Source of the DNA: Candidatus Poribacteria bacterium
Lineage (GTDB): Bacteria; Poribacteria; WGA-4E; WGA-3G
Direction of reading: 5' to 3'
DNA length: 64,000 bases
Assembly (NCBI GenBank): GCA_965242965.1
Contig: OZ251518.1
Coordinates: 2,464,001-2,528,000 of the forward strand
The position numbers and the translations under genes were made by a program. Positions 1 through 64,000 of the stretch are shown here, piece by piece. Positions within the stretch are counted from its first letter, which is position 1. Every line of letters begins with the position of its first letter. The notes under the pieces were generated by a model, which was given only the letters and a program-made list of their open reading frames with translations, was not told where the DNA came from and did not search any database.

Positions 1-23
1 AACACATATCGTACCGATGGAGA

Positions 24-390
24 TCGCGGGGGACAGGCCCCCGCGCTACGGGCGGCGAAAATCTCCCTTTCATCGTAGGGCGAGGGCCTGTCCCTCGCCA
101 TTGTCCGCGCAACCCAACGATCGCGGGGGACAGGCCCCCGCGCTACGGGCGGCGAAAATCCCCCCTTCATCGTAGGGCGAGGGCCTGTCCCTCGCCATTG
201 TTCGTGCACTCCAACGCTCGCGGGGGACAGGCCCCCGCGCTACGGTTTGCCAGGCTGTCTCTCCTTCATCGTAGGGCGAGGGCCTGTCCCTCGCCATGCA
301 ACGATCGCGGGGGAAACCCGCTCGGATGCGCGGATGGCATCCGAGGGGGCCCGCGCTACGGGAACATCAAGACTGGGAGGGCTCTCCTAC
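24..390. repeat. Cluster of GTAG-type REP-like palindromes (BIME-like), including a ~99-bp tandem duplication
   Basis: Alternating CGCGGGGGACAGGCCCCCGCGCTAC and GTAGGGCGAGGGCCTGTCCCTCGCC hairpins; the unit at ~24-103 is repeated at ~122-202. Confidence 0.9.
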
Positions 391-415
391 GGGGAAAGGC
401 AGATCCGAACTTCAG

Positions 416-3412
416 TTACGATGGTAACCAAATACCAGCCATCTCTAATTTTAGTTGCTGCGTGGCTAGTGCCTTTGCATCAGCTTCAGCACTGCCGCCG
501 AGATTATACTTCTTGCGCTCGGCTTCGAGGTCGCAGGTTTCCTTCTTCGTTCCCGCGATTGTCGGCTCGGCGCACAGCATCTCACGCAGGCGTTGCATCT
601 CACGATGTGTTGACTCATCGGTGATGCCGAGCACTTCCGCCAGCAGGCGCGCATCCAGCACATGCCGCCATGCATCATCCGCAGACCGGTGATAAGGAAG
701 CATCCGCGCATCCTTCAACTCGGCGAATATCTCCTCCGCCTTCGCAAGCTGCTCATCGGTGAGTTGGCGCACGTCGAGGGTGACAACAGTAGCGATTGTC
801 GCCCACGTTAATTTGCCTCGGCCTGGAGTTTGTTTCGGTGCATGCATCCAATAACACATAAAACCGAGTGTGGAATTTGTCCACAGAGTCCATGCTGCCT
901 CATACTTGCGTTTGTGTAAGCACGCGTTCACTAACGTTGATGCACCAATCGAAGGCACTTCGGTAAAACTCGCTATCTGCGAATTCGCATTAAAACTAAG
1001 CAACCTGTGATAATGCGTGCGACTGTTACGGCTCAGAATCTTACGAGCCCTCTGCTCTTTACCAGGCTGCACCCGCGCATTGGCATTAATGGAAGTAGAC
1101 ATTGCACGTTGGGTTGTCCTATTAACCTTCCACAATGCAGGATAGAGCTCGCTTGATGTAGGCGCGCCTTCGCGCACTTGAAATGCACCATCTCCACGTG
1201 ATTCGTCTTTAATAGAACTGGCGTTGAAGCCTATCTTGCCGATATCCTCGTTTTGACAAATCGGGAGGAGTTGTGAATCCAACTGGCCGGGGAAATGCAG
1301 ACTGCCCTTGCTCAGCTGATAACCCATCTGAATTAAGGAGAATGCACGGATGTTGGCAGCTGCCCACTCATTTGCGTTGATGGGCGCATCCAGCACATGT
1401 CCCGCTAGATGTTCTCCGATACGGAGTTCATCACCTCCATGTGGCAAATCCTCCATCCGACGCGTCACACTTTTTTGTCGAATCTGATTCGCCAATGTTT
1501 GCGCGGCAAGGAGGCTATCGGGACGCTCCGTGAGACAGACAAACGTTGCCCTCCCTGTATTGGCACCAACCCCCTTCGTTGCAACTACCATGCACTCTCG
1601 CATACCTGTATCGTGGGAGAATGCGCTGTCGTAGCCGCTATTCTGTGCTATCGTCACCACGATCACATCGTGGTATTCTTCGGCGAGCATCCGACGGAGC
1701 TTCTTCGTTGCTGTTCCCATCAACGTCGTAGCTATTAGGATAAATCCCATCGTCCCACCGGTTTTCAACTTCCGGTCGCACATATCCACAAACCAAGATC
1801 CCAATCCGTTATTCCCACTCGCGATGCGGCCTGACTTTTTCTTAAGCTCTGCCTCCATGAGTTTCCTCTCTTCTTTGGAGCGATTTTTCGCCTTAAACGC
1901 CGCCTTCCCTTTACTAGTGTTGGGGTCGGCGTTTTTGGAGAATGGCGGGTTGATGATAATGATGTCCATCTCGCCATCGGGGAATTCGCGCTTGTAGTCA
2001 ACGGTTGCGATGTCGGCATCGCCGATAATCTTATCCGCCATCGTGCCGAGCGTCAGCAAATTGAGTTGTTGGGTATCCAACAATTCTAACGAACCCGTTA
2101 AGAAACCGCCCCCCTCTCGCTTGCCGTAGGGCGCGGTGATAACCCGTGTCGAGCCCAACGTCGTAGTAGGGTGCGTCGCGGCCATCGCCGTGAACGTGAG
2201 GTGCGTCGCGTGGGGATAGATGTCGGATGCAGCGAGATTGTTTTCTATCATTTCGCGGTGAATTTCCTGACTGCTCTTTCCAGTCTTCCGCTCGTAGAGC
2301 TGTTGAATGCGCTTGTAGACACCGTTCAGCAGCGCGCCAGTGCCGCAGGCGTAGTCTGCGACTTTGGGGAGGTTGTCAACATCGATGTCGGGACACACCA
2401 GAGACGATAGCAACGTCGCGCTTTCGGGACGCGTATAGTGCGCCTTCACGTTGTCTCGGTCCACCACCAAATCCTGAAAGAGTTCGCCGCCAATCTCGTG
2501 AACCTGCTGGAGATGGAAGTTACTGATATCGATGGCGGTATTCAGCAATCCCTTCAGCACGCGGCGCGCCATTGTCTCATCGTATTCTCGCAGGATTTTC
2601 ACGATGGCCACTGCGTCCTTGAAAATCGGGACATAGTTCACTTCCAAAATCCGCAGCCAATCGCGGATAATGTCATCATATCTTACCAGCTTGGTGGCAT
2701 CATCGTAATGCGCTAATCTGCGCACCTTTTTGAAACCTTCCTTGCCCGCCACTGCGTCTTGGAATATGAAGGCATCGATGACAAAGACACAAGCGGTTTT
2801 GCATGTCTCAACGTCGGCATCCTTGCCGATAATCTCCGCCAGCATATCGCCGAGTGCGGGACGTTCTTCAATTGAACGTGCGATGCGCTTTGAATAAGCG
2901 TCCATCCCCTTGCTATAAACCTTCGCGACTTCGCGGATTTTCTTCGTCGGCGATGCACCGATGTGCAAGGCGTTGGCGATGTCTCGGAGGGAGCCCTTCG
3001 CGTATCCCGACTTGGGGAAGTTCCCCTCGTCGTCCTCTGTCACCACGCAGTATTCAATTTCGTTGGTGTGCTCCAGCGCATGCTCCAACTCCGTGCTCGA
3101 GACCTTCTGCACCGATTCGGGGTATTTGATAACCATCCCCGCCACCAATGTCTCGGACACACGCTGGAAGTCGGGCTCCAACTCTAGTCCGAATCTCGCG
3201 CGGAGTTGTTCAACGCCGGCTTTGATGTCTTCGTCGTGCGATTTCGCCTCAATTGCGACTGTCTCGCGTCCTTGACGCATCGCCATGATGTCGGGTGTAA
3301 GCGTATTGCCGACGAAGGGTTTCTGCTGTCCCTCGAATGTCCAGCCGTGCGTCATCCCACTCAGAAGTTTTGTTACTTCGCGCGTTACCGTATCTTCGGT
3401 CTGTTTAATCAT
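416..3412 (-). CDS. Type IIG-like fused restriction endonuclease / N6-adenine DNA methyltransferase with C-terminal target-recognition region
   Basis: 998 aa; N-terminal PD-(D/E)xK-like 'TPDIMAM...VAIEAK'; SAM-binding motif I 'DYACGTG'; catalytic motif IV 'NPPF'; GGAG RBS. Confidence 0.8.
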   Translation of the reverse strand: MIKQTEDTVTREVTKLLSGMTHGWTFEGQQKPFVGNTLTPDIMAMRQGRETVAIEAKSHDEDIKAGVEQLRARFGLELEPDFQRVSETLVAGMVIKYPESVQKVSSTELEHALEHTNEIEYCVVTEDDEGNFPKSGYAKGSLRDIANALHIGASPTKKIREVAKVYSKGMDAYSKRIARSIEERPALGDMLAEIIGKDADVETCKTACVFVIDAFIFQDAVAGKEGFKKVRRLAHYDDATKLVRYDDIIRDWLRILEVNYVPIFKDAVAIVKILREYDETMARRVLKGLLNTAIDISNFHLQQVHEIGGELFQDLVVDRDNVKAHYTRPESATLLSSLVCPDIDVDNLPKVADYACGTGALLNGVYKRIQQLYERKTGKSSQEIHREMIENNLAASDIYPHATHLTFTAMAATHPTTTLGSTRVITAPYGKREGGGFLTGSLELLDTQQLNLLTLGTMADKIIGDADIATVDYKREFPDGEMDIIIINPPFSKNADPNTSKGKAAFKAKNRSKEERKLMEAELKKKSGRIASGNNGLGSWFVDMCDRKLKTGGTMGFILIATTLMGTATKKLRRMLAEEYHDVIVVTIAQNSGYDSAFSHDTGMRECMVVATKGVGANTGRATFVCLTERPDSLLAAQTLANQIRQKSVTRRMEDLPHGGDELRIGEHLAGHVLDAPINANEWAAANIRAFSLIQMGYQLSKGSLHFPGQLDSQLLPICQNEDIGKIGFNASSIKDESRGDGAFQVREGAPTSSELYPALWKVNRTTQRAMSTSINANARVQPGKEQRARKILSRNSRTHYHRLLSFNANSQIASFTEVPSIGASTLVNACLHKRKYEAAWTLWTNSTLGFMCYWMHAPKQTPGRGKLTWATIATVVTLDVRQLTDEQLAKAEEIFAELKDARMLPYHRSADDAWRHVLDARLLAEVLGITDESTHREMQRLREMLCAEPTIAGTKKETCDLEAERKKYNLGGSAEADAKALATQQLKLEMAGIWLPS

Positions 3413-3461
3413 TTTTTAGTTCTCCTTTTGTGTTTTGTGACTCTGATCCTGTTTCTATCCC

Positions 3462-3880
3462 CGTAGGAGAGCCCTCCTGGTCTCGATGCCTTTCCTGCGC
3501 CAGCGTTTTGCTGCCAGATTTCCTCACCTCTGTAGGTCAGGATCGCCTGATCCTGACCTGTTTGTGATCAGGCGATCACAAACTACAGTGGTAGGGGCGC
3601 GAAGCGAGCACAAACGACAGAAAGCACGAAACCCCTCCCTTCACCGTAGGGCGAGGGCCTGTCCCTCGCCATCGTCCGCGCGCCAGGCCCTGTAGGTCAG
3701 GATCGCCTGATCCTGACCTGTTTGTGATCAGGCGATCACAAACTACAGAAGAGGAAACACACATCGGGACGATGGAGCTCGCGGGTTTCCCTCGCCATCG
3801 CTCGTGCAATCCAACGATCGCGGGGGACAGGCCCCCGCGCTACGGGAAAATCGTGACCAGGAGGTCTCTCCTACCGGGAT
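3462..3880. repeat. REP-like palindrome cluster containing several GTAG families
   Basis: Two copies of CTGTAGGTCAGGATCGCCTGATCCTGACCTGTTTGTGATCAGGCGATCACAAACTACAG (~3530 and ~3690), plus the GTAGGGCGAGGG and CCCCCGCGCTAC hairpins. Confidence 0.88.
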
Positions 3881-3899
3881 GTTCGGTAGGGGGAGTAGG

Positions 3900-4304
3900 T
3901 TAGGCGGTGCTGGCGATGTATGCCTCCAACTCTTCGCGCAAGTGCGGCATGATTGCCTCGCCGGTGGTGAGGGCGACGGTATCCGTCACAACGCCCCAGC
4001 CGTGTTGAATGGCGATTTCCCAGGCATCATCGCCGTCCCGGTAACGATAGACGTTGTTTTCGTCGTGCTGTTCTTCCCAAGCCTTCTCGCTATCCTCGCC
4101 GTTCGTTTCGGCTTCTTGGATGACCTCCTCAAAATGCGCGTAAATCTCGCCGGAGATGTCTTTTGCGAGTTCGTTGCTCAGGTAGTCGATGTCGTCATCG
4201 CCGTAGTTGCTGATGCCGCGGGCGAAGAATTCGTCGCCGCATTTGAATTCAGTTTTGCAACTGAATAATCCGTCGTGGCCTTCCAGATTCACTACATATT
4301 TCAT
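3900..4304 (-). CDS. Small, highly acidic hypothetical protein (134 aa)
   Basis: ATG at 4304 with GGAGA RBS; about 32 D/E versus 9 K/R by manual count; lies directly downstream of the CRISPR trailer repeat. Confidence 0.7.
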   Translation of the reverse strand: MKYVVNLEGHDGLFSCKTEFKCGDEFFARGISNYGDDDIDYLSNELAKDISGEIYAHFEEVIQEAETNGEDSEKAWEEQHDENNVYRYRDGDDAWEIAIQHGWGVVTDTVALTTGEAIMPHLREELEAYIASTA

Positions 4305-4369
4305 TGTCAATTTCTCCTTTTTTTTCAGGTTTTGCGGTTTGCGTTTTGCTGCCGTGTTGTGAGTAAGAG

Positions 4370-5847
4370 GTTTCTATTCCCTTCAAGCGGGAAGGCGTTT
4401 CTGAACTCGAGGCAGCTTGGGTGCTCGGGCAACCGAAGCAACGCGGGTTTCTATTCCCTTCAAGCGGGAAGGCGTTTCCGAACTCGGCAGGGTATGCGTG
4501 ATGAGATTCGTATGATTCACGAGTTTCTATTCCCTTCAAGCGGAAAGGCGTTTCCAAACTAGTCGAAGCCTTAAAACCTCACCGAGACTATATTGAATCG
4601 TTTCTATTCCCTTCAAGCGGGAAGGCGTTTCCGAACGGTACATGACCCAATACTTCGGTTGGGGTCCTCAGGATCCGTTTCTATTCCCTTCAAACGGGAC
4701 GGCGTTTCCAAACCCAGCGAGGTGTGGTTGAACATTCACTCAGACGAATGGTTTCTATTCCCTTCAAACGGGAAGGCGTTTCCAAACGACCGCCCGGCAC
4801 CGATTACGATGGACATCCAAGCTGTTTCTATTCCCTTCAAACGGGACGGCGTTTCCAAACTGACAGACTTGTTAGAGGTGTTCCATGAAAAACTTTTCGG
4901 GTTTCTATTCCCTTCAAGCGGGACGGCGTTTCCGAACGACAGCGGGTATACGAGATCCACAGGGACTCGGGGACACTGGTTTCTATTCCCTTCAAACGGG
5001 ACGGCGTTTCCAAACGGTAGGTACGGATTATGTTTATTCCCGCTACTTGGATGCGTTTCTATTCCCTTCAAACGGGACGGCGTTTCCAAACTCGTAAAAA
5101 AAATGATATTTCACTTGACTTTGGGGTCTGAGTTTCTATTCCCTTCAAACGGGACGGCGTTTCCAAACAATCCAGCAGTTTCTCACTGACAACATCGGTT
5201 TCGAAGGTTTCTATTCCCTTCAAACGGGACGGCGTTTCCAAACGATATTGCGAACGCAATCTGGAATGCCCTCGAAGACGAGTATGTTTCTATTCCCTTC
5301 AAACGGGACGGCGTTTCCAAACCGAGCTCGAACCGAGTGCCTACTACAGCGACTACGATGTGTTTCTATTCCCTTCAAACGGGACGGCGTTTCCAAACGA
5401 GCGTTGGATGCTGAAGCGTGCGTCTTGGGACGAGTTTCTATTCCCTTCAAACGGGACGGCGTTTCCGAACCACCATGCGTAAGGATCCCAACGTCTTCGG
5501 CACAGTCTAGTTTCTATTCCCTTCAACCGGGAAGGCGTTTCCAAACGAGACTGAGTCCCCGCTACAAGGCCGTCATCCAACTCAAGTTTCTATTCCCTTC
5601 AACCGGGACGGCGTTTCCAAACGACAGGATTGTCGAGGCATTGCAATCGGCAAAAAAGTAAAGTTTCTATTCCCTTCAACCGGGAAGGCGTTTCCTAACA
5701 CATGAACCCTTCGCAATGTGAAGTGTGTTTATGATGTTTCTATTCCCTTCAACCGGGAAGGCGTTTCCTAACTTTACACCCAGTCATGCGTCTGATTACT
5801 ATCCCGGAGAGTTTCTATTCCCTTCAACCGGGAAGGCGTTTCCAAAC
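4370..5847 (-). CRISPR. CRISPR array, 20 repeats of 37 bp and 19 spacers of 35-42 bp, type III-associated
   Basis: Minus-strand consensus GTTTGGAAACGCCGTCCCGTTTGAAGGGAATAGAAAC with a TCCC/GGGA stem and an ATAGAAAC 3' end; repeats start at 4370, 4447, 4523 ... 5736, 5811; leader and promoter on the right side. Confidence 0.98.
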
Positions 5848-5978
5848 CGCTATGCTTTTGAACCCCTCTGTGCGTAGTTCTCAAAAGCCCAGATCCAAAC
5901 GCGATTCAAATCGGGCGTTTTTTCGGGCGCAGGTTCTGCCCAAAAATGCAAGAACCCTTGTCCTCTCTTTCGTTATTA

Positions 5979-6007
5979 ATGATACCATAAATGAACGGAA
6001 ATGTCAA
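5979..6007 (-). promoter_or_regulatory. Sigma70-type promoter in the CRISPR leader
   Basis: Minus strand TTGACA-17 bp-TATCAT with a TGn extension, about 130 bp upstream of the first repeat. Confidence 0.75.
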
Positions 6008-6076
6008 GTTTTTTCAATTTTTCAGCAGCGTGAAGGAAAATTCCTCTCCCCGAAATGAACCTATCCTTTGCTGTTG

Positions 6077-6699
6077 TTAGCAGATGCGATACTGCCCGAA
6101 CCCAAATGCCGTGTGATGCCCGATGTGGAGATATTCTCCCAAGAAAATCAGCGGCAGAAACGGGGACAACTCTCCCGCAAACCGAACTTTCCCAACGAAC
6201 CCACCCATCGGGACAACACTTTTTGTCCGGAAAGACCGGCGTTCCTTCCGCACCCATTGCAAGTGCGAGGTATGCGTGACTGCCCGCGCCGCCTTCAGCA
6301 AGGCATGTGCATCCACACCCAGGTCTTCGCCACAATGGAAGTAGCTCAAGAATCGGATGCGTCGGAGGAGATTGCGGATGAGCAGTTCAAACGTCACGTC
6401 GCGCATCCAGCGTCCCTCCACTTTGAGGCTCGTCGGTGTTCGGAAATCGAGTGTAAGCGTGTCGGTGACGTGCGGCGCGCCGCGTAGCACATCGTCAAGG
6501 CGGAGAAGCCTGCCTGCTCCCATTAGCCTCTCGGTTTGGGAGGTATAAATAGTTTCGGGGGGCTCGGTGCCTCGCGCGGGGAGACTCTCGATGGTGTTGA
6601 GTTCACACTTACCGCGCTGGCCGCTGAGCCCGATGCGGCGTTTGCCGATTTCACGGTATAGGTGAAGCGGTATCGGGCAAATTGGAAGTTGTGGAGCAT
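6077..6699 (-). pseudogene. cas6: cas6 with an internal deletion and frameshift
   Basis: 'MLHNFQFARYRFTYTV' starts at 6699 just after the CARF gene stop; a different frame then continues 'EIGKRRIGLSGQRGKCEL...' to the Cas6 G-rich loop 'GEYLHIGHHTAFGFGQY'; the joined length is only about 207 aa. Confidence 0.8.
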
Positions 6700-6701
6700 G
6701 G

Positions 6702-8243
6702 CTAATCCCAACAGAGTTCGTGCAGTTCCAGCAGTACCTCGAAAGGTAAGCCGTTTTCGGAGCAATAGCTGCGTGAGAAGTTCTCGAGGAACTTCCGCGC
6801 TAACATTTGCAGTTTCTCGGCATCTTCCTTCGTTTTTTCCTGATTCATACCACTGTTAAAGTGTATGAAATCATTTCGAGGAACGATACTCCGGGTTATG
6901 TCTTTAACACACTCGTAGCCGAAGTCAGTCACTTTCCACTGTTCCTCAGCGGCCGGAATCTCGTAGAATTGGCTATTTTCTCGATAGAGTGTGCTTCCGA
7001 ACAAAAGTTTAATTAGCGGCGAGAGCCGCCATGGTTTGTCAGGGCATATAGATTCGCATGCCCTTGAACCGTGGCGTAAATGTCCATCTTCCGCGATTTG
7101 ATAAATTCTGTAGTTACAGAGGATTTCAACAACCTGCGTGAAGCGAACAATGGCGTCATCAAGTTTGCCGCTCTGTTTCCGCCTGATGGCATTCTGGTAG
7201 CGATCTACGGCATAGTGGATAACGCGCGTGTCATCCTCAAAAAGCGTGTGCTTATCGCAGACCTTGCTCAAAATGTCAAGGACATCAATTGAGCGATAGA
7301 CATGCTTTTCGTCGTATCCCCATGTCCCTTTGAAATCCCCCGATGCTTCGTAGTCAAAGGCATCCCAAAGGCGGTAGCAGTTTGCCATTTCAAGACTCTC
7401 TTGAACTGCTTCCAGCTCTGCGTCTAAGCCGTATCGCTTTGCATGGGCATCAAGCTTCTTCTTGACATATCCCCACAATTCCGCTGCCACTTCATAATTG
7501 TGTTCGTCAAAAAAAGCCTCAGCCTTATGGCGAGTTTGCCAGTTGTAGATGTCGAAAGGGTTTTCAAGTTGACTCAAGAATTCGGTCCCGGGCTCCGGGG
7601 CATGGCGACGGGAATCGTATGTTTCGGCATCAACGTAAAACATGTCGCACGCTGAGGACGTAAGGTTTGCGCCGACTAAAATTGTGCATGCAGTGAACCC
7701 GCCGCTAATCATTGTTTTCTTTCCGCCGGTGAGGTCTAGCGCGATGCGTTTGTCCAAATCCACGCGACCAACAATTTCCTTAATCCGTTTGAAGGTTTCA
7801 ACCGGATCGGACGAATCCGCTAATTCCACTGCAAAATCCGATTGAAATTTCGGCTTCTCGCCAATTGCATTTTTGACGCGAGTCCTCAAATCGGATTCTG
7901 GTAGCATGACTGCGATTCTATCCGCTATCTCGCCGAGCATCGGGAGGGTGTCGCGTGAATAGAGGAAGTAAATCTGCACGCGCGGCTGAATTTCCGCGAG
8001 GCTGAGAACAATGGGGATGCTCCTGAACCCCACGAGAAAAATGCCGACATCGTAGCAAAAGTCTGAGGGAAGCAGTCCCTGTCCTCGCCGTTCTTCGTTA
8101 CGAGCGTGGAAAACGTCCCAATAGGATGGCAGGATAGGATACAGCAACTTTTCCTCAAGTTGCTGTGGTGCTTCACCGGATGAGCGTCGCCTTTCATAGT
8201 CGCGCATTTTCTTTTTAATCTCGTTCTGATTAATGTCTACCAT
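6702..8243 (-). CDS. CARF-HEPN ancillary ribonuclease (Csm6/Csx1-like, resembling the TIGR02710 family)
   Basis: 513 aa; CARF motifs 'LVGFRSIPIVLS' and 'DLTGGKKTM'; 'LENP'; 'NAIRR...DDAIVR'; HEPN R-x4-H motif 'RNDFIH'; located inside the csm operon. Confidence 0.85.
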   Translation of the reverse strand: MVDINQNEIKKKMRDYERRRSSGEAPQQLEEKLLYPILPSYWDVFHARNEERRGQGLLPSDFCYDVGIFLVGFRSIPIVLSLAEIQPRVQIYFLYSRDTLPMLGEIADRIAVMLPESDLRTRVKNAIGEKPKFQSDFAVELADSSDPVETFKRIKEIVGRVDLDKRIALDLTGGKKTMISGGFTACTILVGANLTSSACDMFYVDAETYDSRRHAPEPGTEFLSQLENPFDIYNWQTRHKAEAFFDEHNYEVAAELWGYVKKKLDAHAKRYGLDAELEAVQESLEMANCYRLWDAFDYEASGDFKGTWGYDEKHVYRSIDVLDILSKVCDKHTLFEDDTRVIHYAVDRYQNAIRRKQSGKLDDAIVRFTQVVEILCNYRIYQIAEDGHLRHGSRACESICPDKPWRLSPLIKLLFGSTLYRENSQFYEIPAAEEQWKVTDFGYECVKDITRSIVPRNDFIHFNSGMNQEKTKEDAEKLQMLARKFLENFSRSYCSENGLPFEVLLELHELCWD

Positions 8244-8244
8244 G

Positions 8245-9675
8245 CTAGCCTCCGTGTGTGTGAAAAAGTTCGATCCAGCCCAACGGATAGGCGGGTTGTC
8301 CTGCCTCTAAAACGAACCGGCGGGATTTCGGTGCAGGTTTCGGACGCTTGTGCAGTCCTCTGGAAACGACTTCATTCCGCAAGTCAACTCGCGTTTGTTC
8401 ATCCAGCAAGAGCGCGACGGTGGTGCCGAGCATCCCGGTTCCCCATCCGACGCGGAGTGTTGCGCGTTTCTTCTGCGCATCGTCAGCGTAAAGTGCCTTG
8501 ACTCTGTCAAGGGTAAGGCTTCCGCTGCTTGCGTAGGTTGCGAGGAACTGCCGTTCGGCTTCCCACTGTGCTTGTGCGAAATTCTGACAGAGTTCCATCA
8601 AAGACCCGAGGTCTGAAAACGGCAGCTTCGCCCCTGCTCTGTTGAAACTCTCCAAGATACCGCGGTCAATGGAGATTTCGATAGCCGTTTCGCCGCGAAA
8701 GCATTCAAACCGTGTCTTGTCCCCTACGTTTTTCTTAACAACCTGATTGCCGGACAGCGTCGTGAAGAGAACGTCCTCAAAGCCTATTCTAGAGAAAAGC
8801 GGCGGTTCATCAACCTTCGTATAGGTTGCCAAAACCTGCGCGTCATCCCGCTCCTCAAATGTATGCATCTCCAGCCACTCCCCTTTTTTAAGGTTTGTCA
8901 CAATCTTGTCAAGCGGAAGGTGAATTTCACGTCCATCTGGGGTTTGCAGTGTTGCCCCGCGCGAACTCGGGGATGTGACGGTTTCCGCAAATCGGGTGGC
9001 ATCAAGTGAGCTCTCTTCGACGATGGCATCTTTGACTTTGACGGACTTGAAAATATCTGTGAAGGGGCCTCTGGGTTCTTGCTTCCGCTGCGTATTTCGG
9101 GCCTCTCCTCGCGGATGGACGGATTGGAATGCATCCCCCAGAAGTTGACGAGCGAAGCGTTCACTGAAGTGCCTTTTTCCACGTGTATCGCGCTTTTGAT
9201 ATGCCGCCATTTGCTTCGCGACATAAGCGTCCAAATCAAGGGTTCCTGCCGCAATCCGCTGCGTGAGGATATGGTAAAACACAGCGGTTTTGATTGCCCC
9301 CTTAATGCTGCTCCCAGGGACAAAATGCTGGTTGAGCCCGGATTGCATAAACCTATTGCCCGCCGGCAGCCGGACAATGCCTTTGGAAATCTTCGCTATG
9401 TTGGATTTGTAGTCGTAGCCGATTTGCTTGAGAACCTGGTCGATCCGAGTCTTTGCGTTCGGGTTGCTAAATGTTTTCGTATAGATTTCAACAGCCTTAA
9501 GCCCTTTCCACGCAAAAATCTCGGCTTGGAGTTTGGGCGTATCAACAATATGTAAGAAATTGTCTGTCGGCTCTAGGCGTATAAAGCCTTGGCCGTAAAC
9601 CTCGGGGGTACCGGCTTGAATGTGAATTGGCGAGAGCGTTGAGAGGCGGTAAACGCCCGTTTCAAGATATGTCAT
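8245..9675 (-). CDS. csm5: Type III-A RAMP protein Csm5 with an internal insertion
   Basis: 'LSTLSPIHI', 'VPGSSIKGAIKTA', G-rich loop 'LRVGWGTGMLGTT', terminal 'PLGWIEL'; likely start ATG 9675 overlapping csm4. Confidence 0.9.
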   Translation of the reverse strand: MTYLETGVYRLSTLSPIHIQAGTPEVYGQGFIRLEPTDNFLHIVDTPKLQAEIFAWKGLKAVEIYTKTFSNPNAKTRIDQVLKQIGYDYKSNIAKISKGIVRLPAGNRFMQSGLNQHFVPGSSIKGAIKTAVFYHILTQRIAAGTLDLDAYVAKQMAAYQKRDTRGKRHFSERFARQLLGDAFQSVHPRGEARNTQRKQEPRGPFTDIFKSVKVKDAIVEESSLDATRFAETVTSPSSRGATLQTPDGREIHLPLDKIVTNLKKGEWLEMHTFEERDDAQVLATYTKVDEPPLFSRIGFEDVLFTTLSGNQVVKKNVGDKTRFECFRGETAIEISIDRGILESFNRAGAKLPFSDLGSLMELCQNFAQAQWEAERQFLATYASSGSLTLDRVKALYADDAQKKRATLRVGWGTGMLGTTVALLLDEQTRVDLRNEVVSRGLHKRPKPAPKSRRFVLEAGQPAYPLGWIELFHTHGG

Positions 9676-10711
9676 CTTCCTCCTCCAAGATGTGAATCGG
9701 CAGCGAAAGCGGGATTCCATACCGATAAAGTGGATGCGCTAATTCGTGCGGTTCATCGGGTGTTACCTCGGCAAGCTGCCCGCGAGGCTCGTTGTGAAAC
9801 ACAGACCCTTCGCCAAACATCGTGACGGCTTTCCGTTTCAACTGCGTCGGGGTGGTTGCGGAATAACACCATCCGCGCCGAGGCACTAACTGGTATGCAA
9901 CCGGGTTGAGGCCGTCAAAAGTGTCAGGGAGGTAAAGCGACAGATTCACAAACCCGTTGAACCCGTTCCGCTCATGCAAGTCGAATAGTTCCTGCCATTC
10001 TGGGTCCAGGACGCTAATCGTATCGCAGTTCACTCTGAATACACCATTTCCGTGGCTGCGGCGGCCGCCCAATCCATTCCTGCCGGCTTGGCAGAGGATT
10101 GCCTGAAACGCATCCCAGTCCAAAAGGGTGGTATCGTTCAGTTCAACGATGAAATATAACCCAGAGCCGCCATGGAAGTGAACTAAGCCGGTGTGGTAGA
10201 TTGAGGCGGCATCTGTCAACCGGTCTCGGGCATGCTGCGGGCGAATCTCCCGATAGCAAATACGCCCGATATCCTGAGTCTCTAGCTTATCCAAATCAAC
10301 TTCTTCTCCGCTCAACCAGGCGTGGAAGATATCCATTTGCACGAGTTGAGCACTTCGGACAGCCTTACCATATTCCTTTTTCGTTTCCTGCCCGTGCACG
10401 TCATCATAAAACTGGGGCGGGTCGATCCGGGGCTTAGGGAGATAATAGGTAACGTCAAATTGCGAGTGCATTTCAAACGGAAATGCCGACGAAATCCGAA
10501 ACGGTGGTTCGCCTTCACGGAAGGGCACCAGCAACTTATCAACAGCACGTGGATTTCCATTGTGGAGTTCGGCGTAGTTATTGATGAGGCAGCTGAACAA
10601 GGTGTCGGAATGAGCGAGGCACAGGCTCTCCTCAAGCCCGATTCCAGCAACATCCGCCCCCAAATGGAGCGTGGACCTGAAATGGAGTTTGACGATTTTT
10701 AGCTCGCCCAT
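9662..10711 (-). CDS. csm4: Type III-A RAMP protein Csm4
   Basis: 'HSDTLFSCL', 'ISSAFP', 'YYLPKP', 'GLGGRRSHGNG', 'FGEGSVF', 'HPLYRYG'. Confidence 0.93.
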   Translation of the reverse strand: MGELKIVKLHFRSTLHLGADVAGIGLEESLCLAHSDTLFSCLINNYAELHNGNPRAVDKLLVPFREGEPPFRISSAFPFEMHSQFDVTYYLPKPRIDPPQFYDDVHGQETKKEYGKAVRSAQLVQMDIFHAWLSGEEVDLDKLETQDIGRICYREIRPQHARDRLTDAASIYHTGLVHFHGGSGLYFIVELNDTTLLDWDAFQAILCQAGRNGLGGRRSHGNGVFRVNCDTISVLDPEWQELFDLHERNGFNGFVNLSLYLPDTFDGLNPVAYQLVPRRGWCYSATTPTQLKRKAVTMFGEGSVFHNEPRGQLAEVTPDEPHELAHPLYRYGIPLSLPIHILEEEDDIS

Positions 10712-10713
10712 TA

Positions 10714-11568
10714 TTAATGCCCCTTCAAAAAATCAATCTCTTTGAGTTGACTTTTGCAGAAATTCAACGATTTGCTATCTGCACCCTTGAACCCACCCTT
10801 TGGGTGGTTCGCGGTATTGTAGCCTTGGAACTCCTGAACCTTGAATTCAACGCGGCCATAGCCTCGGGAGATATTGCCGCCGAGCCCGTCTTTTTCAAGA
10901 ATATCCATCGCATTGAGGAGATTAGTGATGTCCATCTTGGCTCGTTCTGCGTCCACAGGCATATTTCCGTTCGTTGGTTCACCGGTATGGTTGAACGATT
11001 CTACACGGTAAACCAACTCAAACGCAAATTCCGCGCCCGCTGGCACGCGCTCAAAGGTTCGGGGATGCGCTGCGGAGGTTAACCTATCAATAGCGTTCTC
11101 CATCTTCGTTTCGGTGATGATGAATCCGTCTTGTAAGAGTGCTTCTCTATTGGAAAGCGTGCCATCTCTTACGAGAAGCGCGCCTGGATAATTGTCCTGG
11201 CGTGCTGTCCTTCCTGTCGAACCGAAGATGCGACAGAGTTGACATGTATTCGCAGCGTTGAAATCGTCACATTCGTGCCGCCAGACTTTCTTTTGCCCAT
11301 CTCCGCCAGAACGGTTAGCGCGTAGTGGGCCGTCATTTGCGGTGCTGACAATTTTCTCGGTGATACTCCTCAATTTCCCTTTCAGGGAACTGCCGGGGAT
11401 ATACGGTTCCCCTGTCAATGGGTTCCGGATAACGTTCCTATCAATTCCGCCAATCTGCAGTGTGTCTTCGGCACCCCCGATTAACATGCCGGAACGGCAC
11501 TTAATGATGCCTGAAATCACAATATGCCCGTGGAGAAATCGTGACATATTTCCGTTTTGTAAACTCAT
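10714..11568 (-). CDS. csm3: Type III-A backbone RNase Csm3
   Basis: 'IGGID' with the catalytic Asp, 'PYIPGSSLKGKLRS', 'ENAIDRLT..A.PR..ERVP', 'LGGNISRGYGRV'. Confidence 0.95.
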   Translation of the reverse strand: MSLQNGNMSRFLHGHIVISGIIKCRSGMLIGGAEDTLQIGGIDRNVIRNPLTGEPYIPGSSLKGKLRSITEKIVSTANDGPLRANRSGGDGQKKVWRHECDDFNAANTCQLCRIFGSTGRTARQDNYPGALLVRDGTLSNREALLQDGFIITETKMENAIDRLTSAAHPRTFERVPAGAEFAFELVYRVESFNHTGEPTNGNMPVDAERAKMDITNLLNAMDILEKDGLGGNISRGYGRVEFKVQEFQGYNTANHPKGGFKGADSKSLNFCKSQLKEIDFLKGH

Positions 11569-11592
11569 CAGGAAGTCCTCCTCCTAGTGAGA

Positions 11593-11991
11593 CTACCCCG
11601 CGTAGGCGACGATAGCCTCGAAAAACTTGACGAATCGGGTTAAATCCGCTTTGTGCTGGATGACGTTTGGAGCCAAGCAGATGTCCAATGCTTCGCGAAG
11701 CCCTCGGATAGAGCGTTCCTTCCGTTCGGCATTGGCAAGATGCGGCCTCAAAAAAAGTAACTGTGCAACGAGCTCTTGCGACAACGCATCGCCGGGCTCC
11801 TGCCCCAGCGTCCGACGCTCAATCTGCTTGACAGCATCGTAAAACTTGCGCAGCTGATGGTTTTTGAGTCCTTTATCAGAAAGTGCTTTCCCGATTTCTT
11901 CGGCGGCACCCACCAGCGGCTGCGGGGCTACCTCTCCGAAAGAGGTCCCATCTGCTAGCAGTGGCTTAATTTCCTGTTCAAAGATACCCAT
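11593..11991 (-). CDS. csm2: Type III-A small subunit Csm2
   Basis: 132 aa, helical; 'QLRKFYD' and 'FVKFFEAIVAY'; lies between cas10 and csm3. Confidence 0.93.
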   Translation of the reverse strand: MGIFEQEIKPLLADGTSFGEVAPQPLVGAAEEIGKALSDKGLKNHQLRKFYDAVKQIERRTLGQEPGDALSQELVAQLLFLRPHLANAERKERSIRGLREALDICLAPNVIQHKADLTRFVKFFEAIVAYAG

Positions 11992-14270
11992 TAATTCTCT
12001 CCTTCTACGCGGCGGGTTAGATATTCTACCCAGTGCAGGGCGATATGCAACTTTGATACCTGGTCGTGTCGAAAAAGGAGCGTTTTTAAGTCCGCCAACG
12101 CCGGCGTTTGCGGCTGTATCCGTTCAAACTGACGTTGAGTATGAAACATCATTGGCAGATACAGCACTCCATCTTCTTGCCAGATGTTGAGCATTTCAAA
12201 GAGTTTGCGAGTGAACCCGTGCGGTAGTTCTTGGTACACCGCGTGCAACTGCTTTGTCAATTGAATGACATCGTGGTATTCGTCCCACTGCGCAGCGACT
12301 GCAATGCGATTGGGGGCTTGTTGCTGCCACGCATACTCTTGATATGCTTTGTCAATCCGTTCTTTCAGCGAGCTGTTCCGTCTTTTCAGCATTTCGCTGT
12401 AGAATAGCGCGAGGCTGTTTTTATTCTCCTCCGTTTCGTGATGCTTATTTGCCTTCGCCGCCTTTTCCGCTTGTTCTGCCGTGCGCGCCATCTGATAAAG
12501 CGGGAACTTTGGTTTGTGAAGCGTCACGCCACCGGAGAGATGGACCTCGGGATTCTCACAAGAGAATGCCTGGAAACACGTGTTAATGTCAAATGCCAGT
12601 TCCGCGACATCGTCCCACGCCCCGACGATGAAAAGGTCATCGCCGCCAGCATAGACGATAGAGACATTCCGTCCGTTCGTTTTTTCTGATTTCGCTCCGG
12701 TGATGTCAACAGGAAACCCATCTTTCCCGAAATCCCCCAACTTCATACTGCAGATTTCGTTGAGGTATCCTTTGAAAAAAAGATTCATGCTGCGGGACAG
12801 GTTTGAGAGGGCGGCGATGCCCAGATGGGATGCCTCATGAAAAAGTTTGCCCGAGTCGTCAACATCCATCCGCAGACACCCGATAAGTTCCGAACCCTGC
12901 GCCGCTTTCGCCAATCCGGAGAAGGATGCGGTGAAGCCTTCAGACCGGTCCATCTCCCGCCCATAGTCTCTCTGATACTCTTCCTTTTCGTGGGCCTGCG
13001 CTGGGGTTGGTAAATCTGCGACAGCACGAACGTAATCGGCGTAGAGGAACGGGAAAGTCTTTTCATCGTAGTCCTCAAGGTTCCAGCTGTTCACGAGCCA
13101 CCGCGCGTCGTAGTCGCTTACTTCGGCACGCTGTGTGACTTGGTATGCCGCGTATTGTCCGCGATGCGTTGGAAATCGAAGGGTGCCATCTGAGAAATCC
13201 CGCGATGTTGAAGAGGTTCGCACGATGCAGGTGAACTCTGTCAACAGGTCTCCTAATTTCAACAGATGATAGGCGAGTTTGCTGACGCGTCCAACTTCAG
13301 GCACCTCGGTCATGTCTTCCTCAGGTAGATCATCCCGGTGTGTGATTTGACATGCCTCTTGGTTTGCCAATTGCTTCGGCATTTGGGGACGGAAGAGATC
13401 CTGAAAGGAAGCATCGTCCCAGAATTTGCGCCACTTCTGTTTGCGCAATTTTTCGGCAATCCAGTCCCACTTTTCTGCAAATTGAGAGCTTGCAATGTCG
13501 CTAGCACACAAAGACTCGCAATCCATCGCGAGGAACAACTGAAAGCCGAACTGTGCCATTATCCACGCGTTGAGCTCCTGCGCAAAATCGTGAATTGCGC
13601 GTTGGTTTTCCGGGGTATTTGGCACCAGAAGACTGAAGCCGCCACCACCGGAAAAGATGCAACTATATCGGCTAGCCCCGGTGGCTTGTTGCACCTCATA
13701 AACAATATGTTCGGTTAACAGTTCTAAGAGGAACGAGCGGCCGCGGAGCGTTTTGAGGGCACCGCGTGACGAAATCGTGTAGATTGCCTCCTGTATACCG
13801 GAGAAATCCCCCGATACAAGTAGAAACGGTGCATCGGGCTGTCCGTGTTCCAAACAGTCATGAATTGCCGCAGCAGATTTTACCGCGTCATAGAAAGAGA
13901 CGTAGGGGACATCAGGTGAGATGGACAGGAACGTTCCGTTCTTTTCAAGGCATGCAAGCGCAAGTGTGTCATTTGCGGTGAACCGCTCCCAGCCGCCCGG
14001 CGGCTCGGGAATTTCCGATTGGCAATCCGCTTGTGCTGTCGGATAAGCAATTTGGTGAGCATCCAACGGCTGCCAGCGTATCTCTTTTTCAACGATGGCT
14101 GTGTATTCACCAATCATCGAGAAAATTGATTCTAATGGCTGCCCTTTTATTTGAACCCGCTCGGAATCAATACCGATGAGTTTCAATGCGTCGCGCACCG
14201 ATGCATTCGCCGATGTTTCTTCAGTGTTCTGTAAAATGTGTAACGCCCATGCGAGGATAGGATTCATCAT
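11991..14270 (-). CDS. cas10: Cas10/Csm1 with an intact Palm2 cyclase motif and no functional HD nuclease domain
   Basis: 'GDFSGIQ..IY', 'LRGRSF', 'LRMDVD', 'YAGGDDLFIVG'; the N-terminus 'LAWALHILQ' lacks the HD dyad; likely start ATG 14270 after AGGTGG. Confidence 0.93.
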   Translation of the reverse strand: MMNPILAWALHILQNTEETSANASVRDALKLIGIDSERVQIKGQPLESIFSMIGEYTAIVEKEIRWQPLDAHQIAYPTAQADCQSEIPEPPGGWERFTANDTLALACLEKNGTFLSISPDVPYVSFYDAVKSAAAIHDCLEHGQPDAPFLLVSGDFSGIQEAIYTISSRGALKTLRGRSFLLELLTEHIVYEVQQATGASRYSCIFSGGGGFSLLVPNTPENQRAIHDFAQELNAWIMAQFGFQLFLAMDCESLCASDIASSQFAEKWDWIAEKLRKQKWRKFWDDASFQDLFRPQMPKQLANQEACQITHRDDLPEEDMTEVPEVGRVSKLAYHLLKLGDLLTEFTCIVRTSSTSRDFSDGTLRFPTHRGQYAAYQVTQRAEVSDYDARWLVNSWNLEDYDEKTFPFLYADYVRAVADLPTPAQAHEKEEYQRDYGREMDRSEGFTASFSGLAKAAQGSELIGCLRMDVDDSGKLFHEASHLGIAALSNLSRSMNLFFKGYLNEICSMKLGDFGKDGFPVDITGAKSEKTNGRNVSIVYAGGDDLFIVGAWDDVAELAFDINTCFQAFSCENPEVHLSGGVTLHKPKFPLYQMARTAEQAEKAAKANKHHETEENKNSLALFYSEMLKRRNSSLKERIDKAYQEYAWQQQAPNRIAVAAQWDEYHDVIQLTKQLHAVYQELPHGFTRKLFEMLNIWQEDGVLYLPMMFHTQRQFERIQPQTPALADLKTLLFRHDQVSKLHIALHWVEYLTRRVEGEN

Positions 14271-14371
14271 CGCGTTTTGTCCACCTGTTAGTTTCCTGAA
14301 TTTTGCCCCTTCATTGACAAACTCACGGTTTTGAGAAATGGTTCTCCGCTTCCATCCACTTGCCTGATTAA

Positions 14372-14541
14372 AGTTTAACATCATTTCACATTTTTGTCAA
14401 ACTTGTTTTAGTCAGTTTAGCAGCACCGACGTTTTTTGTCAAGTTACCTCGCGCGCGTGAAATATAAGCGGCGCGACACGCGCGGATACCTGCATCTCCT
14501 GTTGATGCATAAAGTTTAACATCATCTCGCATTTTTGTCAA
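14372..14541 (-). promoter_or_regulatory. Three tandem sigma70-type promoters upstream of cas10
   Basis: TTGACA-17 bp-TAAACT on the minus strand at 14372-14400, 14414-14442 and 14513-14541; the first and third lie in a 35-bp direct repeat with 2 mismatches. Confidence 0.75.
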
Positions 14542-14549
14542 ACTTTTTT

Positions 14550-14849
14550 TCAGGTTGTATCAAGCCAGTATGCCTCCCCTTGCACAAACGGGTTGTTATG
14601 CTCGGCTGGCGGCAGGCGATCGACCAGGGCGAAACGGCGGACATCGCGCCCCAACTTGCGCGCCTATTCGGCGAAAACTGCAAGAATCCAGCGGATTTCA
14701 TCGTCGGGACTGCCGATAGAAATCTCAACCCTTTCCGGGGTAACTCCAAGAACCTTGTGTATCCCCTCCTGAAAGATTGGCCATGTGTCTTGCTGAGCCT
14801 TTTCCGTAACCACGGTGAGCCTATCCGAGAGGGCAGGCGCGCCTTCTCT
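14550..14849 (-). pseudogene. Probable remnant of a csx1 (TM1812/DxTHG-type CARF) gene
   Basis: One frame reads 'DRLTVVTEKAQQDTWPIF...VEISIGSPDDEIRWILAVFAE*ARKLGRDVRRFALVDRLPPAEHNNPFVQGEAYWLDTT*'; in-frame TAG at 14664-14666; no convincing start; 5' end runs into a REP cluster. Confidence 0.5.
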
Positions 14850-14854
14850 TGACC

Positions 14855-15085
14855 TATTCGGGTGCAGGCGCACCCGAACTATAGGGCTAGCGTGCGCCCC
14901 GCCTGTAGGACAGGGGTGTATGCTCCTGACCTGGTTGTAATCAGAGGCGCATCGAGACCGGGAGGTCTCTCCTACGGGGACATCGCTTGCATCGAGACCG
15001 GGAGGGCTCTCCCACCTACGTGAACGCAGCCGCACCTCTGTAGTTCGGGCTCGCCTGAGCCCGAACGGAGGGCTCTCCTATCTAT
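14855..15085. repeat. REP-like palindrome cluster
   Basis: TTCGGGTGCAGGCGCACCCGAA, GTAGGACAGG...CCTGACC, GAGACCGGGAGGTCTCTCCTAC and GTAGTTCGGGCTCGCCTGAGCCCGAAC hairpins. Confidence 0.8.
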
Positions 15086-15105
15086 GTGAACGCAGCCGGT
15101 TTTGA

Positions 15106-15134
15106 TTGACAACGAAACCGAAATTCTGCATAAT
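15106..15134 (+). promoter_or_regulatory. Sigma70-type promoter
   Basis: TTGACA-17 bp-CATAAT upstream of the GGAGG RBS of the ORF at 15170. Confidence 0.6.
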
Positions 15135-15169
15135 AGAGAAAAATAGACACTCTTCCGGAGGCGGTAGAT

Positions 15170-16774
15170 ATGGAGATGATAACTTTTCCTTGGCAAATGG
15201 TGATTTTGTGCGGTTTATCCCTCTGTGTGGGATGGGGCATCCGTGGCAATTTTGGGCATGAATACGGCGCGGCACTGCCGGGTGCTCTCGCCGCAATGGC
15301 AATTGTCTTGCTCTCTGGCCGTGAGGATTGGTGGCGGTATGTCCACTATTTTGCGATGTTCGGCGCGATTGGCTGGTCCTTCGGCGGCAGCATGTCCTAC
15401 ATGCAGGTAGTCGGCTATACGCATTCGCCTCACTCACTGACGGTGCTTTACGGGTTTGCGAACCTTTTCGTCATCGGTTTCTTATGGGCAACCCTCGGCG
15501 GTGCGGGGACCGCTTTGCCCGCGTTCCTCACGAGTGAGCAGTTAGCACTCTTCTTCGTGCCGATGTGCGCGGTTTTTATCGCCTGGTCTGCCCAGGCGGT
15601 CGTCATTGACTTAGTTTTCGCGCCAAAACGGATGCAACGGCACGAAAGCCCACTCTATTGGTATGATACCGATTGGGTGGCAGCCCTCGGTGCGATAGTC
15701 GCCGCACTTATCGTTGCCCTTTTCCGGGGCGGTTTTGATATGGCCACCTCACTTGTTCTCTACATGGGCATCGGCTGGTTCGCGGCGTTCCTGCTGCTCG
15801 TCCCCGTTTTCCGCTTACGCATGACACCGCCGCGCGGGGATAATTGGGCAGGTTGCGTCGGGCTCGTCATCGGCGTATTGGCGTATTGCTGGCAGTATCA
15901 ACTCGGCGGCGTTGCTTTCGCCACCTTGATGACAGGTTTCGCGGGTGGGATTGCGTTTTCATTTGGACAACTGCTGAAACTGCTCTGTATCCGAACAGGC
16001 CGCCAAACGAATTGGCACAGCGTCATGGAGCAAACGCAAGGCATGCTTTTCGGGCTCGGCATCGCAGTGACATTTTGCTTGCTGCGCAATCGCGCGCCGG
16101 AACTCGCGGCGGCCCCGGGTGTGCCACAGTGGACAGAAATCTGCGCTGTCTTTTTCGTCCTCATCGCCTTGACGTATCTGAATTACCGCAAGGCAACGGC
16201 GACATGGGTTGAGCAAGTCGCGCCGTTACCGGAACGGTTTTTTGGTTTGCCTGTGGCGGGTTGGTTTCGGCACTCACGCGGTTGGATAGGCTGGTTTGAA
16301 CTTTTTTATATCGGGCTCGGCATTGCTTGTGTTTGGATATTGAGTGCGCATTTCCGAGAGCCGCTCGCCTTCATCCCGACAAGTTGGCTCGGCAAAGGGC
16401 AGCTCCTCTACTTTATCTTTTTGTGGTGGATTGTGATTTTCAACTTTGAGCGCGCCCTCGTCGGATTTAGTCCGCATCGGTTGGTAACGGAAGGCACGAT
16501 TACCCTCAACGCGATTATCTGCACCGCGCTGATGGCACTCGGCGCGCAGGCAATTCCGAAACAAATCGGGAGTCTCTTTTCATTTACCGACTGGCTCTGG
16601 AAAACGTCGCTGTGGGGAATCGCGGTGATGATAGTGAGTTCGTTGGCGTTTTGGGGTATCAAGCATGTGCTTTTCGGAAAGGAGCATGCCCCCGGTGCAG
16701 CATTACATATCCGTTTCGGCGAGGATTCTAACGCGCCGAAGGATAAGCCGAAGTCTGGACAGCCGCATCCTTAA
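15170..16774 (+). CDS. Polytopic integral membrane protein of unknown function
   Basis: 534 aa with more than 10 hydrophobic segments; conserved-looking 'GWGIRGNFGHEYGA' and 'GGSMSYMQ'; GGAGG RBS. Confidence 0.8.
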   Translation: MEMITFPWQMVILCGLSLCVGWGIRGNFGHEYGAALPGALAAMAIVLLSGREDWWRYVHYFAMFGAIGWSFGGSMSYMQVVGYTHSPHSLTVLYGFANLFVIGFLWATLGGAGTALPAFLTSEQLALFFVPMCAVFIAWSAQAVVIDLVFAPKRMQRHESPLYWYDTDWVAALGAIVAALIVALFRGGFDMATSLVLYMGIGWFAAFLLLVPVFRLRMTPPRGDNWAGCVGLVIGVLAYCWQYQLGGVAFATLMTGFAGGIAFSFGQLLKLLCIRTGRQTNWHSVMEQTQGMLFGLGIAVTFCLLRNRAPELAAAPGVPQWTEICAVFFVLIALTYLNYRKATATWVEQVAPLPERFFGLPVAGWFRHSRGWIGWFELFYIGLGIACVWILSAHFREPLAFIPTSWLGKGQLLYFIFLWWIVIFNFERALVGFSPHRLVTEGTITLNAIICTALMALGAQAIPKQIGSLFSFTDWLWKTSLWGIAVMIVSSLAFWGIKHVLFGKEHAPGAALHIRFGEDSNAPKDKPKSGQPHP

Positions 16775-16797
16775 GGCAACTTTTTTTGAAAAAAGGG

Positions 16798-16826
16798 TTG
16801 ACATCCGTTTAAAAGTGTGGTATCCT
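16798..16826 (+). promoter_or_regulatory. Sigma70-type promoter
   Basis: TTGACA-17 bp-TATCCT with a TGn extension. Confidence 0.6.
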
Positions 16827-16859
16827 ATTTCTATCTAATACTAGAAAGGAGGGTAACTC

Positions 16860-17192
16860 ATGACAAACGAGGAACTCATACTCAAAAAACTTGACGAACT
16901 CACGGCGGAGATTAAGGAGGTCCGCTCCGAATCCGCTACCGAGTTCAAGAAGGTCCGCGAAGACGCTGCTGACACGAAGGTGCATCAAGCCAGATTGGAA
17001 GGCGAACTACGCGCATTGGAATCCAAAATGGGCGGCAAATTGGATACGTTGGCGACGAAACTTGAAGCCCATATCGCTGATACGCGCGAGCGAAAAGGCG
17101 ATAGGAATGAACGATGGAAAATCGCGGGCATCATCGCCTCGGGCTGCCTCGCCATCGTCTCTCTGTTCGTCTCGTTCTTTAAAAATAATTAG
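16860..17192 (+). CDS. Coiled-coil protein with a C-terminal membrane anchor (CCDC90/XhlA-like architecture)
   Basis: 110 aa; heptad-rich body followed by 'WKIAGIIASGCLAIVSLFVSFF'; strong AAGGAGG RBS. Confidence 0.75.
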   Translation: MTNEELILKKLDELTAEIKEVRSESATEFKKVREDAADTKVHQARLEGELRALESKMGGKLDTLATKLEAHIADTRERKGDRNERWKIAGIIASGCLAIVSLFVSFFKNN

Positions 17193-17198
17193 CTGCGC

Positions 17199-17226
17199 CA
17201 GCCGCGAGGTTTTAACCTCGCGGCTG
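17199..17226. terminator. Hairpin between convergent genes (terminator or REP-like)
   Basis: CAGCCGCGAGGTT-TT-AACCTCGCGGCTG perfect inverted repeat. Confidence 0.55.
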
Positions 17227-17242
17227 CTGCATTGTTTCCATT

Positions 17243-18397
17243 TTAATCGCCTACTCGCCGCTGTCGATAGACTCTGCCGCTTTTGACAACAACGATAGGC
17301 TCCAGTTTCTGTTTGCTGACGCGGACCTGGCCGCGGGCATCCACTAGTTCAAACGCGCCTTCGCGCAGTTCAAAAACTACCGCATCTCCCCACGCATCAA
17401 CTGCCAGCGTGCCGACTTGCCCCGGCATCAATATCGTGTCCGCAGGCACACTCGTCACTTTCGCCAACGCATCGTCAAGAGACATGCCGAGATACAGGAA
17501 TTTGTTGACGACGTTCACTAAATCGTAGACAGGGCCGTCCACGTTGTAGACATGCAAATCGGAGGAGATAGTCGTTGGTTCAACACCTTGCGCCATCGCC
17601 TTGTCAACGACATCCCAACTAAAAGAGCCCGCGCCGTGTCCAACATCGAAAATAACGCCGCGCTCAAGGGCGGCATGCACGGAGTCGCGGATTGTGCCGT
17701 TTTCATCCAAGATGCCACACGGCATATCGTGGAAGCAGTGCGTTAAAATATCACGCTTGCCCATCACTGCTAAGATGTCGTCAATGGATTGACACCACGC
17801 GTCTTGTGGATGAACCATCAGAGGGAGCCCCGCGGCATCGGCAGCCTCACGCGCCCGGTGCAAGGGTAACATTCCTGCCCGCGTGCCGACAATACTCTCC
17901 CGCGTCAAACGCACCTTGACACCCAAGATAATATCGCGATGCGCTTCTATCATCCTGCACGCCTTGCCGACATCGGCGTAATCTGGATTTTCTAATTCGC
18001 CAATCTCCTGCGTCAGCATGCCTTGCGAGGAGATGTTCAATTGCGCGAGGATCCGCGTGCCGCTCACATCAATGACGTATTTACGGAAGCCGGGGAAGGT
18101 ATCCGCACCTGCTGAACCGGCATCGACTACTGTCGTCGCGCCACGCGCCAAACAACTCGGGTCTGGTTCAATCCCAAAGTGGCTGACTCCGTAAAAGACA
18201 TGCACGTGCAAATCGATGAGCCCCGGCGTGACGAAGCATCCGTTTGCGTCAAGCACCTCACGCGCTTCAGAGGCAGGGATGTCATCGCCAACCGCGGCGA
18301 CGTGGCCATTCGCGAACCCTATGTCCCGGCGCGCGTGGATGCCTTGCGCGGCATCGATGAGCGTTCCGTTTTTGATCAGCAGTTCATAATTGCGCAT
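17243..18397 (-). CDS. Amidohydrolase/deacetylase family metallohydrolase (dihydroorotase-like)
   Basis: 'PGLIDLHVH', 'VDAGSAG', 'GVKVRL', 'MVH', 'THCFH', 'DVGHGAGSF', 'ISSDLH'. Confidence 0.9.
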   Translation of the reverse strand: MRNYELLIKNGTLIDAAQGIHARRDIGFANGHVAAVGDDIPASEAREVLDANGCFVTPGLIDLHVHVFYGVSHFGIEPDPSCLARGATTVVDAGSAGADTFPGFRKYVIDVSGTRILAQLNISSQGMLTQEIGELENPDYADVGKACRMIEAHRDIILGVKVRLTRESIVGTRAGMLPLHRAREAADAAGLPLMVHPQDAWCQSIDDILAVMGKRDILTHCFHDMPCGILDENGTIRDSVHAALERGVIFDVGHGAGSFSWDVVDKAMAQGVEPTTISSDLHVYNVDGPVYDLVNVVNKFLYLGMSLDDALAKVTSVPADTILMPGQVGTLAVDAWGDAVVFELREGAFELVDARGQVRVSKQKLEPIVVVKSGRVYRQRRVGD

Positions 18398-18415
18398 CTT
18401 GTCCTCACCTTAACC

Positions 18416-19921
18416 TTAATGTGTGCTTTCGCGATGCGTCATCGGACACCACCGAGACATGAGGAGATAATCAAACAGTGCCGATTCCGCTGCCGGCGTG
18501 CCGATGCGTTTCAATGCGAGGACAGAGTTGTCCCGGACATACCGATTCCCGTCGCGCAAGGCATCTGCCAATACAGGGATTGCGTCGCTTGAAGCGGGTC
18601 CAATCTGTGCCAACGCCAACGCCGCGTCAAACCGCACCTGCTCATCGGAATCAGATGCCAGCATGTTACTCAACACGGGCACTGCCTTGGATGCCGCGGG
18701 CCCGATGCTTCCCAGCGCGTCCACACTGTAGCGACGCACCTCGACGACGCTGTCTTCCGCACGCGCCATCAGCGCGGGCACTGCGGTGTGCGCCGGGCTT
18801 CCTATCTGTGCGAGCGCATAGGCACTCTCAACGCGCGCCGCGTCTTCTCCTTCGTCCAATGCCTCGCTTAACGCCGGCACCGCGGCTTCGCCCACCGCGC
18901 CCAATGCATACGCCGCCATCCGTCGCGTCTGCTCGTTTTCAGCACCGAGTGTTTCTATCAGTTTCGGCACAGCAGGTTCGCCGATGGCACCTAACGCGTA
19001 AGCGGCGTTTAAACGCACCGGTTCATAAGTCTCGTGCAATGCGGTGATGAGCATCGGCACTGCCTCTGCAGCCGATTCGCCTAGCAATCCCAGTTCGTCC
19101 GCTGCGCGCGAACGCACTGCTGGATTCTCATCGCGCAATGATGCGAGGTGAGATGCAAGGTTTCCGTTGGCAGTTGCAGCAGATTGCCCATTTTTCTCGC
19201 CTGTCATCCAATTCCAAACGTGCCGCCACGTTCCCTCGTGCGTCACCGCCGCGGCCCCACCGTTCTCCGGAGGTTTCCCCGTATCCCAATTCGGATGCAC
19301 TACGTTCCACTCAGGACTTGTAGGTTCGTCCATTCGGATGAATTGGAACTTCATCATATACCGCGTTTTGTCGGTGCGGTTCGCCATGGCCCGATGCCAC
19401 AAATCGAAGTGGATGAGCGTTACCGTGCCTGCCTCGCCACTCATCGGCAATTCACCCTCACTGTTTTCTGTGATGCGGGTGCTGTAATACTGCGTCCCCG
19501 GTAGGATTGACGAGGGCCCGAGCTCAAGCGGCGCATCCTGCGGATAATAAAACGCCATCGCCCAACGGGGCCGGTGGTGCCGCACTTTGTTGTAGCCCCA
19601 ATAACTATCCTTGTGAAACCCCTGTCCATCGCTATGTGGACGGTTCTGATGCGGATGCCGATGCGAATGCATGACATAATTCTCGCCGAGGATGCTCGTC
19701 AACGCGCCGCGCACAGCAGGCTCCTCGAAAACCGCTTGCAATTCAGGGACGCGCGGCAAGATGTTATTGCCCAAATTCCCCTCTTTGGCAGTCAGTTCCT
19801 GCGTTTTGCGATAGATAGTCTCATGAAAACTGCGCGGTAACGCTGCTTTCACCGTGACATATCCGTTGACGATGAAATCGCGCATCTGTGTATCTGTGAA
19901 AAGATGTGAATTGGCTTGCAT
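18416..19921 (-). CDS. Phytanoyl-CoA dioxygenase (PhyH) family domain fused to HEAT/PBS-lyase repeats
   Basis: HxD in 'FHKDS' and distal His in 'LWHRA'; repeated 'VR..AA.ALG.IG.PAVP.L'; start ATG 19921 with GGAGA RBS. Confidence 0.88.
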   Translation of the reverse strand: MQANSHLFTDTQMRDFIVNGYVTVKAALPRSFHETIYRKTQELTAKEGNLGNNILPRVPELQAVFEEPAVRGALTSILGENYVMHSHRHPHQNRPHSDGQGFHKDSYWGYNKVRHHRPRWAMAFYYPQDAPLELGPSSILPGTQYYSTRITENSEGELPMSGEAGTVTLIHFDLWHRAMANRTDKTRYMMKFQFIRMDEPTSPEWNVVHPNWDTGKPPENGGAAAVTHEGTWRHVWNWMTGEKNGQSAATANGNLASHLASLRDENPAVRSRAADELGLLGESAAEAVPMLITALHETYEPVRLNAAYALGAIGEPAVPKLIETLGAENEQTRRMAAYALGAVGEAAVPALSEALDEGEDAARVESAYALAQIGSPAHTAVPALMARAEDSVVEVRRYSVDALGSIGPAASKAVPVLSNMLASDSDEQVRFDAALALAQIGPASSDAIPVLADALRDGNRYVRDNSVLALKRIGTPAAESALFDYLLMSRWCPMTHRESTH

Positions 19922-19971
19922 GATGAATCTCCTTTTTGGAACGCCGCTCCTATCTGTAATCAAAAATGGGC

Positions 19972-20132
19972 ATCGAGACAGGGATGTCTCTCCTACCATG
20001 CACCGATCGCGGGGGACAGGCCCCCGCGCTACGGGGGGCATCGAAACCGGGATGTCTCTCCTACTATGCACCGATCGCGGGGGACAGGCCCCCGCGCTAC
20101 GGGGGACATCAAAACCGGGATGTCTCTCCTAC
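19972..20132. repeat. REP-like tandem units
   Basis: About 2.5 copies of a ~69-bp unit 'catcgaaaccgggatgtctctcctac...cgcgggggacaggcccccgcgctac'. Confidence 0.85.
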
Positions 20133-20276
20133 CCTATTCGTAATCAAAAATGGACGGCATTCAGCCGTTCTGTAACTATTCACTATTTTACTTGACTTTA
20201 ACTTAAATGTCATGTATTTTTTTAATATCAGATTTTTCTCTTTTTTGAAGGTGCCTTACGAGGAGGATACGTCAAA

Positions 20277-21086
20277 ATGGAAATTCTAACGCAATTGCAG
20301 AAACAGCAGTGGCACGAGCAGGGATACCTCGTCTTGAAAAATGTCCTCTCCGTTGAGGAGGTCCAACGGCTGACCGCGGTGGTAGATGCGATGGACGCTG
20401 AATTCCGCCTCGGCGAGAATATCAACGCCGATGCGGTTTTTGACAAACGCAACGTTATGGAAGATAACGATATCTTCGTTTCGCTGATGGCTCATCGCGT
20501 TACCTTCCCGATAGTGCTCGAGTTGCTGGGGCCTTACATCCAACTGAGCATGTCCGAAGTCATCGTGCGGCCGCCGAATCCGAAGGATAAAGGGTATCTT
20601 CACACCGATGGCGGCCAAGCGATGCGCGGCATCCGGGTTAGCGAGACGAGTTGGCCGCTTCAGGTTAAGATTCACTATTTCCTGACAGACTTGGATAATC
20701 CCGACAGCGGAAATTTCACCGTTGTGCCCGGGAGTCACAATCGTCCATTTCCAGAGGAAGGCGTTCCGGATGGCCCCTATATCCCCGAAGCGGTGCAATT
20801 GCGCGTCAAAGCCGGTGATGCCGCAGTCTTCCCACACGCGTTATGGCACGGTGTCGTTGGAAATAAATCGGCGCAGCCGCGCAAGACGCTTATCTACTGC
20901 TATAGCCACCACTGCTTCCGGCCGTTTGATTACGAGAAGGCATCGCCGGAACTTTTGGCACGTTGCACGCCGCGCCAACGCCGATTAATCGGAGACATCG
21001 GCGATTGGAAACCGGGAGCATATTTCTATTCACCGGCAGACCAGGGGGAGTTAATTCTCGGACAGGAAAAGGATAACTTACCTTGA
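20277..21086 (+). CDS. Phytanoyl-CoA dioxygenase (PhyH) family protein
   Basis: 'LHTDGG', 'GNFTVVPGSH', 'KAGDAAVF..ALWHG'. Confidence 0.9.
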   Translation: MEILTQLQKQQWHEQGYLVLKNVLSVEEVQRLTAVVDAMDAEFRLGENINADAVFDKRNVMEDNDIFVSLMAHRVTFPIVLELLGPYIQLSMSEVIVRPPNPKDKGYLHTDGGQAMRGIRVSETSWPLQVKIHYFLTDLDNPDSGNFTVVPGSHNRPFPEEGVPDGPYIPEAVQLRVKAGDAAVFPHALWHGVVGNKSAQPRKTLIYCYSHHCFRPFDYEKASPELLARCTPRQRRLIGDIGDWKPGAYFYSPADQGELILGQEKDNLP

Positions 21087-22999
21087 TGCAACAACGCACC
21101 CACTCCAGCCTTTCCGCGCGAGCCGTGATTATCGGGCTCGTCTGCGCTACTACCGAATGCCTGCTCGCGCCCTATAACGATTACGTTATCCGCAACATCT
21201 TCCTCGCAGGCGGACACTTTCCGGTCGCGCCCTTCTTTGTGCTGACTGTTTTCGTGCTCGGCATCAACGTCCTGTTAAAACAGTTCCGCCCATCTGCCGC
21301 GCTTTCCACCGGCGAACTTGTCACGATTTGGTGCATCATGCTCGCCCCGGCAGGCATCCCGTCTTCCGGGATGATGCGCTATGCTCTCAGCCCGATGGTG
21401 GCTTACCAATATCTCGCCACACCGGAAAATGACTGGGAGGCACTCTTTTCTCACTATATCCCGCAGTGGCGTATCGTGCGCGACCCGACGGCTGCAAGTG
21501 CCTTTTATGAAGGCTTGTTCGCAGGCGAATCCGTGCCATGGGGCCCGTGGATAACCCCCATCCTCGTTTGGAGTGCCTACGTCCTCGTTATCTATTTCGT
21601 GATGATCTGCCTTTCAGTGCTTCTGCGCAAGCAGTGGGTGGAATATGAACGCTGCGCCTTTCCACTCGTGAAACTCCCCGTAGAAATGGCGGCGCAAGGC
21701 ACTGGACGGCTCGGACCGGTTTTTAAGAACAGCGCGCTCTGGTTCGGATTCGCGTTCCCGGTATTCCTGCATACCATGAATGGACTCCACACGTTCTTCC
21801 CTTCAATGCCGCATGTGCCGCGCGACTTTTGGCTGAACCCCTATCTCACGGAAAGACCATGGAACTCGCTCCGGCCGTTCCAAATCGTTATCTTCTGGTC
21901 GATGGTAGGATTCAGTTATCTGCTCACCTTGGAGGTATCGTTCAGCATCTGGTTCTTCTTCGTGTTTTACAAACTGCAATGCCTCATCGGCGCGATACTC
22001 GGTTTCCAACTCAGTTCGGGTCCGGGGGTTCAGTGGACAGGCAAGTCGTTTAGCGCGGCACAAGAAGCAGGCGCGTGCCTGGCGTTTGTCGCCATCGCGC
22101 TGTGGAAAACGCGGCATCACATAAAAAACATGCTCCAATTTCGGAAATCAGATGAGGCACTGCCCCACAGCGTCACTATCATCGGCCTCCTCGGTGGTAT
22201 CTGCGTCCTCGCTTTTTTCAACCATCTGATGGGCATGTCGCTCTTCTTCGCGTTCGGGTTTGTGCTGTTCCTGCTGGCGATGTATGTCGTGCTGACATGG
22301 CAGGTGATTAACGGCGGTATCCCGTTTATCAATCCCTCGTTTTCGCCGCAGAGTTTTTTCCTTACCACACTCGGCACCTCACGCATCCATCCTTCAACGG
22401 TAACCTCGCTGATGATGCACCCGGTCTGCCTGACACTCGATCTTCGTGAATTCATGATGCCGAACATCATGAACGGGCTGAAAGCGGCTGACGATGCGCG
22501 CCTCAAACGGCGACAACTGCTCATCGCCATGGCGGTTGCGATGGTAATCGGGCTCGCTGTCTCCTATTACTCGGCGATAAGAATCAGTTATGCCCACGGT
22601 GCGCCCTATACCGGCGGCAGTTGGTTCATGCGGCAACTTGAAGGCCTCCTTACCAGCCCGAAAACAAGCACGAATTGGACGAACACCGGGTTCATCTTTG
22701 TAGGGAGCGGCGTTACGCTGTGGTTGATGTGGATGCGTCAAACGTTCGTGTGGTGGCCCCTCCACCCGCTCGGCTATACGATGCTGAGCTCGTGGGCAAC
22801 GTTTAAGTTGTGGTTTTCAATCTTTTTAGGGTGGGGATTGAAGTTTACTATCGTCAAATACGGTGGATTGAAGGCGTACCGGCAAGCGCGCCCTGTCTTC
22901 CTCGGCTTAGTCATCGGAGAGATGACGTGCGCCGGACTCTGGGCAATCCTTGGAATGATTACGGGGATTAGCACGGGGTATCGGATTTTGCCGGATTAA
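21086..22999 (+). CDS. Multi-pass membrane protein, putative transporter (DUF6785/DUF6784-like)
   Basis: About 637 aa, hydrophobic; 'LRKQWVEYERCAFP' and 'WWPLHPLGY'; ATG overlaps the upstream TGA. Confidence 0.75.
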   Translation: MQQRTHSSLSARAVIIGLVCATTECLLAPYNDYVIRNIFLAGGHFPVAPFFVLTVFVLGINVLLKQFRPSAALSTGELVTIWCIMLAPAGIPSSGMMRYALSPMVAYQYLATPENDWEALFSHYIPQWRIVRDPTAASAFYEGLFAGESVPWGPWITPILVWSAYVLVIYFVMICLSVLLRKQWVEYERCAFPLVKLPVEMAAQGTGRLGPVFKNSALWFGFAFPVFLHTMNGLHTFFPSMPHVPRDFWLNPYLTERPWNSLRPFQIVIFWSMVGFSYLLTLEVSFSIWFFFVFYKLQCLIGAILGFQLSSGPGVQWTGKSFSAAQEAGACLAFVAIALWKTRHHIKNMLQFRKSDEALPHSVTIIGLLGGICVLAFFNHLMGMSLFFAFGFVLFLLAMYVVLTWQVINGGIPFINPSFSPQSFFLTTLGTSRIHPSTVTSLMMHPVCLTLDLREFMMPNIMNGLKAADDARLKRRQLLIAMAVAMVIGLAVSYYSAIRISYAHGAPYTGGSWFMRQLEGLLTSPKTSTNWTNTGFIFVGSGVTLWLMWMRQTFVWWPLHPLGYTMLSSWATFKLWFSIFLGWGLKFTIVKYGGLKAYRQARPVFLGLVIGEMTCAGLWAILGMITGISTGYRILPD

Positions 23000-23032
23000 T
23001 ACAAAAAACGGACGGATAGAAAAATTTGCACA

Positions 23033-23842
23033 TTACGCGGACAAGATGCGCTCCATTCTCGCTTGCACCTGCGCTTTCATCTCAGGGTGTGTGAAAATGT
23101 AGAAATCGCCGTTCTGGATGGCGCGATAGACATGTTCCGCTACTTCTGCAGGCGATATCCCCGCCTCCATCTCGGCGCGGGCATTCCGGGAGCTGCCTAT
23201 TTGCGTCGCGTCCGATGACTGCGGCCGGTTCCGTTCTGAATCCAGAATGCCGGTGCGCACCCAGCCCGGACACAGCACATGCACCTGAATCTTCGCGCCT
23301 TTTTGCGCCAATTCAGCGGCGAGGGTTTCGGAAAGCGCGACTACGCCGTGTTTGCTTACCTTATAGATGCCTTCGCCCGCGCCGCCGACTAATCCCAAAA
23401 TCGAGGCGGTGTTAACGATATGACATTCAGTCTCTTGCGCGAGCATGCGCGGCACAAACGCACGGATGCCGTGAATGACACCCCACAGGTTCACGCCGAG
23501 CACCCATTCCCAATCGGCGAGGGAATGCTCCCACACGGGGCGACTGCAAACGACACCAGCGTTGTTGCACAAAATATGCACCGCGCCGAAAGTCTCCAAC
23601 GTCTGTTTTGCTAGGTTTTTGACATCAGCGGCGTTGGAGACATCGGTTTTGACAGCGATAACTGTTGCGCCAGCGGCGGTAAGAGAAGCCGTAACTTCTG
23701 CTAATGGCTGCTCTTCCACATCGGCGAGGACAACCTTCATGCCTTCGGCGGCGAATCGTTCCGCCATCGCCCGGCCGATGCCGCTCGCGGCACCGGTGAC
23801 GACAGCAACTTTCTCTTTTTGAGGAGAAGTTGTATGATTCAT
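23033..23842 (-). CDS. Short-chain dehydrogenase/reductase (SDR)
   Basis: 'TGAASGIG', 'NNAG', YxxxK in 'YKVSK'. Confidence 0.93.
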   Translation of the reverse strand: MNHTTSPQKEKVAVVTGAASGIGRAMAERFAAEGMKVVLADVEEQPLAEVTASLTAAGATVIAVKTDVSNAADVKNLAKQTLETFGAVHILCNNAGVVCSRPVWEHSLADWEWVLGVNLWGVIHGIRAFVPRMLAQETECHIVNTASILGLVGGAGEGIYKVSKHGVVALSETLAAELAQKGAKIQVHVLCPGWVRTGILDSERNRPQSSDATQIGSSRNARAEMEAGISPAEVAEHVYRAIQNGDFYIFTHPEMKAQVQARMERILSA

Positions 23843-24409
23843 TTATTCAAAAAATTTCGCCACCTCACAGGAAAAGCCTTCAACGACATCTTCACCGGTG
23901 AGGGTATCTCCGTCCATGAGGAGTTTGTAAGTGCCGGGTTGATATACAGCCACCGTATTCAACACCGGGTCGAGCACCCAAACCATTGAGGTGCCGGCAT
24001 CTAGGTAGGCTTGCACCTTCTCCGAAACGCCCGATTGCGTATCTGTGGGCGAAACTACCTCAATCGCCAGGTCTGGCGGCACAGGGGAGGCTTTTTTTCT
24101 ATTTTTAGGCAGGCGCGCTGTCGAAACAAACGCGACATCTGGCATCAACACGCGTTCCCCGACTTGGAAACCGGTATCTGACGTATAGACGCGTCCCAAT
24201 TGATTCTCGCGGATGTGCGACAGCAGATGCCAAAACATATTCGCTCCAATGTCCCCGTGTTCTAACGACGTAGGCGACATAGGGATTAATTCTCCTTTGA
24301 TGTATTCGTATCCCTCTAAGTCGCTGGCAAGAAATTCCTCTAACGTCATCGTGATAGGTGCCGGCGGCGGCATTTCTTGCGCGAAGGGATGCAGTTCAGG
24401 TGAAGTCAT
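23843..24409 (-). CDS. Uma2 family (PD-(D/E)xK) endonuclease-fold protein
   Basis: 'YEYIKGELIPM', 'PDVAFV', 'PDLAIEVVSP', 'YLDAGTSMVWVLDP'. Confidence 0.9.
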   Translation of the reverse strand: MTSPELHPFAQEMPPPAPITMTLEEFLASDLEGYEYIKGELIPMSPTSLEHGDIGANMFWHLLSHIRENQLGRVYTSDTGFQVGERVLMPDVAFVSTARLPKNRKKASPVPPDLAIEVVSPTDTQSGVSEKVQAYLDAGTSMVWVLDPVLNTVAVYQPGTYKLLMDGDTLTGEDVVEGFSCEVAKFFE

Positions 24410-24439
24410 GAGTTTGTCCTTCCTTATCATTTAAGCCGA

Positions 24440-25006
24440 CTATTCAAAAAATTTCGCCACCTCACAGGAGAAGCCTTCAATGACATCTTCGCCTGTAAGC
24501 GTGTCGCTGCCAGAGAGATGTTTGACTGCCTGAACTGGGCGGTAAACCGTTACCGTCTGCATCACAGATTCAACAATCCATACCATCTGTGTTCCGGCAT
24601 CCATATATGCTTGGACTTTTTCCAAAACCTTCCACAGAGTATCCGTTGGAGAAATCACTTCAACCGCCAACTCTGGTGGCGCGGGCGAAGGATGCCTGCC
24701 TTCCTCTGGCAGCTGGGCAGTGGAGAGAAACGCGACATCGGGTTTCAGGACGCGTTCGCCGACCCGGAATCCGCCTTCCGAGACGACGCTTCCCAACCGA
24801 TTCTCACGGACATGCCGCTGCAAATACCAAGAAACGTTGCTACTTATCTTCGCATGCTCCCACGATGGAGAGGACATAGGGACTAATTCTCCTTTGACGT
24901 ATTCGTATCCCTCTAAGTCGCTGGCAAGAAATTCCTCTAACGTCATCGTGATGGGTGCCGGCGGCGGCATTTCTTGCGCGAAGGGATGCAGTTCGGGTGA
25001 AGTCAT
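24440..25006 (-). CDS. Uma2 family endonuclease-fold protein (tandem paralog)
   Basis: Same motifs; first ~45 aa and the C-terminus are almost identical to the neighbour; start ATG 25006 with AAGGAAGGA RBS. Confidence 0.9.
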   Translation of the reverse strand: MTSPELHPFAQEMPPPAPITMTLEEFLASDLEGYEYVKGELVPMSSPSWEHAKISSNVSWYLQRHVRENRLGSVVSEGGFRVGERVLKPDVAFLSTAQLPEEGRHPSPAPPELAVEVISPTDTLWKVLEKVQAYMDAGTQMVWIVESVMQTVTVYRPVQAVKHLSGSDTLTGEDVIEGFSCEVAKFFE

Positions 25007-25043
25007 GCTTTTGTCCTTCCTTACGCATTGTTTTTTTACAATT

Positions 25044-25072
25044 ATTATACACGAAATTGCAACGCGTGTCAA
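25044..25072 (-). promoter_or_regulatory. Consensus sigma70 promoter for the Uma2-Uma2-SDR genes
   Basis: Minus strand TTGACA-17 bp-TATAAT. Confidence 0.75.
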
Positions 25073-25094
25073 TGTAAAAAAGTGCATCCATCGC

Positions 25095-25785
25095 TCAGGT
25101 CCTACGGACCTAGAAGAGGTGTTTGATAGACCGAAGCATGGCGAGGGACAGGCCCTCGCCCTACGGGGAGGGGGCCGTTTTTCAGTCAAGAAGATGTCCC
25201 GTTACCGTAGCGCGGGGGCCTGTCCCCCGCGATCGTTCGATAGCCCGCAGCATGGCGAGGGACAGGCCATCGCCCTACGGTGATAGGGGCCGTTCTGTCA
25301 AGAAGATGTCCGGTTACCGTAGCGCGGGGGCCTGTCCCCCGCGATGCCTCTAGGTGTCTGAATCAGGATTCACAAGATTCTAGGATTTGCAGGATTATCT
25401 CCCGCGCGGCGGCGAAATCGCTTTTGAAAAAAACGTCTCTTCAGGTCCTTTAGGTCCTGCATGTCTATAGAAAAACGTGTCGGCCCGTTTTCAAGGTCCT
25501 TTAGGTCCTTAATAACACGCGAGCCAGGCGTTGCGGCTGCACATTAAGGTCCTACAGACCTTAAGAGCCTTCGCGGCGCGAGGAGCTATAGACATTTAGG
25601 TCCTACGGACCTAAAAGAGCGATTTGATAGATCGCAGCACGGCGAGGGACAGGCCCTCGCCCTACGATAAAGGGGGCCGTTTTTCGGCCAAGAACCCCTC
25701 CGGTTACCGTAGCGCGGGGGCCTGTCCCCCGCGATCGTTCGATAGACCGGAGCATGGCGAGGGACAGGCCCTCGCCCTACGGTGA
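25095..25785. repeat. Large REP/BIME-like cluster
   Basis: Multiple GTAG hairpins, AGGTCCTACGGACCT-type palindromes and a ~170-bp duplicated block (~25096 and ~25598). Confidence 0.88.
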
Positions 25786-25803
25786 GGGGGGGGCGGTTTT
25801 TCC

Positions 25804-28800
25804 CTACGCGGAAAGGGAAGGCAACTCCCCAACCAACCGCACCGTCTCTTCACTAACACGCATCACTTGCCCGACCAACCGAACGATATATTGCCCATCT
25901 TCACCATTCGGATCGGAGACAAGACCACTCCCATTTGGATCGGGTTTGACGCGATAGCGATCGATGAGCCATTCTAATGCCGAACGAGTGCCCAAACGAT
26001 AATCAAATACCTCTGGCGGAATATCCACTACCGTCAGAGATTCATTGTAGCGGAGTTGCGTCTTGTCTTTGGATAATTCCATCTTCTCGACGCGCCAATT
26101 GAGCGGCGGGGTTTCGATGAGGTTAGGCATCACGTCAAGGGTTTCATAGTTGACGTGCAAGTCTGCCAAAGCACGCCCGATGTTCACGAATCCCCAGAAA
26201 TCCGGCGCGAAAGGCAGATGCGGCAAGTCGTGCTTGAGGTTGACCTGATATGTCTCGCGATAATCAGGATGATGCAAAAGCGCGTAATTGTAGTGGAAAA
26301 TGTCCCATTTGGTGATGGTTTCGTCGCCGTAGTGCGTTCGGAAATGGGACAATGCCCAATCGGTGATGTTTTCTCGGCGGTTGGTGCCATCCTCGTCGTA
26401 GATATAGAAGGGAAAGCACTGGTCTGCATCAAGCGTAATCAATGCAGTATTCGGGATGACATTTGTCATACAACACCAAAACGGCGCACGGCCCCCAGGA
26501 CCAGGGACACAAATCACGCGATTCTCCTCTTCGGTTTGAGGTGTTGGAAAAATAGAGGGCATCCCGTAAACCCTTTGGATCATCAACCTGTCAAAATAGA
26601 GATGCATTTTTGTGAATGGACGATACAGGGACATGCGAATCTTTTCGGGCGAAAACTCGACCCGCGTTCCTTTTTCCAATGCTGCTTTCAGCCGGTCTGT
26701 CCACTTAATTTGGGCGCGGTCAGCGTTCACAAAATCGTTGACAGAGAGCTGCCTGTCGGTGCGGCGTTCCCACCGAGACGTTTCGGCGTTGTAGAACTCT
26801 ATCATCCGCTGCATGTTTTCTACCAACTGTTCCTTCCTGAAATGATACACCCATGCATCGCGGCTCGTGGAAACACCGAGGCTGTAAGTTTTAAAAATCG
26901 TGCCTTCTGTCTCGCCTTTCGCCGCCTTTGCCGCTTTGGTGCCCATCGGGAGGAACGTGTTAAAGTCGGTTGCAAGTCCCTCGGTGAGCCATATCTGACG
27001 CGCGCTCGGCTGAATCTCGCGCCACTTGACATTGCCGAGGTGTGCGTTTTCTGTGAGAAATTGGAACGTGCGCTCTTTCGGGAGTGCCGCCGCCTCATCG
27101 CTATAGCGGATACGCGCGCTGCCCTCGCGCGGCTGCCCCGTTTTCACGAAGAAGTTAATGCTCACCCCAACGGTAATGCCGAACACATTCGCAGTGCCGG
27201 GTTGGCCCTTGCGAATGTTGCCACCGAGGTCCAGCATGTAAAGCCAGTCAAATTCCTCGGCGAGGCATTGCCGCAAGCCATCAAACTGCTTCGCGTCAAT
27301 GAAACTATTATTCGTTATCACCGCAATGATGCCGGCTTCGCGGATTTTATCCGATGCCCAGCGGAGGGATTTGACATAAGGATCGTAGAGCTTGTTGTTC
27401 AACTGTGCGGTGGAGGCGGCGACGTAGGTGGCGCGCACACGGTTATCCACTGCCTCGTGTTGCCGGTTCTGATTGTTATCGTTTTCGTTCTGCTGTCCGG
27501 CGTTGTAGGGCGGATTCCCGATGACAACGAACATCGGTGTCTCCTTTTGCTCTCGAACGCGCATCGTATTCTCTGGCGTAAAATAGGCGAATTCGCCGGT
27601 CTGATTCGGCGCATCCATGAGCCCGAAAGTATCAAACGTATCCACGAAGCAGATGTGCTTGAAGGGTTCGTATCGCCCCATTTTTTCATAATAGGCGTGC
27701 TCAATGTTCATCGTGGCGATGTAGTAAGGCAACAACATTACCTCGTTGCAGTGGAGTTCGCCTTTATACTTCTTGTCCAGCGCGATGCCGGGGATGTCTT
27801 GCATCAGGCGGACGATGAAGTTGCCGGTGCCCACAAACGGGTCGATGATATGAACCCCTGTATCGGCCAGCGATTTGCCGAAATGGGTTTTCAGGAGATG
27901 CTGAACGCTGTTCACCATGAAATCGACGATGGGCTGCGGCGTGTAGACAACGCCGTGTCTATCGGCATCCTTGACAGAGAAATCTTGGAAGAAGCGTTGG
28001 TAGAGCGTGTTGAGAAAATCTTGCTTCTGAGAATAATCGGTGAGCGTCCGCGCCGTATTTTCAATCGCGTCGTAAAAAGGGTTGAGTTCTCTGAAGAACT
28101 GGTCTCTGTCAAAGGCGTATCGCGTGAGGACATCGATGACGCTCTCAATCTCGCGGGCGATGATATTGCGTCGGGTGAAGTCGCGGTTGCTGAAAATCGT
28201 GGCGAAGATACGTTCCGTCATGAGGTGTTGCGTGAGCATCCGTTCGACTTCTGCCTCGGCGAGATTCGGGTTGATTGCGTCTCGGCACTGCTGATGGAAG
28301 TTCGCGAACGCGTCTCGGAATTCGGGGGTATTCTGGCGTTCGGTTTGGATGAGTGCTTCAAGTTTCGCGCCGAGCTGAGGAATGGTATCTTGGAAGGTAT
28401 TGACAGCGGCATCCCACTCGGCGAGATTCTCCGCCGTGTAGGCGAAGAAGGTTTCAAGGAGTTGGATGAGATCGCGCGGCTCGGTGATGTCTACATCCAA
28501 GATAAGCGCGCCGTTTTGATAGAGGATTGCGCGGTTCGGGGTTTGGAAGATGATGTTTTTGGCGGGATAGCCCGTGGCAAATTTCTGTTGTGCTTCAGCG
28601 GGTAGATCATCGAGGAGATCTTTCGCCTCCCAGTGGCCGAAGATGAGTCCGAAGTCGGTGACGATTTCGCCATCGATGCGGATGTGGTTTCCGTTGGGGG
28701 TGGTGCGCGTCTTTTCGCATATCAGCGTGAGGTTGCGTTGTCCGCAGTAGTATTGCAGGAGCGTTTGGAAGGCGACGCGGACGGCACCTTCATGTTGCGC

Positions 28801-28875
28801 GCCGAGTTTCGCATAACGTTCAAGCTCAGCGTAATAGTTTTTTATGGGTTTGTGTGTCGGTTTGATGTTCAGCAT
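25804..28875 (-). CDS. Single-chain restriction-modification enzyme: nuclease, N6-MTase and Type ISP-like C-terminal specificity domain, with no helicase
   Basis: About 1023 aa; 'IRIDG...HWEAKD'; 'GVVYTPQPIVDFMV'; 'DPFVGTG'; 'GNPPY'; 'YRPFTK', 'RRENITDWAL', 'RSALEWLIDRY'; start ATG 28875. Confidence 0.87.
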   Translation of the reverse strand: MLNIKPTHKPIKNYYAELERYAKLGAQHEGAVRVAFQTLLQYYCGQRNLTLICEKTRTTPNGNHIRIDGEIVTDFGLIFGHWEAKDLLDDLPAEAQQKFATGYPAKNIIFQTPNRAILYQNGALILDVDITEPRDLIQLLETFFAYTAENLAEWDAAVNTFQDTIPQLGAKLEALIQTERQNTPEFRDAFANFHQQCRDAINPNLAEAEVERMLTQHLMTERIFATIFSNRDFTRRNIIAREIESVIDVLTRYAFDRDQFFRELNPFYDAIENTARTLTDYSQKQDFLNTLYQRFFQDFSVKDADRHGVVYTPQPIVDFMVNSVQHLLKTHFGKSLADTGVHIIDPFVGTGNFIVRLMQDIPGIALDKKYKGELHCNEVMLLPYYIATMNIEHAYYEKMGRYEPFKHICFVDTFDTFGLMDAPNQTGEFAYFTPENTMRVREQKETPMFVVIGNPPYNAGQQNENDNNQNRQHEAVDNRVRATYVAASTAQLNNKLYDPYVKSLRWASDKIREAGIIAVITNNSFIDAKQFDGLRQCLAEEFDWLYMLDLGGNIRKGQPGTANVFGITVGVSINFFVKTGQPREGSARIRYSDEAAALPKERTFQFLTENAHLGNVKWREIQPSARQIWLTEGLATDFNTFLPMGTKAAKAAKGETEGTIFKTYSLGVSTSRDAWVYHFRKEQLVENMQRMIEFYNAETSRWERRTDRQLSVNDFVNADRAQIKWTDRLKAALEKGTRVEFSPEKIRMSLYRPFTKMHLYFDRLMIQRVYGMPSIFPTPQTEEENRVICVPGPGGRAPFWCCMTNVIPNTALITLDADQCFPFYIYDEDGTNRRENITDWALSHFRTHYGDETITKWDIFHYNYALLHHPDYRETYQVNLKHDLPHLPFAPDFWGFVNIGRALADLHVNYETLDVMPNLIETPPLNWRVEKMELSKDKTQLRYNESLTVVDIPPEVFDYRLGTRSALEWLIDRYRVKPDPNGSGLVSDPNGEDGQYIVRLVGQVMRVSEETVRLVGELPSLSA

Positions 28876-28957
28876 TGTTTTTCCTCCGTGTTTTGGGGTT
28901 ATGAGCATTTTAACGTAAATCAAGATAAATTGCAAGGGAAAAAACGGGGCATGAAAC

Positions 28958-29250
28958 GATCGCGGGGGAAACCCTCTCGGATGCGCGTATGGCATCCGAG
29001 GGCCCCCGCGCTACGGTATCCGGAAACGGCTCCCTTTACCGTAGGGCGAGGGCCTGTCCCTCGCCATGCAACGATCGCGGGGGACAGGCCCCCGCGCTAC
29101 GGGCCCGGATGGGGTTCTCCTCTCCATGCGCCGTTCGGGATTAGGCGATCCCGAACTACGGTTACTAGGGCACGCCGACGATCGCGGGGGACAGGCCCCC
29201 GCGCTACGGGACTCTGTAGTTTGCGATCGCCTGATCGCAAATGGCCCCGC
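28958..29250. repeat. REP-like palindrome cluster
   Basis: Same GTAG hairpin families plus the nested CTCGGATGC...GCATCCGAG element. Confidence 0.85.
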
Positions 29251-29280
29251 GATGTTGAGCAAATTATGAAACCCCCTCAT

Positions 29281-30630
29281 CTAACCCGCCAACCGCCGCA
29301 ACACATTATGCGTTATCCTTTCAACAACCACATCACCACCTGCTAAACCGTGGGACCAGTCTGTCGTCGCCGCTGTGAAGACAGTGCCGCCTTTTGTATA
29401 GATACCCATCGTCGCCGCACCCGTGCGGCCCTTTTCCCACCGCTCATACCACTCACAATCATCGGGATGCCAGCGGACCGGGGCAGTCGCGAGGACAGTA
29501 AACCCCGCCGGGGTCCCGTCGCGATGCGTCGGGACAGGGAGGCCATTCTCATAAATTAACTCGCAGCCATCGCATTCATAACCGACAATCGTGTCTTTTC
29601 CGCCGAAGGTGTCGTTCCGCGAAAGGTTCGTGCCTTCAAATACCCAATGTTCAGGACGATGCACCGTGTATTCCGCCGGGCCATCCATGAATTGTCCATG
29701 GCTCCGATGATAGCCGCCATACAAGAACCCAACCCCTGTCAACGCATTTTCCGGTCTGCCAACGAGATGGTGACTCCACAAGGTGCTCAGTGTGCTATAA
29801 TCCCCGGTTTTGTAAACCGGATCTTGGTGAAAATTCTGTTTCCAGCAGACGAGCGCGCGACCTGCATCTTCGGAACGCACCTGCCAACAGACTGAATTGC
29901 CGCTAAAAAACGCTGCGTTTCCGCCGTTGGAAATGAACGTTTCAAGAGAATCTCGCATTGCGGAAGACCAGTACTCATCGTGTCCGATGCTCAACACCAA
30001 CCGATAGTTCTCCAAAAGTTCTGGACAGAATTCCAAATCAGAATTCGCGGCGTAATCCAGCGCGTAACCGTTCTGCTCTGCCCAAATAATAAAAGGCAAT
30101 TCCCACTGCTTGAAGATGCCGACGGCAGGCCTGTCAAAAGAGACGCGATTGCCCTGCAACTGGCTTCGTCCGTGATACCCATACAGACTGAAGCCTCCCC
30201 AATTGTTATAGGCGTTATAGGTATTGGTAGAGAGTTGGAGCAAAATAGGGGTATCCGCCGCTGGCTTCGCCGGGCGCACGATGAAAAAGAGTTTGCTTTC
30301 GGCGGTGCGGCGGTTTCTATAAACGTAAGTGCCGCCGCTATCTGTCGCGCGGAGTGTGCCTTCATAATAGCCGCTCTGCCACGTTTCTGGCACGGCAAGC
30401 GTGAAAGATGTCGGCCAGCCGCATCCGTGCGATGAGGCATCTTCGGGGATAGGATGCGCCGCACCGGGGAGTTCGGATTGGTTAAAGACAACTTCGCGCG
30501 TCGCGCCGAGGCGCGCAATCTCAAGCGAATAGTGCGCCGCACTCGTTGAAACGCGGAATTCAACCTCTTCGCCGGGCGCGTAACTCAGCTGGTGTGTGTA
30601 TCCGTCAATATAGAGCGTGCTGGTTTCCAT
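29281..30630 (-). CDS. N,N-dimethylformamidase beta-subunit family domain protein
   Basis: 'NTYNAYNNWGG.SLY', 'VSFDRP', 'GHDEYWS', 'FFSGN', 'GYECDG'. Confidence 0.82.
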   Translation of the reverse strand: METSTLYIDGYTHQLSYAPGEEVEFRVSTSAAHYSLEIARLGATREVVFNQSELPGAAHPIPEDASSHGCGWPTSFTLAVPETWQSGYYEGTLRATDSGGTYVYRNRRTAESKLFFIVRPAKPAADTPILLQLSTNTYNAYNNWGGFSLYGYHGRSQLQGNRVSFDRPAVGIFKQWELPFIIWAEQNGYALDYAANSDLEFCPELLENYRLVLSIGHDEYWSSAMRDSLETFISNGGNAAFFSGNSVCWQVRSEDAGRALVCWKQNFHQDPVYKTGDYSTLSTLWSHHLVGRPENALTGVGFLYGGYHRSHGQFMDGPAEYTVHRPEHWVFEGTNLSRNDTFGGKDTIVGYECDGCELIYENGLPVPTHRDGTPAGFTVLATAPVRWHPDDCEWYERWEKGRTGAATMGIYTKGGTVFTAATTDWSHGLAGGDVVVERITHNVLRRLAG

Positions 30631-30685
30631 GGAGATCCTCCTTTGTCATTTAGCATGAGGGTGTGTCATAAATCGATGCCCGCGG

Positions 30686-31000
30686 GGTAGGAGAGACCTC
30701 CTGGTCTCGATGCGGTAGGTCGGCGAGCCTACCAGGGCAGCGGCGGCAGAAAGCCACCCTTCATCGTAGGGCGAGGGCCTGTCCGTCGCCATCGTTCGCG
30801 CTACGGAAAAAACGTCTCTGGTTCTCTTCAGGTCCTAAAGGACCTAAAACGCCATCTCTTGACGATGGCCAACGCGGGGGAAACCCGCTCGCCTGCGCGT
30901 ATGGCATCCGAGGGCCCCACGCTACGGGATAATCGAGACCGGGAGGTTTCTCCTACCAAGAGGGCATCGCTTGCAGCGAGACCGGGAGGTCTCTCCTACC
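30686..31000. repeat. REP-like palindrome cluster
   Basis: GTAGGAGAGACCTCCTGGTCTC, GTAGGTCGGCGAGCCTAC, GTAGGGCGAGGG and AGGTCCTAAAGGACCT elements. Confidence 0.8.
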
Positions 31001-31133
31001 GAAACGGAGTTATGAAACACCGTCATTTAGCATATCATTTTATCGGCGGAATGTCAAGTGCAAGAAATTTCTTGCATTTTTCTGTGAAATTCGGCATAAT
31101 AAGAGATGCAAACTTACAGATGGGGATAATTAG

Positions 31134-32168
31134 ATGACACGTGTGCCTTTCCAGACGTTGCGGGAACAATTTTATCGCGTCCTCGCCAGCGTCGGATTTA
31201 CCGGTGAGCGTGCGCGATTGTGCGCACGGCTGTTCGCCGAAAACCAACGCGACGGCGTTTATTCGCACGGACTGAACAGATTTCCTGGCTTCGTTGAGGG
31301 CCTCCGTAACAGAGCCATCAATTTTCGCGCCGTGCCGGTGAGAACCGAGAGTTTCGGTGCGCTGGAACGGTGGAACGGCAATATGGGAGTCGGGCTCGTC
31401 AACGCGCATTTCTGCATGCAACGCGCTATGGAAATCGCTGAAGCTAACGGTATCGGCTGCGTTGGGCTCTCAAATACGAACCACTGGATGCGCGGGGGTG
31501 CTTACGCGTTAATGGCAGCCGATACCGGTTACATCGGCATTTGTTGGACGAATACCACGAAACTGATGCCGCCGTGGGGCGCAACGGAAAAAAAGGTGGG
31601 GAATAACCCCATGGCAATCGCTATTCCTCGCGCAAAAGGGCACATTCTGCTGGATATGGCGATGAGCCAATATTCAAACGGGAAGTTGGAGGTGTTGAAG
31701 CTGCAAGGCAAGCAACTGCCGCTACCCGGTGGATACGATAGTGGTGGAAACCTTACAGTGGAACCGGGCGAGATTCTTGATTCCGGAAGGCCACTGCCTA
31801 TCGGCTATTGGAAAGGTTCCGGGCTCGCGTTGGTGCTGGATGCAATGGCGGCCGGCATTTCGGGTGGACAGGCAACGCATACCATCGCGCAGCAAGGTTC
31901 AGAATACGCTGTCTCCCAAGTCTACATTGCCATTAATGCCGCGCGCTTGATGGGACAAGCGGCGTTAGATGAAATGGTGGAAGCCATCATCGCCGATTTC
32001 CACACCGCTACGCCTTTAGACAAAAACGAAGGCGTGCGCTACCCAGGCGAAGGGATGCTCAGGACGCGTCACGAAAGTCTGGAAAAGGGAGTCGTCGTAG
32101 ACGAGGCGCAATGGCAGGCGTTGTTGGCAATAGAAACAGCGACAAACCAACTGGGAGAAGAATCATGA
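31134..32168 (+). CDS. yiaK: 3-dehydro-L-gulonate 2-dehydrogenase (2,3-diketo-L-gulonate reductase), Ldh_2 family
   Basis: 'DGVYSHGLNRFP', 'NTNHWMRGG.Y', 'ICWTNT', 'PIGYWKGSGL', 'SQVYIAI'. Confidence 0.88.
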   Translation: MTRVPFQTLREQFYRVLASVGFTGERARLCARLFAENQRDGVYSHGLNRFPGFVEGLRNRAINFRAVPVRTESFGALERWNGNMGVGLVNAHFCMQRAMEIAEANGIGCVGLSNTNHWMRGGAYALMAADTGYIGICWTNTTKLMPPWGATEKKVGNNPMAIAIPRAKGHILLDMAMSQYSNGKLEVLKLQGKQLPLPGGYDSGGNLTVEPGEILDSGRPLPIGYWKGSGLALVLDAMAAGISGGQATHTIAQQGSEYAVSQVYIAINAARLMGQAALDEMVEAIIADFHTATPLDKNEGVRYPGEGMLRTRHESLEKGVVVDEAQWQALLAIETATNQLGEES

Positions 32169-33289
32169 CACTACGTGCAGGCATCGTCGGGTGTGGTGGG
32201 ATTAGCCGGAGCCACGCCGCCGCTTACGCAAATCTGGAAGATGTCCGCCTCGCCGCGCTGTGCGATATCAATCGCGAGGCACTCAACACTCGCGCCGATG
32301 AATACGATGTCCCAAGCCGATACCTTGACTACGAGGAGATGTTCGCAACCGAGGAGTTGGATATCGTGAGCGTCTGCACACACGCGCCGTTGCACGCACC
32401 TATCGCAATCGCCGCGGCGAACGCCGGCATCCACGTCTTATCCGAAAAGCCGTTGTCGGTGGATTTAGAAACCGCCGACCGGATGTTAGCGGCGTGTGAA
32501 ACCGCGGGAGTCCACTTGGCAGTCAGTCATCAGTTTCGGTTTACGCCGCTGTTCCGGCATGCTAAAGCGTGGATTGACGAAGGACGCATCGGCGAACTCC
32601 GTTCTATCCGCGAGGTAGGCAAGGGACGCGAAGCAGGATTTGAACTGATGGAGATGGGCGTTCACTATTTCGACGAGATGGACTTTTTCCTAGATGGCAT
32701 CGCATGGATTCAGGCACACATCACCTATCAAGGACACGATGTCACGGCGGCGGACATTATGCACAGCAGTGAACTTTGCAAAACCGACCGGCGTGATAAC
32801 GGTATCGTCGCGGGGGATACGATGCTGGTGCATATCGGCGGCGCGCGTGGAAACTACGGGATTATGGAACTCTACCGCCGTCCTCGCACACAGAATTGGA
32901 TGATGGGCCCGCATCTTCTCGGTGCGGAGGGGCAACTCATCATCAAGCCTCACCCTGATACCGGCATCGATGAAATGTGGCACTGCCCCTCGGATGTCGC
33001 CTTTGCGGCGCATACCCCCGCATGGGAACGGGTAGAACTTGAACCCGAAGCGTCTCTTATCGCCGGAAAAGCGTGGCCGATGCGGCACACTATCTGGAGT
33101 GCCAAAAACATGCGCGACGCGATTCTCAACGGAACGGCACCCGAACTCGGCGGACGTAACGCGGTTACCTCGCTTGAGTGCGTCAGCGCAACCTATGTCT
33201 CCCATTTTAGTGGGACAAAAGTGCGGTTGCCCTTGACAGAACGGAGTCATCCGCTTGTGGCTATCTCTAACAGAGGAGAAACTATATGA
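32165..33289 (+). CDS. Gfo/Idh/MocA family oxidoreductase
   Basis: 'GIVGCGGIS', 'HVLSEKP', 'MGVHYFD'; ATG overlaps the yiaK stop. Confidence 0.9.
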   Translation: MTLRAGIVGCGGISRSHAAAYANLEDVRLAALCDINREALNTRADEYDVPSRYLDYEEMFATEELDIVSVCTHAPLHAPIAIAAANAGIHVLSEKPLSVDLETADRMLAACETAGVHLAVSHQFRFTPLFRHAKAWIDEGRIGELRSIREVGKGREAGFELMEMGVHYFDEMDFFLDGIAWIQAHITYQGHDVTAADIMHSSELCKTDRRDNGIVAGDTMLVHIGGARGNYGIMELYRRPRTQNWMMGPHLLGAEGQLIIKPHPDTGIDEMWHCPSDVAFAAHTPAWERVELEPEASLIAGKAWPMRHTIWSAKNMRDAILNGTAPELGGRNAVTSLECVSATYVSHFSGTKVRLPLTERSHPLVAISNRGETI

Positions 33290-34134
33290 AACTTGCTTTC
33301 TTTAACGACTACCAACTCGGTGTGGTAACGGATGCTGGCATCGTTGACATCGGCGATGCACTCAGCGGCATCTCGTATCGCACCCCGCAAGAATTGATGA
33401 AAACGGTGATAACGGATTTTGATAACCTGCGTCCGGCGATAGAGGACGCAGCCGAAAACGGCGAGGCAATCGCTGTCGATAGCGTCAGTTTTAAAGCACC
33501 GCTGCCGCGTCCGGGACAACTCGTCTGTATGGCAGGCAACTACATTGAACCCGATAGTCCGTCGCGCGGCGATTTCAACGCCTTCCTCAAATCGCCCACC
33601 GGCGTTATCGCCACGAACGAGACAGTTCAGTTGCCGAAGGCTGATGTTACCGTGTTTCACTTTGAGCCGGAACTCGCGATTGTCATCGGCAAAACGGCGA
33701 AGCATCTTTCTGAAGAAAATGCGTTAGATTGCGTGTTCGGTTACACGCAGTTTATTGACGTGTCGGCGCGCGGCTTGCCGGGCGGCTTCTTTTTAGGGAA
33801 GAGTTGGCATACGTTCGCACCGATGGGGCCCGCGCTCGTCACCGCTGACGAAGTTGCCGATGGAAACGCACTCGGCGTGAAACTCTGGATTAACGACAAC
33901 TTGCAACACGATTTCTCTACTAACTCCATGGCACGGTTTCTCCCCGAATTGTTGGCGGAGGTTACCAACGTGCTGACGCTGGAGCCAGGGGATATCGTAT
34001 CGACAGGGACGCATCACGAAGCACTCACCGCCATCGGCGATGGCGATACGGTGAAGTTGTCCATAGAAGGCTTCGGACCGGAACTGGCAGTCTCTGTGCG
34101 CGACCCGCTGAAAAGGACGGAGTGGCGCGGGTAA
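33286..34134 (+). CDS. Fumarylacetoacetate hydrolase family protein
   Basis: 'FLKSP', 'HFEPELAIVIGK', 'DVSAR', 'GKSWHTFAPMGP', 'GDIVSTGT'. Confidence 0.92.
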   Translation: MKLAFFNDYQLGVVTDAGIVDIGDALSGISYRTPQELMKTVITDFDNLRPAIEDAAENGEAIAVDSVSFKAPLPRPGQLVCMAGNYIEPDSPSRGDFNAFLKSPTGVIATNETVQLPKADVTVFHFEPELAIVIGKTAKHLSEENALDCVFGYTQFIDVSARGLPGGFFLGKSWHTFAPMGPALVTADEVADGNALGVKLWINDNLQHDFSTNSMARFLPELLAEVTNVLTLEPGDIVSTGTHHEALTAIGDGDTVKLSIEGFGPELAVSVRDPLKRTEWRG

Positions 34135-34142
34135 GAAAAAAC

Positions 34143-34172
34143 TTGACAATCGCACCGATTTTTGTGTATAAT
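34143..34172 (+). promoter_or_regulatory. Sigma70-type promoter
   Basis: TTGACA-18 bp-TATAAT. Confidence 0.6.
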
Positions 34173-34266
34173 AATGTTGTCGTTCGCAATGCGTTTGGCG
34201 GACCGGGACATTTTGACGTTGTTAAGAATTATGCTTCCTGTTTTTTGACAATAAGGAGACTCATCA

Positions 34267-35193
34267 ATGAAAAAACCCAAAAATATCGTCGTTCTGGCAC
34301 TCTTCGCGGTTTTTTGCGCGTGGATAGCCGGATGCGGCGGCTGTAATCCGGAACCCATGCCGACTGGGATGAACCCTACGCAGGGCCCCGAGAACGGCGG
34401 CACAACCGTCCGGATTACTGGCGAAAAATTTGATATGAAAAACGGCGTAACCGTCACATTCGACGGGAAGGCCGCGCAAAGCGTGACAGTACCGAGCCAG
34501 ACAGAAATCAGTGCCGTGGCACCGGGCGGCATGGCAGGACAATCTGTCGCCGTTGTCGTCACAAACAAAGGGAAACCTGAAGTGCAGGCGACGGTGCCGC
34601 AGCAGTTCACCTACACCGATGCAACACCACCGACGGTGACAATGACAGAGCCGAGCGATGGCACTGTCTTCTCTGACTACGAAGATTCGCTGAATGTGCG
34701 AAATAGCCTCTCGGTGACGTTCAGCGAACCGATTAGCAGCGATAGTGTCTCAATCAGTGTGGCTGTGGCTAAAACAGAGGATGCCATGAGCGAGCCGATG
34801 GAGGCGATGCTCCCTGGCACCGTGAGCGGTATCGGTGATTCTGTAACGTTCACCTCCGACATGCCGATGCGCGCGGGCCGCATGTATACCGTCACCGTCT
34901 CCGGTGCCACTGACATGGCGGGCAATGCTCTCGCGAGTGCGCATAGTTTCAGTTTCAGTGTGACGAGCCCGGAGGCAGTCTACAAGTATTACGTTCAGGA
35001 AGAAGATATTCAGGACGGCAACGGTGAACCTGCGCTCAAACGCATCGCCGCGCGCCCTGAGATTTTTGATAATGCCGAACAGTGGGAACGACTGATTGCC
35101 GCAAATCAGGACTATTACGTCTTCGACCGGAAGAGACTGAGCATTGGGCAGTTGCTGCTGATTCCACGTGGCTCTGCCTGGGGCGATAAGTAG
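34267..35193 (+). CDS. Putative lipoprotein with IPT/TIG, Ig-like (Big_5-like) and C-terminal LysM-like domains
   Basis: Lipobox-like 'IAGC'; 'P..GPENGGTTVRITGEKF'; 'DATPPTV...P', 'VTFSEPI', 'D.AGN.L'; 'L.RIAA......W..L..AN......L.IGQ.L.IP'. Confidence 0.8.
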   Translation: MKKPKNIVVLALFAVFCAWIAGCGGCNPEPMPTGMNPTQGPENGGTTVRITGEKFDMKNGVTVTFDGKAAQSVTVPSQTEISAVAPGGMAGQSVAVVVTNKGKPEVQATVPQQFTYTDATPPTVTMTEPSDGTVFSDYEDSLNVRNSLSVTFSEPISSDSVSISVAVAKTEDAMSEPMEAMLPGTVSGIGDSVTFTSDMPMRAGRMYTVTVSGATDMAGNALASAHSFSFSVTSPEAVYKYYVQEEDIQDGNGEPALKRIAARPEIFDNAEQWERLIAANQDYYVFDRKRLSIGQLLLIPRGSAWGDK

Positions 35194-35240
35194 CCTTCAT
35201 AAGCGCGCTTTGCAAGCGTGCACCGACTGACGAACTGACG

Positions 35241-35272
35241 AAAAAGCCGTGTAACTACTACACGGCTTTTTT
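35241..35272 (+). terminator. Intrinsic terminator, probably bidirectional
   Basis: AAAAAGCCGTGTA-ACTAC-TACACGGCTTTTTT. Confidence 0.8.
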
Positions 35273-35293
35273 CATCAAAGGAACACGAAAACG

Positions 35294-37015
35294 ATGTTTG
35301 GCACTCAAAACCATCCCGATAAACGCCTCGCTGAATACCGAAGCAATTTGACAGGCACCAAACACCTCCACCGCTTAACGCCGATGCGTCCAGTGCCGAA
35401 TCAACCGATTACAGTGCATGTCACAACCTCTGGCGGGCTCCCTTACGATGTTGTCCGCTGTTGGATAAACGAAACTGCGTTTGACCTTGGCGTGGATAAA
35501 ACGGAATGGAATTCGCTTGAATGGCGATACGTTCAGCATTGGCACGGGAAAATTCCTCCGCAACCCAGCGGCACACTTCTCAACTATCGCATTGGCGGAC
35601 GCGTTATGGGCTCGGATACATGGATTTTTGCGGACAACCAAGCGCGCACGAAATCCGCCGCAACCGAATTTGCCATTGCCATTGACGATTATGAGATACC
35701 CGAATGGGCACGCAACGCCGTTATCTACCATATTTTCCTTGACAGGTTTTATCCCGGCGATGGGGTGCCGTGGAAGAAACCGACGAATCTCTCCGGATTT
35801 TTCGGTGGCACGTTACGCGGCGCGATTCAGAAGTTGGACTACATCCAGTCGCTTGGATGCAACGCGGTTTGGCTCTCACCGCTCTTCGCGAGTCCCTCGC
35901 ACCACGGTTACGATGCGACAGATTACGATACGGTAGAACCACGGCTCGGCACGAACGCCGAGCTCCACGAATTAATTGACGAAGCACATCGACGCGGCAT
36001 CCGCATTATTATGGACTTCGTTGCCAATCACTGGGCTGACCAACATCCAACCTTTCAAGATGCACAGCGGGATGCAGACAGTGAGTATCGGGAATGGTAT
36101 ACGTGGCAGCGATGGCCTGATGAATACGCCAGTTTCTTCGGGGTGAAGGGGATGCCGCAGTTGAATCTGAAGCACAAACCGGCGCGCGATGCTTTGCTGG
36201 CGTGCGCGCAGCGGTGGCTACGCGCCGGTATTGATGGGTATCGGCTGGATTACGCACCCGGCCCGCCGCGTCCATTTTGGGCAGAATTTCGCATGGCGTG
36301 CAAATCAGTGAATCCTGACGCGTTTCTGTTTGGAGAGGTGGTGAGTCATTCGGAGGTAATCGCATCGTATCTGCCGCATTTCGATGGGTGCCTCGATTTT
36401 CCGTTGGCAGATGCACTCCGAAAAACGTTCGCGTTGGAAACGTGGACACTGCAGGAGTTTGAGGCGTTCCTCGCCGCGCATGAAAACTACTTCCCGGAGG
36501 GATTCGCGCTCCCGGCGTTTTTGGACAATCACGACATGACGCGCATCCTCTACTTGGCAAAAGAAAACAAAGCGAAGGTGAGGCTGGCGGCTTTAGTGCT
36601 TTTCACGCTTCCCTGCGCGCCTATCCTTTACAATGGCACGGAGGTAGGGCTCTCACAGCGAAATCCTCTCGGTAGATTTGAGGAAGCACGCTTGCCAACT
36701 CCATGGGGAGATGAACAGGATAAAACGCTGTTGGCTTATTTCCGCCGTTTAGGCGAACTGCGCAATCAGTTTCCAGAGCTTTCTTCAGGCAAAAGGGAGG
36801 CAGTTTACCTTGATATCGGGAGTGGCACCTATGCTTATCACCGAGGTAAGGTGTTAGTTGTTCTTAATACGAGTCGCGTTCCTCGCACACTGAATATGGC
36901 AGTGCCAAACCTTTCCGATACTGCTCAAGATCTTCTCAATGGGTATCCGGTGGAAGTTTCAGGAGATGTCGTGCGAATCTCACTTCCGGCACAGAGTGGT
37001 GCCCTCATCGCCTAG
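35294..37015 (+). CDS. GH13 alpha-amylase family hydrolase (neopullulanase/cyclomaltodextrinase-like)
   Basis: 'DFVANH', 'GYRLDYA' (nucleophile Asp), 'GEVV', 'FLDNHD', 'HHGYDATDY'. Confidence 0.92.
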   Translation: MFGTQNHPDKRLAEYRSNLTGTKHLHRLTPMRPVPNQPITVHVTTSGGLPYDVVRCWINETAFDLGVDKTEWNSLEWRYVQHWHGKIPPQPSGTLLNYRIGGRVMGSDTWIFADNQARTKSAATEFAIAIDDYEIPEWARNAVIYHIFLDRFYPGDGVPWKKPTNLSGFFGGTLRGAIQKLDYIQSLGCNAVWLSPLFASPSHHGYDATDYDTVEPRLGTNAELHELIDEAHRRGIRIIMDFVANHWADQHPTFQDAQRDADSEYREWYTWQRWPDEYASFFGVKGMPQLNLKHKPARDALLACAQRWLRAGIDGYRLDYAPGPPRPFWAEFRMACKSVNPDAFLFGEVVSHSEVIASYLPHFDGCLDFPLADALRKTFALETWTLQEFEAFLAAHENYFPEGFALPAFLDNHDMTRILYLAKENKAKVRLAALVLFTLPCAPILYNGTEVGLSQRNPLGRFEEARLPTPWGDEQDKTLLAYFRRLGELRNQFPELSSGKREAVYLDIGSGTYAYHRGKVLVVLNTSRVPRTLNMAVPNLSDTAQDLLNGYPVEVSGDVVRISLPAQSGALIA

Positions 37016-37028
37016 CCAACGAAAGACA

Positions 37029-37070
37029 AAAGCACTGTGCAACTAAACAGATTGTAGTTACACAGTGCTT
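37029..37070. terminator. Hairpin between convergent genes
   Basis: AAGCACTGTGCAACTA...TAGTTACACAGTGCTT. Confidence 0.65.
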
Positions 37071-37087
37071 CTGGTTATGGCGATAGA

Positions 37088-37984
37088 CTAGTTTCCAGCG
37101 GCTCCTGCATTGTCCGTGGTGCCACCGTTTTCCGTAGTGTCTCCACCGTTGGCGGCTGTGCCGGTATCACCGTCACCACCTTCAGTACCATCGGCCCCAT
37201 CGCCAGTTGCTCCATTGGCATCGCCTGTCATGTCGGCATCGCCGCCCATGTCGCCATTGGCATCGCCTGTCATGTCGGCATCGCCTGTCATGTCAGTTTC
37301 CATGCCATCAGTCATGCCATCAGTCATGCCATCAGTCATGCCATCAGTCATGTCACCGGTATCGCCAGTGGTATCCGTGTCGCTGTCATCGTCTTCAGTC
37401 ATCTCCATCATCATCTCGGCAGGGAGTTTGACAAAGACGCTGTCGGTAGTGGCTTGCGCGTGACAGCCGTGGCATCCGGCACTACTTCCACCCGGGATAT
37501 CCCCGGCTTGCGGCATGAGTTCGGCATCCGCGGTCTCACGTTGATATTGGACGTACTGCCATCCGTTGTGGGCGGCATACATTTCGTCTTCTGTCTTCAT
37601 CATCATCGCGAGACGGAAAACGAAGGTGTTGGTATCATCCATGATTTCCTTGGCAATCGCTGTCCCGGGAGGGAAGGTTGCCATCGTCGCGTCTTTCAAT
37701 GCGGTGACCCCGGCTTCGTTGATATAAACCGTTCGGGTACCCATGCCGTGCGCTCCACCTGTTTCTTCAGCAGGGCTCGTAGCGTCAAAAGCACCAGGTG
37801 CGTCAAGCATGACACTCGTCCAGGACGCGTACTCAGCCCGTGAGTCCATCATGTCCATCATGTCGGCGGGCATCGTATCTGCGGTGGGCTCTGCCGGTGC
37901 CATCATCTTCTGTGTCCGTTCGCAGGAAACGAAGGCGACACAACAGATAAGCATAGCAATCAAGCCTAATTGAAATTTCTGCAT
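37088..37984 (-). CDS. Cytochrome P460-family lipoprotein with a long acidic low-complexity tail
   Basis: Lipobox 'FVSC'; 'VYIN', 'FPPGTAIAKE', 'GWQYVQY', heme motif 'CHGCH'; D/G/T/M-rich tail. Confidence 0.78.
   Translation of the reverse strand: MQKFQLGLIAMLICCVAFVSCERTQKMMAPAEPTADTMPADMMDMMDSRAEYASWTSVMLDAPGAFDATSPAEETGGAHGMGTRTVYINEAGVTALKDATMATFPPGTAIAKEIMDDTNTFVFRLAMMMKTEDEMYAAHNGWQYVQYQRETADAELMPQAGDIPGGSSAGCHGCHAQATTDSVFVKLPAEMMMEMTEDDDSDTDTTGDTGDMTDGMTDGMTDGMTDGMETDMTGDADMTGDANGDMGGDADMTGDANGATGDGADGTEGGDGDTGTAANGGDTTENGGTTDNAGAAGN
37301..37351 (-). repeat. Intragenic 12-bp tandem repeat (x4) encoding MTDG
   Basis: (CATGCCATCAGT)4 on the plus strand; neighbouring 18-bp repeats encode DMTGDA. 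Confidence 0.9.
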
Positions 37985-38157
37985 TGTCAATGCTCCTTAT
38001 CTATTTGAAATAAAAGGTTGTTTGTTGGGCTCAGCGAGCTCAACCTACGTTTTCACAACTTCATCAAAAATTATACCACATTTGCGATTAATTTGCAAGA
38101 AAAAAAGATTTTTTGCGACAATTTGACCTTTTTTCACAATTTTCTTTACAAAAAACG

Positions 38158-38291
38158 TTGACAAAAAATGCGCTATTTGCTAAAATAGAACCAGTTTTAA
38201 CGTTTTTAGGCGAATTTTCGCGTGAATTCGACCGGTTTCACGATTTTTCGCAAAAAAATGTTTGACATTTATTGCATTTTTCGTGTATAAT
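38158..38291 (+). promoter_or_regulatory. Two tandem sigma70-type promoters
   Basis: TTGACA-17-TAAAAT (38158-38186) and TTGACA-18-TATAAT (38262-38291). Confidence 0.65.
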
Positions 38292-39041
38292 AATTGCAAA
38301 CGTGGTGAAACGCGCGAAAAAACGCGCCACCGCGAGACTGAAACCGAACAGAGGAACGATACCGTGAACCAGCGAATTGTTTTTTCCATTGCTAATGAGG
38401 TCACCGTAGACCTGCTTGGGCACCGTGAGATGCGCGCCTGCCGTGCGTCTATGCCCGTTGTCGCGCTGTCACGACGCGTTCCCGTTCGGCTTAATGCCCA
38501 GAGGGGAGGCTCGACCCCCCCCGACACCCACAGGCGTTAAGCAAAGTTTATTCGCTTGACAGCGGCGACTTTTGTCGTCATGTCGTCTTCTACCCCGCAC
38601 GCATTCTTTGCGTGGCGGGTTATTTTCGTTGCATCGGGACTGGCCCGATGCATGTTTTCCCTGCCACATTTCCCGTTGCACTCGCTTCCGTTTTTACCTC
38701 CTCTGTTTGTCATCCCTTGTATCGGTTGGATATTCCCGCGCGTTGCTTGTGTTGGGGCAGCGCAGCTGCGCGCTTTCGCCGAGCACCTGTGGGAAGAAAT
38801 GCTGATAAGGAAGAAAAATGGCGAGGTATTGAAGGGCAGCGTGAGAACAACTGGATGTTGGCAGATGTTTTTAACTTGATGCCGCGGAAAACTTCTGATG
38901 GAGTGTTACGCATTGAAATCTAGGTGCTTTAGAGGATTGTAAGGAACTCAATAGGCATCTCCGATGCAAACTCAATGTGCATTCGGCAAGGTGTTAAATC
39001 GACAAAAGATCTGCACACTTGTCGGAAAGGAGCCTGAACCT

Positions 39042-39182
39042 TTGAAAAAATTCCTGATCTATAGCCTCATCATCGTGCTAGGTTGTCTGGTGCTCTATGC
39101 GAAGTATAAAGGGATCCCTATCATAGACAAGATTGTTCTACCGATTTTGGAATGGCTTGCCAAACTGGTGAGGGCCCTATAA
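39042..39182 (+). CDS. Small 46-aa membrane peptide
   Basis: AAGGAG RBS then TTG; 'KKFLIYSLIIVLGCLVLYAKYKG' TM segment followed by an amphipathic helix. Confidence 0.5.
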   Translation: MKKFLIYSLIIVLGCLVLYAKYKGIPIIDKIVLPILEWLAKLVRAL

Positions 39183-39399
39183 CCCACTCGTTCTTGAAAG
39201 TCTCAAATTCATGCGAATCCATGGATACGCTGAATCATATCTTGAAATGAGGTATTGGCTACAAGTTATCTCCAATGCACCTATGTAGTTGCCGAGCTCG
39301 CCTAATTCTGAACAGGTCAAACTCCGGCGAGTTTGACCTACAGACGCGAGACAAATCGACGTAATTCGGTATTACTAGAAAGGAGGTGGAAAAACTCAC

Positions 39400-39936
39400 G
39401 TGGAAAATGATCCAGTAAGCTTTGTCGAGTGGATGACAATCCTTATGAAAGCGCAAGAAGGATTAAGATTCCACTGGGAATTTTACACAACTGCATACCT
39501 CATCATGGTCGGCTGGTTGATGTCTATGGCAAAGAAGGGCTTAACTGTCCGCAATAAGTTGATCGTCACTGTAGTGTTCCTTCTTGTATCCGGTGGCTTT
39601 GTTAGCAATCTGAGGGACTATTTCTTGTTCTTAAATGCAGGATATAGACATTTAGAGGACAAGTTGCCCACCTATTTTAAGGTTGAAGAAGATTCATCTA
39701 ACAAGAAAGATGAATCTAGGAACATGGAAGATGAATTTCATGACATGTTTTCATACTACCGTTATGAAATTCCCGGTTATGGTGCGTTTGGCTTTTCAAT
39801 GATTTTGTTGATTTATCTGATCTGGTCTTTACCACCTGATAAATCAGAAAAACGATTGAGACGCAATTATAGGCCTCATCGGGTGAGAGAGGGCACAAAG
39901 CACGTCTCGCAAAAACTACGAAACCGGTTGCGGTAG
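39400..39936 (+). CDS. Hypothetical 3-TM membrane protein in an AT-richer segment
   Basis: 178 aa; AAGGAGG RBS and GTG start; three hydrophobic stretches. Confidence 0.7.
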   Translation: MENDPVSFVEWMTILMKAQEGLRFHWEFYTTAYLIMVGWLMSMAKKGLTVRNKLIVTVVFLLVSGGFVSNLRDYFLFLNAGYRHLEDKLPTYFKVEEDSSNKKDESRNMEDEFHDMFSYYRYEIPGYGAFGFSMILLIYLIWSLPPDKSEKRLRRNYRPHRVREGTKHVSQKLRNRLR

Positions 39937-40083
39937 TTATGAGGAAGTTTTACATTTGCGGTAGGGAATTTGCCGAACGTCAACGGCAAACTCTCCTGCC
40001 TCAATCCAGCCAAGCAGTTGGGCATAACTTGTGATTCCGACAGACGAGACATGGGCGGGCACACGAGCCCGCATCACAACCTC

Positions 40084-40220
40084 CGTAGGCGCAGTTGCAA
40101 ACCGCGCATACCGGTGAGTTACCGTAGGGCGAGGGCCTGTCCCTCGCCTTGCATCAAAATCCGAATGAGGGTGGATGTCCATATCCGCCCTCTTCAGTAG
40201 GAGGGACCTCCTGGTCCCGA
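40084..40220. repeat. REP-like palindromes
   Basis: GTAGGCGCAGTTGCAAACCGCGC, GTAGGGCGAGGGCCTGTCCCTCGCC and GTAGGAGGGACCTCCTGGTCCC. Confidence 0.75.
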
Positions 40221-40242
40221 CAACAACAAGGAGAAATCTATC

Positions 40243-41871
40243 ATGAAAAAAATGACGCTTTTAACCTTAACGCTGGTGTTGACAGCGGCGATGGCACTAA
40301 CACCCGCCACCGCACAACAATACGTCCATACCGACACCCTGACAGGACACACAAAATCTGTCGAGGGGATAGCCTTCAAGGATAACGGGACACTCATCAG
40401 TGGGAGTCGGGACGACACTCTCCGTGCCTGGGATGTTACCACCGGCACACAACGCTGGGAACAGGATGTCGGCGATTATGTCTACGCCGTTGCGCTCCCC
40501 TCGCATAACCCCCACTTCATCGCCTATGGTGGACCTGGTAATCATAACATTCGGATGCGCTATAGCGACGATGGCGACTGGCGCGGCGACGTGGCGGGGC
40601 ATACAAACAGTGTCTATAGCCTCGCCTTCAAACCGAACAGTTATCTGCTGGCGAGTGGGAGTGGTGACAATACCATCCGCATCTGGGATGTGGAGGACAG
40701 AGACAATCTGCGGCATGTGCGCACGCTGCGTGGGCATACGGGTAGTGTCCACTCGGTTGCGTGGAGTCCGGATGGTAGGACGCTGGCGAGTGCGAGTGAG
40801 GATGGCACGGTGCGGTTGTGGAATCCGAACAACGGCATCAACTTCGCCGTGCTGCGCGGGCACACGGAGGCGGTCAACTGCGTGGCGTGGAGTCCGGATG
40901 GCCGCATCCTCGCGAGTGGGAGTCGGGATGCCACTATCCGCCTCTGGAATCCCGATACGCACGGCACGCTGCGCGTGATGCGACTGCCACGTTTCGTGGG
41001 GTCCCGTGAGTTTGCGTTAGCGTTCCATCCGAATGGGGAGACGCTGGCGAGTGGGAGTACGCCGCGTGGGGCAATCGGAGGCATCATCCGCCTCTGGGAT
41101 CCGAACACCGGTGTTCGCAAAGCCACGTTCAGGGGATACTACGGGTTCACGAACAATGGCTTAGCGTTTTCGCCGAATGGGCAGATTCTCGCGGGCAGAG
41201 GGCCCGGCAGCTACGACATCAGTTTGTGGCGGTTGCTCACGGTGGATGTGACAGGGAATGGTAAAATCAACGTGAACGATCTCGTGGAAGTGGCCAAAAA
41301 CTATGGGAAAACTGTCGGGGCTGGTGCAAACCGGAGGGCGGATGTTAATAACGATGGGAAGGTGGACATTGACGATTTCATTGCTGTGGCAAAGGCGGTG
41401 GACGCGGCCGCGGGTGCGCCTGCGTTGGCACAGGAAGACATCAAGACCGGGAGTCTACAGGCAGCAGATGTGCAACGGTGGATCCGTGATGCAAAGGCAG
41501 CAAACGCAGACCCGGCGGGAATCGCCGCGCTGGAACGGCTGCTGACCTCGCTCAGTAGGCGGGACCTCCCGGTCCCGAAGGAGACTGTCCTGCTCGCCAA
41601 CTATCCGAATCCGTTTAATCCGGAAACGTGGATACCGTACGAATTGGCAGAAGCAGCGGAGGTTCAGGTTTCCATCCACGCTGCAGATGGGACATTAGTC
41701 CGCGCTTTGGAATTAGGGCAGCGGTCTGCCGGCGTGTATCAGAGCCGCTCTCGCGCGGCGTATTGGGATGGCCGCAATGCACAGGGAGAGCCTGTTGCAA
41801 GCGGGGTCTATTTCTATACATTGACCGCGGGAGAATTCAAAGCTACCCGCAAGATGGTCATTCGGAAATAG
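40243..41871 (+). CDS. Secreted WD40-repeat protein with a dockerin-like segment and a C-terminal FlgD/T9SS-A-like sorting domain
   Basis: Signal peptide; about 7 'GH...V..VAWSPDG..LAS.S.D.T.RLW' repeats; 'DVTGNGKINVNDL...DVNNDGKVDIDD'; 'NYPNPFNPETWIPY...WDGRN..GE.VASGVYFY'. Confidence 0.9.
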   Translation: MKKMTLLTLTLVLTAAMALTPATAQQYVHTDTLTGHTKSVEGIAFKDNGTLISGSRDDTLRAWDVTTGTQRWEQDVGDYVYAVALPSHNPHFIAYGGPGNHNIRMRYSDDGDWRGDVAGHTNSVYSLAFKPNSYLLASGSGDNTIRIWDVEDRDNLRHVRTLRGHTGSVHSVAWSPDGRTLASASEDGTVRLWNPNNGINFAVLRGHTEAVNCVAWSPDGRILASGSRDATIRLWNPDTHGTLRVMRLPRFVGSREFALAFHPNGETLASGSTPRGAIGGIIRLWDPNTGVRKATFRGYYGFTNNGLAFSPNGQILAGRGPGSYDISLWRLLTVDVTGNGKINVNDLVEVAKNYGKTVGAGANRRADVNNDGKVDIDDFIAVAKAVDAAAGAPALAQEDIKTGSLQAADVQRWIRDAKAANADPAGIAALERLLTSLSRRDLPVPKETVLLANYPNPFNPETWIPYELAEAAEVQVSIHAADGTLVRALELGQRSAGVYQSRSRAAYWDGRNAQGEPVASGVYFYTLTAGEFKATRKMVIRK

Positions 41872-42012
41872 GCATCTGGGTTTCAGGGCGGATCTCTGTA
41901 TCCGCCCACCGCTTCCTTGTAATTCAAGATCAGGCGGTCTTGAGTTATAGATGCGAGACAATCCCACGTCATTTGGTATCACTACATCACATAGGGAGGC
42001 AGAAAACATCTG

Positions 42013-42420
42013 ATGGGCAAAAGGGTTACGGTTAAGACTCCGAAAGAACTTGGAAAAGCCTTGAAGGACAAGGCTGACGAGATTCTCATTGAAGGCGATC
42101 TGAAGAAAAAAGTGTTTCGGATTCGGGTTACAGGCAAGGTTGCTTGGCTGGTAGCCATCGGTGCTATCGCGGCGGCTGTGGCAGCAATCATTGCTTCAGG
42201 TGGACTTGCCTTGGTACCAGGCGCGGCATTGGCTACACCTGTCATCTGGGGATCAGGAGCGGCACTGGCTGCCCCTGCTGTTGGCATTCTAGGTTTTCCT
42301 ACTACCGTTGCTGCTATATCTATTGCGATTGCGGCAGGCGGTGTGGGTGCACTGAATAAGTTACGGAAATATAAAGTGGTTGAACGCGGCGAGAATCGGC
42401 TTGTGTTAAGGCGCAAGTAA
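42013..42420 (+). CDS. Hypothetical protein with a long Ala/Gly-rich hydrophobic hairpin
   Basis: 135 aa; GGGAGG RBS; basic N- and C-termini flank a ~70-aa apolar segment. Confidence 0.72.
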   Translation: MGKRVTVKTPKELGKALKDKADEILIEGDLKKKVFRIRVTGKVAWLVAIGAIAAAVAAIIASGGLALVPGAALATPVIWGSGAALAAPAVGILGFPTTVAAISIAIAAGGVGALNKLRKYKVVERGENRLVLRRK

Positions 42421-42549
42421 GGAAGTTCAACTTCTTCGGTTTTCACCGAGTGCAAGGGACAGGCCCTCGCACTACGGTAAATCGGATGACGTAAGGGACA
42501 GATTTCGATATCCGCCCCTTACGCTATCTAACTTGATAAGGAGTTTCAC

Positions 42550-42912
42550 ATGCCAGACGAAATTCAAACGGATGAGGAGGGCACCGTCCGGATTGATTAT
42601 GGCGAAGTCTTAAAGGCTGTAGCAGGGGGAGTGGTTGGCAGCGGCTTAATGAGTCTGACACCCATTGGTATCCTTCTCCCGATGTTTACTGCGTTGAAGG
42701 CCTTGCAAAAGCCTCAGCAGCCTAACCCTTCCAACATTGATAACATCCGCGAGATTATCAAAGCGGGCAAGGAACAAGGCGTTAAGGAGATGGAAATCAA
42801 AGTGGATAAGTCAATTGCAGGCAAAATTGACTTAAGTCTTCTTGAAGACCTAGGGGTTGACTTGGAGATCGAGCGTCAGAACATCACACGTATCAAGGTT
42901 AAATATGCGTGA
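42550..42912 (+). CDS. Hypothetical protein with a glycine-zipper-like hydrophobic segment
   Basis: 120 aa; AAGGAG RBS; 'AVAGGVVGSGLMSLTPIGILL'. Confidence 0.72.
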   Translation: MPDEIQTDEEGTVRIDYGEVLKAVAGGVVGSGLMSLTPIGILLPMFTALKALQKPQQPNPSNIDNIREIIKAGKEQGVKEMEIKVDKSIAGKIDLSLLEDLGVDLEIERQNITRIKVKYA

Positions 42913-42969
42913 GTTCTGCGCTGTTTCCATGCCTTCAAGCTGCCTCTATAAAGGAACCGTCTGTTTCAA

Positions 42970-43535
42970 CGTAGGGCGAGAGCCTTTGCGTCGCCCTGCA
43001 TCGAGCCGCCCCTGGGATGTGCATCGAGACCGGGAGATCTCTCCTACGCCTACGCCTGTGCCTCGCGATAGATCAAGCCACCCACCCTCACCGTAGGGCG
43101 AGGGCCTGTCCCTCGCCGTTCGCCGGTCGTGACAGCAAACGTCCGTGGCTTCTGGGCTGCGGACGTTTCTCGTTTCGGCTGAGAGATCGCGGGGGACAGG
43201 CCCCCGCGCTACGTTCCAAGCGACGTTTTTCGTTTGAATCGAACGTTCGCGGGGGACAGGCCCCCGCACTACGGTAAGAAAGCAGACATTGCCGCCTGAC
43301 ACGTAGGGCGAGGGCCTGTCCCTCGCCGTGCGCAGGTCGTGATAGCAAACGTCCGTGGCTTCTGGGCTTCGGACGTTTCTTGTTTCGGCGGAGAGATCGC
43401 GGGGGACAGGCCCCCGCGCTACGGGCAATAGGACATTCGCGTTGACAAGAACCCCTCATCTTGCTAATCCTATAAACCCTGTAAATCCTGCTTCAGACTA
43501 TTAACATCGCGGGGGACAGGCCCCCGCGCTACGGT
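42970..43535. repeat. REP/REPIN-like cluster with a duplicated ~120-bp unit
   Basis: GTAGGGCGAGGG hairpin, ~70-bp core and inverted CCCCCGCGCTAC hairpin at ~43092-43212 and ~43302-43422. Confidence 0.88.
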
Positions 43536-43605
43536 GATAAAGCAGCATTCCCTCGCCAAGAGCTCCTAATCCTACTAATCTCGTAAATCTTGTAAATCCT
43601 GCTTC

Positions 43606-45192
43606 TTATTTCTTACGGGAGGTTTTTGATAAAATTTCTGAACGGATTTTTAGGATATCTCGGTTTTCAGGGGCTTGCGCAGCCGCAGCTTCAATCTCAC
43701 GCCGGGCATCGGCGATGCGGTTGAGACGATAATAGACAAGCGCGAGTGTCGCCCGATGTGCCGGCCGTCCATCCAACGCGACGGCCGCTTTCGCAAGTTT
43801 GAGTGCCTCATCAAGGTTTCTGCCTTCTTCTGCGAAGAGCAAAGCGAGGGCATCCTTTGGAAAAGGCGCGTCCGGAGCGAGGTGGATGGCTCGGCGAAAG
43901 TCGCTTTCTGCACCGACGGTATCACCGCGCTTCCGACGCAGTTGCCCGCGCCGCCAATACCCCGGTGCCCATGTCGGTTCCTGTTGGATGCCTAGCGTCA
44001 AGGCATCTTCAGCCTCTTCTAAGTCACCTGATGCCTCGCGGAGCTGCGCGAGTTGAACGTAGGTATCCATGAAATGCGGCTCTTCACGAATCAGCGCGAG
44101 GAAGTGCGATGCCGCAGTATCGCGGTTTCCCGATTTAGCGGCTATCATGCCGAGGTGCAGCAGTGCCTGTCGCGATGCAGATTCTGCTGCGAGAACGCGA
44201 TGATACGTCTGCTTGGCTTCCTCTAACTTTCCGAGTTGCATCTGGACGTAGGCGTAATCTTTCATCGCAGGCATAAAAGTGGCATCTGCCTCTACTGCCT
44301 GCTGCAGCGGTGCTAATGCGCGCTGCGCCTGCCGTTTCTCAAGCAATCGATGCGCTTGGTGGAGATAGCCTTCGGCAAGCGTGCGCCGGTATCGCGCCTG
44401 CGCAGTTTCAGCACCCGACGTGTCACCGAGTTGAGAGAGGACACCCGCAAGTGCCTTGTGAAACCCAGGAACGTGTGGCGTGTGCTGGATAGCGCGTTGG
44501 TAAAAATCGCGCGCCACAGCGAATTGTCCGCGCTTTGCCGCGACTGAGCCGCGTCCGAAAGCCGCGCTTGCAAGCGTGCTATCTTGCGTCAGTGCCTCCC
44601 GAAAAACGGCATCCGCCTCGTCAAGCCGGTTCAACGTGAGGAGAACGTGTCCAAGGTTGTTATAGGCGGCGGTTGCGTCCGGATACAACTGCACCGTGAC
44701 GAGATAGTATCGGCGCGCCTTCTCCAGTTGACCGCGCTCGGTTTCAATCTGTCCCAAGGCGATATACCATGCCGGCGGCGCGTTTTCACCCGCGCTTGTG
44801 ATTGCTTTTTGGAACCACTCGTCAGCCTTCTCTAATGCTTTGTAACGATGATAAGCCGCGGCCAGTTTCGCCTGCAAATTCGGTTTGAGCGTTAAGCGTT
44901 CCGCTTGCGGCCTTTCAGTGAGCAGCTGCAAGGCGCGTTGAAAGGCGGCAATTGCACGCGGATAATCCTGCAATTTCACGGCGGCATCGCCTGCACCGAG
45001 GTGCGCTGGGATAAACATCGGCGCGCTTTTGGTGAGAGAGTCATATATTTGGAGAGCGTCCTCCCATTTCTCCGCTTGGAATGCACGATGCGCATCGGCG
45101 AGTAGCTGCTGTGGGGAATCCGCCGCGGCGGTGCAGAGTCCCAAGGCCAAAATCAGGAAACAGGTGCGCGCGAGAGGTAACAGGTTAGTCAT
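43606..45192 (-). CDS. Exported tetratricopeptide-repeat (TPR) protein
   Basis: Signal peptide; many TPR units such as 'AYNNLGHVLLTLNRLDEADAVFREAL'. Confidence 0.9.
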   Translation of the reverse strand: MTNLLPLARTCFLILALGLCTAAADSPQQLLADAHRAFQAEKWEDALQIYDSLTKSAPMFIPAHLGAGDAAVKLQDYPRAIAAFQRALQLLTERPQAERLTLKPNLQAKLAAAYHRYKALEKADEWFQKAITSAGENAPPAWYIALGQIETERGQLEKARRYYLVTVQLYPDATAAYNNLGHVLLTLNRLDEADAVFREALTQDSTLASAAFGRGSVAAKRGQFAVARDFYQRAIQHTPHVPGFHKALAGVLSQLGDTSGAETAQARYRRTLAEGYLHQAHRLLEKRQAQRALAPLQQAVEADATFMPAMKDYAYVQMQLGKLEEAKQTYHRVLAAESASRQALLHLGMIAAKSGNRDTAASHFLALIREEPHFMDTYVQLAQLREASGDLEEAEDALTLGIQQEPTWAPGYWRRGQLRRKRGDTVGAESDFRRAIHLAPDAPFPKDALALLFAEEGRNLDEALKLAKAAVALDGRPAHRATLALVYYRLNRIADARREIEAAAAQAPENRDILKIRSEILSKTSRKK

Positions 45193-45916
45193 CGTTGTCG
45201 TCGTCCGTGGGCGGTTTCAATTTCGCCCGTGCCAATTCGGCATCTAAAATGAGCCAATTGCCTTCATTTTTCCGTTCAGTGAGCCATGCGTCAAAATCGG
45301 CTTTTGCCTTCTGTTGGCGGCACCGTTCTAGGAGCTCCTCTTCTACTTCTGCATATTCGCTTGGGTTTCCATCGGCATCCTTAAACTCATCCTGATGCTG
45401 TTTAAAATAGTCAAGAGCCATTTTCTCAATCTCGGCAGTGTTGACAGTGCGGACAAATTTACGGCGGAAGAGGGCATCGACAACAAGGCGTGCATACACC
45501 CACGCCTTCACAGAGACGATTTCCAATCCGTTCTCTTGCAAGACTCGGTGGAATTCTGCCTCGGATGGAAATGTTGTCGCGATAGCCTGCAGCTGTGCTG
45601 CAACCTGCGCTCTGTAATTGCTATCCGAAATGGGGCGCGCGATATCGTTTGCATCAGACGTGACGACACCGATGCGTGCCGCTTCCAAAAGCGCGAATTT
45701 CCGCGCGATAAGCGTATCCAAGACAGCGCGTCTGTCAAAAACAGTCGGCTCAGGCGGATAGGATATCCCGGTAACCGCGGCGATGCGGAATTCGTCTTCT
45801 AGTTCGATTTGCGTGATGGCGTGCCCTTCTACCACTGCAATTACCGACTCGATGCGCGTTTGCGCGTGCACCGTTCCGAGCAACAACAGGAAAAAAAGAG
45901 GGAGGTAATGTTTCAT
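45185..45916 (-). CDS. SurA N-terminal-domain-like periplasmic chaperone, with no clear PPIase domain
   Basis: Signal peptide; 'IESVIAVVEGHAITQIEL', 'VLDTLI', 'F...LQENGL'; start ATG 45916. Confidence 0.65.
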   Translation of the reverse strand: MKHYLPLFFLLLLGTVHAQTRIESVIAVVEGHAITQIELEDEFRIAAVTGISYPPEPTVFDRRAVLDTLIARKFALLEAARIGVVTSDANDIARPISDSNYRAQVAAQLQAIATTFPSEAEFHRVLQENGLEIVSVKAWVYARLVVDALFRRKFVRTVNTAEIEKMALDYFKQHQDEFKDADGNPSEYAEVEEELLERCRQQKAKADFDAWLTERKNEGNWLILDAELARAKLKPPTDDDNDD

Positions 45917-45920
45917 GTTT

Positions 45921-47090
45921 TTAGCGCGGATTCCTCGGTGTGAGCCAGGCTTCATCAATTTTCAATCCGAGCCCGGGGCCGTCGTTCGGCGCGATATAAC
46001 TCTCTTCTGGAAGAGATTCTCCCTCAAACCGCTTGGTTTCCTCCAGTGGAACGCCGGGTGGGGTGCCGAGGTAGTATTCAACCCACGGCGTATTCGGCAT
46101 GGCGGCAGAGAGATGCAGTCCGGATTGCCGTAAGCCACCGCCGTGAAAAATGACGGTAATCCCCGCCGCATCGGCTATATGACAGATTTTGACGCACTCG
46201 GTTATGCCGCCTACCCAAAATGTGTCGGGTTGGAGGATATCCAAGCACCGCTTCTCAATAATCTGCAGAAAGGGGAAGCGGGTGTAGTGATGCTCGCCGC
46301 TTGCCAACGATACCCAATCGACTGCTTCTCTGACCTTGACGAGGCCGTCAATATCCTCTGGCATGAGGAATTCCTCAATCCATTTGAGGCGATAGGGACG
46401 GAGGCGTTGTGCCAAGCGGATGGTGTAATCCACATCAAACGCCATGTAGCAATCCAACATGATTTCAACGTCGTCGCCTACTGTCTCCCGCGTCTTCGCG
46501 ACGAGTTTCTCGTTCTCTTTCAGGCCCCACGCGCCATCTGCGGGGCCGTAAGGGCACGCCAATTTCACCGCTTTGAACCCGAGCTCCAATTGCCAGTCCG
46601 TATCGTTGCCGGTGGCGTAGGCGAAGAGTTTCTCGCGCACCGGGCCGCCGAGGAGTTCGTAAACCGGCTGGTTCTTAATCTTGCCGTTCAGATCCCACAG
46701 CGCGATATCAATGCCGCTCATCGCGCAACTGGTGAGGCCCTGAGAACCGTAGGGTTTTGACATGCGGAACATCATGTCCCAAATCTTTTCGACAGCAAAG
46801 CAGTTTTCGCCTATCAGCATCGGCGCGAAATGTTCGTCAATAATCGCCGCAACCGGGGTGCCGAAGGAAGTTTCGCCGATGCCCCAGGTCCCGTCTTCCG
46901 CCGTGACTTTCACGTAGACAGTGTCCCACTTCGGCATCCAGCTGGAACGGTGCCGTTTGTATTTAGGGTAGCGCGACATCGGGTTCGCCACTTCGGCGTG
47001 CACGTTCCACGGCTCGCGCCGAGGTGGAGTGCGCTGGCCCTCGCGCGAGGGAACGTTAATTCGGACTGTTTGGATGTCTCTGATTTTCAT
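45921..47090 (-). CDS. L-rhamnonate dehydratase-like enolase-superfamily enzyme
   Basis: 'ANPMSRYP.Y...RSSW', 'SGIDIALWDL', 'YATG', 'MLDCYM', 'WIEE', 'GEHHYT', 'LQPD..WVGG'. Confidence 0.85.
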   Translation of the reverse strand: MKIRDIQTVRINVPSREGQRTPPRREPWNVHAEVANPMSRYPKYKRHRSSWMPKWDTVYVKVTAEDGTWGIGETSFGTPVAAIIDEHFAPMLIGENCFAVEKIWDMMFRMSKPYGSQGLTSCAMSGIDIALWDLNGKIKNQPVYELLGGPVREKLFAYATGNDTDWQLELGFKAVKLACPYGPADGAWGLKENEKLVAKTRETVGDDVEIMLDCYMAFDVDYTIRLAQRLRPYRLKWIEEFLMPEDIDGLVKVREAVDWVSLASGEHHYTRFPFLQIIEKRCLDILQPDTFWVGGITECVKICHIADAAGITVIFHGGGLRQSGLHLSAAMPNTPWVEYYLGTPPGVPLEETKRFEGESLPEESYIAPNDGPGLGLKIDEAWLTPRNPR

Positions 47091-47151
47091 CTTCGTCTCC
47101 TTTTTTTTAGGACGCGGAACCGCTTGTGACGGCATTATCTTTTTTCGCAGA

Positions 47152-49677
47152 CTATTCCCTGAATTTCAGAGAATGTCCCTGCACATCCGCCACGATTTCC
47201 TTCCGATAAAACCCATAAGGAAATTGTGAATCATTGAGCAGAATACTGAGGGTATCCCTGACAGTTGAACGGAAGAACATCGTCTGTCCTCTGATTTTCA
47301 GCAGCATCGCGATGGATTCACCTGCCGAAAGCGTTAACTCTGAGGGGAGATGCGGGGTATAGGAAAATTGGGACTTTTCAAATCGCACCCCGAAAACCCT
47401 CAATTCCCTTTCGCCCACGTTGGTAATTACCAAATGTCTCCCATCAAGTTGAATATCGGCGCGGCTCTCAACGATATCGGTTGCGAATGGCAGAGGTAGC
47501 GTTATTTCCGAACGCCGGGCTTTCAGATGTAAGACACCCCGACTCTCTTCGGCGGAAAGTGGGACTTGTGGGTTCAGAATAAACTGACAGCCTTCCGTTT
47601 TTTCCTCAACTGTCAATAGTTGATGTTGTGTTAACTTTTCAGGAATTTCGGCGGTGCATGCAACGGGCTCGCCATCGCTGCGGCGCACGCTTATCTCAGC
47701 ATGTTGCGGTTTATCAAACAAGTAGACCCGGGGAAAATAGAGAACAGGCGGCTCTGGCTTGAGATGAACTATCTCGTATTTCGCGACGAAAGGTAGCACA
47801 CGGCGGTTTGCGAGATAGCAATTCGTTATCAGCGACGCATCGCATTTGCTGCGATAGGCGTTTGAAGGCTTATCGCTCAAAAGTTGCACAAGAGGTTCGG
47901 TTCGAATGCGCTCAAAGGGTGCTGTATTCTGAACGCGGAAATGGCCTTCCGCAAACCGAAGTACGGTGCTCGGCTGAATTGTTCCCTTCAGTTCCCCTTG
48001 CCCAGAAATCTCAAGCAAAAGCGGAACGGCTTCGGTTTTGCCTTGCTGAATTTGCGGAAATTCTAACGCTGTCTTCCGGAGAAGCGGGACTGCCCCCTGT
48101 GTCAGCCCCATCACGAAAATTGGGGCACGAAACGTCCTCGCCGCTTCTTCCGCTGTGCTTATCTCAAGCCACCCTAAATTCAGCCCTGGCTGGAGCTCCC
48201 CAGGCGAAAACACTATCGTCACATCCGTTTTGCCCGAACTTGGAAGCGTCACAGCCGCTGGCTCAACTCGCATCCACTCAACCAAAGAGCGGCAATGAAG
48301 TTCAAGGGGCCGTTTTGATTTATTGCGGAGGGTAACTCGCTGTTTAGGCATCGCTACTTGGATTTTGGAGGCGACACCGTGTGAACAACAGACTATCTCC
48401 TGTAACCGGCCCGGGTCAAGGCGCGTTTCACCGTCAATTTCAGCACGGAAACGATAGACACCGTGAGGAACGCTCAGCGTGATACTGAACCCCTCATCGC
48501 CTTTTTCAAGCAAAAGCGTCTGGGGTGTCCACCGATTAAAATCACCGATGAGATAACCGGCGCGGGCCGCCGCGGCTGGAAATCGGAAACCTTTGTCCTC
48601 AAAAATCAGCACGGTTGGAGGCGTTTCCTGTGCCGGGATCACTTCAACCGGCAGCGGTTTCCCTTTTGCGGGGAAGTCGTAGACAATTGGCGTATCTGGC
48701 TTGGCGGGCTCAACCGTCAGTTCGGTTTCCCCGACGATTTGATACCATCCCCAACCCGGCATTTTCTTATCTGCTACCTCAATTTCCGCAAAATTACGTC
48801 CCGGTTTGAGTTTATCGACGTTCACGGAAACAAGGAGACTGGCAGTGGCATACGGTTCAACACCGATTGTTCGTTGAACCGAGAGCCATTCAGCATCTGA
48901 GCGAACGCGTCCCGAAAACGGGTGTGACGTGATGTTCGCAATTTGGACTACCTGTTGGAATTCTAATTTCGATGCCTCTTTCGATGCCTTGGGGCTCGTT
49001 TTTGGCATCACGGCACCCGGCCGCCGCGAATTCAACTCATAGTGGCGTGCGCCTTGCGGTGTTTCAAGAACAGCGTCATATTTCGATGTCTCTTGTTGTG
49101 TCACTGTAAGCCGTGTTGGCGACACGCGTCCGAAGTCCCCGAGCAGGAAAAAATCAACTGGTTTTGCTTGCGTAGAAACCAACGATACCTTCCATGCCGA
49201 GATCTCGCCAAAGTTGATGAACTCTGGCACTGCCACTTTTGCACCCGAGTCTTCAGGGAGGCGAACTCCTAACAACACTTTGCTGAATGCTTTACTTTTC
49301 GCGTCGGAGACAAGGTTCAACTCGGCGATGCTCACGGCTGCGGGGTTCGGCAACTCCTTTGGGAATAGCCTCAGTTCAATTTCTAGCGGCTCCGAAGCCA
49401 CCTTTAACTTCGTGGGCCTCGATTTTTGCGTTCTTTTCACCCAGCTGCTGCAAGCACGAGGAATGCGCACGCGCTCCACCCGCAGCGTTCCGCCACCGAC
49501 ATTCCATGCACGAACCTTTACGGTAGGCGTTGGATGCTCAAACCTATCCGCGTAGATATCCGGTTCAGTGTAAAGATACGGTTCATCGATTGGCGTAACC
49601 GTGAACGGAAGTGCCGATGCATCTGAGGCTGGCGGCAGGTATAACTGACGATGGATTGCTTTGAGGTGGTGAATCAT
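47152..49677 (-). CDS. Large cytoplasmic protein with several Ig-like (BACON/ASH-like) domains and an internal CBM48/AMPK-beta-like glycogen-binding module
   Basis: 'VRAWNVGGGTLRV', 'SDAEWLSV', 'LVITNVGERELRV'; 'YLIGDFNRW...G.FSITLSVPHGVYRFRAEIDGE..LDP'; no signal peptide. Confidence 0.65.
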   Translation of the reverse strand: MIHHLKAIHRQLYLPPASDASALPFTVTPIDEPYLYTEPDIYADRFEHPTPTVKVRAWNVGGGTLRVERVRIPRACSSWVKRTQKSRPTKLKVASEPLEIELRLFPKELPNPAAVSIAELNLVSDAKSKAFSKVLLGVRLPEDSGAKVAVPEFINFGEISAWKVSLVSTQAKPVDFFLLGDFGRVSPTRLTVTQQETSKYDAVLETPQGARHYELNSRRPGAVMPKTSPKASKEASKLEFQQVVQIANITSHPFSGRVRSDAEWLSVQRTIGVEPYATASLLVSVNVDKLKPGRNFAEIEVADKKMPGWGWYQIVGETELTVEPAKPDTPIVYDFPAKGKPLPVEVIPAQETPPTVLIFEDKGFRFPAAAARAGYLIGDFNRWTPQTLLLEKGDEGFSITLSVPHGVYRFRAEIDGETRLDPGRLQEIVCCSHGVASKIQVAMPKQRVTLRNKSKRPLELHCRSLVEWMRVEPAAVTLPSSGKTDVTIVFSPGELQPGLNLGWLEISTAEEAARTFRAPIFVMGLTQGAVPLLRKTALEFPQIQQGKTEAVPLLLEISGQGELKGTIQPSTVLRFAEGHFRVQNTAPFERIRTEPLVQLLSDKPSNAYRSKCDASLITNCYLANRRVLPFVAKYEIVHLKPEPPVLYFPRVYLFDKPQHAEISVRRSDGEPVACTAEIPEKLTQHQLLTVEEKTEGCQFILNPQVPLSAEESRGVLHLKARRSEITLPLPFATDIVESRADIQLDGRHLVITNVGERELRVFGVRFEKSQFSYTPHLPSELTLSAGESIAMLLKIRGQTMFFRSTVRDTLSILLNDSQFPYGFYRKEIVADVQGHSLKFRE

Positions 49678-49693
49678 TAAAAATGCCTCCACG

Positions 49694-50728
49694 TTACTCG
49701 TCTAGTGGGTTCCTTGAAGTTGAATCTCTCGGCGGCAACAGCCCATCATCGGCATCCTCGTCCGGCCAGTTATCATCTCCATCCCCATTTGGGTTTGACA
49801 ACAGATAACGGTAAAGTAAATAGGCAATCGGTACCGCGATACCAACTAGAATGAAGATGATAGCAATGACATGGCCCGCGACGTTGTCTGTATCTGATGC
49901 TGTTGGCTGCACCGGCTTTGACTTTTCAGGGCTTGGTTCTACTGGCGGCGTTGTCGGTTTCGGTGCTGGAGTGGGCTGCACCGGTTCTGGGCGTTTTACC
50001 TTCTGTGGTTCCAGAGCCGGTCCGGTTTTAAAAGGCGTTAACGGCACAATGGTATCAACCTTGCGTGCATAAGCCGCCGGGACTGTGCCGACAGTCCATC
50101 CGGTGCCGGTTGTTTCGCAGTAGTAATAGTTCGTGCCATTATAGGCAAAAGCGGTGCCTTTGAAATCTCCGCTGACACCGAGGGCGATGTGTCCGGGCGT
50201 GAAGAGCAGCGCAGTGGATTCGCCTAAGCCGCTGAGAATAGCCGCCGCGAGGATAGTCGTATCTTCGCAGTCGCCTCCCCCTTCAATGAGCGTTTCAATA
50301 GCGTATCGCCGGAATTCGTCATATCCCGTAGTCACGTCATCAAGCGTATACGGCAGGGATTGCACGAAACTCAAGACAAAATCCACCCGTTCTTGCCGGG
50401 ACCAGGGACGATTTTTTCGGAAGGTTTTTTGAAACTCGCGCGTCAGATTGCCAATGACTCCTGTGCCTTCTGCCACCAATTTGGGGATGTCATAGCGTTC
50501 TTTACCGGCGTAAGAATTATACCGTTCCACGTCAATTATCATCAGCACGGTATAAGACTTCCCTTGGAAATTCCATACGTACCGCTTTCCAATGGTGCTA
50601 CGGTTATTTGGCGGACGTTGTTGGTTGATGCCTTCCACAATCAGGACTTCCCGGAGTGCATCCTCCCCAAAACTGTTCCCGCTGATAAAGCATCCGCTCA
50701 GTAGAAGCAGTGCAAGAAAAAGCCTCAT
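49694..50728 (-). CDS. Single-pass membrane protein with an extracytoplasmic transglutaminase-like (Cys-His) domain
   Basis: Signal peptide; 'FVQSLPY', 'ETLIEGGGDCEDTTIL', 'GHIALG', 'YYYCETT'; Pro-rich linker, TM helix and acidic tail. Confidence 0.82.
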   Translation of the reverse strand: MRLFLALLLLSGCFISGNSFGEDALREVLIVEGINQQRPPNNRSTIGKRYVWNFQGKSYTVLMIIDVERYNSYAGKERYDIPKLVAEGTGVIGNLTREFQKTFRKNRPWSRQERVDFVLSFVQSLPYTLDDVTTGYDEFRRYAIETLIEGGGDCEDTTILAAAILSGLGESTALLFTPGHIALGVSGDFKGTAFAYNGTNYYYCETTGTGWTVGTVPAAYARKVDTIVPLTPFKTGPALEPQKVKRPEPVQPTPAPKPTTPPVEPSPEKSKPVQPTASDTDNVAGHVIAIIFILVGIAVPIAYLLYRYLLSNPNGDGDDNWPDEDADDGLLPPRDSTSRNPLDE

Positions 50729-50729
50729 A

Positions 50730-51860
50730 TTACTCTCCTCGTATCACTACGGGTTTTTGCACGATGGTGCCGTCTGCTATCTGTTGCAGGCCGGGTAAAA
50801 CCACTTCAACAATGGTGCCAGGTTCATCCCCTGTCTGCCGTGAATTTTGAATTTCATGCACACGCGAATCGGCTTTGGTGTGCCCCACCTCAATCGGAAC
50901 GAGTTCGTAGCCGACAGAACGCAGAAATTTATCCAAACGTTCAGACAGCTGCTCAAACGGGATGCATCTTGCCAGACAGTTGAAAAGCCTGTCTGCGATG
51001 AACTGAGGCAGAAAAGCGTTGTATTCCGCTATGTCTACCTCGCGGCCGAGTTCATAACCGATGAGCATCCCTTCAAACCGCGCCTCATAAAGAGCACAAT
51101 CACGCCGGACATTCTCAAGTTCGGCATCCGTGATGCGCTCAATCTCCACCGAAAGTGGCGGTGGCGAAGGTGGTGATTCCCCACGGATTGTTTTCAATTT
51201 CGCGATGATATCCTCTTCCCGGTATGTCAGAACGTCAACAAGTTTGAGGCGCGCCTCACCGGAACGCATAATCGCCGTTTTCCATTTCCCGATGTCGCTT
51301 GCCAGCAGATTTAAAAACACTAGCACAGTCTGACTCGGTGTCGGCGTTTCAAGCTCACCTAATTCAATCGGCTGTCCCTCGCGATAGGCAAGTGCCAATG
51401 CCGACACACTCTCCCGCGTTTTCTGGACGATTGCCTCTGCTTCTGCTTTTAATCCCTCGGTTTCATCGATGTCTGCTTTTTGAGAATCCAAGGGGGTATC
51501 TGGTTCGGGACTTGGCTGTTCGTTTACAAGTTGCGGCTGTTCAATACCCTCAGGTGCTTTGGCATCATCCAATAGTTTCTTTAAATCTGCTATGGGAGCC
51601 CAGAAACGTCTTGTTTTTGATTGGAATCCGAAACCGAATTTTTCCCACTTATCGAATCCCTCGGGCAATGGTACCGTCTTTGAATTGGAAGGAGATAACA
51701 AGAAATCCCCACGAAGCTTCTTGTCGCGCCCTTGGTGTTCTTGTGAGTAAATCTCAATTTTTTCTTCGCTTTGACCGCGGTTGCTGAAAACCAGAATCGC
51801 CTGCTCATGTTCCCAGCCGGCTGAGATAGAAATATGCTCAATTAGTGTCACTTGCCGCAT
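50730..51860 (-). CDS. GrpE-domain protein, soluble paralog
   Basis: C-terminal GrpE-like head 'LRSVGYELVPIEVG.....SRVHEI......EPGTIVEVVLPGL...DGTIVQKPVVI'. Confidence 0.75.
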   Translation of the reverse strand: MRQVTLIEHISISAGWEHEQAILVFSNRGQSEEKIEIYSQEHQGRDKKLRGDFLLSPSNSKTVPLPEGFDKWEKFGFGFQSKTRRFWAPIADLKKLLDDAKAPEGIEQPQLVNEQPSPEPDTPLDSQKADIDETEGLKAEAEAIVQKTRESVSALALAYREGQPIELGELETPTPSQTVLVFLNLLASDIGKWKTAIMRSGEARLKLVDVLTYREEDIIAKLKTIRGESPPSPPPLSVEIERITDAELENVRRDCALYEARFEGMLIGYELGREVDIAEYNAFLPQFIADRLFNCLARCIPFEQLSERLDKFLRSVGYELVPIEVGHTKADSRVHEIQNSRQTGDEPGTIVEVVLPGLQQIADGTIVQKPVVIRGE

Positions 51861-51877
51861 TTTCCAACCTTATCCCC

Positions 51878-53032
51878 TCACTCCCCGCGAATCACCACCG
51901 GTTTTTGAACGATAGTGCCTCCTCCTCGCGCCTGCAGTCCCGGTGAAACCACCTCAACAATGGTGCCAGGTTCATCCCCTGTCTGCCGTGAGGCTTGAAT
52001 TTCATGCACACGCGAATCGGCTTTGGTGTGCCCTACCTCAATCGGAACAACTTCATGCCCGACGAGATGTAGGAATTTATCCATGCGTTCGGGGAGTGCC
52101 TCAAACGGCATGCATCTTGCCACGCCGTTGAAAAGCCTGTCAGTGATGAACTGCGGAAAAAAGGTATTATATTCGGCTACGTCTACCTCGCGGCCCTGTT
52201 CATAGCCGATGAGCATCCCTCCAAACTGAGCCACATAAACAGTGCACGCATTCCGGATGTCGCTCAACTCAAGCTCTGTTTTCGGTGCAGTTTCCACTGA
52301 AAGTGGCGGTGGCGAAGGTGGAGACTCGCCACGGATTGCTTTCAGTTTCGCTGTGATGTCCGCCTCCCGGTATGTCAGAACGTCAACAAGTCCAGGGTGT
52401 GCTTCACCCGATTGCACGACTTCCGTTTTCCACTTCCCGATGTCGCTTGCGAGCAGATTTAAAAACACTAGCACAGTCTGACTCGGTGTCGGCGTTTCAA
52501 GTTCGCCTAGTTCAATCGGTTGTCCTTCGCGATAAGCGCGCGCCAATACCGAGACATGTTCCCGCGCTTTTTGGACAGCCGTTTCTGCTTCTCGCTGGTA
52601 GGTATCTTCTGGCACCGCGTCCGATGCCGAATCCTGCGAAGCCACCTCCAGATTGTGGAGCCGCGTATTGGTTTGCGCAAGGGTATTTCGGATATTCTCC
52701 TGTGCCTCTTGCATTTCTTGAAATTCGCGGGTGTTGTCCCTGCCACCCTTTTCAACACGCTCTACCCTTTGCGTCAAATCTTGTCTCAGTTGGCGAGATG
52801 TGGCGTTCCACCCTTCTTTCAGTTCTCGCAACTCCTTCTGCTGCCGAAGCATCCGGAAACCGAGGAAGACAAGCGCGGCGAGAATAACTAGCACACCGAG
52901 GATGACAAGGAATACCCAGAACCCCGCTATTGTTGATTGTTCGGCGTTGTCCTGCGCATACCCGAACGAGGCGAGCCCAAACAGGACTAAGACGATTAGC
53001 ATTGTTGCGCATTTGAAACGGTGCGTTGTCAT
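51878..53032 (-). CDS. GrpE-domain protein with N-terminal signal/TM helices and a coiled coil
   Basis: Two hydrophobic segments, a coiled coil, then the same GrpE-like C-terminal half as 50730-51860. Confidence 0.78.
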   Translation of the reverse strand: MTTHRFKCATMLIVLVLFGLASFGYAQDNAEQSTIAGFWVFLVILGVLVILAALVFLGFRMLRQQKELRELKEGWNATSRQLRQDLTQRVERVEKGGRDNTREFQEMQEAQENIRNTLAQTNTRLHNLEVASQDSASDAVPEDTYQREAETAVQKAREHVSVLARAYREGQPIELGELETPTPSQTVLVFLNLLASDIGKWKTEVVQSGEAHPGLVDVLTYREADITAKLKAIRGESPPSPPPLSVETAPKTELELSDIRNACTVYVAQFGGMLIGYEQGREVDVAEYNTFFPQFITDRLFNGVARCMPFEALPERMDKFLHLVGHEVVPIEVGHTKADSRVHEIQASRQTGDEPGTIVEVVSPGLQARGGGTIVQKPVVIRGE

Positions 53033-53085
53033 TTTTGATTCTCCTGAAAAATGTTGTGCCTTGATTGCGCGTGTCAGTCTATCTG

Positions 53086-54303
53086 TCAGGCCATCAAAAC
53101 CGGCACGGTAAACGCTACGTTCTGCGGTTCGCGTTCTTCAGGCAAATGGAGTGCAAAGGTGCCGTGGACAGAATCAGCCAAGGCAACCGAGAGGACAAAC
53201 TCCCTATTTTTCTTCTTTGCCGCCATATCTATCTCAAGCGTTGCGAGGTGATGCACATCGCTGCTATCTGTCAAAGACAAGCCGCAGAAAAGATGTATCT
53301 CAAATGGCGCGCGGGTTCCGCTGACGCGAAAGGCTTTTTTCCGTTGACACGGCGGAGCACACGCTTTCGGAATGAGTTCAACCCAACGTCCACCGGGTAA
53401 CCGCACACCGAAGCAGAAGTGATAGGTAAAGTGGAGCGGCTTTTCAAGGCTATTCGTCTCAAATTGCCGAACCAATTCCGCGCCGCCCAGAAGCGTAGCA
53501 TCTGCCTGTGGTTCCAAGAAGGTGGCACTACATCGCGCTTGCAACGATTTCATGATGGCACTGCCGGCAGAGGTTGCAAACGCGCCGGAAAAACCGACGA
53601 CAGCGGCATGTTTTGTCCCCACCTTTTTCAAGGATTGAAGGAAATCCGAGACAGGTTTCTCAGTATCCATGAAGAAGTCGGGATATCGCTGGATATCGCG
53701 CAACTCCACTTTCTCGCACGCCGTCTCCTGTTCACAAATCAGATGATAGAGCGTCACATCGTGCCGCGAAAAATTGAAGAGAAATGCCTGAAGTTCGCCT
53801 GAAGCGGCGAGGTTTTCCTGCCACGCCGTCCGATAAGAAAAAGCGAGACACAAACTCTGCGTGAGACAACTCCGAAGCACCGCGTTTGAGGCATTGAACG
53901 CTGGTTTCTCAATTCGCTTGAATGCTTTCCGAAGTTGCTGCCGATGCACAAATTTCCACTGATACGGCGTGATAACATATACCGACATCGCTTCTTGCGG
54001 TAGTAATTGCCGATGGAAAATTTCCTCCAAAAATGCGTGGAAGAGGCACTCCAAAGTTGGTGCGTCTGTAATCTCCTTGAGATGCACATCCAATTCTGTG
54101 AACCGGACTTCTGTCGGGCGGTTTGAGTCAAGCCGGTCAAACGCCTCCCCGAAACATGCCGATAAGGTGCCATCAGCTGTCTGCTGGAAACCTACCTCCC
54201 ACGGCAGATTCAGTTCATCGCGGGCTTCAAACCCATCGTCGCTTATCATCCCACCCTGAATTTCGGGTGCGGAAAGATCGATGATGCATACGCGTTTCTG
54301 CAT
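53086..54303 (-). CDS. Degenerate, probably ATPase-dead Hsp70-like protein
   Basis: 'CIIDLS' for IGIDLG; 'VITPYQW...HRQQLRKAF' for VITVPAYF...QRQA; 'ATLLGGA' for AVAxGAA; a substrate-binding beta-domain-like C-terminus; the GTT and GGG phosphate motifs are absent. Confidence 0.6.
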   Translation of the reverse strand: MQKRVCIIDLSAPEIQGGMISDDGFEARDELNLPWEVGFQQTADGTLSACFGEAFDRLDSNRPTEVRFTELDVHLKEITDAPTLECLFHAFLEEIFHRQLLPQEAMSVYVITPYQWKFVHRQQLRKAFKRIEKPAFNASNAVLRSCLTQSLCLAFSYRTAWQENLAASGELQAFLFNFSRHDVTLYHLICEQETACEKVELRDIQRYPDFFMDTEKPVSDFLQSLKKVGTKHAAVVGFSGAFATSAGSAIMKSLQARCSATFLEPQADATLLGGAELVRQFETNSLEKPLHFTYHFCFGVRLPGGRWVELIPKACAPPCQRKKAFRVSGTRAPFEIHLFCGLSLTDSSDVHHLATLEIDMAAKKKNREFVLSVALADSVHGTFALHLPEEREPQNVAFTVPVLMA

Positions 54304-54341
54304 GAGTTATCCAATTCCGACTTACAGCGGTGAATTGCTGA

Positions 54342-57128
54342 TTAAATTTCATCAACAAACGCAGGGTCCGCTCGCTGAACAGTCGATTTATATTCCTGGC
54401 CATCAACAAGCGCGATTAATTCAATTTCGCCGCTGGTTTTGACTGCCATTTTCAGACGTGCCTTTCTTAACGCAGCGTCGGGAACATCCTCCGGCAACTC
54501 TAGTGTGTAACTAGCGACTTGCGCGGTTTCTCCCAAGTTCTTCGCCGTGCCGAAGTGTTCTCGGACATCAACAAAAGTTGTCCCAGCAGGAAGCGGGAAA
54601 TCTGTTGTCCCAAAACTCTCGTCGGGTATCACTTTTCCCTGCGAGATGATTTCGTCAAAGACAGGCTTTCCCCCAGAAGACAACTTTACGACACCGAGCC
54701 GAGCTCTTGTCCGTTCCACATTGACGGGCCTGATTCTACCTCGGCCTGGCATCGTTTGGGAAAGGCTAAACTGTGCTGCACCGATGGCGACACACGCCTT
54801 GGGGTGCTCGGCAAGGTGAATGTCAACCCGGGTCTGGTATTTTTCCTGAAAGTGGGCACCCATCATCTCCTTCACCAACGGCATTTTAGATGACTGCCCG
54901 GCGAGGACGACGATATCAGGCGGGGCACTGCCACAGTCAGCAATCATCTCGTCAATCGCATCGAAGGTTTCATTCAGTTCATGTTGTATAAGCGTCTGCA
55001 ATTGCTCGCGTGAGAGTTCCACGTTCATTTCAGGTTGTGTGGACGTTTCAAGGGAGTCTTCTGCATTTCCAATGTGCGGGGCAGCAGGTGTATGCTGCCT
55101 CAGCAAGTCTTCAAGCATCCTGACGTTATCTCCTACCTTAACCTGCAGGTGACCTAAAAACCGGGACGTTACTTCTGACTTCTCGCTGAGCCCCTTTTTC
55201 ATCTCTTCGGCGGCATCGTAAACGAAAGCGTTTGCTCGGGTGGCCCTATCAACGGCTGGTTCTCCAGAAGGCTGCAGGATTTTCCGCCGCTTCAGATACG
55301 GGATGTCAAACCGGATGTCAGGATTGACACACCGAATCAGTTTCCTGCATTCAGCGAGAATGAAGTCAACGATTGCCTGCGTCACATCGTCTCCACCGTA
55401 TTTCGGATTGCCGCCGCGGACAAGCGGTTCAATCTGAATTTCGTTACCGGTGTTCGTCACCTGTGATAGAACGATGTCAATAGTGCCGCCCCCGAAATCG
55501 TAAACCATCAGTTTGGAATTCTCGCGCGGTGGTTTTTCACGGTGCTGAAAAATGGTGCCGATGGAAGCCGCCGAAGCTTCATCAATGAGGATAAGCTCTG
55601 TGATGCCGTTCTTCTCAAACGCGAGCCGAAGATCTTCTCGCTGCTGCAGCGTGAACATCGTCGGGTAGGTGGCAACACACCGTGTAATTTTTGACTGTGA
55701 TGTCAGCGTATCCAGATGCGCTTCCGCTGCCGTTATGATATGTTTGAGGATATCGGCCGCCACGTCACGCGGTTGCAACTCCAATTCGCGCGGAAATTGA
55801 CGATGCCATTGATACCCTAACCAACGTTTCACGGACGTGATGTAGTAAGCACCATCAATTTCACTTGTCCGATAATTTTCTGCAGCCGCTCCGACTGAAT
55901 ATGACGTTTCGTTTGTCGGGCGGCTGTGGTAGACAATTGCCGATGGGATAATCTCCGGAGAACTTGCTTCACCTCCCAACGGAATGAGTTTCGATTGGAA
56001 GGTATCTAAATCAATGTAGGCACAGCAAGAATTCGTGGTGCCGAAGTCAATAGCGACGTAATGTGGATACGCCTCCAACTTCTCTACCATGACGTTCAGC
56101 AGCTCATCCCGATACCGCGGGGATGTCTCACAATTGGAGATGATAGTGAACCCGATGGGATAGGCACCGGGCTCAATGCCGACTCCAGAAATTAATACCT
56201 CCACATTTTCGTGACTGCCGCCTTCAATTTCTATCGGATACTTGACATCGGGAAGGCTGACGAGGCCGGGCTGTCCTTCAATGTCAATCTCCTGGATTTT
56301 CAATAGAGACTCGCCTTGGTTCTGAAGGGTTAAAGTCTGGGTTCTCTTTCGTTCTTGGGTTATTTCCAGCGTCGCCTTCGGCACGAACAACTTCGGCGGT
56401 TCTGGCTCCACCTCTGCGTGTATGCGAACTGTCTGAGCAATCGGTTCGGCGAGTCCGTGGAGATAAAACTTCAAGGGTTCTTCATTAACCCCATCGCGGA
56501 GTTCCCTGCAATCAACCACAAGGCGAACGCGTTTCGCTGCGTTTCCTTCTTTATAGCGTCCTTTCATGAAGCGGACGCTCTTAATTTTCCCCGGCGAGTA
56601 ACCAACGTTGCTGATGTCAAATTGACTCCGCGTCACCTCAACCCGGAGTTCTATATCCATCGTCTCCGTGCCTTTACGGTAGCGCGCCACGCTTGGATTC
56701 GGCAAGAGTTTAAAAGCAGGCTCAGGCAATGCCCGAAGAGGTATCGATTTCTCCTCAAGGTTGGATAATCCTTCCTGAACGCGGACGCGGATGTCTTCAG
56801 GTTGCAGCGTTAACTTCCCCGCGTCTACGCGTATGGCAATTGCGGCAGATTGTCCGGCGTTCACTTTAAACGGCTGCGCATACGCGGTATCCACAAGTTG
56901 ATGCTTCGTCTGAATTGGTTGAAAAGTCATCGGGCAGCTGCCGGTGTTTTCGACAAGCAGCGTCACTTCGCGAGTGGCCGTGTCAGTCTTTATGGGGCTG
57001 TAAAACAGCGGTTCCTCCTGCCATCGCACTGAAAAATCGAAGGTTGAACAACCGCAATAGCCACAATGCCGCTCATGCGCGAAGATTTCCCAACCGACGT
57101 TGCAGTTTGAACACACCGTGCCTGCCAT
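54342..57128 (-). CDS. Hsp70/DnaK-family ATPase fused to an N-terminal Zn-ribbon and Ig-like domains
   Basis: 'CSNC...HCGYCG'; Ig-like 'LLVENTG' and 'LTLQNQGESLLKI'; 'IDFGTTNS', 'SVKRWLG', 'DEASAA', 'YDFGGGTIDI', 'LAGQSSKMP', 'CVAIGAA'. Confidence 0.9.
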   Translation of the reverse strand: MAGTVCSNCNVGWEIFAHERHCGYCGCSTFDFSVRWQEEPLFYSPIKTDTATREVTLLVENTGSCPMTFQPIQTKHQLVDTAYAQPFKVNAGQSAAIAIRVDAGKLTLQPEDIRVRVQEGLSNLEEKSIPLRALPEPAFKLLPNPSVARYRKGTETMDIELRVEVTRSQFDISNVGYSPGKIKSVRFMKGRYKEGNAAKRVRLVVDCRELRDGVNEEPLKFYLHGLAEPIAQTVRIHAEVEPEPPKLFVPKATLEITQERKRTQTLTLQNQGESLLKIQEIDIEGQPGLVSLPDVKYPIEIEGGSHENVEVLISGVGIEPGAYPIGFTIISNCETSPRYRDELLNVMVEKLEAYPHYVAIDFGTTNSCCAYIDLDTFQSKLIPLGGEASSPEIIPSAIVYHSRPTNETSYSVGAAAENYRTSEIDGAYYITSVKRWLGYQWHRQFPRELELQPRDVAADILKHIITAAEAHLDTLTSQSKITRCVATYPTMFTLQQREDLRLAFEKNGITELILIDEASAASIGTIFQHREKPPRENSKLMVYDFGGGTIDIVLSQVTNTGNEIQIEPLVRGGNPKYGGDDVTQAIVDFILAECRKLIRCVNPDIRFDIPYLKRRKILQPSGEPAVDRATRANAFVYDAAEEMKKGLSEKSEVTSRFLGHLQVKVGDNVRMLEDLLRQHTPAAPHIGNAEDSLETSTQPEMNVELSREQLQTLIQHELNETFDAIDEMIADCGSAPPDIVVLAGQSSKMPLVKEMMGAHFQEKYQTRVDIHLAEHPKACVAIGAAQFSLSQTMPGRGRIRPVNVERTRARLGVVKLSSGGKPVFDEIISQGKVIPDESFGTTDFPLPAGTTFVDVREHFGTAKNLGETAQVASYTLELPEDVPDAALRKARLKMAVKTSGEIELIALVDGQEYKSTVQRADPAFVDEI

Positions 57129-57139
57129 ACCCGAATCCC

Positions 57140-60100
57140 CTATTTGAGCCGCTTAAGATCTACGTCTGCAACGGAGAACGGCTTAGGTGGTGCCGCCTGC
57201 TTGTCCGGCGCAGATTCAGGCGGCGGTTCTGAGGCAACTGCCTCAGTCGGTTCAGATGTCTGACCGGATTCCGTTCCCGGTTCGCCTTCAGCCCAAACAG
57301 ATTCGTCCTCCGCGGTGCTACTGCTTGAGGCAGTGGGATGTCGCTGCACATTTTCGCTTTCTGCTTCAGCGAAAGCACCAGAGATATGTTCAGCTTCTTC
57401 GGAGGAATGTTCTTCATAGCCTTCAGCCGATGTGTTCGGATTTGCCGTATTCCCGCCGATGGGGTTTGGGGGAACAGGGGGATTTTCAGCGGCGGCCGCA
57501 GGTGCCGCGTACGGCTGTTGTCCAGTCGTGTGGAAATGTGCGTAGACTATACCATCTGAATCGGGCGGTTCCACATTGCCTTCAGGATAGACTTCGTCCA
57601 AAAACGCCTTGTAAAAATCACTCAGTTTCCGGCGCGCGTCAAGGTTAGCAACATCCTTGAGCAATTGATTAATGACTCCATCGACAGTCTCACGTCCCAA
57701 CTGCGAGAATTTTGACTGAACCGCCTTGATGAACTCATCGTAAGAGGACTCATTTTCTTTACGCGAGAGCCGCTTAATTCCCCCCGGGTCATCGGACAAG
57801 CCAAGCGTTTGAACGAGCCCATCAACATAATACTCAAACACATATCTGCCGTGATGCAGCCGAAACACATCCGAAAACGCCTCGCTGTTGACACGACTGC
57901 AGATTTCAGGCACCAAACGCGCTAAAGCCCGACACCATCGCGTGAGCATATCGCCTTTGTGATGGAGCTCCAGGTCAAACAGATCTGGATTTTGATGAGT
58001 TCGATGCCCGTAAGCCGTCTGGCTCTGCTCAAAATGTTGCTTAAGCGTTTCGTAGGCTTCCAAGTCATCCAGCGCAAACCCGGCCTCCTCTTGGTAAAAA
58101 AAGAGGAGGTGGTCAACAGAAGATGGGCCGAGCCGCGGAAAGCCAAGATTCGGGCCGGTTAACTCGTGTTGTAGATTCGGCAATGCGTGCCCAGTCGGAT
58201 CGTGCCCGAAGATTATCTGCGGGGGTATTGCAAGCGCAAAGGGTTGATAGACAGAGCGGAACGTCTGATACGGATTCGAGCGGCCGGCTAGATTCCCAAT
58301 GTCGTTGCTTTTTTCGGTTAAAAGGGCCTGCGCTTTTGTAACGACAGCATCCACCTGAATTTGCGCTAACGCCAATTGGCGATAGGTTTCTGTCATTTGC
58401 CGCGTGATGTCTTCCGAGCTTCGTTCTAAAAACTCGCGCATCGTTTTCCCATTGAGCAATCTACTGTGAGTGTCCATGCTGGCGATTTGGTGGCGTAGCG
58501 CGTCAGCGTCAACATCAATCCGGTTTTGCGGGTTATTCGCGACGATTTTCACACACTCCGATTTAGGGGCGTTGACAGCAAAGTCGTAATCCGCCTTGAA
58601 TTTCCGAATACAGTTCCCCAGATGCGTCGCGACCTGGTCTAACCGCTGTTTAATCGTTTGTGGCGGATTGGGGCCGTCGGTATGCCTCGGTTGCACGCCA
58701 AAACCGAGCATCTCCCGAACCTCTTGCAAAACCGGCCGCAAAAAGTAATTCCGCAAACTGAGGTAAATACTCTCCCTGTCTCCGGAAATCAACCGGCAGT
58801 AGATGTCAATTAACGCTTTTCGATGCGCTTCGACCGATTGGGCTTGCAGGCCGATGAGTTTCGTCCACCGATTGTTCTCCGCGCGATGCATCGGCTCGAA
58901 ATCCAACCCATCAAGGTTTAAAGTGGACAACCGGTCTGGACAGGAATCAATCGTGTCCTTGATTTTTCCGTCTAGTGCTTGAAAGAACGCGCGGACATCC
59001 CCGAGGCCGTACGTGCCTTGGAAATCAATGCGGGCTAACTGGTTGTTCAAAGCAGCCCCAATTGCCTCGCGGAACTTCTTTTTACACTCAACCACCTGCA
59101 TGTCCATTAACTCAAAATATTGGCCGCCCTGGGCAAACTTGTGATGGAAAGGACCGCCTTCACCGGGTGGGAACGCTTGCATCAGGGTTTCCAATTGCCG
59201 AGATGTTGTGTTTTCCTTACCGAATTCTTGTCGCGCTTGACTCAGGTGTGACTCAATGCGGCTCTTGAGTGGCGACTGTCCTTCGGGATGGGTTAACACA
59301 TCCATGTTCCCTCTTAACATCGCCTTCCATTCCTGGTCTGCGTCCGCCACGCTGGTAGCCTTAGGGACATGCGCGCCTCGCCAATTTTCGCATAATTTCT
59401 CGCTGATTAAACATGCAGATGCGCTGGCGATACGATATTTGGGATACCACACCGCTGTCAGGCCAAAACTAGCGAGACATCTCACCATCATGGCAATCTC
59501 ACCTTCTTGCACGGGTTTTAAGTTCCCGTAACCAGGGTAACTTTCCCAATCGGTGCGGATGGCTTCTTTTTGGCCGTCAGTATCTCCAGCGGCCTCGGCG
59601 AAGAGATTCAGGGCAACCATCAGGTTCAAGCCCTCCTCATCAAATCCCCCGCCCGGGAGTGTAAACTTAAGGAGAGGGTTTTTGCCGCTACGGGAGACAA
59701 GCATCGCGTAGTCAAAAGGTTTTTGGGTAGGATTTCCTACCCCGTGCCCACTTGGAAAGGTAACATTATACCTCGTATTGGAGTGGTTATAGTAATTTAA
59801 TTCGGAAAGGCTCGCGTAGCAATTTGCGGCCCGAACAGCAGTATCTTGGTGTCCGGTCGCTTGCTCTTTGTCATACATCGTAAAAATGCCATAAATCCTG
59901 TTGGCATCGTTACCACTCAGAAGATTTCTGAAAAAGTATGCGATGTCAATGAGCATTCCGCTACAAGAACCGCCGCAGAGGGAGCCAACGACATAGACAT
60001 TAATGGCATCTGAGTCTACGAGTCGTCCATCGGGCACTTGCCCTTGGGCCGTGTAGTGCTGGTTCAGAATATCAACCGTCTCCTGCGTTGTCGCCGGTGC

Positions 60101-60535
60101 GATGATGGCATCTCGCGCCCGAAAGAACGTGTTCTGCATCTGCTCCCAATTTTCCCAGAGACACAGCCTTCCTGCCATCCGAATATTGCTGGCACCGGCT
60201 TGAAAACTTTGGGCAAAGTCCAAGAGCTGCGGATTGAGCCACTCCGCCAGCTGCGGTTTGTGAAGTGGATGACCGGGTGTCAGGCGGAGACGAATCGGGC
60301 CGGTGTCATCAATCGTCGCGCTGACAACCGTGATTTGCTCGTAATCTTTTTGTCTCTCCGTTGACATCAGACTCGGGTCTTCCCCTTTCTCATCGCCATC
60401 TGTCTCAATAGCAATATAACGGAAGATAGGCAGCCCGGCGCGCGTATATTCCTCAGCCATGAGTTGGCGGAGGCTCTTTAGAATTTTTGTGCCGGTTGTT
60501 CCAAGTCCGACAAATAGCGTTGGTTTAATCATCAT
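57140..60535 (-). CDS. Large tubulin/FtsZ-like protein (Tubulin_2 / FtsZl1-type) with a helical extension and a disordered acidic tail
   Basis: 'LFVGLGTTGTKIL', 'IAIETD', 'GASNIRMAGRL', signature-loop variant 'GSLCGGSCSGMLID', 'ANCYASLSEL', 'PFD'; start ATG 60535 with AAGGAG RBS. Confidence 0.87.
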   Translation of the reverse strand: MMIKPTLFVGLGTTGTKILKSLRQLMAEEYTRAGLPIFRYIAIETDGDEKGEDPSLMSTERQKDYEQITVVSATIDDTGPIRLRLTPGHPLHKPQLAEWLNPQLLDFAQSFQAGASNIRMAGRLCLWENWEQMQNTFFRARDAIIAPATTQETVDILNQHYTAQGQVPDGRLVDSDAINVYVVGSLCGGSCSGMLIDIAYFFRNLLSGNDANRIYGIFTMYDKEQATGHQDTAVRAANCYASLSELNYYNHSNTRYNVTFPSGHGVGNPTQKPFDYAMLVSRSGKNPLLKFTLPGGGFDEEGLNLMVALNLFAEAAGDTDGQKEAIRTDWESYPGYGNLKPVQEGEIAMMVRCLASFGLTAVWYPKYRIASASACLISEKLCENWRGAHVPKATSVADADQEWKAMLRGNMDVLTHPEGQSPLKSRIESHLSQARQEFGKENTTSRQLETLMQAFPPGEGGPFHHKFAQGGQYFELMDMQVVECKKKFREAIGAALNNQLARIDFQGTYGLGDVRAFFQALDGKIKDTIDSCPDRLSTLNLDGLDFEPMHRAENNRWTKLIGLQAQSVEAHRKALIDIYCRLISGDRESIYLSLRNYFLRPVLQEVREMLGFGVQPRHTDGPNPPQTIKQRLDQVATHLGNCIRKFKADYDFAVNAPKSECVKIVANNPQNRIDVDADALRHQIASMDTHSRLLNGKTMREFLERSSEDITRQMTETYRQLALAQIQVDAVVTKAQALLTEKSNDIGNLAGRSNPYQTFRSVYQPFALAIPPQIIFGHDPTGHALPNLQHELTGPNLGFPRLGPSSVDHLLFFYQEEAGFALDDLEAYETLKQHFEQSQTAYGHRTHQNPDLFDLELHHKGDMLTRWCRALARLVPEICSRVNSEAFSDVFRLHHGRYVFEYYVDGLVQTLGLSDDPGGIKRLSRKENESSYDEFIKAVQSKFSQLGRETVDGVINQLLKDVANLDARRKLSDFYKAFLDEVYPEGNVEPPDSDGIVYAHFHTTGQQPYAAPAAAAENPPVPPNPIGGNTANPNTSAEGYEEHSSEEAEHISGAFAEAESENVQRHPTASSSSTAEDESVWAEGEPGTESGQTSEPTEAVASEPPPESAPDKQAAPPKPFSVADVDLKRLK

Positions 60536-60564
60536 GCGCTCCTTCTGGATGCACTCTGGGTTCA

Positions 60565-60960
60565 CTACCTCTTTTTAGGGTTAGGATTCTCAACCCGCAT
60601 TTTTTCAGAGGACACGTTGGCTCTGGTTCCTGTCGCCCCTTGGGTTGATAGGGACACTAGCAGACAAACGTCCACAATCAAAATCAGCACATAGAGTGCC
60701 AGATAGATAGGGACATACCACCACTCGGCGAGCCGCGGGATGGCGCGGAGACAAATCCAGATGGACAGAACCGCTCCTCCAAATATGTGAGCCCCGAGCG
60801 CGATGCCCCACGCGAGCGTTGTCGCTCGTTCAATCCCGATTTTGTTCATCAATAACCGGGCAAATACAAACGCGAAGAACCACACGAAACCGTATGCGGC
60901 AACGTAAAGGTAAACAGGCAAAATCAACGGATCTACGAAAAAGTCAGCGATTATCTCCAT
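60565..60960 (-). CDS. Small 3-TM membrane protein
   Basis: 131 aa; three hydrophobic helices; AAGGAG RBS. Confidence 0.78.
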   Translation of the reverse strand: MEIIADFFVDPLILPVYLYVAAYGFVWFFAFVFARLLMNKIGIERATTLAWGIALGAHIFGGAVLSIWICLRAIPRLAEWWYVPIYLALYVLILIVDVCLLVSLSTQGATGTRANVSSEKMRVENPNPKKR

Positions 60961-61137
60961 CTGAGCTCCTTGCGTTGAGATTTAACTCATTTTAAGTATA
61001 CCATATTCCCACCCAAATTTGCAAATTAAAATTTGCTGGATTGGGTTCGGGAAATGTTCAGGTAACCTCGCTGTTAATCATAACATATTTTGCACATTTT
61101 TGCAAATTAAAAATGTGCCGGGGAATTTGTGCAAACG

Positions 61138-63069
61138 CTACCTGTCCAGCGGGTTGGAACCGTTGCCCTGTTCTACATCAATAGGAAAAGATTCCGGACC
61201 CTTCTCCTGTCCTCTCCCAATCTCCTCTGTCACGATTTCAAAATCAACATGAACCTGCTCGTCATCGCCGCGCGTTAAAATTAGCCGCTCTTGAGTCTCT
61301 AAGTGCCTGCCTTCATTGGCATCGGCATCCTCAAAAAGCAGAATCTCCGCGTTTTCGTCGCAGTACAAGAAAGCGGCACTTCCGACATCAAAATGCAAGC
61401 CAGCGTCGTCGTCTTGTCCAAACGCGAGAATTGTCTCTTTCGTCAGTGTAAAGTATCGCTTCTCGCCGAGGGGCGTTCCGGCTGCAGTGACTTGCGCTAA
61501 CCCAATCTGGTGCTCAATCTGCGGCCCTGTTATCCATGCTTTTCCTCGGCGCAGGAGGAAAAACAGCGCGCCGATTAGCAGAATAAGGAGAGGAATAACC
61601 AATAGCCACATCGGAAAACCGCCACCCCCGCCTTGGAGTTTAAACGGCACACCGATTGTCGCAAATCTCGGGGTCCCCTCGTAAGTATACTCAATATCCA
61701 ATGCCAACTTGTTGCCATACCAATCCAAGTCGTTCTCTTTCGGCACCTTGACGCTGAACGGCGTGTCTAAACTATCCGGTGTGTTTGACACGCTCGCAGC
61801 GCAAAGTTTACGGCCGTCTTTATACTGGACGTGTGAGCGGACCTGGGTGATTTGGAAAGCACCTTTGTTAGGGCTCTCACTCTGAACAACGAGTTTTACG
61901 GAATACGCGTCCTCCGAGAAAACTAGTTCCAACTGTTTGGCTGGTTGACGCGGATTCTCCTGATGGGAGATATAGACGCTATCAATCACCGCTGTGTAGT
62001 TCATGAGCGGCACTGGATGGACTTTGTCCACGCCGTCGTAGGTATAGGTGACTTCAAGTTTCAACTGATTGCCGGGAGTAGCGAGCTCAGGATTGGCGGG
62101 GAACGGTATCCGGAGCGCGTAAGGCGGCGAACTGCTACCTAGTGGGACCGGGTTGAGTTGGAGTGCCTCAACTTCGTTGTCTTGGTTCGCGACTTGAAGG
62201 GGCTTGCGGTTGTTATCGACAACTTCCACGGTAAGGCTGTCCAATTGAAATTTCGCCTTCTGGGAGTTTTTAGTGTCAATGACAAGGGTTTCGCTGATAA
62301 ATTGCCCCGCGTTGTCCTCTGAAAGGGACAACTTTGTGGCGGGCTCATCGGGCTTCATCTGATTGGCGATGAAAATGGTATCGATGTCGCGTCGTTTCTG
62401 AAGCTTGCGAACCTCGATTTTGACGTGGTTATTGACGAGAATCCCTAAGACGAGTGGCGAGTAGTATTCTTCCTCGATTTCGGCGAGCCGCTTCAGGATG
62501 GAGGCGATGCCGGTATCGCTTTTGCCGCTGTTATCAATGTCACCATCTGTCACGAAGAGCCAATAGGTTTCGTCGTCTCCTTCGCGGTATAACTCGTTGT
62601 AGACTTCGGTTTCGGCGCGGAGGAGGTAAGAGACGAGGCCGTAGAAAGATTCCTTCATCCGCGTCGGATTGGGCAGCTGCTTCTGAAATTCCGCCTTGTT
62701 CACCGGTTTTCGGCTGATTTTTTCGTTCCGCTGCTTTGCATATTCGGCGTAAGTCAAGACATCGCCGTTTTGGTAGAGCGGTTTGCTGACGTAAGCAGCA
62801 TCGCCTTCCTTGATGTAGGTGTCGTCAATGTCGCGCAGCGGATGCGCGGCGTTGGTGAAAAGCAGGTTTGTCACGTAGTCGTTGACGCGCCGAATGTCAT
62901 CGGATTCCATATAGGTAGTGTAGGTATCCTTGCCTGTCTTGAGGCGGAACATGCTGCCGGACACATCGTAGATGACGATGATGTGTTTGGCGGCGACAGG
63001 CGCGGCACAGATTATTATCAAAACGAGCAGAACGGCGAAGAGCATTGGGTAGCGTGATACATTCGTCAT
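61138..63069 (-). CDS. vWA-domain single-pass membrane protein with a possible degenerate FHA-like cytoplasmic domain
   Basis: Signal peptide; MIDAS 'YDVSGSM' and 'FVTDG'; two beta-rich repeats; TM 'MWLLVIPLLILLIGALFFLL'; beta-rich cytoplasmic tail. Confidence 0.82.
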   Translation of the reverse strand: MTNVSRYPMLFAVLLVLIIICAAPVAAKHIIVIYDVSGSMFRLKTGKDTYTTYMESDDIRRVNDYVTNLLFTNAAHPLRDIDDTYIKEGDAAYVSKPLYQNGDVLTYAEYAKQRNEKISRKPVNKAEFQKQLPNPTRMKESFYGLVSYLLRAETEVYNELYREGDDETYWLFVTDGDIDNSGKSDTGIASILKRLAEIEEEYYSPLVLGILVNNHVKIEVRKLQKRRDIDTIFIANQMKPDEPATKLSLSEDNAGQFISETLVIDTKNSQKAKFQLDSLTVEVVDNNRKPLQVANQDNEVEALQLNPVPLGSSSPPYALRIPFPANPELATPGNQLKLEVTYTYDGVDKVHPVPLMNYTAVIDSVYISHQENPRQPAKQLELVFSEDAYSVKLVVQSESPNKGAFQITQVRSHVQYKDGRKLCAASVSNTPDSLDTPFSVKVPKENDLDWYGNKLALDIEYTYEGTPRFATIGVPFKLQGGGGGFPMWLLVIPLLILLIGALFFLLRRGKAWITGPQIEHQIGLAQVTAAGTPLGEKRYFTLTKETILAFGQDDDAGLHFDVGSAAFLYCDENAEILLFEDADANEGRHLETQERLILTRGDDEQVHVDFEIVTEEIGRGQEKGPESFPIDVEQGNGSNPLDR

Positions 63070-63070
63070 A

Positions 63071-64000
63071 TCAGTCTCCTAATAGATTCAGGCAAACGAG
63101 CCGGGCTTTGCACAGAATAAAGAGTTTGTTACTATATTGAATAGGCGCGGCAACGGGAGCAGGATTATCTGGTTTCCCCATGGCCAGTGATTGATGCAAC
63201 ACGGCGTGAGTGGGTTCAAGTCGCTGGATGGTAAGTCCAGCGGAATGCGCGGAATAAATTCGGTTGTTCACGGCAATTGAGCGGTGTGGGACAAACCGGG
63301 CTTGCGGGTTGTTCTGAGGTAAACTCTTCCCTGCGGAGAAAACAGCGTCCCCATTACTATCGCTCAGGTAGATATAGAGTGTTTGTCCCCCGCGGTCGGA
63401 CAGGAAGAGCCGCTGTCCATCGGTGAGCGGCGGATGAACAAAGAGGTTCAGATGTTGTTCTACATTTGAAACTTCGTCTAAAGTTGCCACGGGGGACAGT
63501 CGTTTGGTTCGCGGTTCATAACGGGCAAGACTGCGCCTTCGGCTTTCGGTATGCAAGGCTTCAAAATAGACGCTACTGCCGAGTGATGTAGGCGAGGAGA
63601 AGAATAGCGAGGGATAAGACTTGACGACGCTGTTAAAGGCTCCCTTCTCAATGTTAATCGCGAAGATACGTCCCTGTTTGCAGGTGAAAACGACATGCTC
63701 GCCACAAAGCGTGGGAGACGTGGGACCGTTGTCGACGTTGAAGAAAGCGTGCGGGATGTAGTGTCCGTTGCGGCTAACTAGTTCTAAGAACAATACGCCT
63801 TGTTGCGTGCCGACAATCATGGTTGGTTTGCCGGCGACATTGCATTTTAGCGGAGCGCATTCAGGCAGCGGTTGAATTTGGGCGGCATCCACTCCTCTTA
63901 TCTCAACGGGTTCCGATTTCCCATTTAAAACGGAGGTTTTGTGAATGCCGCCTGCAACGACGTAATAGAGATGGAGTCCATGGTAGATAGGCGTGCAGCC
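63071..64000 (-). CDS. PQQ/BamB-like beta-propeller protein, truncated by the window edge
   Basis: Frame is open from 64000 ('GCTPIYHGLHLYYV...'); repeats 'SPTL..EHVVF', 'SSPT....VYF', 'PPLTDGQRLF', 'APIQYSNKLF'. Confidence 0.72.
   Translation of the reverse strand, partial: GCTPIYHGLHLYYVVAGGIHKTSVLNGKSEPVEIRGVDAAQIQPLPECAPLKCNVAGKPTMIVGTQQGVLFLELVSRNGHYIPHAFFNVDNGPTSPTLCGEHVVFTCKQGRIFAINIEKGAFNSVVKSYPSLFFSSPTSLGSSVYFEALHTESRRRSLARYEPRTKRLSPVATLDEVSNVEQHLNLFVHPPLTDGQRLFLSDRGGQTLYIYLSDSNGDAVFSAGKSLPQNNPQARFVPHRSIAVNNRIYSAHSAGLTIQRLEPTHAVLHQSLAMGKPDNPAPVAAPIQYSNKLFILCKARLVCLNLLGD

Follow-up and report, generated by a model that had tools for sequence, protein, structure and literature searches.

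A conserved 12-gene cluster of Candidatus Poribacteria that combines ZorAB-like, FtsZl1 and Hsp70/GrpE-like genes, a candidate envelope-spanning conflict system

Published relatives and extent of the cluster

Neighbourhoods of the tubulin-family gene FtsZl1 have been described by Makarova and Koonin (2010), whose supplement lists vWA, MotA/ExbB and OmpA genes beside FtsZl1; membrane remodelling was inferred there from the association with vWA, OmpA and membrane proteins. In the Deinococcus-type loci of the same supplement, MotA and OmpA genes accompany FtsZl1 and Hsp70 is lacking. In Kaur et al. (2020), tubulin/vWA and HSP70/GrpE gene sets are classed as conflict systems, one such set comprising HSP70, GrpE and an HSP70 without the peptide-binding domain, and the tubulin and HSP70/GrpE themes are presented there as not overlapping. 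In Zorya, according to its abstract (PMC11946911), ZorA5B2 is a proton motor with a long tail that senses invasion and recruits effectors.

The window analyzed here is a 64,000-nt stretch from the genome of an uncultivated Candidatus Poribacteria bacterium that is associated with sponges. An earlier note, made from the sequence alone, had drawn attention to at least ten tightly packed, co-oriented minus-strand genes that were free of REP clusters. Ten minus-strand ORFs do run from position 47152 to the window end (g1 to g10, numbered against transcription), separated by 1, 1, 17, 53, 38 and 11 nt, an overlap, 177 nt and 1 nt, and REP-like palindromes, frequent up to position 43538, are absent from 47152–64000. 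The operon extends 3.3 kb beyond the window end at 64000, into the remainder of a Zn-ribbon protein gene (g10) and the genes for a ZorB-like (g11) and a ZorA-like (g12) protein. The note had proposed to look in this position for a gene of the kinase, FHA or J-domain kind; none was found there, and the ZorAB-like, putative proton-motor pair found instead is a new element that changes the reading of the cluster. Twelve co-oriented minus-strand genes therefore form one cluster, from window position 47152 to about 67259, transcribed in the order ZorA-like, ZorB-like, Zn-ribbon, TM-vWA, 3-TM, FtsZl1/Tubulin_2, Ig-Hsp70, pseudo-Hsp70, two GrpE-like paralogs, LapG-like protease and Ig/CBM protein (g12 to g1). 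All gaps in the cluster are at most 53 nt, except for the 177-nt gap between g9 and g8 (60961..61137). Three overlapping sigma-70-like hexamer pairs lie in this gap and give a hint, but only a hint, of a promoter; across the region, promoter-like matches numbered 16 versus 13.6 ± 3.8 in shuffled sequences, that is, no excess. The downstream neighbour is an MR_MLE gene (45921–47135), which adjoins the cluster in none of 17 other Poribacteria loci, and a divergent Peripla_BP_6 gene lies upstream of g12.

Proteins encoded by the cluster

All genes described below are on the minus strand. The first operon gene, g12 (L002:3127-5259, which in window numbering would be 65127-67259), matched Pfam MotA_ExbB at 23.5 bits (cut-off, 22.9) and the PADLOC models ZorA3 (2.4e-16 and 9.6e-16) and ZorA1 (2.2e-13), the match extending into the tail; in its product, three TM segments are accompanied by a helical, repetitive tail ~510 residues long. 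The product of g11 (L002:2471-3169, in window numbering 64471-65169), which starts 23 codons into the ORF in 12 of 17 sequences, matched Pfam OmpA (9e-16), ZorB3 (7.9e-29) and ZorB1 (5e-24), and carries a single TM segment; the W.AF.D..I.MLLI motif, a TM Asp and the OmpA motifs are invariant. The labels ZorA-like and ZorB-like denote such profile matches, not a separation by tree from other MotAB/ExbBD-type stators. The third gene, g10 (63071..64000, cut by the window end; full gene L002:1071-2474, in window numbering 63071-64474), encodes a 467-aa protein with seven invariant cysteines and a Zn_Ribbon_1 match (Pfam, 0.0039). Its C-terminal part is possibly a beta-propeller, as the earlier note had called it, but this assignment is weak, Beta-prop_ACSF4 being matched below threshold in 3 of 15 orthologs (best, 0.004) and at 6.9e-5 by the homolog in locus L035.

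In the 643-aa membrane protein encoded by g9 (61138..63069), a signal or TM segment precedes a vWA-like domain that lies in the periplasm and bears a MIDAS motif; a beta-rich region and a TM segment follow, and the C-terminal domain is cytoplasmic. The hydrophobic segments are at residues 9–27 and 488–506. Residues D35, S37, S39, T174 and D175 (the DxSxS and TDG motifs) are invariant. In hhalign comparisons, g9 matched its distant positional equivalents at 99.1%, and these matched Pfam-positive vWA domains at 81.6%; the direct comparison gave 44% and covered the MIDAS region only. Atlas VWA clusters were assigned at 0.87–0.90, and Pfam gave no direct vWA match. The profile and Atlas support is weak, and with the invariant motifs the vWA call is moderate. 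The 131-aa product of g8 (60565..60960) has three TM segments in a hydrophobicity scan, and no fewer than 15 of the 17 Poribacteria loci have the gene, as do four distant ones (L024, L026, L034 and L037). The 344-aa product of g2 (49694..50728) is a periplasmic LapG-like (transglutaminase-like) cysteine protease. A signal or lipobox-like sequence lies at its N terminus and a TM anchor at its C terminus (hydrophobic segments at residues 3–21 and 287–305), and it has a Pro-rich linker. Its GGGDCED motif and downstream His are invariant, NCBIfam LapG was matched at 0.0093, and the family profile of 14 orthologs matched the Legionella LapG structure 4fgo (E, 1e-4), which moderately supports the transglutaminase-like call.

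The FtsZl1/Tubulin_2 gene, g7 (57140..60565), is an ORF of 1141 aa that matched Pfam Tubulin_2 at 3.5e-47 and 161.8 bits (cut-off, 27), making the tubulin-like call strong. Because the alignments with its 1792 relatives (E ≤ 0.001) start at query residue 11–12, translation probably begins near 60535, for a protein of ~1130 aa. The glycines of GxGxxG and GGxCSG are invariant. A canonical FtsZ is encoded elsewhere in the genome, indicating that g7 is not the division protein.

The next gene, g6 (54342..57128), encodes a 928-aa fusion in which a Zn-ribbon and Ig-like domains are joined to an Hsp70 whose ATPase motifs are intact; across 13 sequences, DFGTT.S, DFGGGTIDIV and GQSS show no variation. 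The Hsp70 call is strong (Pfam HSP70, 6.3e-30, 104.4 bits; cut-off, 20.6), NCBIfam DnaK and HscA being matched at ~1e-29, far below their equivalog cut-offs, and 264 homologs were found, with 49–98% identity among the 120 listed. The compact 405-aa product of g5 (53086..54303) was matched by no sequence method, Pfam and NCBIfam among them. Its AF2 model (pLDDT, 81.5; pTM, 0.73) retrieved DnaK, BiP and Hsc70 as top Foldseek matches (E, 2e-15 to 1e-10; TMq, 0.34–0.55), and its Atlas features pointed to DUF5716_C clusters at 0.95. The phosphate-binding motifs DxGTT and DxGGGTxD are not retained; by fold, its description as a degenerate Hsp70 is strong. The products of g4 (51878..53032; 384 aa) and g3 (50730..51860; 376 aa) are paralogs, 56% identical in A1, with 300-nt blocks of 81–83% identity (families D7 and D8). 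The g3 protein is soluble; its AF2 model shows a beta-sandwich at the N terminus and a helical bundle, and its C-terminal domain is conserved and GrpE-like. The g4 protein has two N-terminal hydrophobic segments (residues 8–26 and 40–58), a coiled coil and the same C-terminus. Their naming as two GrpE paralogs was supported through an intermediate profile: the g3 C-terminal profile matched the GrpE-like proteins of distant FtsZl1–Hsp70 loci at 95.6–96.7% (E, 1e-8 to 4e-10), and these matched 28 true GrpE at 97.5% (E, 7.5e-12), whereas g3 matched true GrpE directly at only 1.6% (E, 0.03). Thirty control pairs reached 1.8% at most. No direct match came from Pfam or a PDB profile search, nor did the monomer fold reveal one. 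We therefore regard g3 and g4 as GrpE-like with moderate confidence. In L014 and L016, the Hsp70 gene includes a C-terminal domain of the g3/g4 type as a natural fusion, which, together with the g6 motifs, the g5 fold and the GrpE link, supports a chaperone module. No J-domain protein was found in the cluster, so that a canonical Hsp70 cycle is incomplete. Housekeeping DnaK and GrpE are encoded elsewhere in the genome, in agreement with the earlier view that the cluster copies are not the housekeeping ones.

The last gene, g1 (47152..49692), found in 15 of the 17 Poribacteria loci, encodes a protein of 846 aa that contains Ig-like repeats as well as a CBM48-like domain and in which the hydrophobicity scan showed no TM segment. 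The domain assignment is marginal, since the HYDIN/VesB-type Ig match lies just above its Pfam cut-off (27.9 versus 25.5 bits) but AMPK1_CBM just below (26.2 versus 26.8 bits).

Conservation and distribution

The gene order is kept in 17 other Candidatus Poribacteria loci, in all of them wherever the flank was long enough, at 45–76% protein identity. Genes downstream of the cluster were matched in none of the 17, so the outside neighbours are not conserved; with the tight gaps and the conserved order, this argues for a single unit. The core with Hsp70 and GrpE-like genes, which the earlier note had proposed to seek around Tubulin_2 genes, recurs in other phyla: L024 and L037 carry Zn-ribbon, vWA, small TM, FtsZl1, Ig-Hsp70, ~400-aa and GrpE-like genes, and then MotA_ExbB and OmpA (ZorAB-like) genes, and partial core sets occur in L028, L030, L032, L035, L041, L043 and L045. 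Among 60 other FtsZl1 loci, ZorB-like was found in at least 16, Hsp70 in at least 13 and both in at least 4, counts that are lower bounds because only Poribacteria served to train the HMMs and many of the contigs were short. Such partly independent assortment could mean that two or three modules with separate functions travel together (ZorAB-like with FtsZl1 and vWA; Hsp70 with GrpE-like; protease with Ig), as would the promoter-like hexamers in the gap dividing g9 from g8, the Deinococcus-type loci and the separate themes cited above. We consider this improbable, given that all 12 genes remain together in the same order although the 17 Poribacteria loci have diverged to about 50% identity, that gaps are mostly below 55 nt, that the combined set reappears in L024 and L037, and that the distant counts are minima.

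The system is accessory: among 176 genomes of the phylum, metagenome assemblies from an uncultivated group, it was detected in 23, and among 31 genera in 6, with a patchy presence within genera (6/40, 8/65 and 4/20 genomes); with the Hsp70 as query, 4 of 41 relatives had it. Homologous cores are present in MAGs titled Limisphaerales, Desulfomonilaceae, Lentisphaerae, Myxococcales, Omnitrophota and others, and runs labelled sponge metagenome contain 31–39% of the sampled words of this stretch. LapG is an adhesin-processing protease that acts in biofilm control. Considering the LapG-like profile of g2, the sponge runs, and vWA/MIDAS and Ig-like domains as typical binding modules, the cluster might encode a surface or host-interaction apparatus, in which the vWA, Ig-like and CBM48-like domains would bind sponge matrix, glycan or another cell, the protease would free or process an adhesin, and the motor and cytoskeletal part would move or anchor the whole. 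There is little probability in this, because the cores in many other groups show that the system is not group-specific, the Ig domains of g1 and g6 lack signal or TM segments and are thus probably cytoplasmic, and no large adhesin substrate was identified in the cluster.

Predicted function and known systems

The function of the 12-gene combination is still a prediction. The explanation we favour, to which we give about an even chance, is an envelope-spanning conflict or defence system with Zorya-like sensing, in which the acting part would be a polymer of the tubulin family and a private Hsp70 cycle would handle that polymer. Of the trans-envelope machine proposed in the earlier note, the conserved multi-gene unit stands, with periplasm-facing vWA and LapG-like proteins and cytoplasmic FtsZl1, Hsp70, Hsp70-like and GrpE-like proteins; that these form a physical complex, we infer. 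ZorA-like and ZorB-like would make up a peptidoglycan-anchored, proton-driven stator-type complex, its ~510-residue helical tail reaching into the cytoplasm. Facing the periplasm would be the TM protein with its outward vWA/MIDAS domain, the membrane-anchored LapG-like protease and the small 3-TM protein. The cytoplasmic module would be centred on the FtsZl1 GTPase, with the Zn-ribbon and Ig/CBM proteins, the Ig-Hsp70, its inactive-looking Hsp70-fold partner and two GrpE-like exchange factors, of which one is tethered to the membrane. An envelope disturbance may be sensed by the motor and the vWA/protease module and signalled down the ZorA-like tail; the output would be GTP-dependent assembly of FtsZl1 polymer at the membrane, not a nuclease, and the private Hsp70/GrpE-like cycle would load, limit or dismantle that polymer.

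The genes around the cluster bear on the defence function in both directions. In 4 of 8 other genomes, the cluster is adjoined at its g1 end by the candidate defence pair HEC-01A/B, which appeared in 0 of 16 control regions, and a TIR-NB-ARC-TPR gene in L045 and FGE-sulfatase and Fic genes in L043 lie alongside the homologs. With the likeness to ZorAB, the accessory patchiness and the classification of Kaur et al. (2020), the HEC-01 neighbours support a defence reading. Against it count the lack of any recognisable nuclease, toxin or other effector domain in the 12 proteins, the absence of meaningful PADLOC matches for 10 of the 12, and flanks without overall enrichment (PADLOC matches in 17 of 120 proteins in 8 genomes, versus 14 of 106 in controls); in G000 the HEC-01A ortholog is 3 Mb from the cluster, and a stretch of 18 kb or more that includes metabolic genes separates the cluster from the CRISPR and restriction genes of the window. 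The missing J-domain protein, the intermediate-only GrpE link, stator labels drawn from profiles rather than a tree and the metagenome-assembled genomes weigh against the favoured explanation as well. The unenriched flanks and the absence of toxin or nuclease domains would suit an accessory membrane-remodelling or envelope-maintenance machine, as originally proposed for FtsZl1 operons by Makarova and Koonin (2010), in which the polymer would shape or constrict the inner membrane (vesicles, invaginations, repairs), motor and peptidoglycan anchor would give energy and position, and the Hsp70 cycle would recycle the polymer. TM segments or signal sequences predicted in 5 of the 12 proteins, and a canonical FtsZ that leaves g7 free of division, agree with such a role. 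We nevertheless judge it rather unlikely: a general envelope function fits badly with the restricted, within-genus patchy distribution, HEC-01 adjoins the cluster in half of those 8 genomes, and the stator has the long-tailed ZorA form.

We found no paper that describes this composition, but to call the cluster undescribed, as the earlier note did, is too strong, related neighbourhoods having been published in 2010 and 2020. The cluster differs from Zorya in that ZorC, D, E, F and G are all absent, and resembles it in the ZorAB-like pair, whose top profile matches are Zorya models and whose long-tailed ZorA form is common to both.

Extent, conservation and distribution of the cluster

The window (G000:C1:2464001–2528000, that is, contig C1 of the source genome) lies within a 5.7-Mb genome, and related records are titled Candidatus Poribacteria. 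Ten ORFs, all on the minus strand, extend from position 47152 up to the end of the window. In the 20 kb read beyond the window (L002), the tenth ORF, g10 (63071–64474), runs on to 64474 and is followed by two further minus-strand genes, g11 (64471–65169) and g12 (65127–67259), and then by a divergently oriented gene that encodes a periplasmic binding protein; all positions past 64000 are extrapolations from L002. Since the last ORF runs past 64000 and two further same-strand genes lie beyond it, the unit comprises 12 genes, numbered in the order of transcription from g12 down to g1. The cluster that the earlier note had recognized up to the window end was thereby confirmed and enlarged. Neighboring genes overlap or are separated by at most 53 nt, save for 177 nt between g9 (61138–63069) and g8 (60565–60960). 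The G+C content of the cluster (0.50–0.53) is unremarkable, and scans for promoters and terminators gave counts not above those of shuffles.

A search with an FtsZl1 alignment, using one genome per species, yielded 77 loci. In 17 of these (L005–L021), the FtsZl1 protein is 47–56% identical to g7; the record titles name Poribacteria in 16 cases, and that of L017 reads only “uncultured bacterium”. Gene content and order were the same in 17/17 loci, with protein identities of 45–76%, and each cluster gene was found wherever the 10-kb flank reached. The few missing genes reflect contig-end cuts or an extra gene that pushed them out of range. The three genes downstream of g1, encoding MR_MLE, SurA-like and TPR proteins, had a counterpart beside the cluster in none of the 17 loci, indicating that g12 and g1 are the cluster boundaries.

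With g5 as the query, the cluster behaved as an accessory element, present in 23 of 176 genomes of the phylum (18 of the 133 high-quality ones) and in 6 of 31 genera, with a patchy occurrence within genera (6/40, 8/65 and 4/20). A full-length g6 ortholog was present in 4 of 41 relatives, and the other 37 gave ordinary Hsp70 matches only. Outside the phylum, two loci (L024 and L037) encode a Zn-ribbon protein, a vWA-like protein, a small TM protein, FtsZl1 and an Ig-Hsp70 protein, together with a protein of ~400 aa, a GrpE-like protein, a long MotA_ExbB protein and an OmpA protein. Partial sets occur outside the phylum at L028, L030, L032, L035, L041, L043 and L045; the proteins at the vWA position in L030 and L035 pass Pfam VWA models. 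Among the 60 FtsZl1 loci not of the Poribacteria type, a ZorB-like gene was detected in at least 16, an Hsp70 gene in at least 13 and both in at least 4, counts that are lower bounds, the HMMs having been trained on Poribacteria.

The encoded proteins

The g7 protein (57140–60565) passes the Pfam Tubulin_2 model (PF13809) with 161.8 bits (cut-off 27) over profile positions 1–346 of 356, and a whole-genome scan agreed (165 bits). At 50% clustering, 1792 relatives of g7 were found. Homologs begin at residue 11–12 of g7, so its length is put at ~1130 aa. Seven glycines (G20, G22, G25, G194, G198, G199 and G203) are invariant in 22 sequences with identities down to 24%, and we take these motifs to be the GTP-binding motifs of the tubulin/FtsZ fold. 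Canonical FtsZ is also encoded in the genome (FtsZ_C matches at C1:3163438 and C1:2873068). A second Tubulin_2 gene lies at G000:C1:3578530–3582003 (L143:8530–12003); its 938-aa product is followed by a 217-aa ORF matching the C-terminal region of FtsZl1, and the gene may be split across the two ORFs. No other cluster family was detected by the cluster HMMs within 10 kb of it. This second type appears to occur in other Poribacteria as well, at L025 and L042.

The g6 protein (54342–57128) matches Pfam Hsp70 (PF00012) with 104.4 bits against a cut-off of 20.6, its ATPase motifs DFGTT.S, DFGGGTIDIV and GQSS are invariant, and it carries an N-terminal extension of ~345 residues with Zn-ribbon and Ig-like domains. 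Because it scores far under the NCBIfam equivalog cut-offs for DnaK and HscA, it is neither of these proteins. For g5 (53086–54303), sequence searches (Pfam, NCBIfam, a PDB profile search and hhalign against the g6 family) returned no match. The best Foldseek matches of its AF2 model (pLDDT 81.5) were all Hsp70s (DnaK, BiP and Hsc70; best E 2e-15, probability 1.00, TMq up to 0.55). In the model, the beta-sandwich is kept after a reduced nucleotide-binding domain, and the usual phosphate-binding motifs are not kept in g5. This combination of an Hsp70 fold with lost phosphate-binding motifs identifies g5 as a degenerate Hsp70. The Atlas puts g5 near DUF5716_C clusters.

No DnaJ family was matched at E≤0.01 among the 12 cluster proteins, although a divergent J-like element may be present, and hrcA was not found in the cluster. 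As the earlier note had held, the Hsp70-type genes are not the housekeeping dnaK/grpE; this identity was rejected, true GrpE and DnaK being encoded elsewhere in the genome. A second small GrpE gene (47.9 bits) adjoins a 544-aa Hsp70-like ORF at G000:C1:327310–329153, and a separate Hsp70-like match lies within a 1231-aa ORF at G000:C1:784536–785306; the genome therefore contains several non-housekeeping Hsp70 genes.

The paralogs g4 (51878–53032) and g3 (50730–51860) are 56% identical, with DNA blocks of 81–83% identity; g4 has two N-terminal hydrophobic segments where g3 has a beta-sandwich. Several searches gave no sign of GrpE in them. Neither protein matched Pfam GrpE (PF01025) at E≤0.01, GrpE was absent from the 25 Pfam families shown for 24 members of the g3/g4 family, and the whole-genome GrpE scan found only two other genes. 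A PDB profile search with g3/g4 returned no GrpE, and hhalign against the two single GrpE proteins of the genome gave <1%. Foldseek with the g3 model matched the N-terminal beta-sandwich only (E≥2.7e-3), and a wide VIA search with g3 returned generic four-helix bundles (Z≤9.2, under the meaningful level for helical proteins). In the g3 monomer model the C-terminal 55 residues have a pLDDT <50, and the domain is not folded.

A relationship to GrpE emerged through an intermediate set. Of the proteins at the g3/g4 position of distant homologous loci, five have sub-threshold Pfam GrpE matches at their extreme C-termini (2.7e-5 to 6.9e-4). In profile–profile comparisons, the poribacterial g3/g4 C-termini matched the distant set at 95.6–96.7% (E 1e-8 to 4e-10), and this set in turn matched 28 true GrpE proteins at 97.5% (E 7.5e-12). 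The merged g3/g4 and distant set matched GrpE at 83.7% (E 8e-6), whereas the direct comparison of g3/g4 with GrpE stayed at control level (1.6%, E 0.03; maximum 1.8% among 30 unrelated profile pairs). It is thus likely, although not proven, that g3 and g4 carry a divergent GrpE-type C-terminal domain. The beta-domain of GrpE contacts the nucleotide-binding domain of Hsp70. At two of the 17 loci, Hsp70 is fused in frame to a C-terminal domain of the g3/g4 type (L014:13134–16763, 1209 aa; L016:16009–19503, 1164 aa), these being ORFs from MAGs and possibly assembly or frameshift artefacts. Such a natural fusion to a GrpE-like domain would tie the two proteins functionally. The alternative that the cluster is a set of separate modules travelling together we consider improbable.

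At the head of the operon, g12 contains a MotA_ExbB channel domain (MotA-like), with three TM segments followed by a repetitive helical tail of ~510 residues. It matches the PADLOC profiles ZorA3 (2.4e-16 and 9.6e-16) and ZorA1 (2.2e-13), and the match extends into the tail; the assignment as ZorA-like is one by PADLOC profiles and TM/tail layout. The g11 protein matches Pfam OmpA (9e-16) and PADLOC ZorB3 (7.9e-29); its TM aspartate is invariant in 17 sequences and the OmpA motifs are kept.

The vWA-like g9, two genes upstream of g7, has an invariant pair of motifs, the MIDAS motif DxSxS and TDG, between two hydrophobic helices. It has no Pfam match; hhalign against Pfam-positive vWA proteins gave 44% directly and 81.6% via the distant set, and the Atlas matched it to VWA clusters at 0.87–0.90, the profile and Atlas support being weak. 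The g2 protein (49694–50728) is LapG-like with moderate support, because the match of its family profile to the LapG structure 4fgo (E 1e-4) is confined to profile positions 116–162 and NCBIfam LapG reached only 0.0093. Its predicted catalytic residues, C154 and H180, are invariant, and a signal/lipobox-like N-terminus with a C-terminal TM anchor would place it in the periplasm. The Ig and CBM48 matches of g1 (47152–49692) are marginal, and g8 is a 3-TM protein. The g10 protein has seven invariant cysteines and only sub-threshold beta-propeller matches; its Walker-A-like string, the sole one in the cluster, was rejected as a Walker A motif, as it is not conserved. PDB profile searches with g9 and g10 returned no matches. 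Another reading, an adhesion or host-interaction apparatus, appears quite unlikely to us.

Genomic surroundings

The 10-kb cluster flanks of eight other genomes were set against 16 control regions from the same genomes; the flank set leaves out four ORFs of L126, namely g1 itself and the three before it. PADLOC matches at E≤1e-10 were obtained for 17 of 120 flank ORFs versus 14 of 106 control ORFs, indicating no general enrichment of defence genes in the flanks. A candidate defence pair, HEC-01A/HEC-01B, abuts the g1 end in four of the eight genomes (L113:8070–9931, L116:25–1586, L119:8407–9075 and L126:7131–8986; PADLOC E down to 1e-162) and was present in 0/16 control regions. Because the genomes bearing it are related, the four cases do not count as independent. 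The HEC-01A ortholog of G000 is 71% identical, contains one in-frame TGA and is located 3 Mb from the cluster. Beside distant homologs of the cluster we observed a TIR-NB-ARC-TPR (STAND-type) gene (L045:2132–5044), and an FGE-sulfatase-domain gene and a Fic gene (L043:36–1754 and 16507–17298).

Within the window, metabolic genes separate the cluster from a type III-A CRISPR-Cas system, a Type ISP enzyme and two Uma2 genes, all of them at a distance of at least 18 kb. The CRISPR array and cas genes (4367–5866 and 6702–14384) comprise at least 20 copies of a ~37-nt repeat that recurs every 72–79 nt and, adjoining on the minus strand, genes for Csx1/Csm6 (CARF-HEPN), Csm5, Csm4, Csm3 and Cas10 (PADLOC E 1e-22 to 1e-97). 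Further defence-type genes encode a 998-aa methyltransferase-like protein (416–3412), two adjacent Uma2 proteins (putative restriction endonuclease-like; 23843–25189) and a 1063-aa Type ISP restriction-modification enzyme (25804–28995; Type_ISP_C 8.8e-101). A 638-aa protein (21083–22999) matches DUF6785 (1e-156) and DUF6784 (1.2e-34). The G+C content dips to 0.446 at 38–40 kb (region 38001–41871), adjoining a gene for a 542-aa WD40-repeat protein (40243–41871). Positions 26–43538 contain at least 20 REP-like GC-rich palindromes, of the GCGGGGGACAGGCCCCCGC and GCGAGGGCCTGTCCCTCGC types, which are often clustered intergenically; none was found in the 47–64-kb cluster.

Possible working and relation to described systems

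ZorA5B2 is a peptidoglycan-binding, proton-driven motor, in which a coiled-coil tail of ~70 nm relays the invasion signal to cytosolic effectors (PMC11946911). According to the Zorya literature, all subtypes have long ZorA tails, and types I–III combine ZorAB with ZorC/ZorD, with ZorE, or with ZorF (DUF3348)/ZorG (DUF2894), respectively. The present cluster resembles Zorya in several ways: its MotA-like protein combines three TM segments with a helical tail of ~500 residues, its MotB-like protein carries a TM aspartate and an OmpA-type peptidoglycan-binding domain, the best PADLOC matches of this pair are to ZorA3/ZorB3, and the stator genes share an operon with genes for cytoplasmic partners. 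It differs in that the partners are a tubulin-family GTPase, a vWA protein and an Hsp70 set, rather than DNA-binding or nuclease proteins. The PADLOC and Pfam models for ZorC, ZorD, ZorE, ZorF and ZorG were unmatched by the other 10 cluster proteins; lacking a cognate Zor partner, the cluster is not filed as Zorya type I, II or III. Type III specifically was rejected, as ZorF and ZorG are absent.

What was observed are the parts of the cluster, the order and conservation of its genes, and its patchy distribution; every step of the working that follows we infer from these. The g12/g11 pair would form an ion-driven motor that is anchored to peptidoglycan and extends a long tail into the cytoplasm. 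It would be accompanied by two inner-membrane-anchored, periplasm-facing proteins, the vWA/MIDAS protein g9 and the LapG-like g2, one of them with a cytoplasmic domain. In the cytoplasm, a GTPase of the polymer-forming tubulin family would be served by a dedicated ATP-driven chaperone, together with an Hsp70-fold partner that is inactive and with exchange factors, of which one may be held at the membrane. An envelope insult would be sensed in the manner of Zorya, FtsZl1 would be assembled at the membrane in response, and the Hsp70 cycle would control its loading, threshold or disassembly. The trans-envelope machine proposed in the earlier note, in which outer vWA and protease-like domains couple to a GTPase polymer governed by a private, membrane-tethered Hsp70 cycle, is supported in part: its tubulin-family and Hsp70 components stand, its GrpE components stand as likely, and the beta-propeller did not rise above sub-threshold matches.

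The most likely reading, for which we judge the chances to be about even, is that the cluster is a conflict system with Zorya-like envelope sensing and with Hsp70-controlled assembly of FtsZl1 as its output. Counting against this reading are the lack of a recognizable toxic effector and of a J-domain protein, flanks that show no defence enrichment, and a GrpE link that runs via the intermediate set only. The main rival is an accessory membrane-remodelling machine, which is the proposal made in 2010; it is possible but rather unlikely. A narrower form of the conflict-system reading would make the cluster a fourth Zorya-like immunity, in which a ZorAB-type motor triggers an FtsZl1 polymer at the membrane with no nuclease, and Hsp70, pseudo-Hsp70 and membrane-tethered GrpE-like proteins set the threshold and dismantle the polymer; we regard this narrower form as doubtful.

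If the fourth Zorya-like reading is true, the cluster would be a prokaryotic effector arm built from a cytoskeleton and chaperones, as well as the first case of an Hsp70 system devoted to a bacterial homolog of tubulin, and it would supply a function for the long-unexplained FtsZl1 family. No experimentally tested function of FtsZl1, predicted in 2010, was found in the literature searched, and the ZorAB motor of Zorya is understood with nuclease-type partners only; the operon joins the two and adds a private Hsp70 cycle. Three predictions follow, namely that the motor relies on the TM aspartate, that the tubulin-like g7 polymerizes with GTP, and that the GrpE-like domains accelerate nucleotide exchange on the Hsp70 of the operon. 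Should the link hold, ZorAB-type motors would be general envelope sensors driving very different outputs, and a tubulin homolog of bacteria that has its own chaperone would introduce a new theme into the cell biology and immunity of prokaryotes. Were the cluster an envelope-remodelling device instead, it would still give the first functional handle on the widespread FtsZl1 family.

FtsZl1 was defined by Makarova and Koonin (2010; PMC2875224), with vWA, GTPase, kinase and OmpA proteins as neighbors. In their supplement, MotA/ExbB and OmpA appear together next to FtsZl1 in Deinococcus, as do “B7” and COG1360 in cyanobacteria; single FtsZl1 neighbors are annotated “DnaK” (amb2961) and “GrpE” (Cagg_1315). 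In the accessible main text, the words Hsp70, DnaK and MotA are absent, and Hsp70, GrpE and MotA are not discussed as components. The present cluster resembles these operons in its central FtsZl1 protein of ~1100 aa, in the vWA gene upstream with a ~110–130-aa protein in between (as in DR_0539 and Deide_2p00770), and in the nearby MotA/TolQ/ExbB and OmpA/COG1360 genes, as in the Deinococcus and cyanobacterial loci. Unlike in the loci of that study that were accessible, the stator genes head the operon rather than come after FtsZl1, and the operon additionally encodes a pseudo-Hsp70, a LapG-like protease, an Ig/CBM protein and the two paralogs that are GrpE-like. The 12-gene architecture is not described in the accessible parts of that study, which predates knowledge of Zorya.

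Kaur, Burroughs, Iyer and Aravind (2020; PMC7159879) described GTPase-centric conflict systems around GAP1-N2 GTPases and FNIII proteins. One of their themes has tubulin-domain and vWA proteins, including a vWA protein with TM helices and an outward vWA domain. HSP70 and GrpE belong to a separate theme, along with a second HSP70 gene that lacks the peptide-binding domain. As presented in the accessible text, the two themes are non-overlapping and mostly found in Firmicutes and Actinobacteria, and a stator pair goes unmentioned (“MotA” occurs 0 times). Like these systems, the cluster encodes an Hsp70 with GrpE-like proteins, as well as another Hsp70-fold protein that is degenerate, but here both themes share one operon with a stator pair. 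A further difference is the beta-sandwich that g5 retains behind its reduced nucleotide-binding domain. No Pfam/NCBIfam match to a TRAFAC GTPase or fn3 family and no conserved Walker A motif were found in the 12 proteins. Assignment as a GAP1-N2 system was rejected, neither a TRAFAC GTPase nor an FNIII-repeat protein having been found among them.

With the DnaK–GrpE cycle, the cluster has in common an Hsp70 with intact phosphate-binding motifs and C-terminal domains that are probably remote relatives of the GrpE beta-domain. It differs in having neither a J-domain partner nor hrcA, in the N-terminal extension of g6 and in the extra beta-sandwich, helical-bundle or TM parts of g3/g4. A full-text search, whose coverage did not extend to most subscription journals, found this composition in no paper; on that basis, the cluster appears to combine known kinds of system in a new way, drawing together FtsZl1-centred operons, Zorya-type stators and Hsp70/GrpE conflict modules.

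Follow-up and report, generated by a model that had tools for sequence, protein, structure and literature searches.

Does the 64,000-nucleotide stretch of DNA from a Candidatus Poribacteria bacterium analysed here (the window) encode, next to an active Hsp70, a second Hsp70 homolog that has lost its ATPase, and if so, what would the two do together? The ORFs in question, of 928 and 405 aa, both lie on the minus strand with 38 nt between them (Table 1). They are the chaperone core of an operon of 12 genes in a sponge-associated bacterium, centred on a tubulin-like protein and a ZorAB-like stator, with ZorA-like, ZorB-like, Zn-ribbon, 643-aa, 131-aa, Tubulin_2, fusion, 405-aa, two putative GrpE-like, LapG-like, and Ig/CBM48 members. 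The next genes past the 846-aa gene are unrelated (enolase superfamily and TPR). Since a canonical DnaK and GrpE are encoded elsewhere in the same genome, the Hsp70 set of the operon is an additional, specialised one.

Table 1. Genes of the operon and what each reading is based on. Positions are those of the window unless prefixed with L020.
Feature	Coordinates	Strand	Evidence
846-aa Ig-like repeat/CBM48-like protein, last gene of the operon	47152..49692	-	Pfam, synteny
344-aa LapG-like (transglutaminase-like) cysteine protease	49694..50728	-	PDB profile match, NCBIfam, synteny
376-aa paralogue of the GrpE-like protein, without N-terminal membrane segments	50730..51860	-	Identity, ESM Atlas
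384-aa membrane-anchored coiled-coil protein, C-terminal half probably GrpE-like	51878..53032	-	ORF, AF2, Foldseek, VIA
405-aa pseudo-Hsp70 (NBD ~2-290, lobe IIB reduced; SBD-beta-like ~295-403; without phosphate loops)	53086..54303	-	AF2, Foldseek, VIA-align, motif mapping
928-aa Zn-ribbon, Ig-like, and lidless Hsp70 fusion (NBD, SBD-beta)	54342..57128	-	ORF, Pfam, motif alignment, DnaK alignment
1141-aa tubulin/FtsZ-like GTPase, FtsZl1 (Pfam Tubulin_2), long C-terminal extension	57140..60565	-	Pfam, synteny
131-aa small membrane protein	60565..60960	-	ORF, synteny, hydrophobic segments by eye
643-aa membrane protein, N-terminal DxSGS (vWA/MIDAS-like) motif	61138..63069	-	ORF, conserved synteny
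467-aa gene, 3' part; N-terminal Zn-ribbons, rest beta-rich	63071..64000, past window edge; L020:72-1475	-	
ZorB-like gene, upstream of the window	L020:1472-2170		OmpA; PADLOC ZorB3 7.9e-29
ZorA-like gene (710 aa), upstream of the window	L020:2128-4260		MotA_ExbB; PADLOC ZorA3 2.4e-16

The 928-aa protein matches Pfam HSP70 with an E-value of 6.3e-30. Its ATPase motifs (D361-F-G-T-T365, K434, E517, and D544-F-G-G-G-T549) are invariant in all 29 aligned fusion homologues, as are the Zn-ribbon cysteines C6, C9, C22, C25, and C27, and Pfam places a HYDIN-type Ig-like domain at residues 52-119. By phmmer, residues 5-213 of DnaK 2v7y pair with residues 358-594 and residues 265-389 with 701-836, so that the alignment reaches the first SBD-beta strands; judging from lengths, the 92 residues past 836 would leave room for the remaining beta domain and none for a helical lid. 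The initial annotation had listed DFGTTNS, the SVKR lysine, the DEASAA glutamate, and DFGGGT in this protein, and all four are present; the front of Zn-ribbon and Ig-like domains that it described is there as well, and its reading of a protein ending lidless after the beta domain agrees with the length left over.

No Pfam, NCBIfam, or PADLOC family matches the 405-aa protein, and a PDB profile search with it gave zero matches. Its AlphaFold2 model (pLDDT 87.5, pTM 0.86), on the other hand, supports an Hsp70 fold with NBD and SBD-beta that lacks the phosphate loops: all 43 Foldseek matches listed were Hsp70, Hsp110, or Ssz1 chains, with DnaK 7kru_A at the top of those listed (E 6.9e-16), and VIA-align matched residues 3-403 to DnaK 2-505 with Z 18.2 over 365 residues, and the model to the DnaK NBD alone with Z 17.8 (rmsd 3.8, 268 residues), at an identity to Hsp70s of only ~10%. 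The profile-profile alignment of the 405-aa family with the fusion is co-linear over 392 columns and weak (E 0.0012, probability 19.5%); the hhalign probability against Hsp70 is 19.5% with a diverse and 0.3-0.4% with a close alignment, so that the motif mapping leans on a single weak alignment together with the fold. In this alignment, D9-L-S-A-P-E14 stands opposite D361-F-G-T-T-N of the fusion, Q149 opposite the catalytic E517, and N176-F-S-R-H-D181 opposite D544-F-G-G-G-T549, while K434 of the fusion faces a gap. GTT and GGG loops, read off alignment A4, are found in 0 of the 24 members of the family. The NBD-like part comprises 290 residues, compared to 383-393 in DnaK NBD chains, and after the third IIA strand the secondary structure of the model has a single helix (215-228), which appears to take the place of lobe IIB, leaving this lobe nearly absent from the model. 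Because an Hsp70 fold is combined with missing GTT/GGG loops and a catalytic Glu replaced by Gln, "ATPase-dead" is a well-supported reading of this sequence. The initial annotation, which had called the ORF Hsp70-like with both phosphate loops missing and had suggested AlphaFold and Foldseek as a check, is thus upheld.

The pair is also conserved as such. The 405-aa ORF is full-length and stop-free in 20/20 loci, its dN/dS is 0.19-0.34 (22 pairs; 0.20-0.32 for the fusion), its conservation exceeds that of the fusion in 127 of 153 pairs, and its best-conserved stretch, residues 271-360, falls in the SBD-beta-like part. At E <= 1e-3 it has 190 homologues, and the alignments of those listed span 97-100% of its length. 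In 19/19 loci the fusion is found upstream of it on the same strand, as the immediate neighbour in 18; in locus L007 a GrpE-like gene intervenes. Among 176 Poribacteria genomes, the 405 family is present in 23 and the fusion N-terminus in 22, which are exactly the same 22, with the two matches ~3 kb apart on one contig. The two genes are co-inherited, and these data support the 405-aa gene as a conserved partner-like gene under purifying selection. The initial annotation had named a decaying pseudogene as the refuting case, and a functionless remnant of a duplicated Hsp70 might indeed show no detectable sequence family and the low identity given above; the intact ORFs, the low dN/dS, the many homologues, the confident fold, and a conservation exceeding that of the active neighbour refute this reading as far as sequence data allow, and we consider it extremely improbable.

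In one divergent lineage (G037), the 405-like gene is followed by GrpE-like, Ig-rich, and ZorA-like genes and preceded by a gene on the opposite strand. No Hsp70 gene is found beside the 405-like gene on this 11.5 kb contig; as the contig is short and the genome 73% complete, the Hsp70 could sit elsewhere. Given this arrangement, the link of the 405-aa gene to the GrpE-like gene may be as tight as that to the Hsp70.

Residues 140-384 of the 384-aa protein were modelled by AF2 with pLDDT 86. GrpE accounted for each of the best 10 Foldseek matches of the model (E 0.019-0.44, with probabilities up to 1.00), the GrpE match having 24% identity over 100 columns, and VIA aligned GrpE chains to positions 110-245 of the model with Z 5.6-6.6. 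The N-terminal hydrophobic segments of this protein were judged by eye. The 376-aa protein shares 75% identity with it across the C-terminal 245 residues, and GrpE is the sole named family among its 30 ESM Atlas neighbours (rank 17, score 0.87; a lead only). The G037 orthologue matches Pfam GrpE at its C-terminus (E 0.0064). Pfam GrpE matched 0/24 members of the window's GrpE-like family at E <= 1, a PDB profile search with the window's protein gave zero matches, and so did hhalign of the family against 10 Poribacteria GrpE proteins. Mainly on the structural models, the operon thus probably encodes one or two GrpE-like proteins. Domain searches found a J-domain protein among none of the 12 operon proteins.

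In the 1141-aa protein, PF13809 covers residues 17-383 (E 3.5e-47), and this gene lies upstream of the Hsp70 gene in 16/16 loci of sufficient length. The 131-aa protein matches no Pfam, NCBIfam, or PADLOC family. The 643-aa protein has no Pfam match, vWA included, and no PDB match; from the motif seen by eye, it may be vWA-like. The 467-aa protein has a weak Pfam Zn_Ribbon_1 match. The ZorA-like gene lies immediately upstream in 5/5 other genomes checked, and in G037 it is linked in another gene order. At the other end of the operon, the 344-aa protein matches PDB 4fgo_A across its GGGDCED motif (E 1.2e-4) and NCBIfam LapG weakly (E 0.0093); by eye, its N-terminus is signal-like and a hydrophobic segment lies at its C-terminus. 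The 846-aa protein has HYDIN Ig-like (2.9e-6) and AMPK1_CBM (9.1e-6) matches in Pfam.

We consider it rather probable that the two genes encode a chaperone module, made up of an active lidless Hsp70 and an Ssz1-like non-catalytic 405-aa subunit, within an accessory operon whose products probably span the cell envelope. The 928-aa protein would be the ATP-driven engine, its Zn-ribbon and Ig-like front probably docking to another component, and the GrpE-like proteins, one of them membrane-anchored, would likely act as its nucleotide-exchange factors. The 405-aa protein, from which the phosphate loops, the catalytic Glu, and most of lobe IIB seem to be lost while the IA/IIA core and the beta substrate-binding domain are retained, the latter best conserved, would most likely serve as a nucleotide-independent holder or adaptor alongside the active Hsp70, rather than as an enzyme or an exchange factor of the Hsp110 type. 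The pair may remodel an assembly of the FtsZl1 tubulin-like protein and membrane proteins under the ZorAB-like, proton-driven stator.

Hsp110 and Ssz1 both bind ATP, and Hsp110 depends on its bound ATP and makes contacts through lobe II. An Hsp110-like 405-aa protein would form an NBD-NBD heterodimer with the 928-aa protein and open the nucleotide cleft of the latter, and Sse1/Hsp110 chains are indeed among its best VIA matches (2qxl_B Z 17.6, 3c7n_A Z 17.4); however, DnaK chains score as well or better, so that the fold match is not specific to Hsp110. A 2026 FEBS J review (PMC13580251) advances, in the part available, the exchange-factor hypothesis for prokaryotic DnaK derivatives and proposes such a role for bacterial NBD-containing DnaK paralogues. 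The loss of both phosphate loops in 24/24 members, the apparently much reduced lobe IIB, and the probable GrpE-like factors already in the operon nevertheless make an Hsp110-like exchange factor quite improbable here. The Hsp110/Ssz1 analogy drawn by the initial annotation is thus a poor one in its Hsp110 half, and closer in that the 405-aa protein resembles a non-hydrolysing subunit such as Ssz1; by analogy, a structural or adaptor role of the latter kind fits this protein better than nucleotide exchange. A second active ATPase, with non-canonical nucleotide binding or hydrolysis, strikes us as slightly less probable still. The first phosphate-loop position mostly keeps an acidic or amide residue (D9 in the window's protein, D/N/E across the family), S11 and E14 do not vary among the 34 close homologues, and divergent members have Glu where the window's protein has Q149, in a context that by eye resembles the catalytic-Glu motif of Hsp70, but neither phosphate motif is Gly-rich in any of the 24 members, the counterpart of K434 falls in a gap, and lobe IIB, which forms the adenosine pocket, seems to have shrunk to about one helix.

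It is unlikely, though less so, that the 405-aa protein mainly serves the GrpE-like protein or other operon parts and shares no more than an operon with the 928-aa Hsp70; it could then, for example, offer the GrpE-like factor a docking site or decoy free of nucleotide, or act as an adaptor that serves the tubulin-like protein. The gene order in G037 and L007 would suit this role, as would the GrpE-like gene found 3' of the 405-aa gene in 17/17 loci reaching far enough. GrpE touches lobes IB and IIB of DnaK (1dkg), however, and the second of these contacts appears to be nearly gone from the 405-aa model, while the fusion and the 405-aa gene keep company in the same 22 Poribacteria genomes, and the incomplete G037, with its short contig, may have an Hsp70 elsewhere.

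Our preferred reading of a chaperone module has close counterparts in the eukaryotic Ssz1-Ssb/RAC and Hsp110-Hsp70 pairs, which likewise combine an atypical Hsp70-fold protein without a normal ATPase cycle with an active Hsp70, and whose Ssz1/Sse1 chains match the 405-aa model strongly by VIA (4gni_A Z 16.6, 6sr6_A Z 16.3, besides 2qxl_B). Ssz1 and Hsp110 keep ATP binding and lobe IIB, whereas the phosphate loops and apparently most of IIB are missing from the 405-aa protein. Further, both putative partners are lidless here, and their operon also encodes GrpE-like proteins, a tubulin-like GTPase, and a membrane stator. In the ESM Atlas, all 30 nearest clusters of the 405-aa protein are DUF5716_C (score 0.95, 173-178/256 features; a lead only). 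DUF5716 proteins (PF18980, Bacillota) are 438-455 aa long in those clusters, near the length of the 405-aa protein, but PF18980 does not match it at E <= 0.1, nor this gene in a six-frame genome search at E <= 1, and DUF5716 is not mentioned in any relevant paper found.

Models of ZorA and ZorB match the two genes at the start of the operon, and the ZorA-like protein is long, like ZorA of the Zorya anti-phage systems, which combine a ZorAB stator with type-specific effectors (as described in the accessible parts of PMC11946911, 10.1101/2023.12.18.572097, and PMC11890865). The patchy occurrence among related genomes (23/176) is a further likeness. Apart from weak coiled-coil matches, the other 10 operon proteins match no ZorC/D/E/F/G or PADLOC model at E <= 0.01, and no nuclease domain was found; the operon instead carries a tubulin-like GTPase and an Hsp70 module.

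Two computationally predicted groups of systems also resemble the operon in gene content. In the accessible text on GAP1-N2 DO-GTPase conflict systems (Kaur, Burroughs, Iyer, and Aravind, 2020; PMC7159879), which are computational only, an HSP70 and GrpE theme combines a specialised Hsp70 with its own GrpE and sometimes a second Hsp70-derived gene, and tubulin homologues, vWA and membrane components, Zn-ribbons, and Ig/FNIII-type repeats occur as well. However, tubulin and Hsp70 are separate themes there, the systems belong to Actinobacteria and Firmicutes, the same text does not mention MotA or a stator link, and no DO-GTPase or GAP1 as described there is recognisable among the 12 operon proteins. 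In the second Hsp70 of those systems, the ATPase domain is retained and the peptide-binding domain missing, the reverse of the 405-aa protein with its lost ATPase motifs and retained beta domain. The FtsZl1 (Pfam Tubulin_2)-vWA-OmpA operons, with a predicted role in membrane remodelling (Makarova and Koonin, 2010; PMC2875224), share with ours a Tubulin_2 protein with a long C-terminal extension, an OmpA-family gene, and many membrane proteins. Hsp70, DnaK, and GrpE are absent from the main text of that paper as available, its supplement file 5 lists one DnaK-annotated, one GrpE-annotated, and two MotA/ExbB genes as single rows of a neighbour table, and the passages searched describe no pseudo-Hsp70; the 643-aa protein here, in turn, lacks a Pfam vWA match. 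Judged by its gene content, the operon differs from the predicted FtsZl1-vWA and Hsp70-GrpE systems, yet belongs with them.

The larger of the two Hsp70-related proteins, the 928-aa fusion, matches the Pfam HSP70 family (PF00012) above the cut-off (E 6.3e-30), and carries in front of this domain a Zn-ribbon whose cysteines (C6, C9, C22, C25, and C27) are invariant in all 29 homologues aligned, as well as a HYDIN-type Ig-like domain (Pfam, residues 52–119); three Ig-like domains are presumed in the protein. Equally invariant in these homologues are the ATPase motifs, i.e., phosphate-1 (D361-F-G-T-T365), K434, E517, and phosphate-2 (D544-F-G-G-G-T549). In phmmer, residues 358–594 correspond to residues 5–213 of DnaK (2v7y), with the ATPase motifs falling on the same motifs, and residues 701–836 correspond to DnaK 265–389, reaching into the first SBD-beta strands. 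Because only 92 residues are left between this aligned beta-domain stretch and the C-terminus, a lid of about 100 residues has no room, and the protein probably lacks the helical lid, judging from these lengths. In the homologous gene of two loci, L013 and L019, a segment of about 1.2 kb (approximately residues 477–866) shows only ~67% DNA identity or is unalignable, between flanks that are 94% and 91% identical; because of this segment, the two fusions share only 65% identity, whereas the adjoining 405-aa proteins share 94%. The segment resembles a cassette inside the Hsp70 domain that has been recombined or diversified.

The adjoining 405-aa protein (pseudo-Hsp70) had no match to any Pfam or NCBIfam family at E ≤ 0.1, Hsp70 models included, nor to any PADLOC defence-system model. 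A profile of 34 close homologues (alignment A1) found nothing relevant among the PDB sequences, and none of 17 divergent 405-like relatives had an Hsp70 match in Pfam. Its AlphaFold2 model (pLDDT 87.5, pTM 0.86) was used as a Foldseek query, and all 43 rows listed were Hsp70, Hsp110 or Ssz1 chains, with DnaK 7kru_A as the top match (E 6.9e-16, ~10% identity). The structure aligner VIA placed model residues 3–403 on residues 2–505 of DnaK 7krv_B (Z 18.2, 365 residues), and model residues 2–294 on the DnaK NBD alone (Z 17.8, rmsd 3.8, 268 residues). Based on these matches, the 405-aa protein is predicted to have an Hsp70 fold consisting of an NBD and a beta domain, likewise without a lid. Its NBD-like part comprises about 290 residues, vs. 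383–393 in DnaK NBD chains, and a lone helix (residues 215–228) after the third IIA strand of the model appears to take the place of lobe IIB.

When searched against 1.84 billion representatives, the 405 family profile retrieved no more than 30 proteins (E ≤ 1e-3), and some of these share just 16–25% identity with the 405-aa protein. In hhalign, A1 appeared unrelated to the alignment of the fusion family (A2; probability 0.3–0.4%). Adding these divergent members gave a diverse alignment of 24 sequences (A4; in a homologue search with it, the best 120 of 200 matches were all close Poribacteria proteins). With the fusion family, over its Hsp70 part, A4 gave a weak, co-linear match of 392 columns (E 0.0012, probability 19.5%), which is consistent with the predicted fold. 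In this weak match, D9-L-S-A-P-E14 of the 405-aa protein is opposite D361-F-G-T-T-N of the fusion, P113 opposite P489, Q149 opposite the motif glutamate E517, N176-F-S-R-H-D181 opposite D544-F-G-G-G-T549, and a gap opposite K434, so that S-A-P stands for G-T-T and S-R-H for G-G-G. Many divergent 405-like members have a glutamate at the Q149 position, and none of the 24 sequences contains a GTT or GGG loop. Since these Gly-rich loops are absent throughout, we infer on good grounds that the ATPase activity has likely been lost. The initial annotation had described the 928-aa protein as having intact ATPase motifs, Zn-ribbon and Ig-like domains in front, and no lid, and the 405-aa ORF as having the same layout with both phosphate loops missing; Pfam, the homologue alignment, and phmmer for the former, and the fold matches and the missing loops for the latter, bear out both descriptions.

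The 405-aa gene appears to be maintained by selection. The search for homologues returned 190 proteins at E ≤ 1e-3, the best 120 of which cover 97–100% of the query, and the gene contains no internal stop in any of 20 loci, the window included. Its dN/dS is 0.19–0.34 (22 pairs, identity > 68%), and that of the fusion is 0.20–0.32 in the pairs where it was computable. The 405-aa protein is better conserved than the fusion in 127 of 153 pairs, and its best conserved stretch is the beta-domain-like residues 271–360. A decaying pseudogene, the outcome against which the initial annotation had set a conserved partner, is rejected on the sequence evidence of the intact frames and these dN/dS values. 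One MAG (L016 and L017; G151:C495 and C226) contains two Hsp70/pseudo-Hsp70 pairs on separate short contigs, and the fusion gene in one of the copies (L017) is broken by an internal stop (one TAA at G151:C495); the doubled pair could stem from a mixture of strains, or the second copy could be a broken one.

Scanning one genome per species, we found 19 loci, 18 titled Poribacteria and one "uncultured bacterium". The fusion lies upstream of the 405 gene on the same strand in all 19 loci, and immediately adjoins it in 18. A GrpE-like gene is found downstream of the 405 gene in all 17 loci that reach far enough, and a tubulin-like gene upstream of the fusion in 16/16. In locus L007 (OZ246979.1), the tubulin-like genes are doubled in tandem and an extra GrpE-like gene sits between the fusion and the 405-aa gene. 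The 405 family is present in 23 of 176 genomes surveyed across the phylum, and in 18 of the 133 that are of high quality, and the N-terminal 350 residues of the fusion are present in 22, all of which also contain the 405 family, with the two genes about 3 kb apart. Within genera the distribution is patchy (6/40, 8/65, and 4/20), and the pair is an accessory element. The initial annotation had likened the pair to eukaryotic Hsp70-Hsp110 or Ssz1-type partnerships; the part of this comparison that implies a conserved, co-inherited gene under selection stands, while the sequence, which lacks the phosphate loops, speaks against ATP binding without a normal hydrolysis cycle as in Hsp110 or Ssz1.

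The evidence for the pairing is this genomic linkage, i.e., the 19 loci and the co-occurrence in the same 22 of 176 genomes. Prediction of a complex between fusion residues 350–928 and the 405-aa protein, each with its own alignment, scored 0.00 in two runs without folded controls, and weighs neither for nor against such a complex. In genome G037 (73% complete), which belongs to a different family of this phylum, a 424-aa 405-like gene, the product of which also lacks the Gly-rich loops, is followed by genes for a GrpE-like, an Ig-rich, and a ZorA-like protein, and its upstream neighbor is an opposite-strand gene that does not encode an Hsp70. This arrangement keeps alive the view, unlikely as we consider it, that the pseudo-Hsp70 mainly partners with the GrpE-like protein or with some other component.

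By eye, the two proteins encoded downstream of the pseudo-Hsp70 (384 and 376 aa) have C-termini that look GrpE-like. Pfam GrpE (PF01025) matched none of the 24 members of their family alignment (A3) at E ≤ 1, the A3 profile found nothing relevant among PDB sequences, and in hhalign A3 appeared unrelated to 10 Poribacteria GrpE proteins (probability 0.3%), these being from the 10 of 25 loci that passed a motif filter. In the G037 orthologue, Pfam GrpE was found at the C-terminus with an E of 0.0064, short of the cut-off. For the 384-aa protein, an AlphaFold2 model covering the last 245 residues (pLDDT 86) matched GrpE in all of the top 10 Foldseek rows (E 0.019–0.44, probability up to 1.00), with 24% identity over 100 columns. 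VIA aligned model residues 110–245 to GrpE chains (Z 5.6–6.6, rmsd 12–14), the only GrpE-type matches listed that extend into the beta domain; in a wide VIA search, helical bundles covering residues 34–186 filled the list, which is uninformative on that domain. In the ESM Atlas, GrpE was the sole named family among 30 neighbors (rank 17, score 0.87). Taken together, the two proteins are probably GrpE-like.

The operon is tightly packed, with 1–53 nt separating neighboring genes between the small membrane gene and the end of the operon, and runs upstream past the window by three further genes; the genes past both ends are unrelated. In all five other genomes checked, a ZorA-like gene is immediately upstream of the operon.

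Genes of the 12-gene operon, in order, and other features mentioned in the text
Feature	Length	Position	Strand	Basis or remark
1 ZorA-like protein	710 aa	outside window		Pfam MotA_ExbB; PADLOC ZorA3 2.4e-16
2 ZorB-like protein	232 aa	outside window		OmpA; PADLOC ZorB3 7.9e-29
3 Zn-ribbon and beta-rich protein	467 aa			
4 Membrane protein	643 aa			DxSGS motif near N-terminus, by eye
5 Small membrane protein	131 aa			
6 Tubulin_2/FtsZl1 protein	1141 aa			PF13809 E 3.5e-47
7 Hsp70 fusion	928 aa	54342-57128	minus	ORF
8 Pseudo-Hsp70	405 aa	53086-54303	minus	ORF, 38 nt from 928-aa ORF
9 Probable GrpE-like protein	384 aa			Paralogous to 10
10 Probable GrpE-like protein	376 aa			Paralogous to 9
11 LapG-like cysteine protease	344 aa	49694-50728		PDB 4fgo_A E 1.2e-4; weak NCBIfam LapG
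12 Ig/CBM48 protein	846 aa			Last gene
WD40 beta-propeller protein	542 aa	40243-41871	plus	Pfam WD40 2.9e-57; a few kb downstream of operon
Low-GC interval		38001-40000		GC 0.446, vs. 0.49–0.58 elsewhere in window
Extra Hsp70/GrpE genes, source genome		G000:C1:327310-330011 and G000:C1:783621-785288		Outside window
Divergent segment of fusion gene, locus L013		L013:8680-9848		Compared with L019
Locus with doubled tubulin-like genes		L007 (OZ246979.1), 460-11224		

The source genome additionally encodes a canonical DnaK and a canonical GrpE, a second Hsp70 (398 bits) that is directly preceded by a second GrpE (47.9 bits), and a third Hsp70-like open frame of 1231 aa that matches Hsp70 less strongly (146 bits); therefore the chaperone set of the operon is an extra one. 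No DnaJ family match was found among the 12 operon proteins in the family scans. The 344-aa protein resembles, around its GGGDCED motif, the periplasmic chain 4fgo_A, which we take to be a LapG structure, suggesting that regulated proteolysis on the outward-facing side of the membrane may belong to the system. Parts of the stretch were found in 20 rows of sequencing runs from 11 studies, with no RNA run among those listed.

The reading that we favor, with somewhat better than even confidence, is that the 928-aa protein would act as a remodeller powered by ATP and assisted by the GrpE-like factors, and the 405-aa protein as a nucleotide-independent subunit of Hsp70 fold. The conserved beta domain of the latter may hold or present a client, or the protein may act on the active enzyme in an Ssz1-like manner by capping or positioning it; the tubulin-like protein or the operon's membrane proteins would be likely clients. 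From the ZorAB-like stator, the system may be coupled to the proton gradient as well as to the cell wall. The locus provides a testable case of an active Hsp70 beside a copy that is maintained by selection without the ATPase motifs, along with probable private GrpE-like factors.

The whole system may serve either defence or envelope remodelling. Defence is hinted at by the match to ZorAB, by the patchy occurrence of the pair, and by the 1.2-kb segment swapped in the fusion gene between loci otherwise 91–94% identical; against it, neither a nuclease nor a known effector was found among the operon proteins and the synteny is stable. A more specific proposal, which we hold to be unlikely, is that the operon adds a fourth kind to the envelope-sensing systems of Zorya type. 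Its proton-driven ZorAB-like stator would recruit no nuclease and would instead control a cytoskeletal effector, a polymer of the tubulin-like FtsZl1 protein. The polymer would then be built or dismantled by a dedicated machine consisting of the lidless Hsp70 in an obligate heterodimer with the pseudo-Hsp70, and of membrane-tethered GrpE-like exchange factors. If true, the active/inactive Hsp70 pairs of eukaryotes would have their first counterpart in bacteria.

Among known systems, Zorya shares with the operon the pair of ZorA (MotA-like, with a long tail) and ZorB (MotB-like, peptidoglycan-binding), but its effectors ZorC/D, ZorE, and ZorF/G are unmatched in the 12 operon proteins (PADLOC, E ≤ 0.01). 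Three subtypes are distinguished in the accessible text of the Zorya papers, where the further components of the operon do not appear (PMC11946911; 10.1101/2023.12.18.572097; PMC11890865), and in the open-access literature we found no link in a relevant sense between Zorya and tubulin-like proteins, FtsZ-like proteins, or Hsp70. The second relative is the FtsZl1-vWA-OmpA operon described by Makarova and Koonin (2010; PMC2875224), the FtsZl1/Tubulin_2 GTPase of which is present here; for its vWA protein, the candidate is the 643-aa DxSGS protein, which had no match in Pfam or the PDB. The accessible main text of that paper does not feature Hsp70, DnaK, or GrpE, and its neighbor table contains isolated rows annotated as DnaK, GrpE, and MotA/ExbB.

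In the DO-GTPase/GAP1 systems of Kaur et al. (2020; PMC7159879), tubulin forms one theme and HSP70 plus GrpE another, separate one. Judging from family scans and by eye, neither core protein of these systems is recognizable here: Tubulin_2 is the only GTPase family matched in the operon proteins, and no Walker A motif is visible in the 467-aa Zn-ribbon protein. Where described in the accessible parts of that paper, the second Hsp70 keeps its ATPase domain, whereas the second copy here is the reverse, with the beta domain kept and the ATPase motifs lost. Bacterial DnaK derivatives have been proposed as Hsp110-like co-chaperones of Hsp70 in a 2026 review, as far as its accessible text goes (PMC13580251), and we found no bacterial pseudo-Hsp70 in the open-access literature. 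All 30 ESM Atlas neighbor clusters of the 405-aa protein are DUF5716_C proteins of Bacillota (score 0.95), and Pfam PF18980 (DUF5716) matched neither the 405-aa protein nor the six-frame translated source genome at the 405 gene; DUF5716 may be a further group of hidden Hsp70-fold proteins. The pseudo-Hsp70 would escape sequence-based surveys because no family model detects it. The locus is a variant of computationally known systems, and the pseudo-Hsp70, which is in no paper we found, is its most distinctive element. It ties an Hsp70 module to the FtsZl1 tubulin-like family and to the Zorya-type stator, two machines that are themselves little understood, and understanding the Hsp70 pair could reveal the role of these widespread operons, be it defence, envelope remodelling, or something else.
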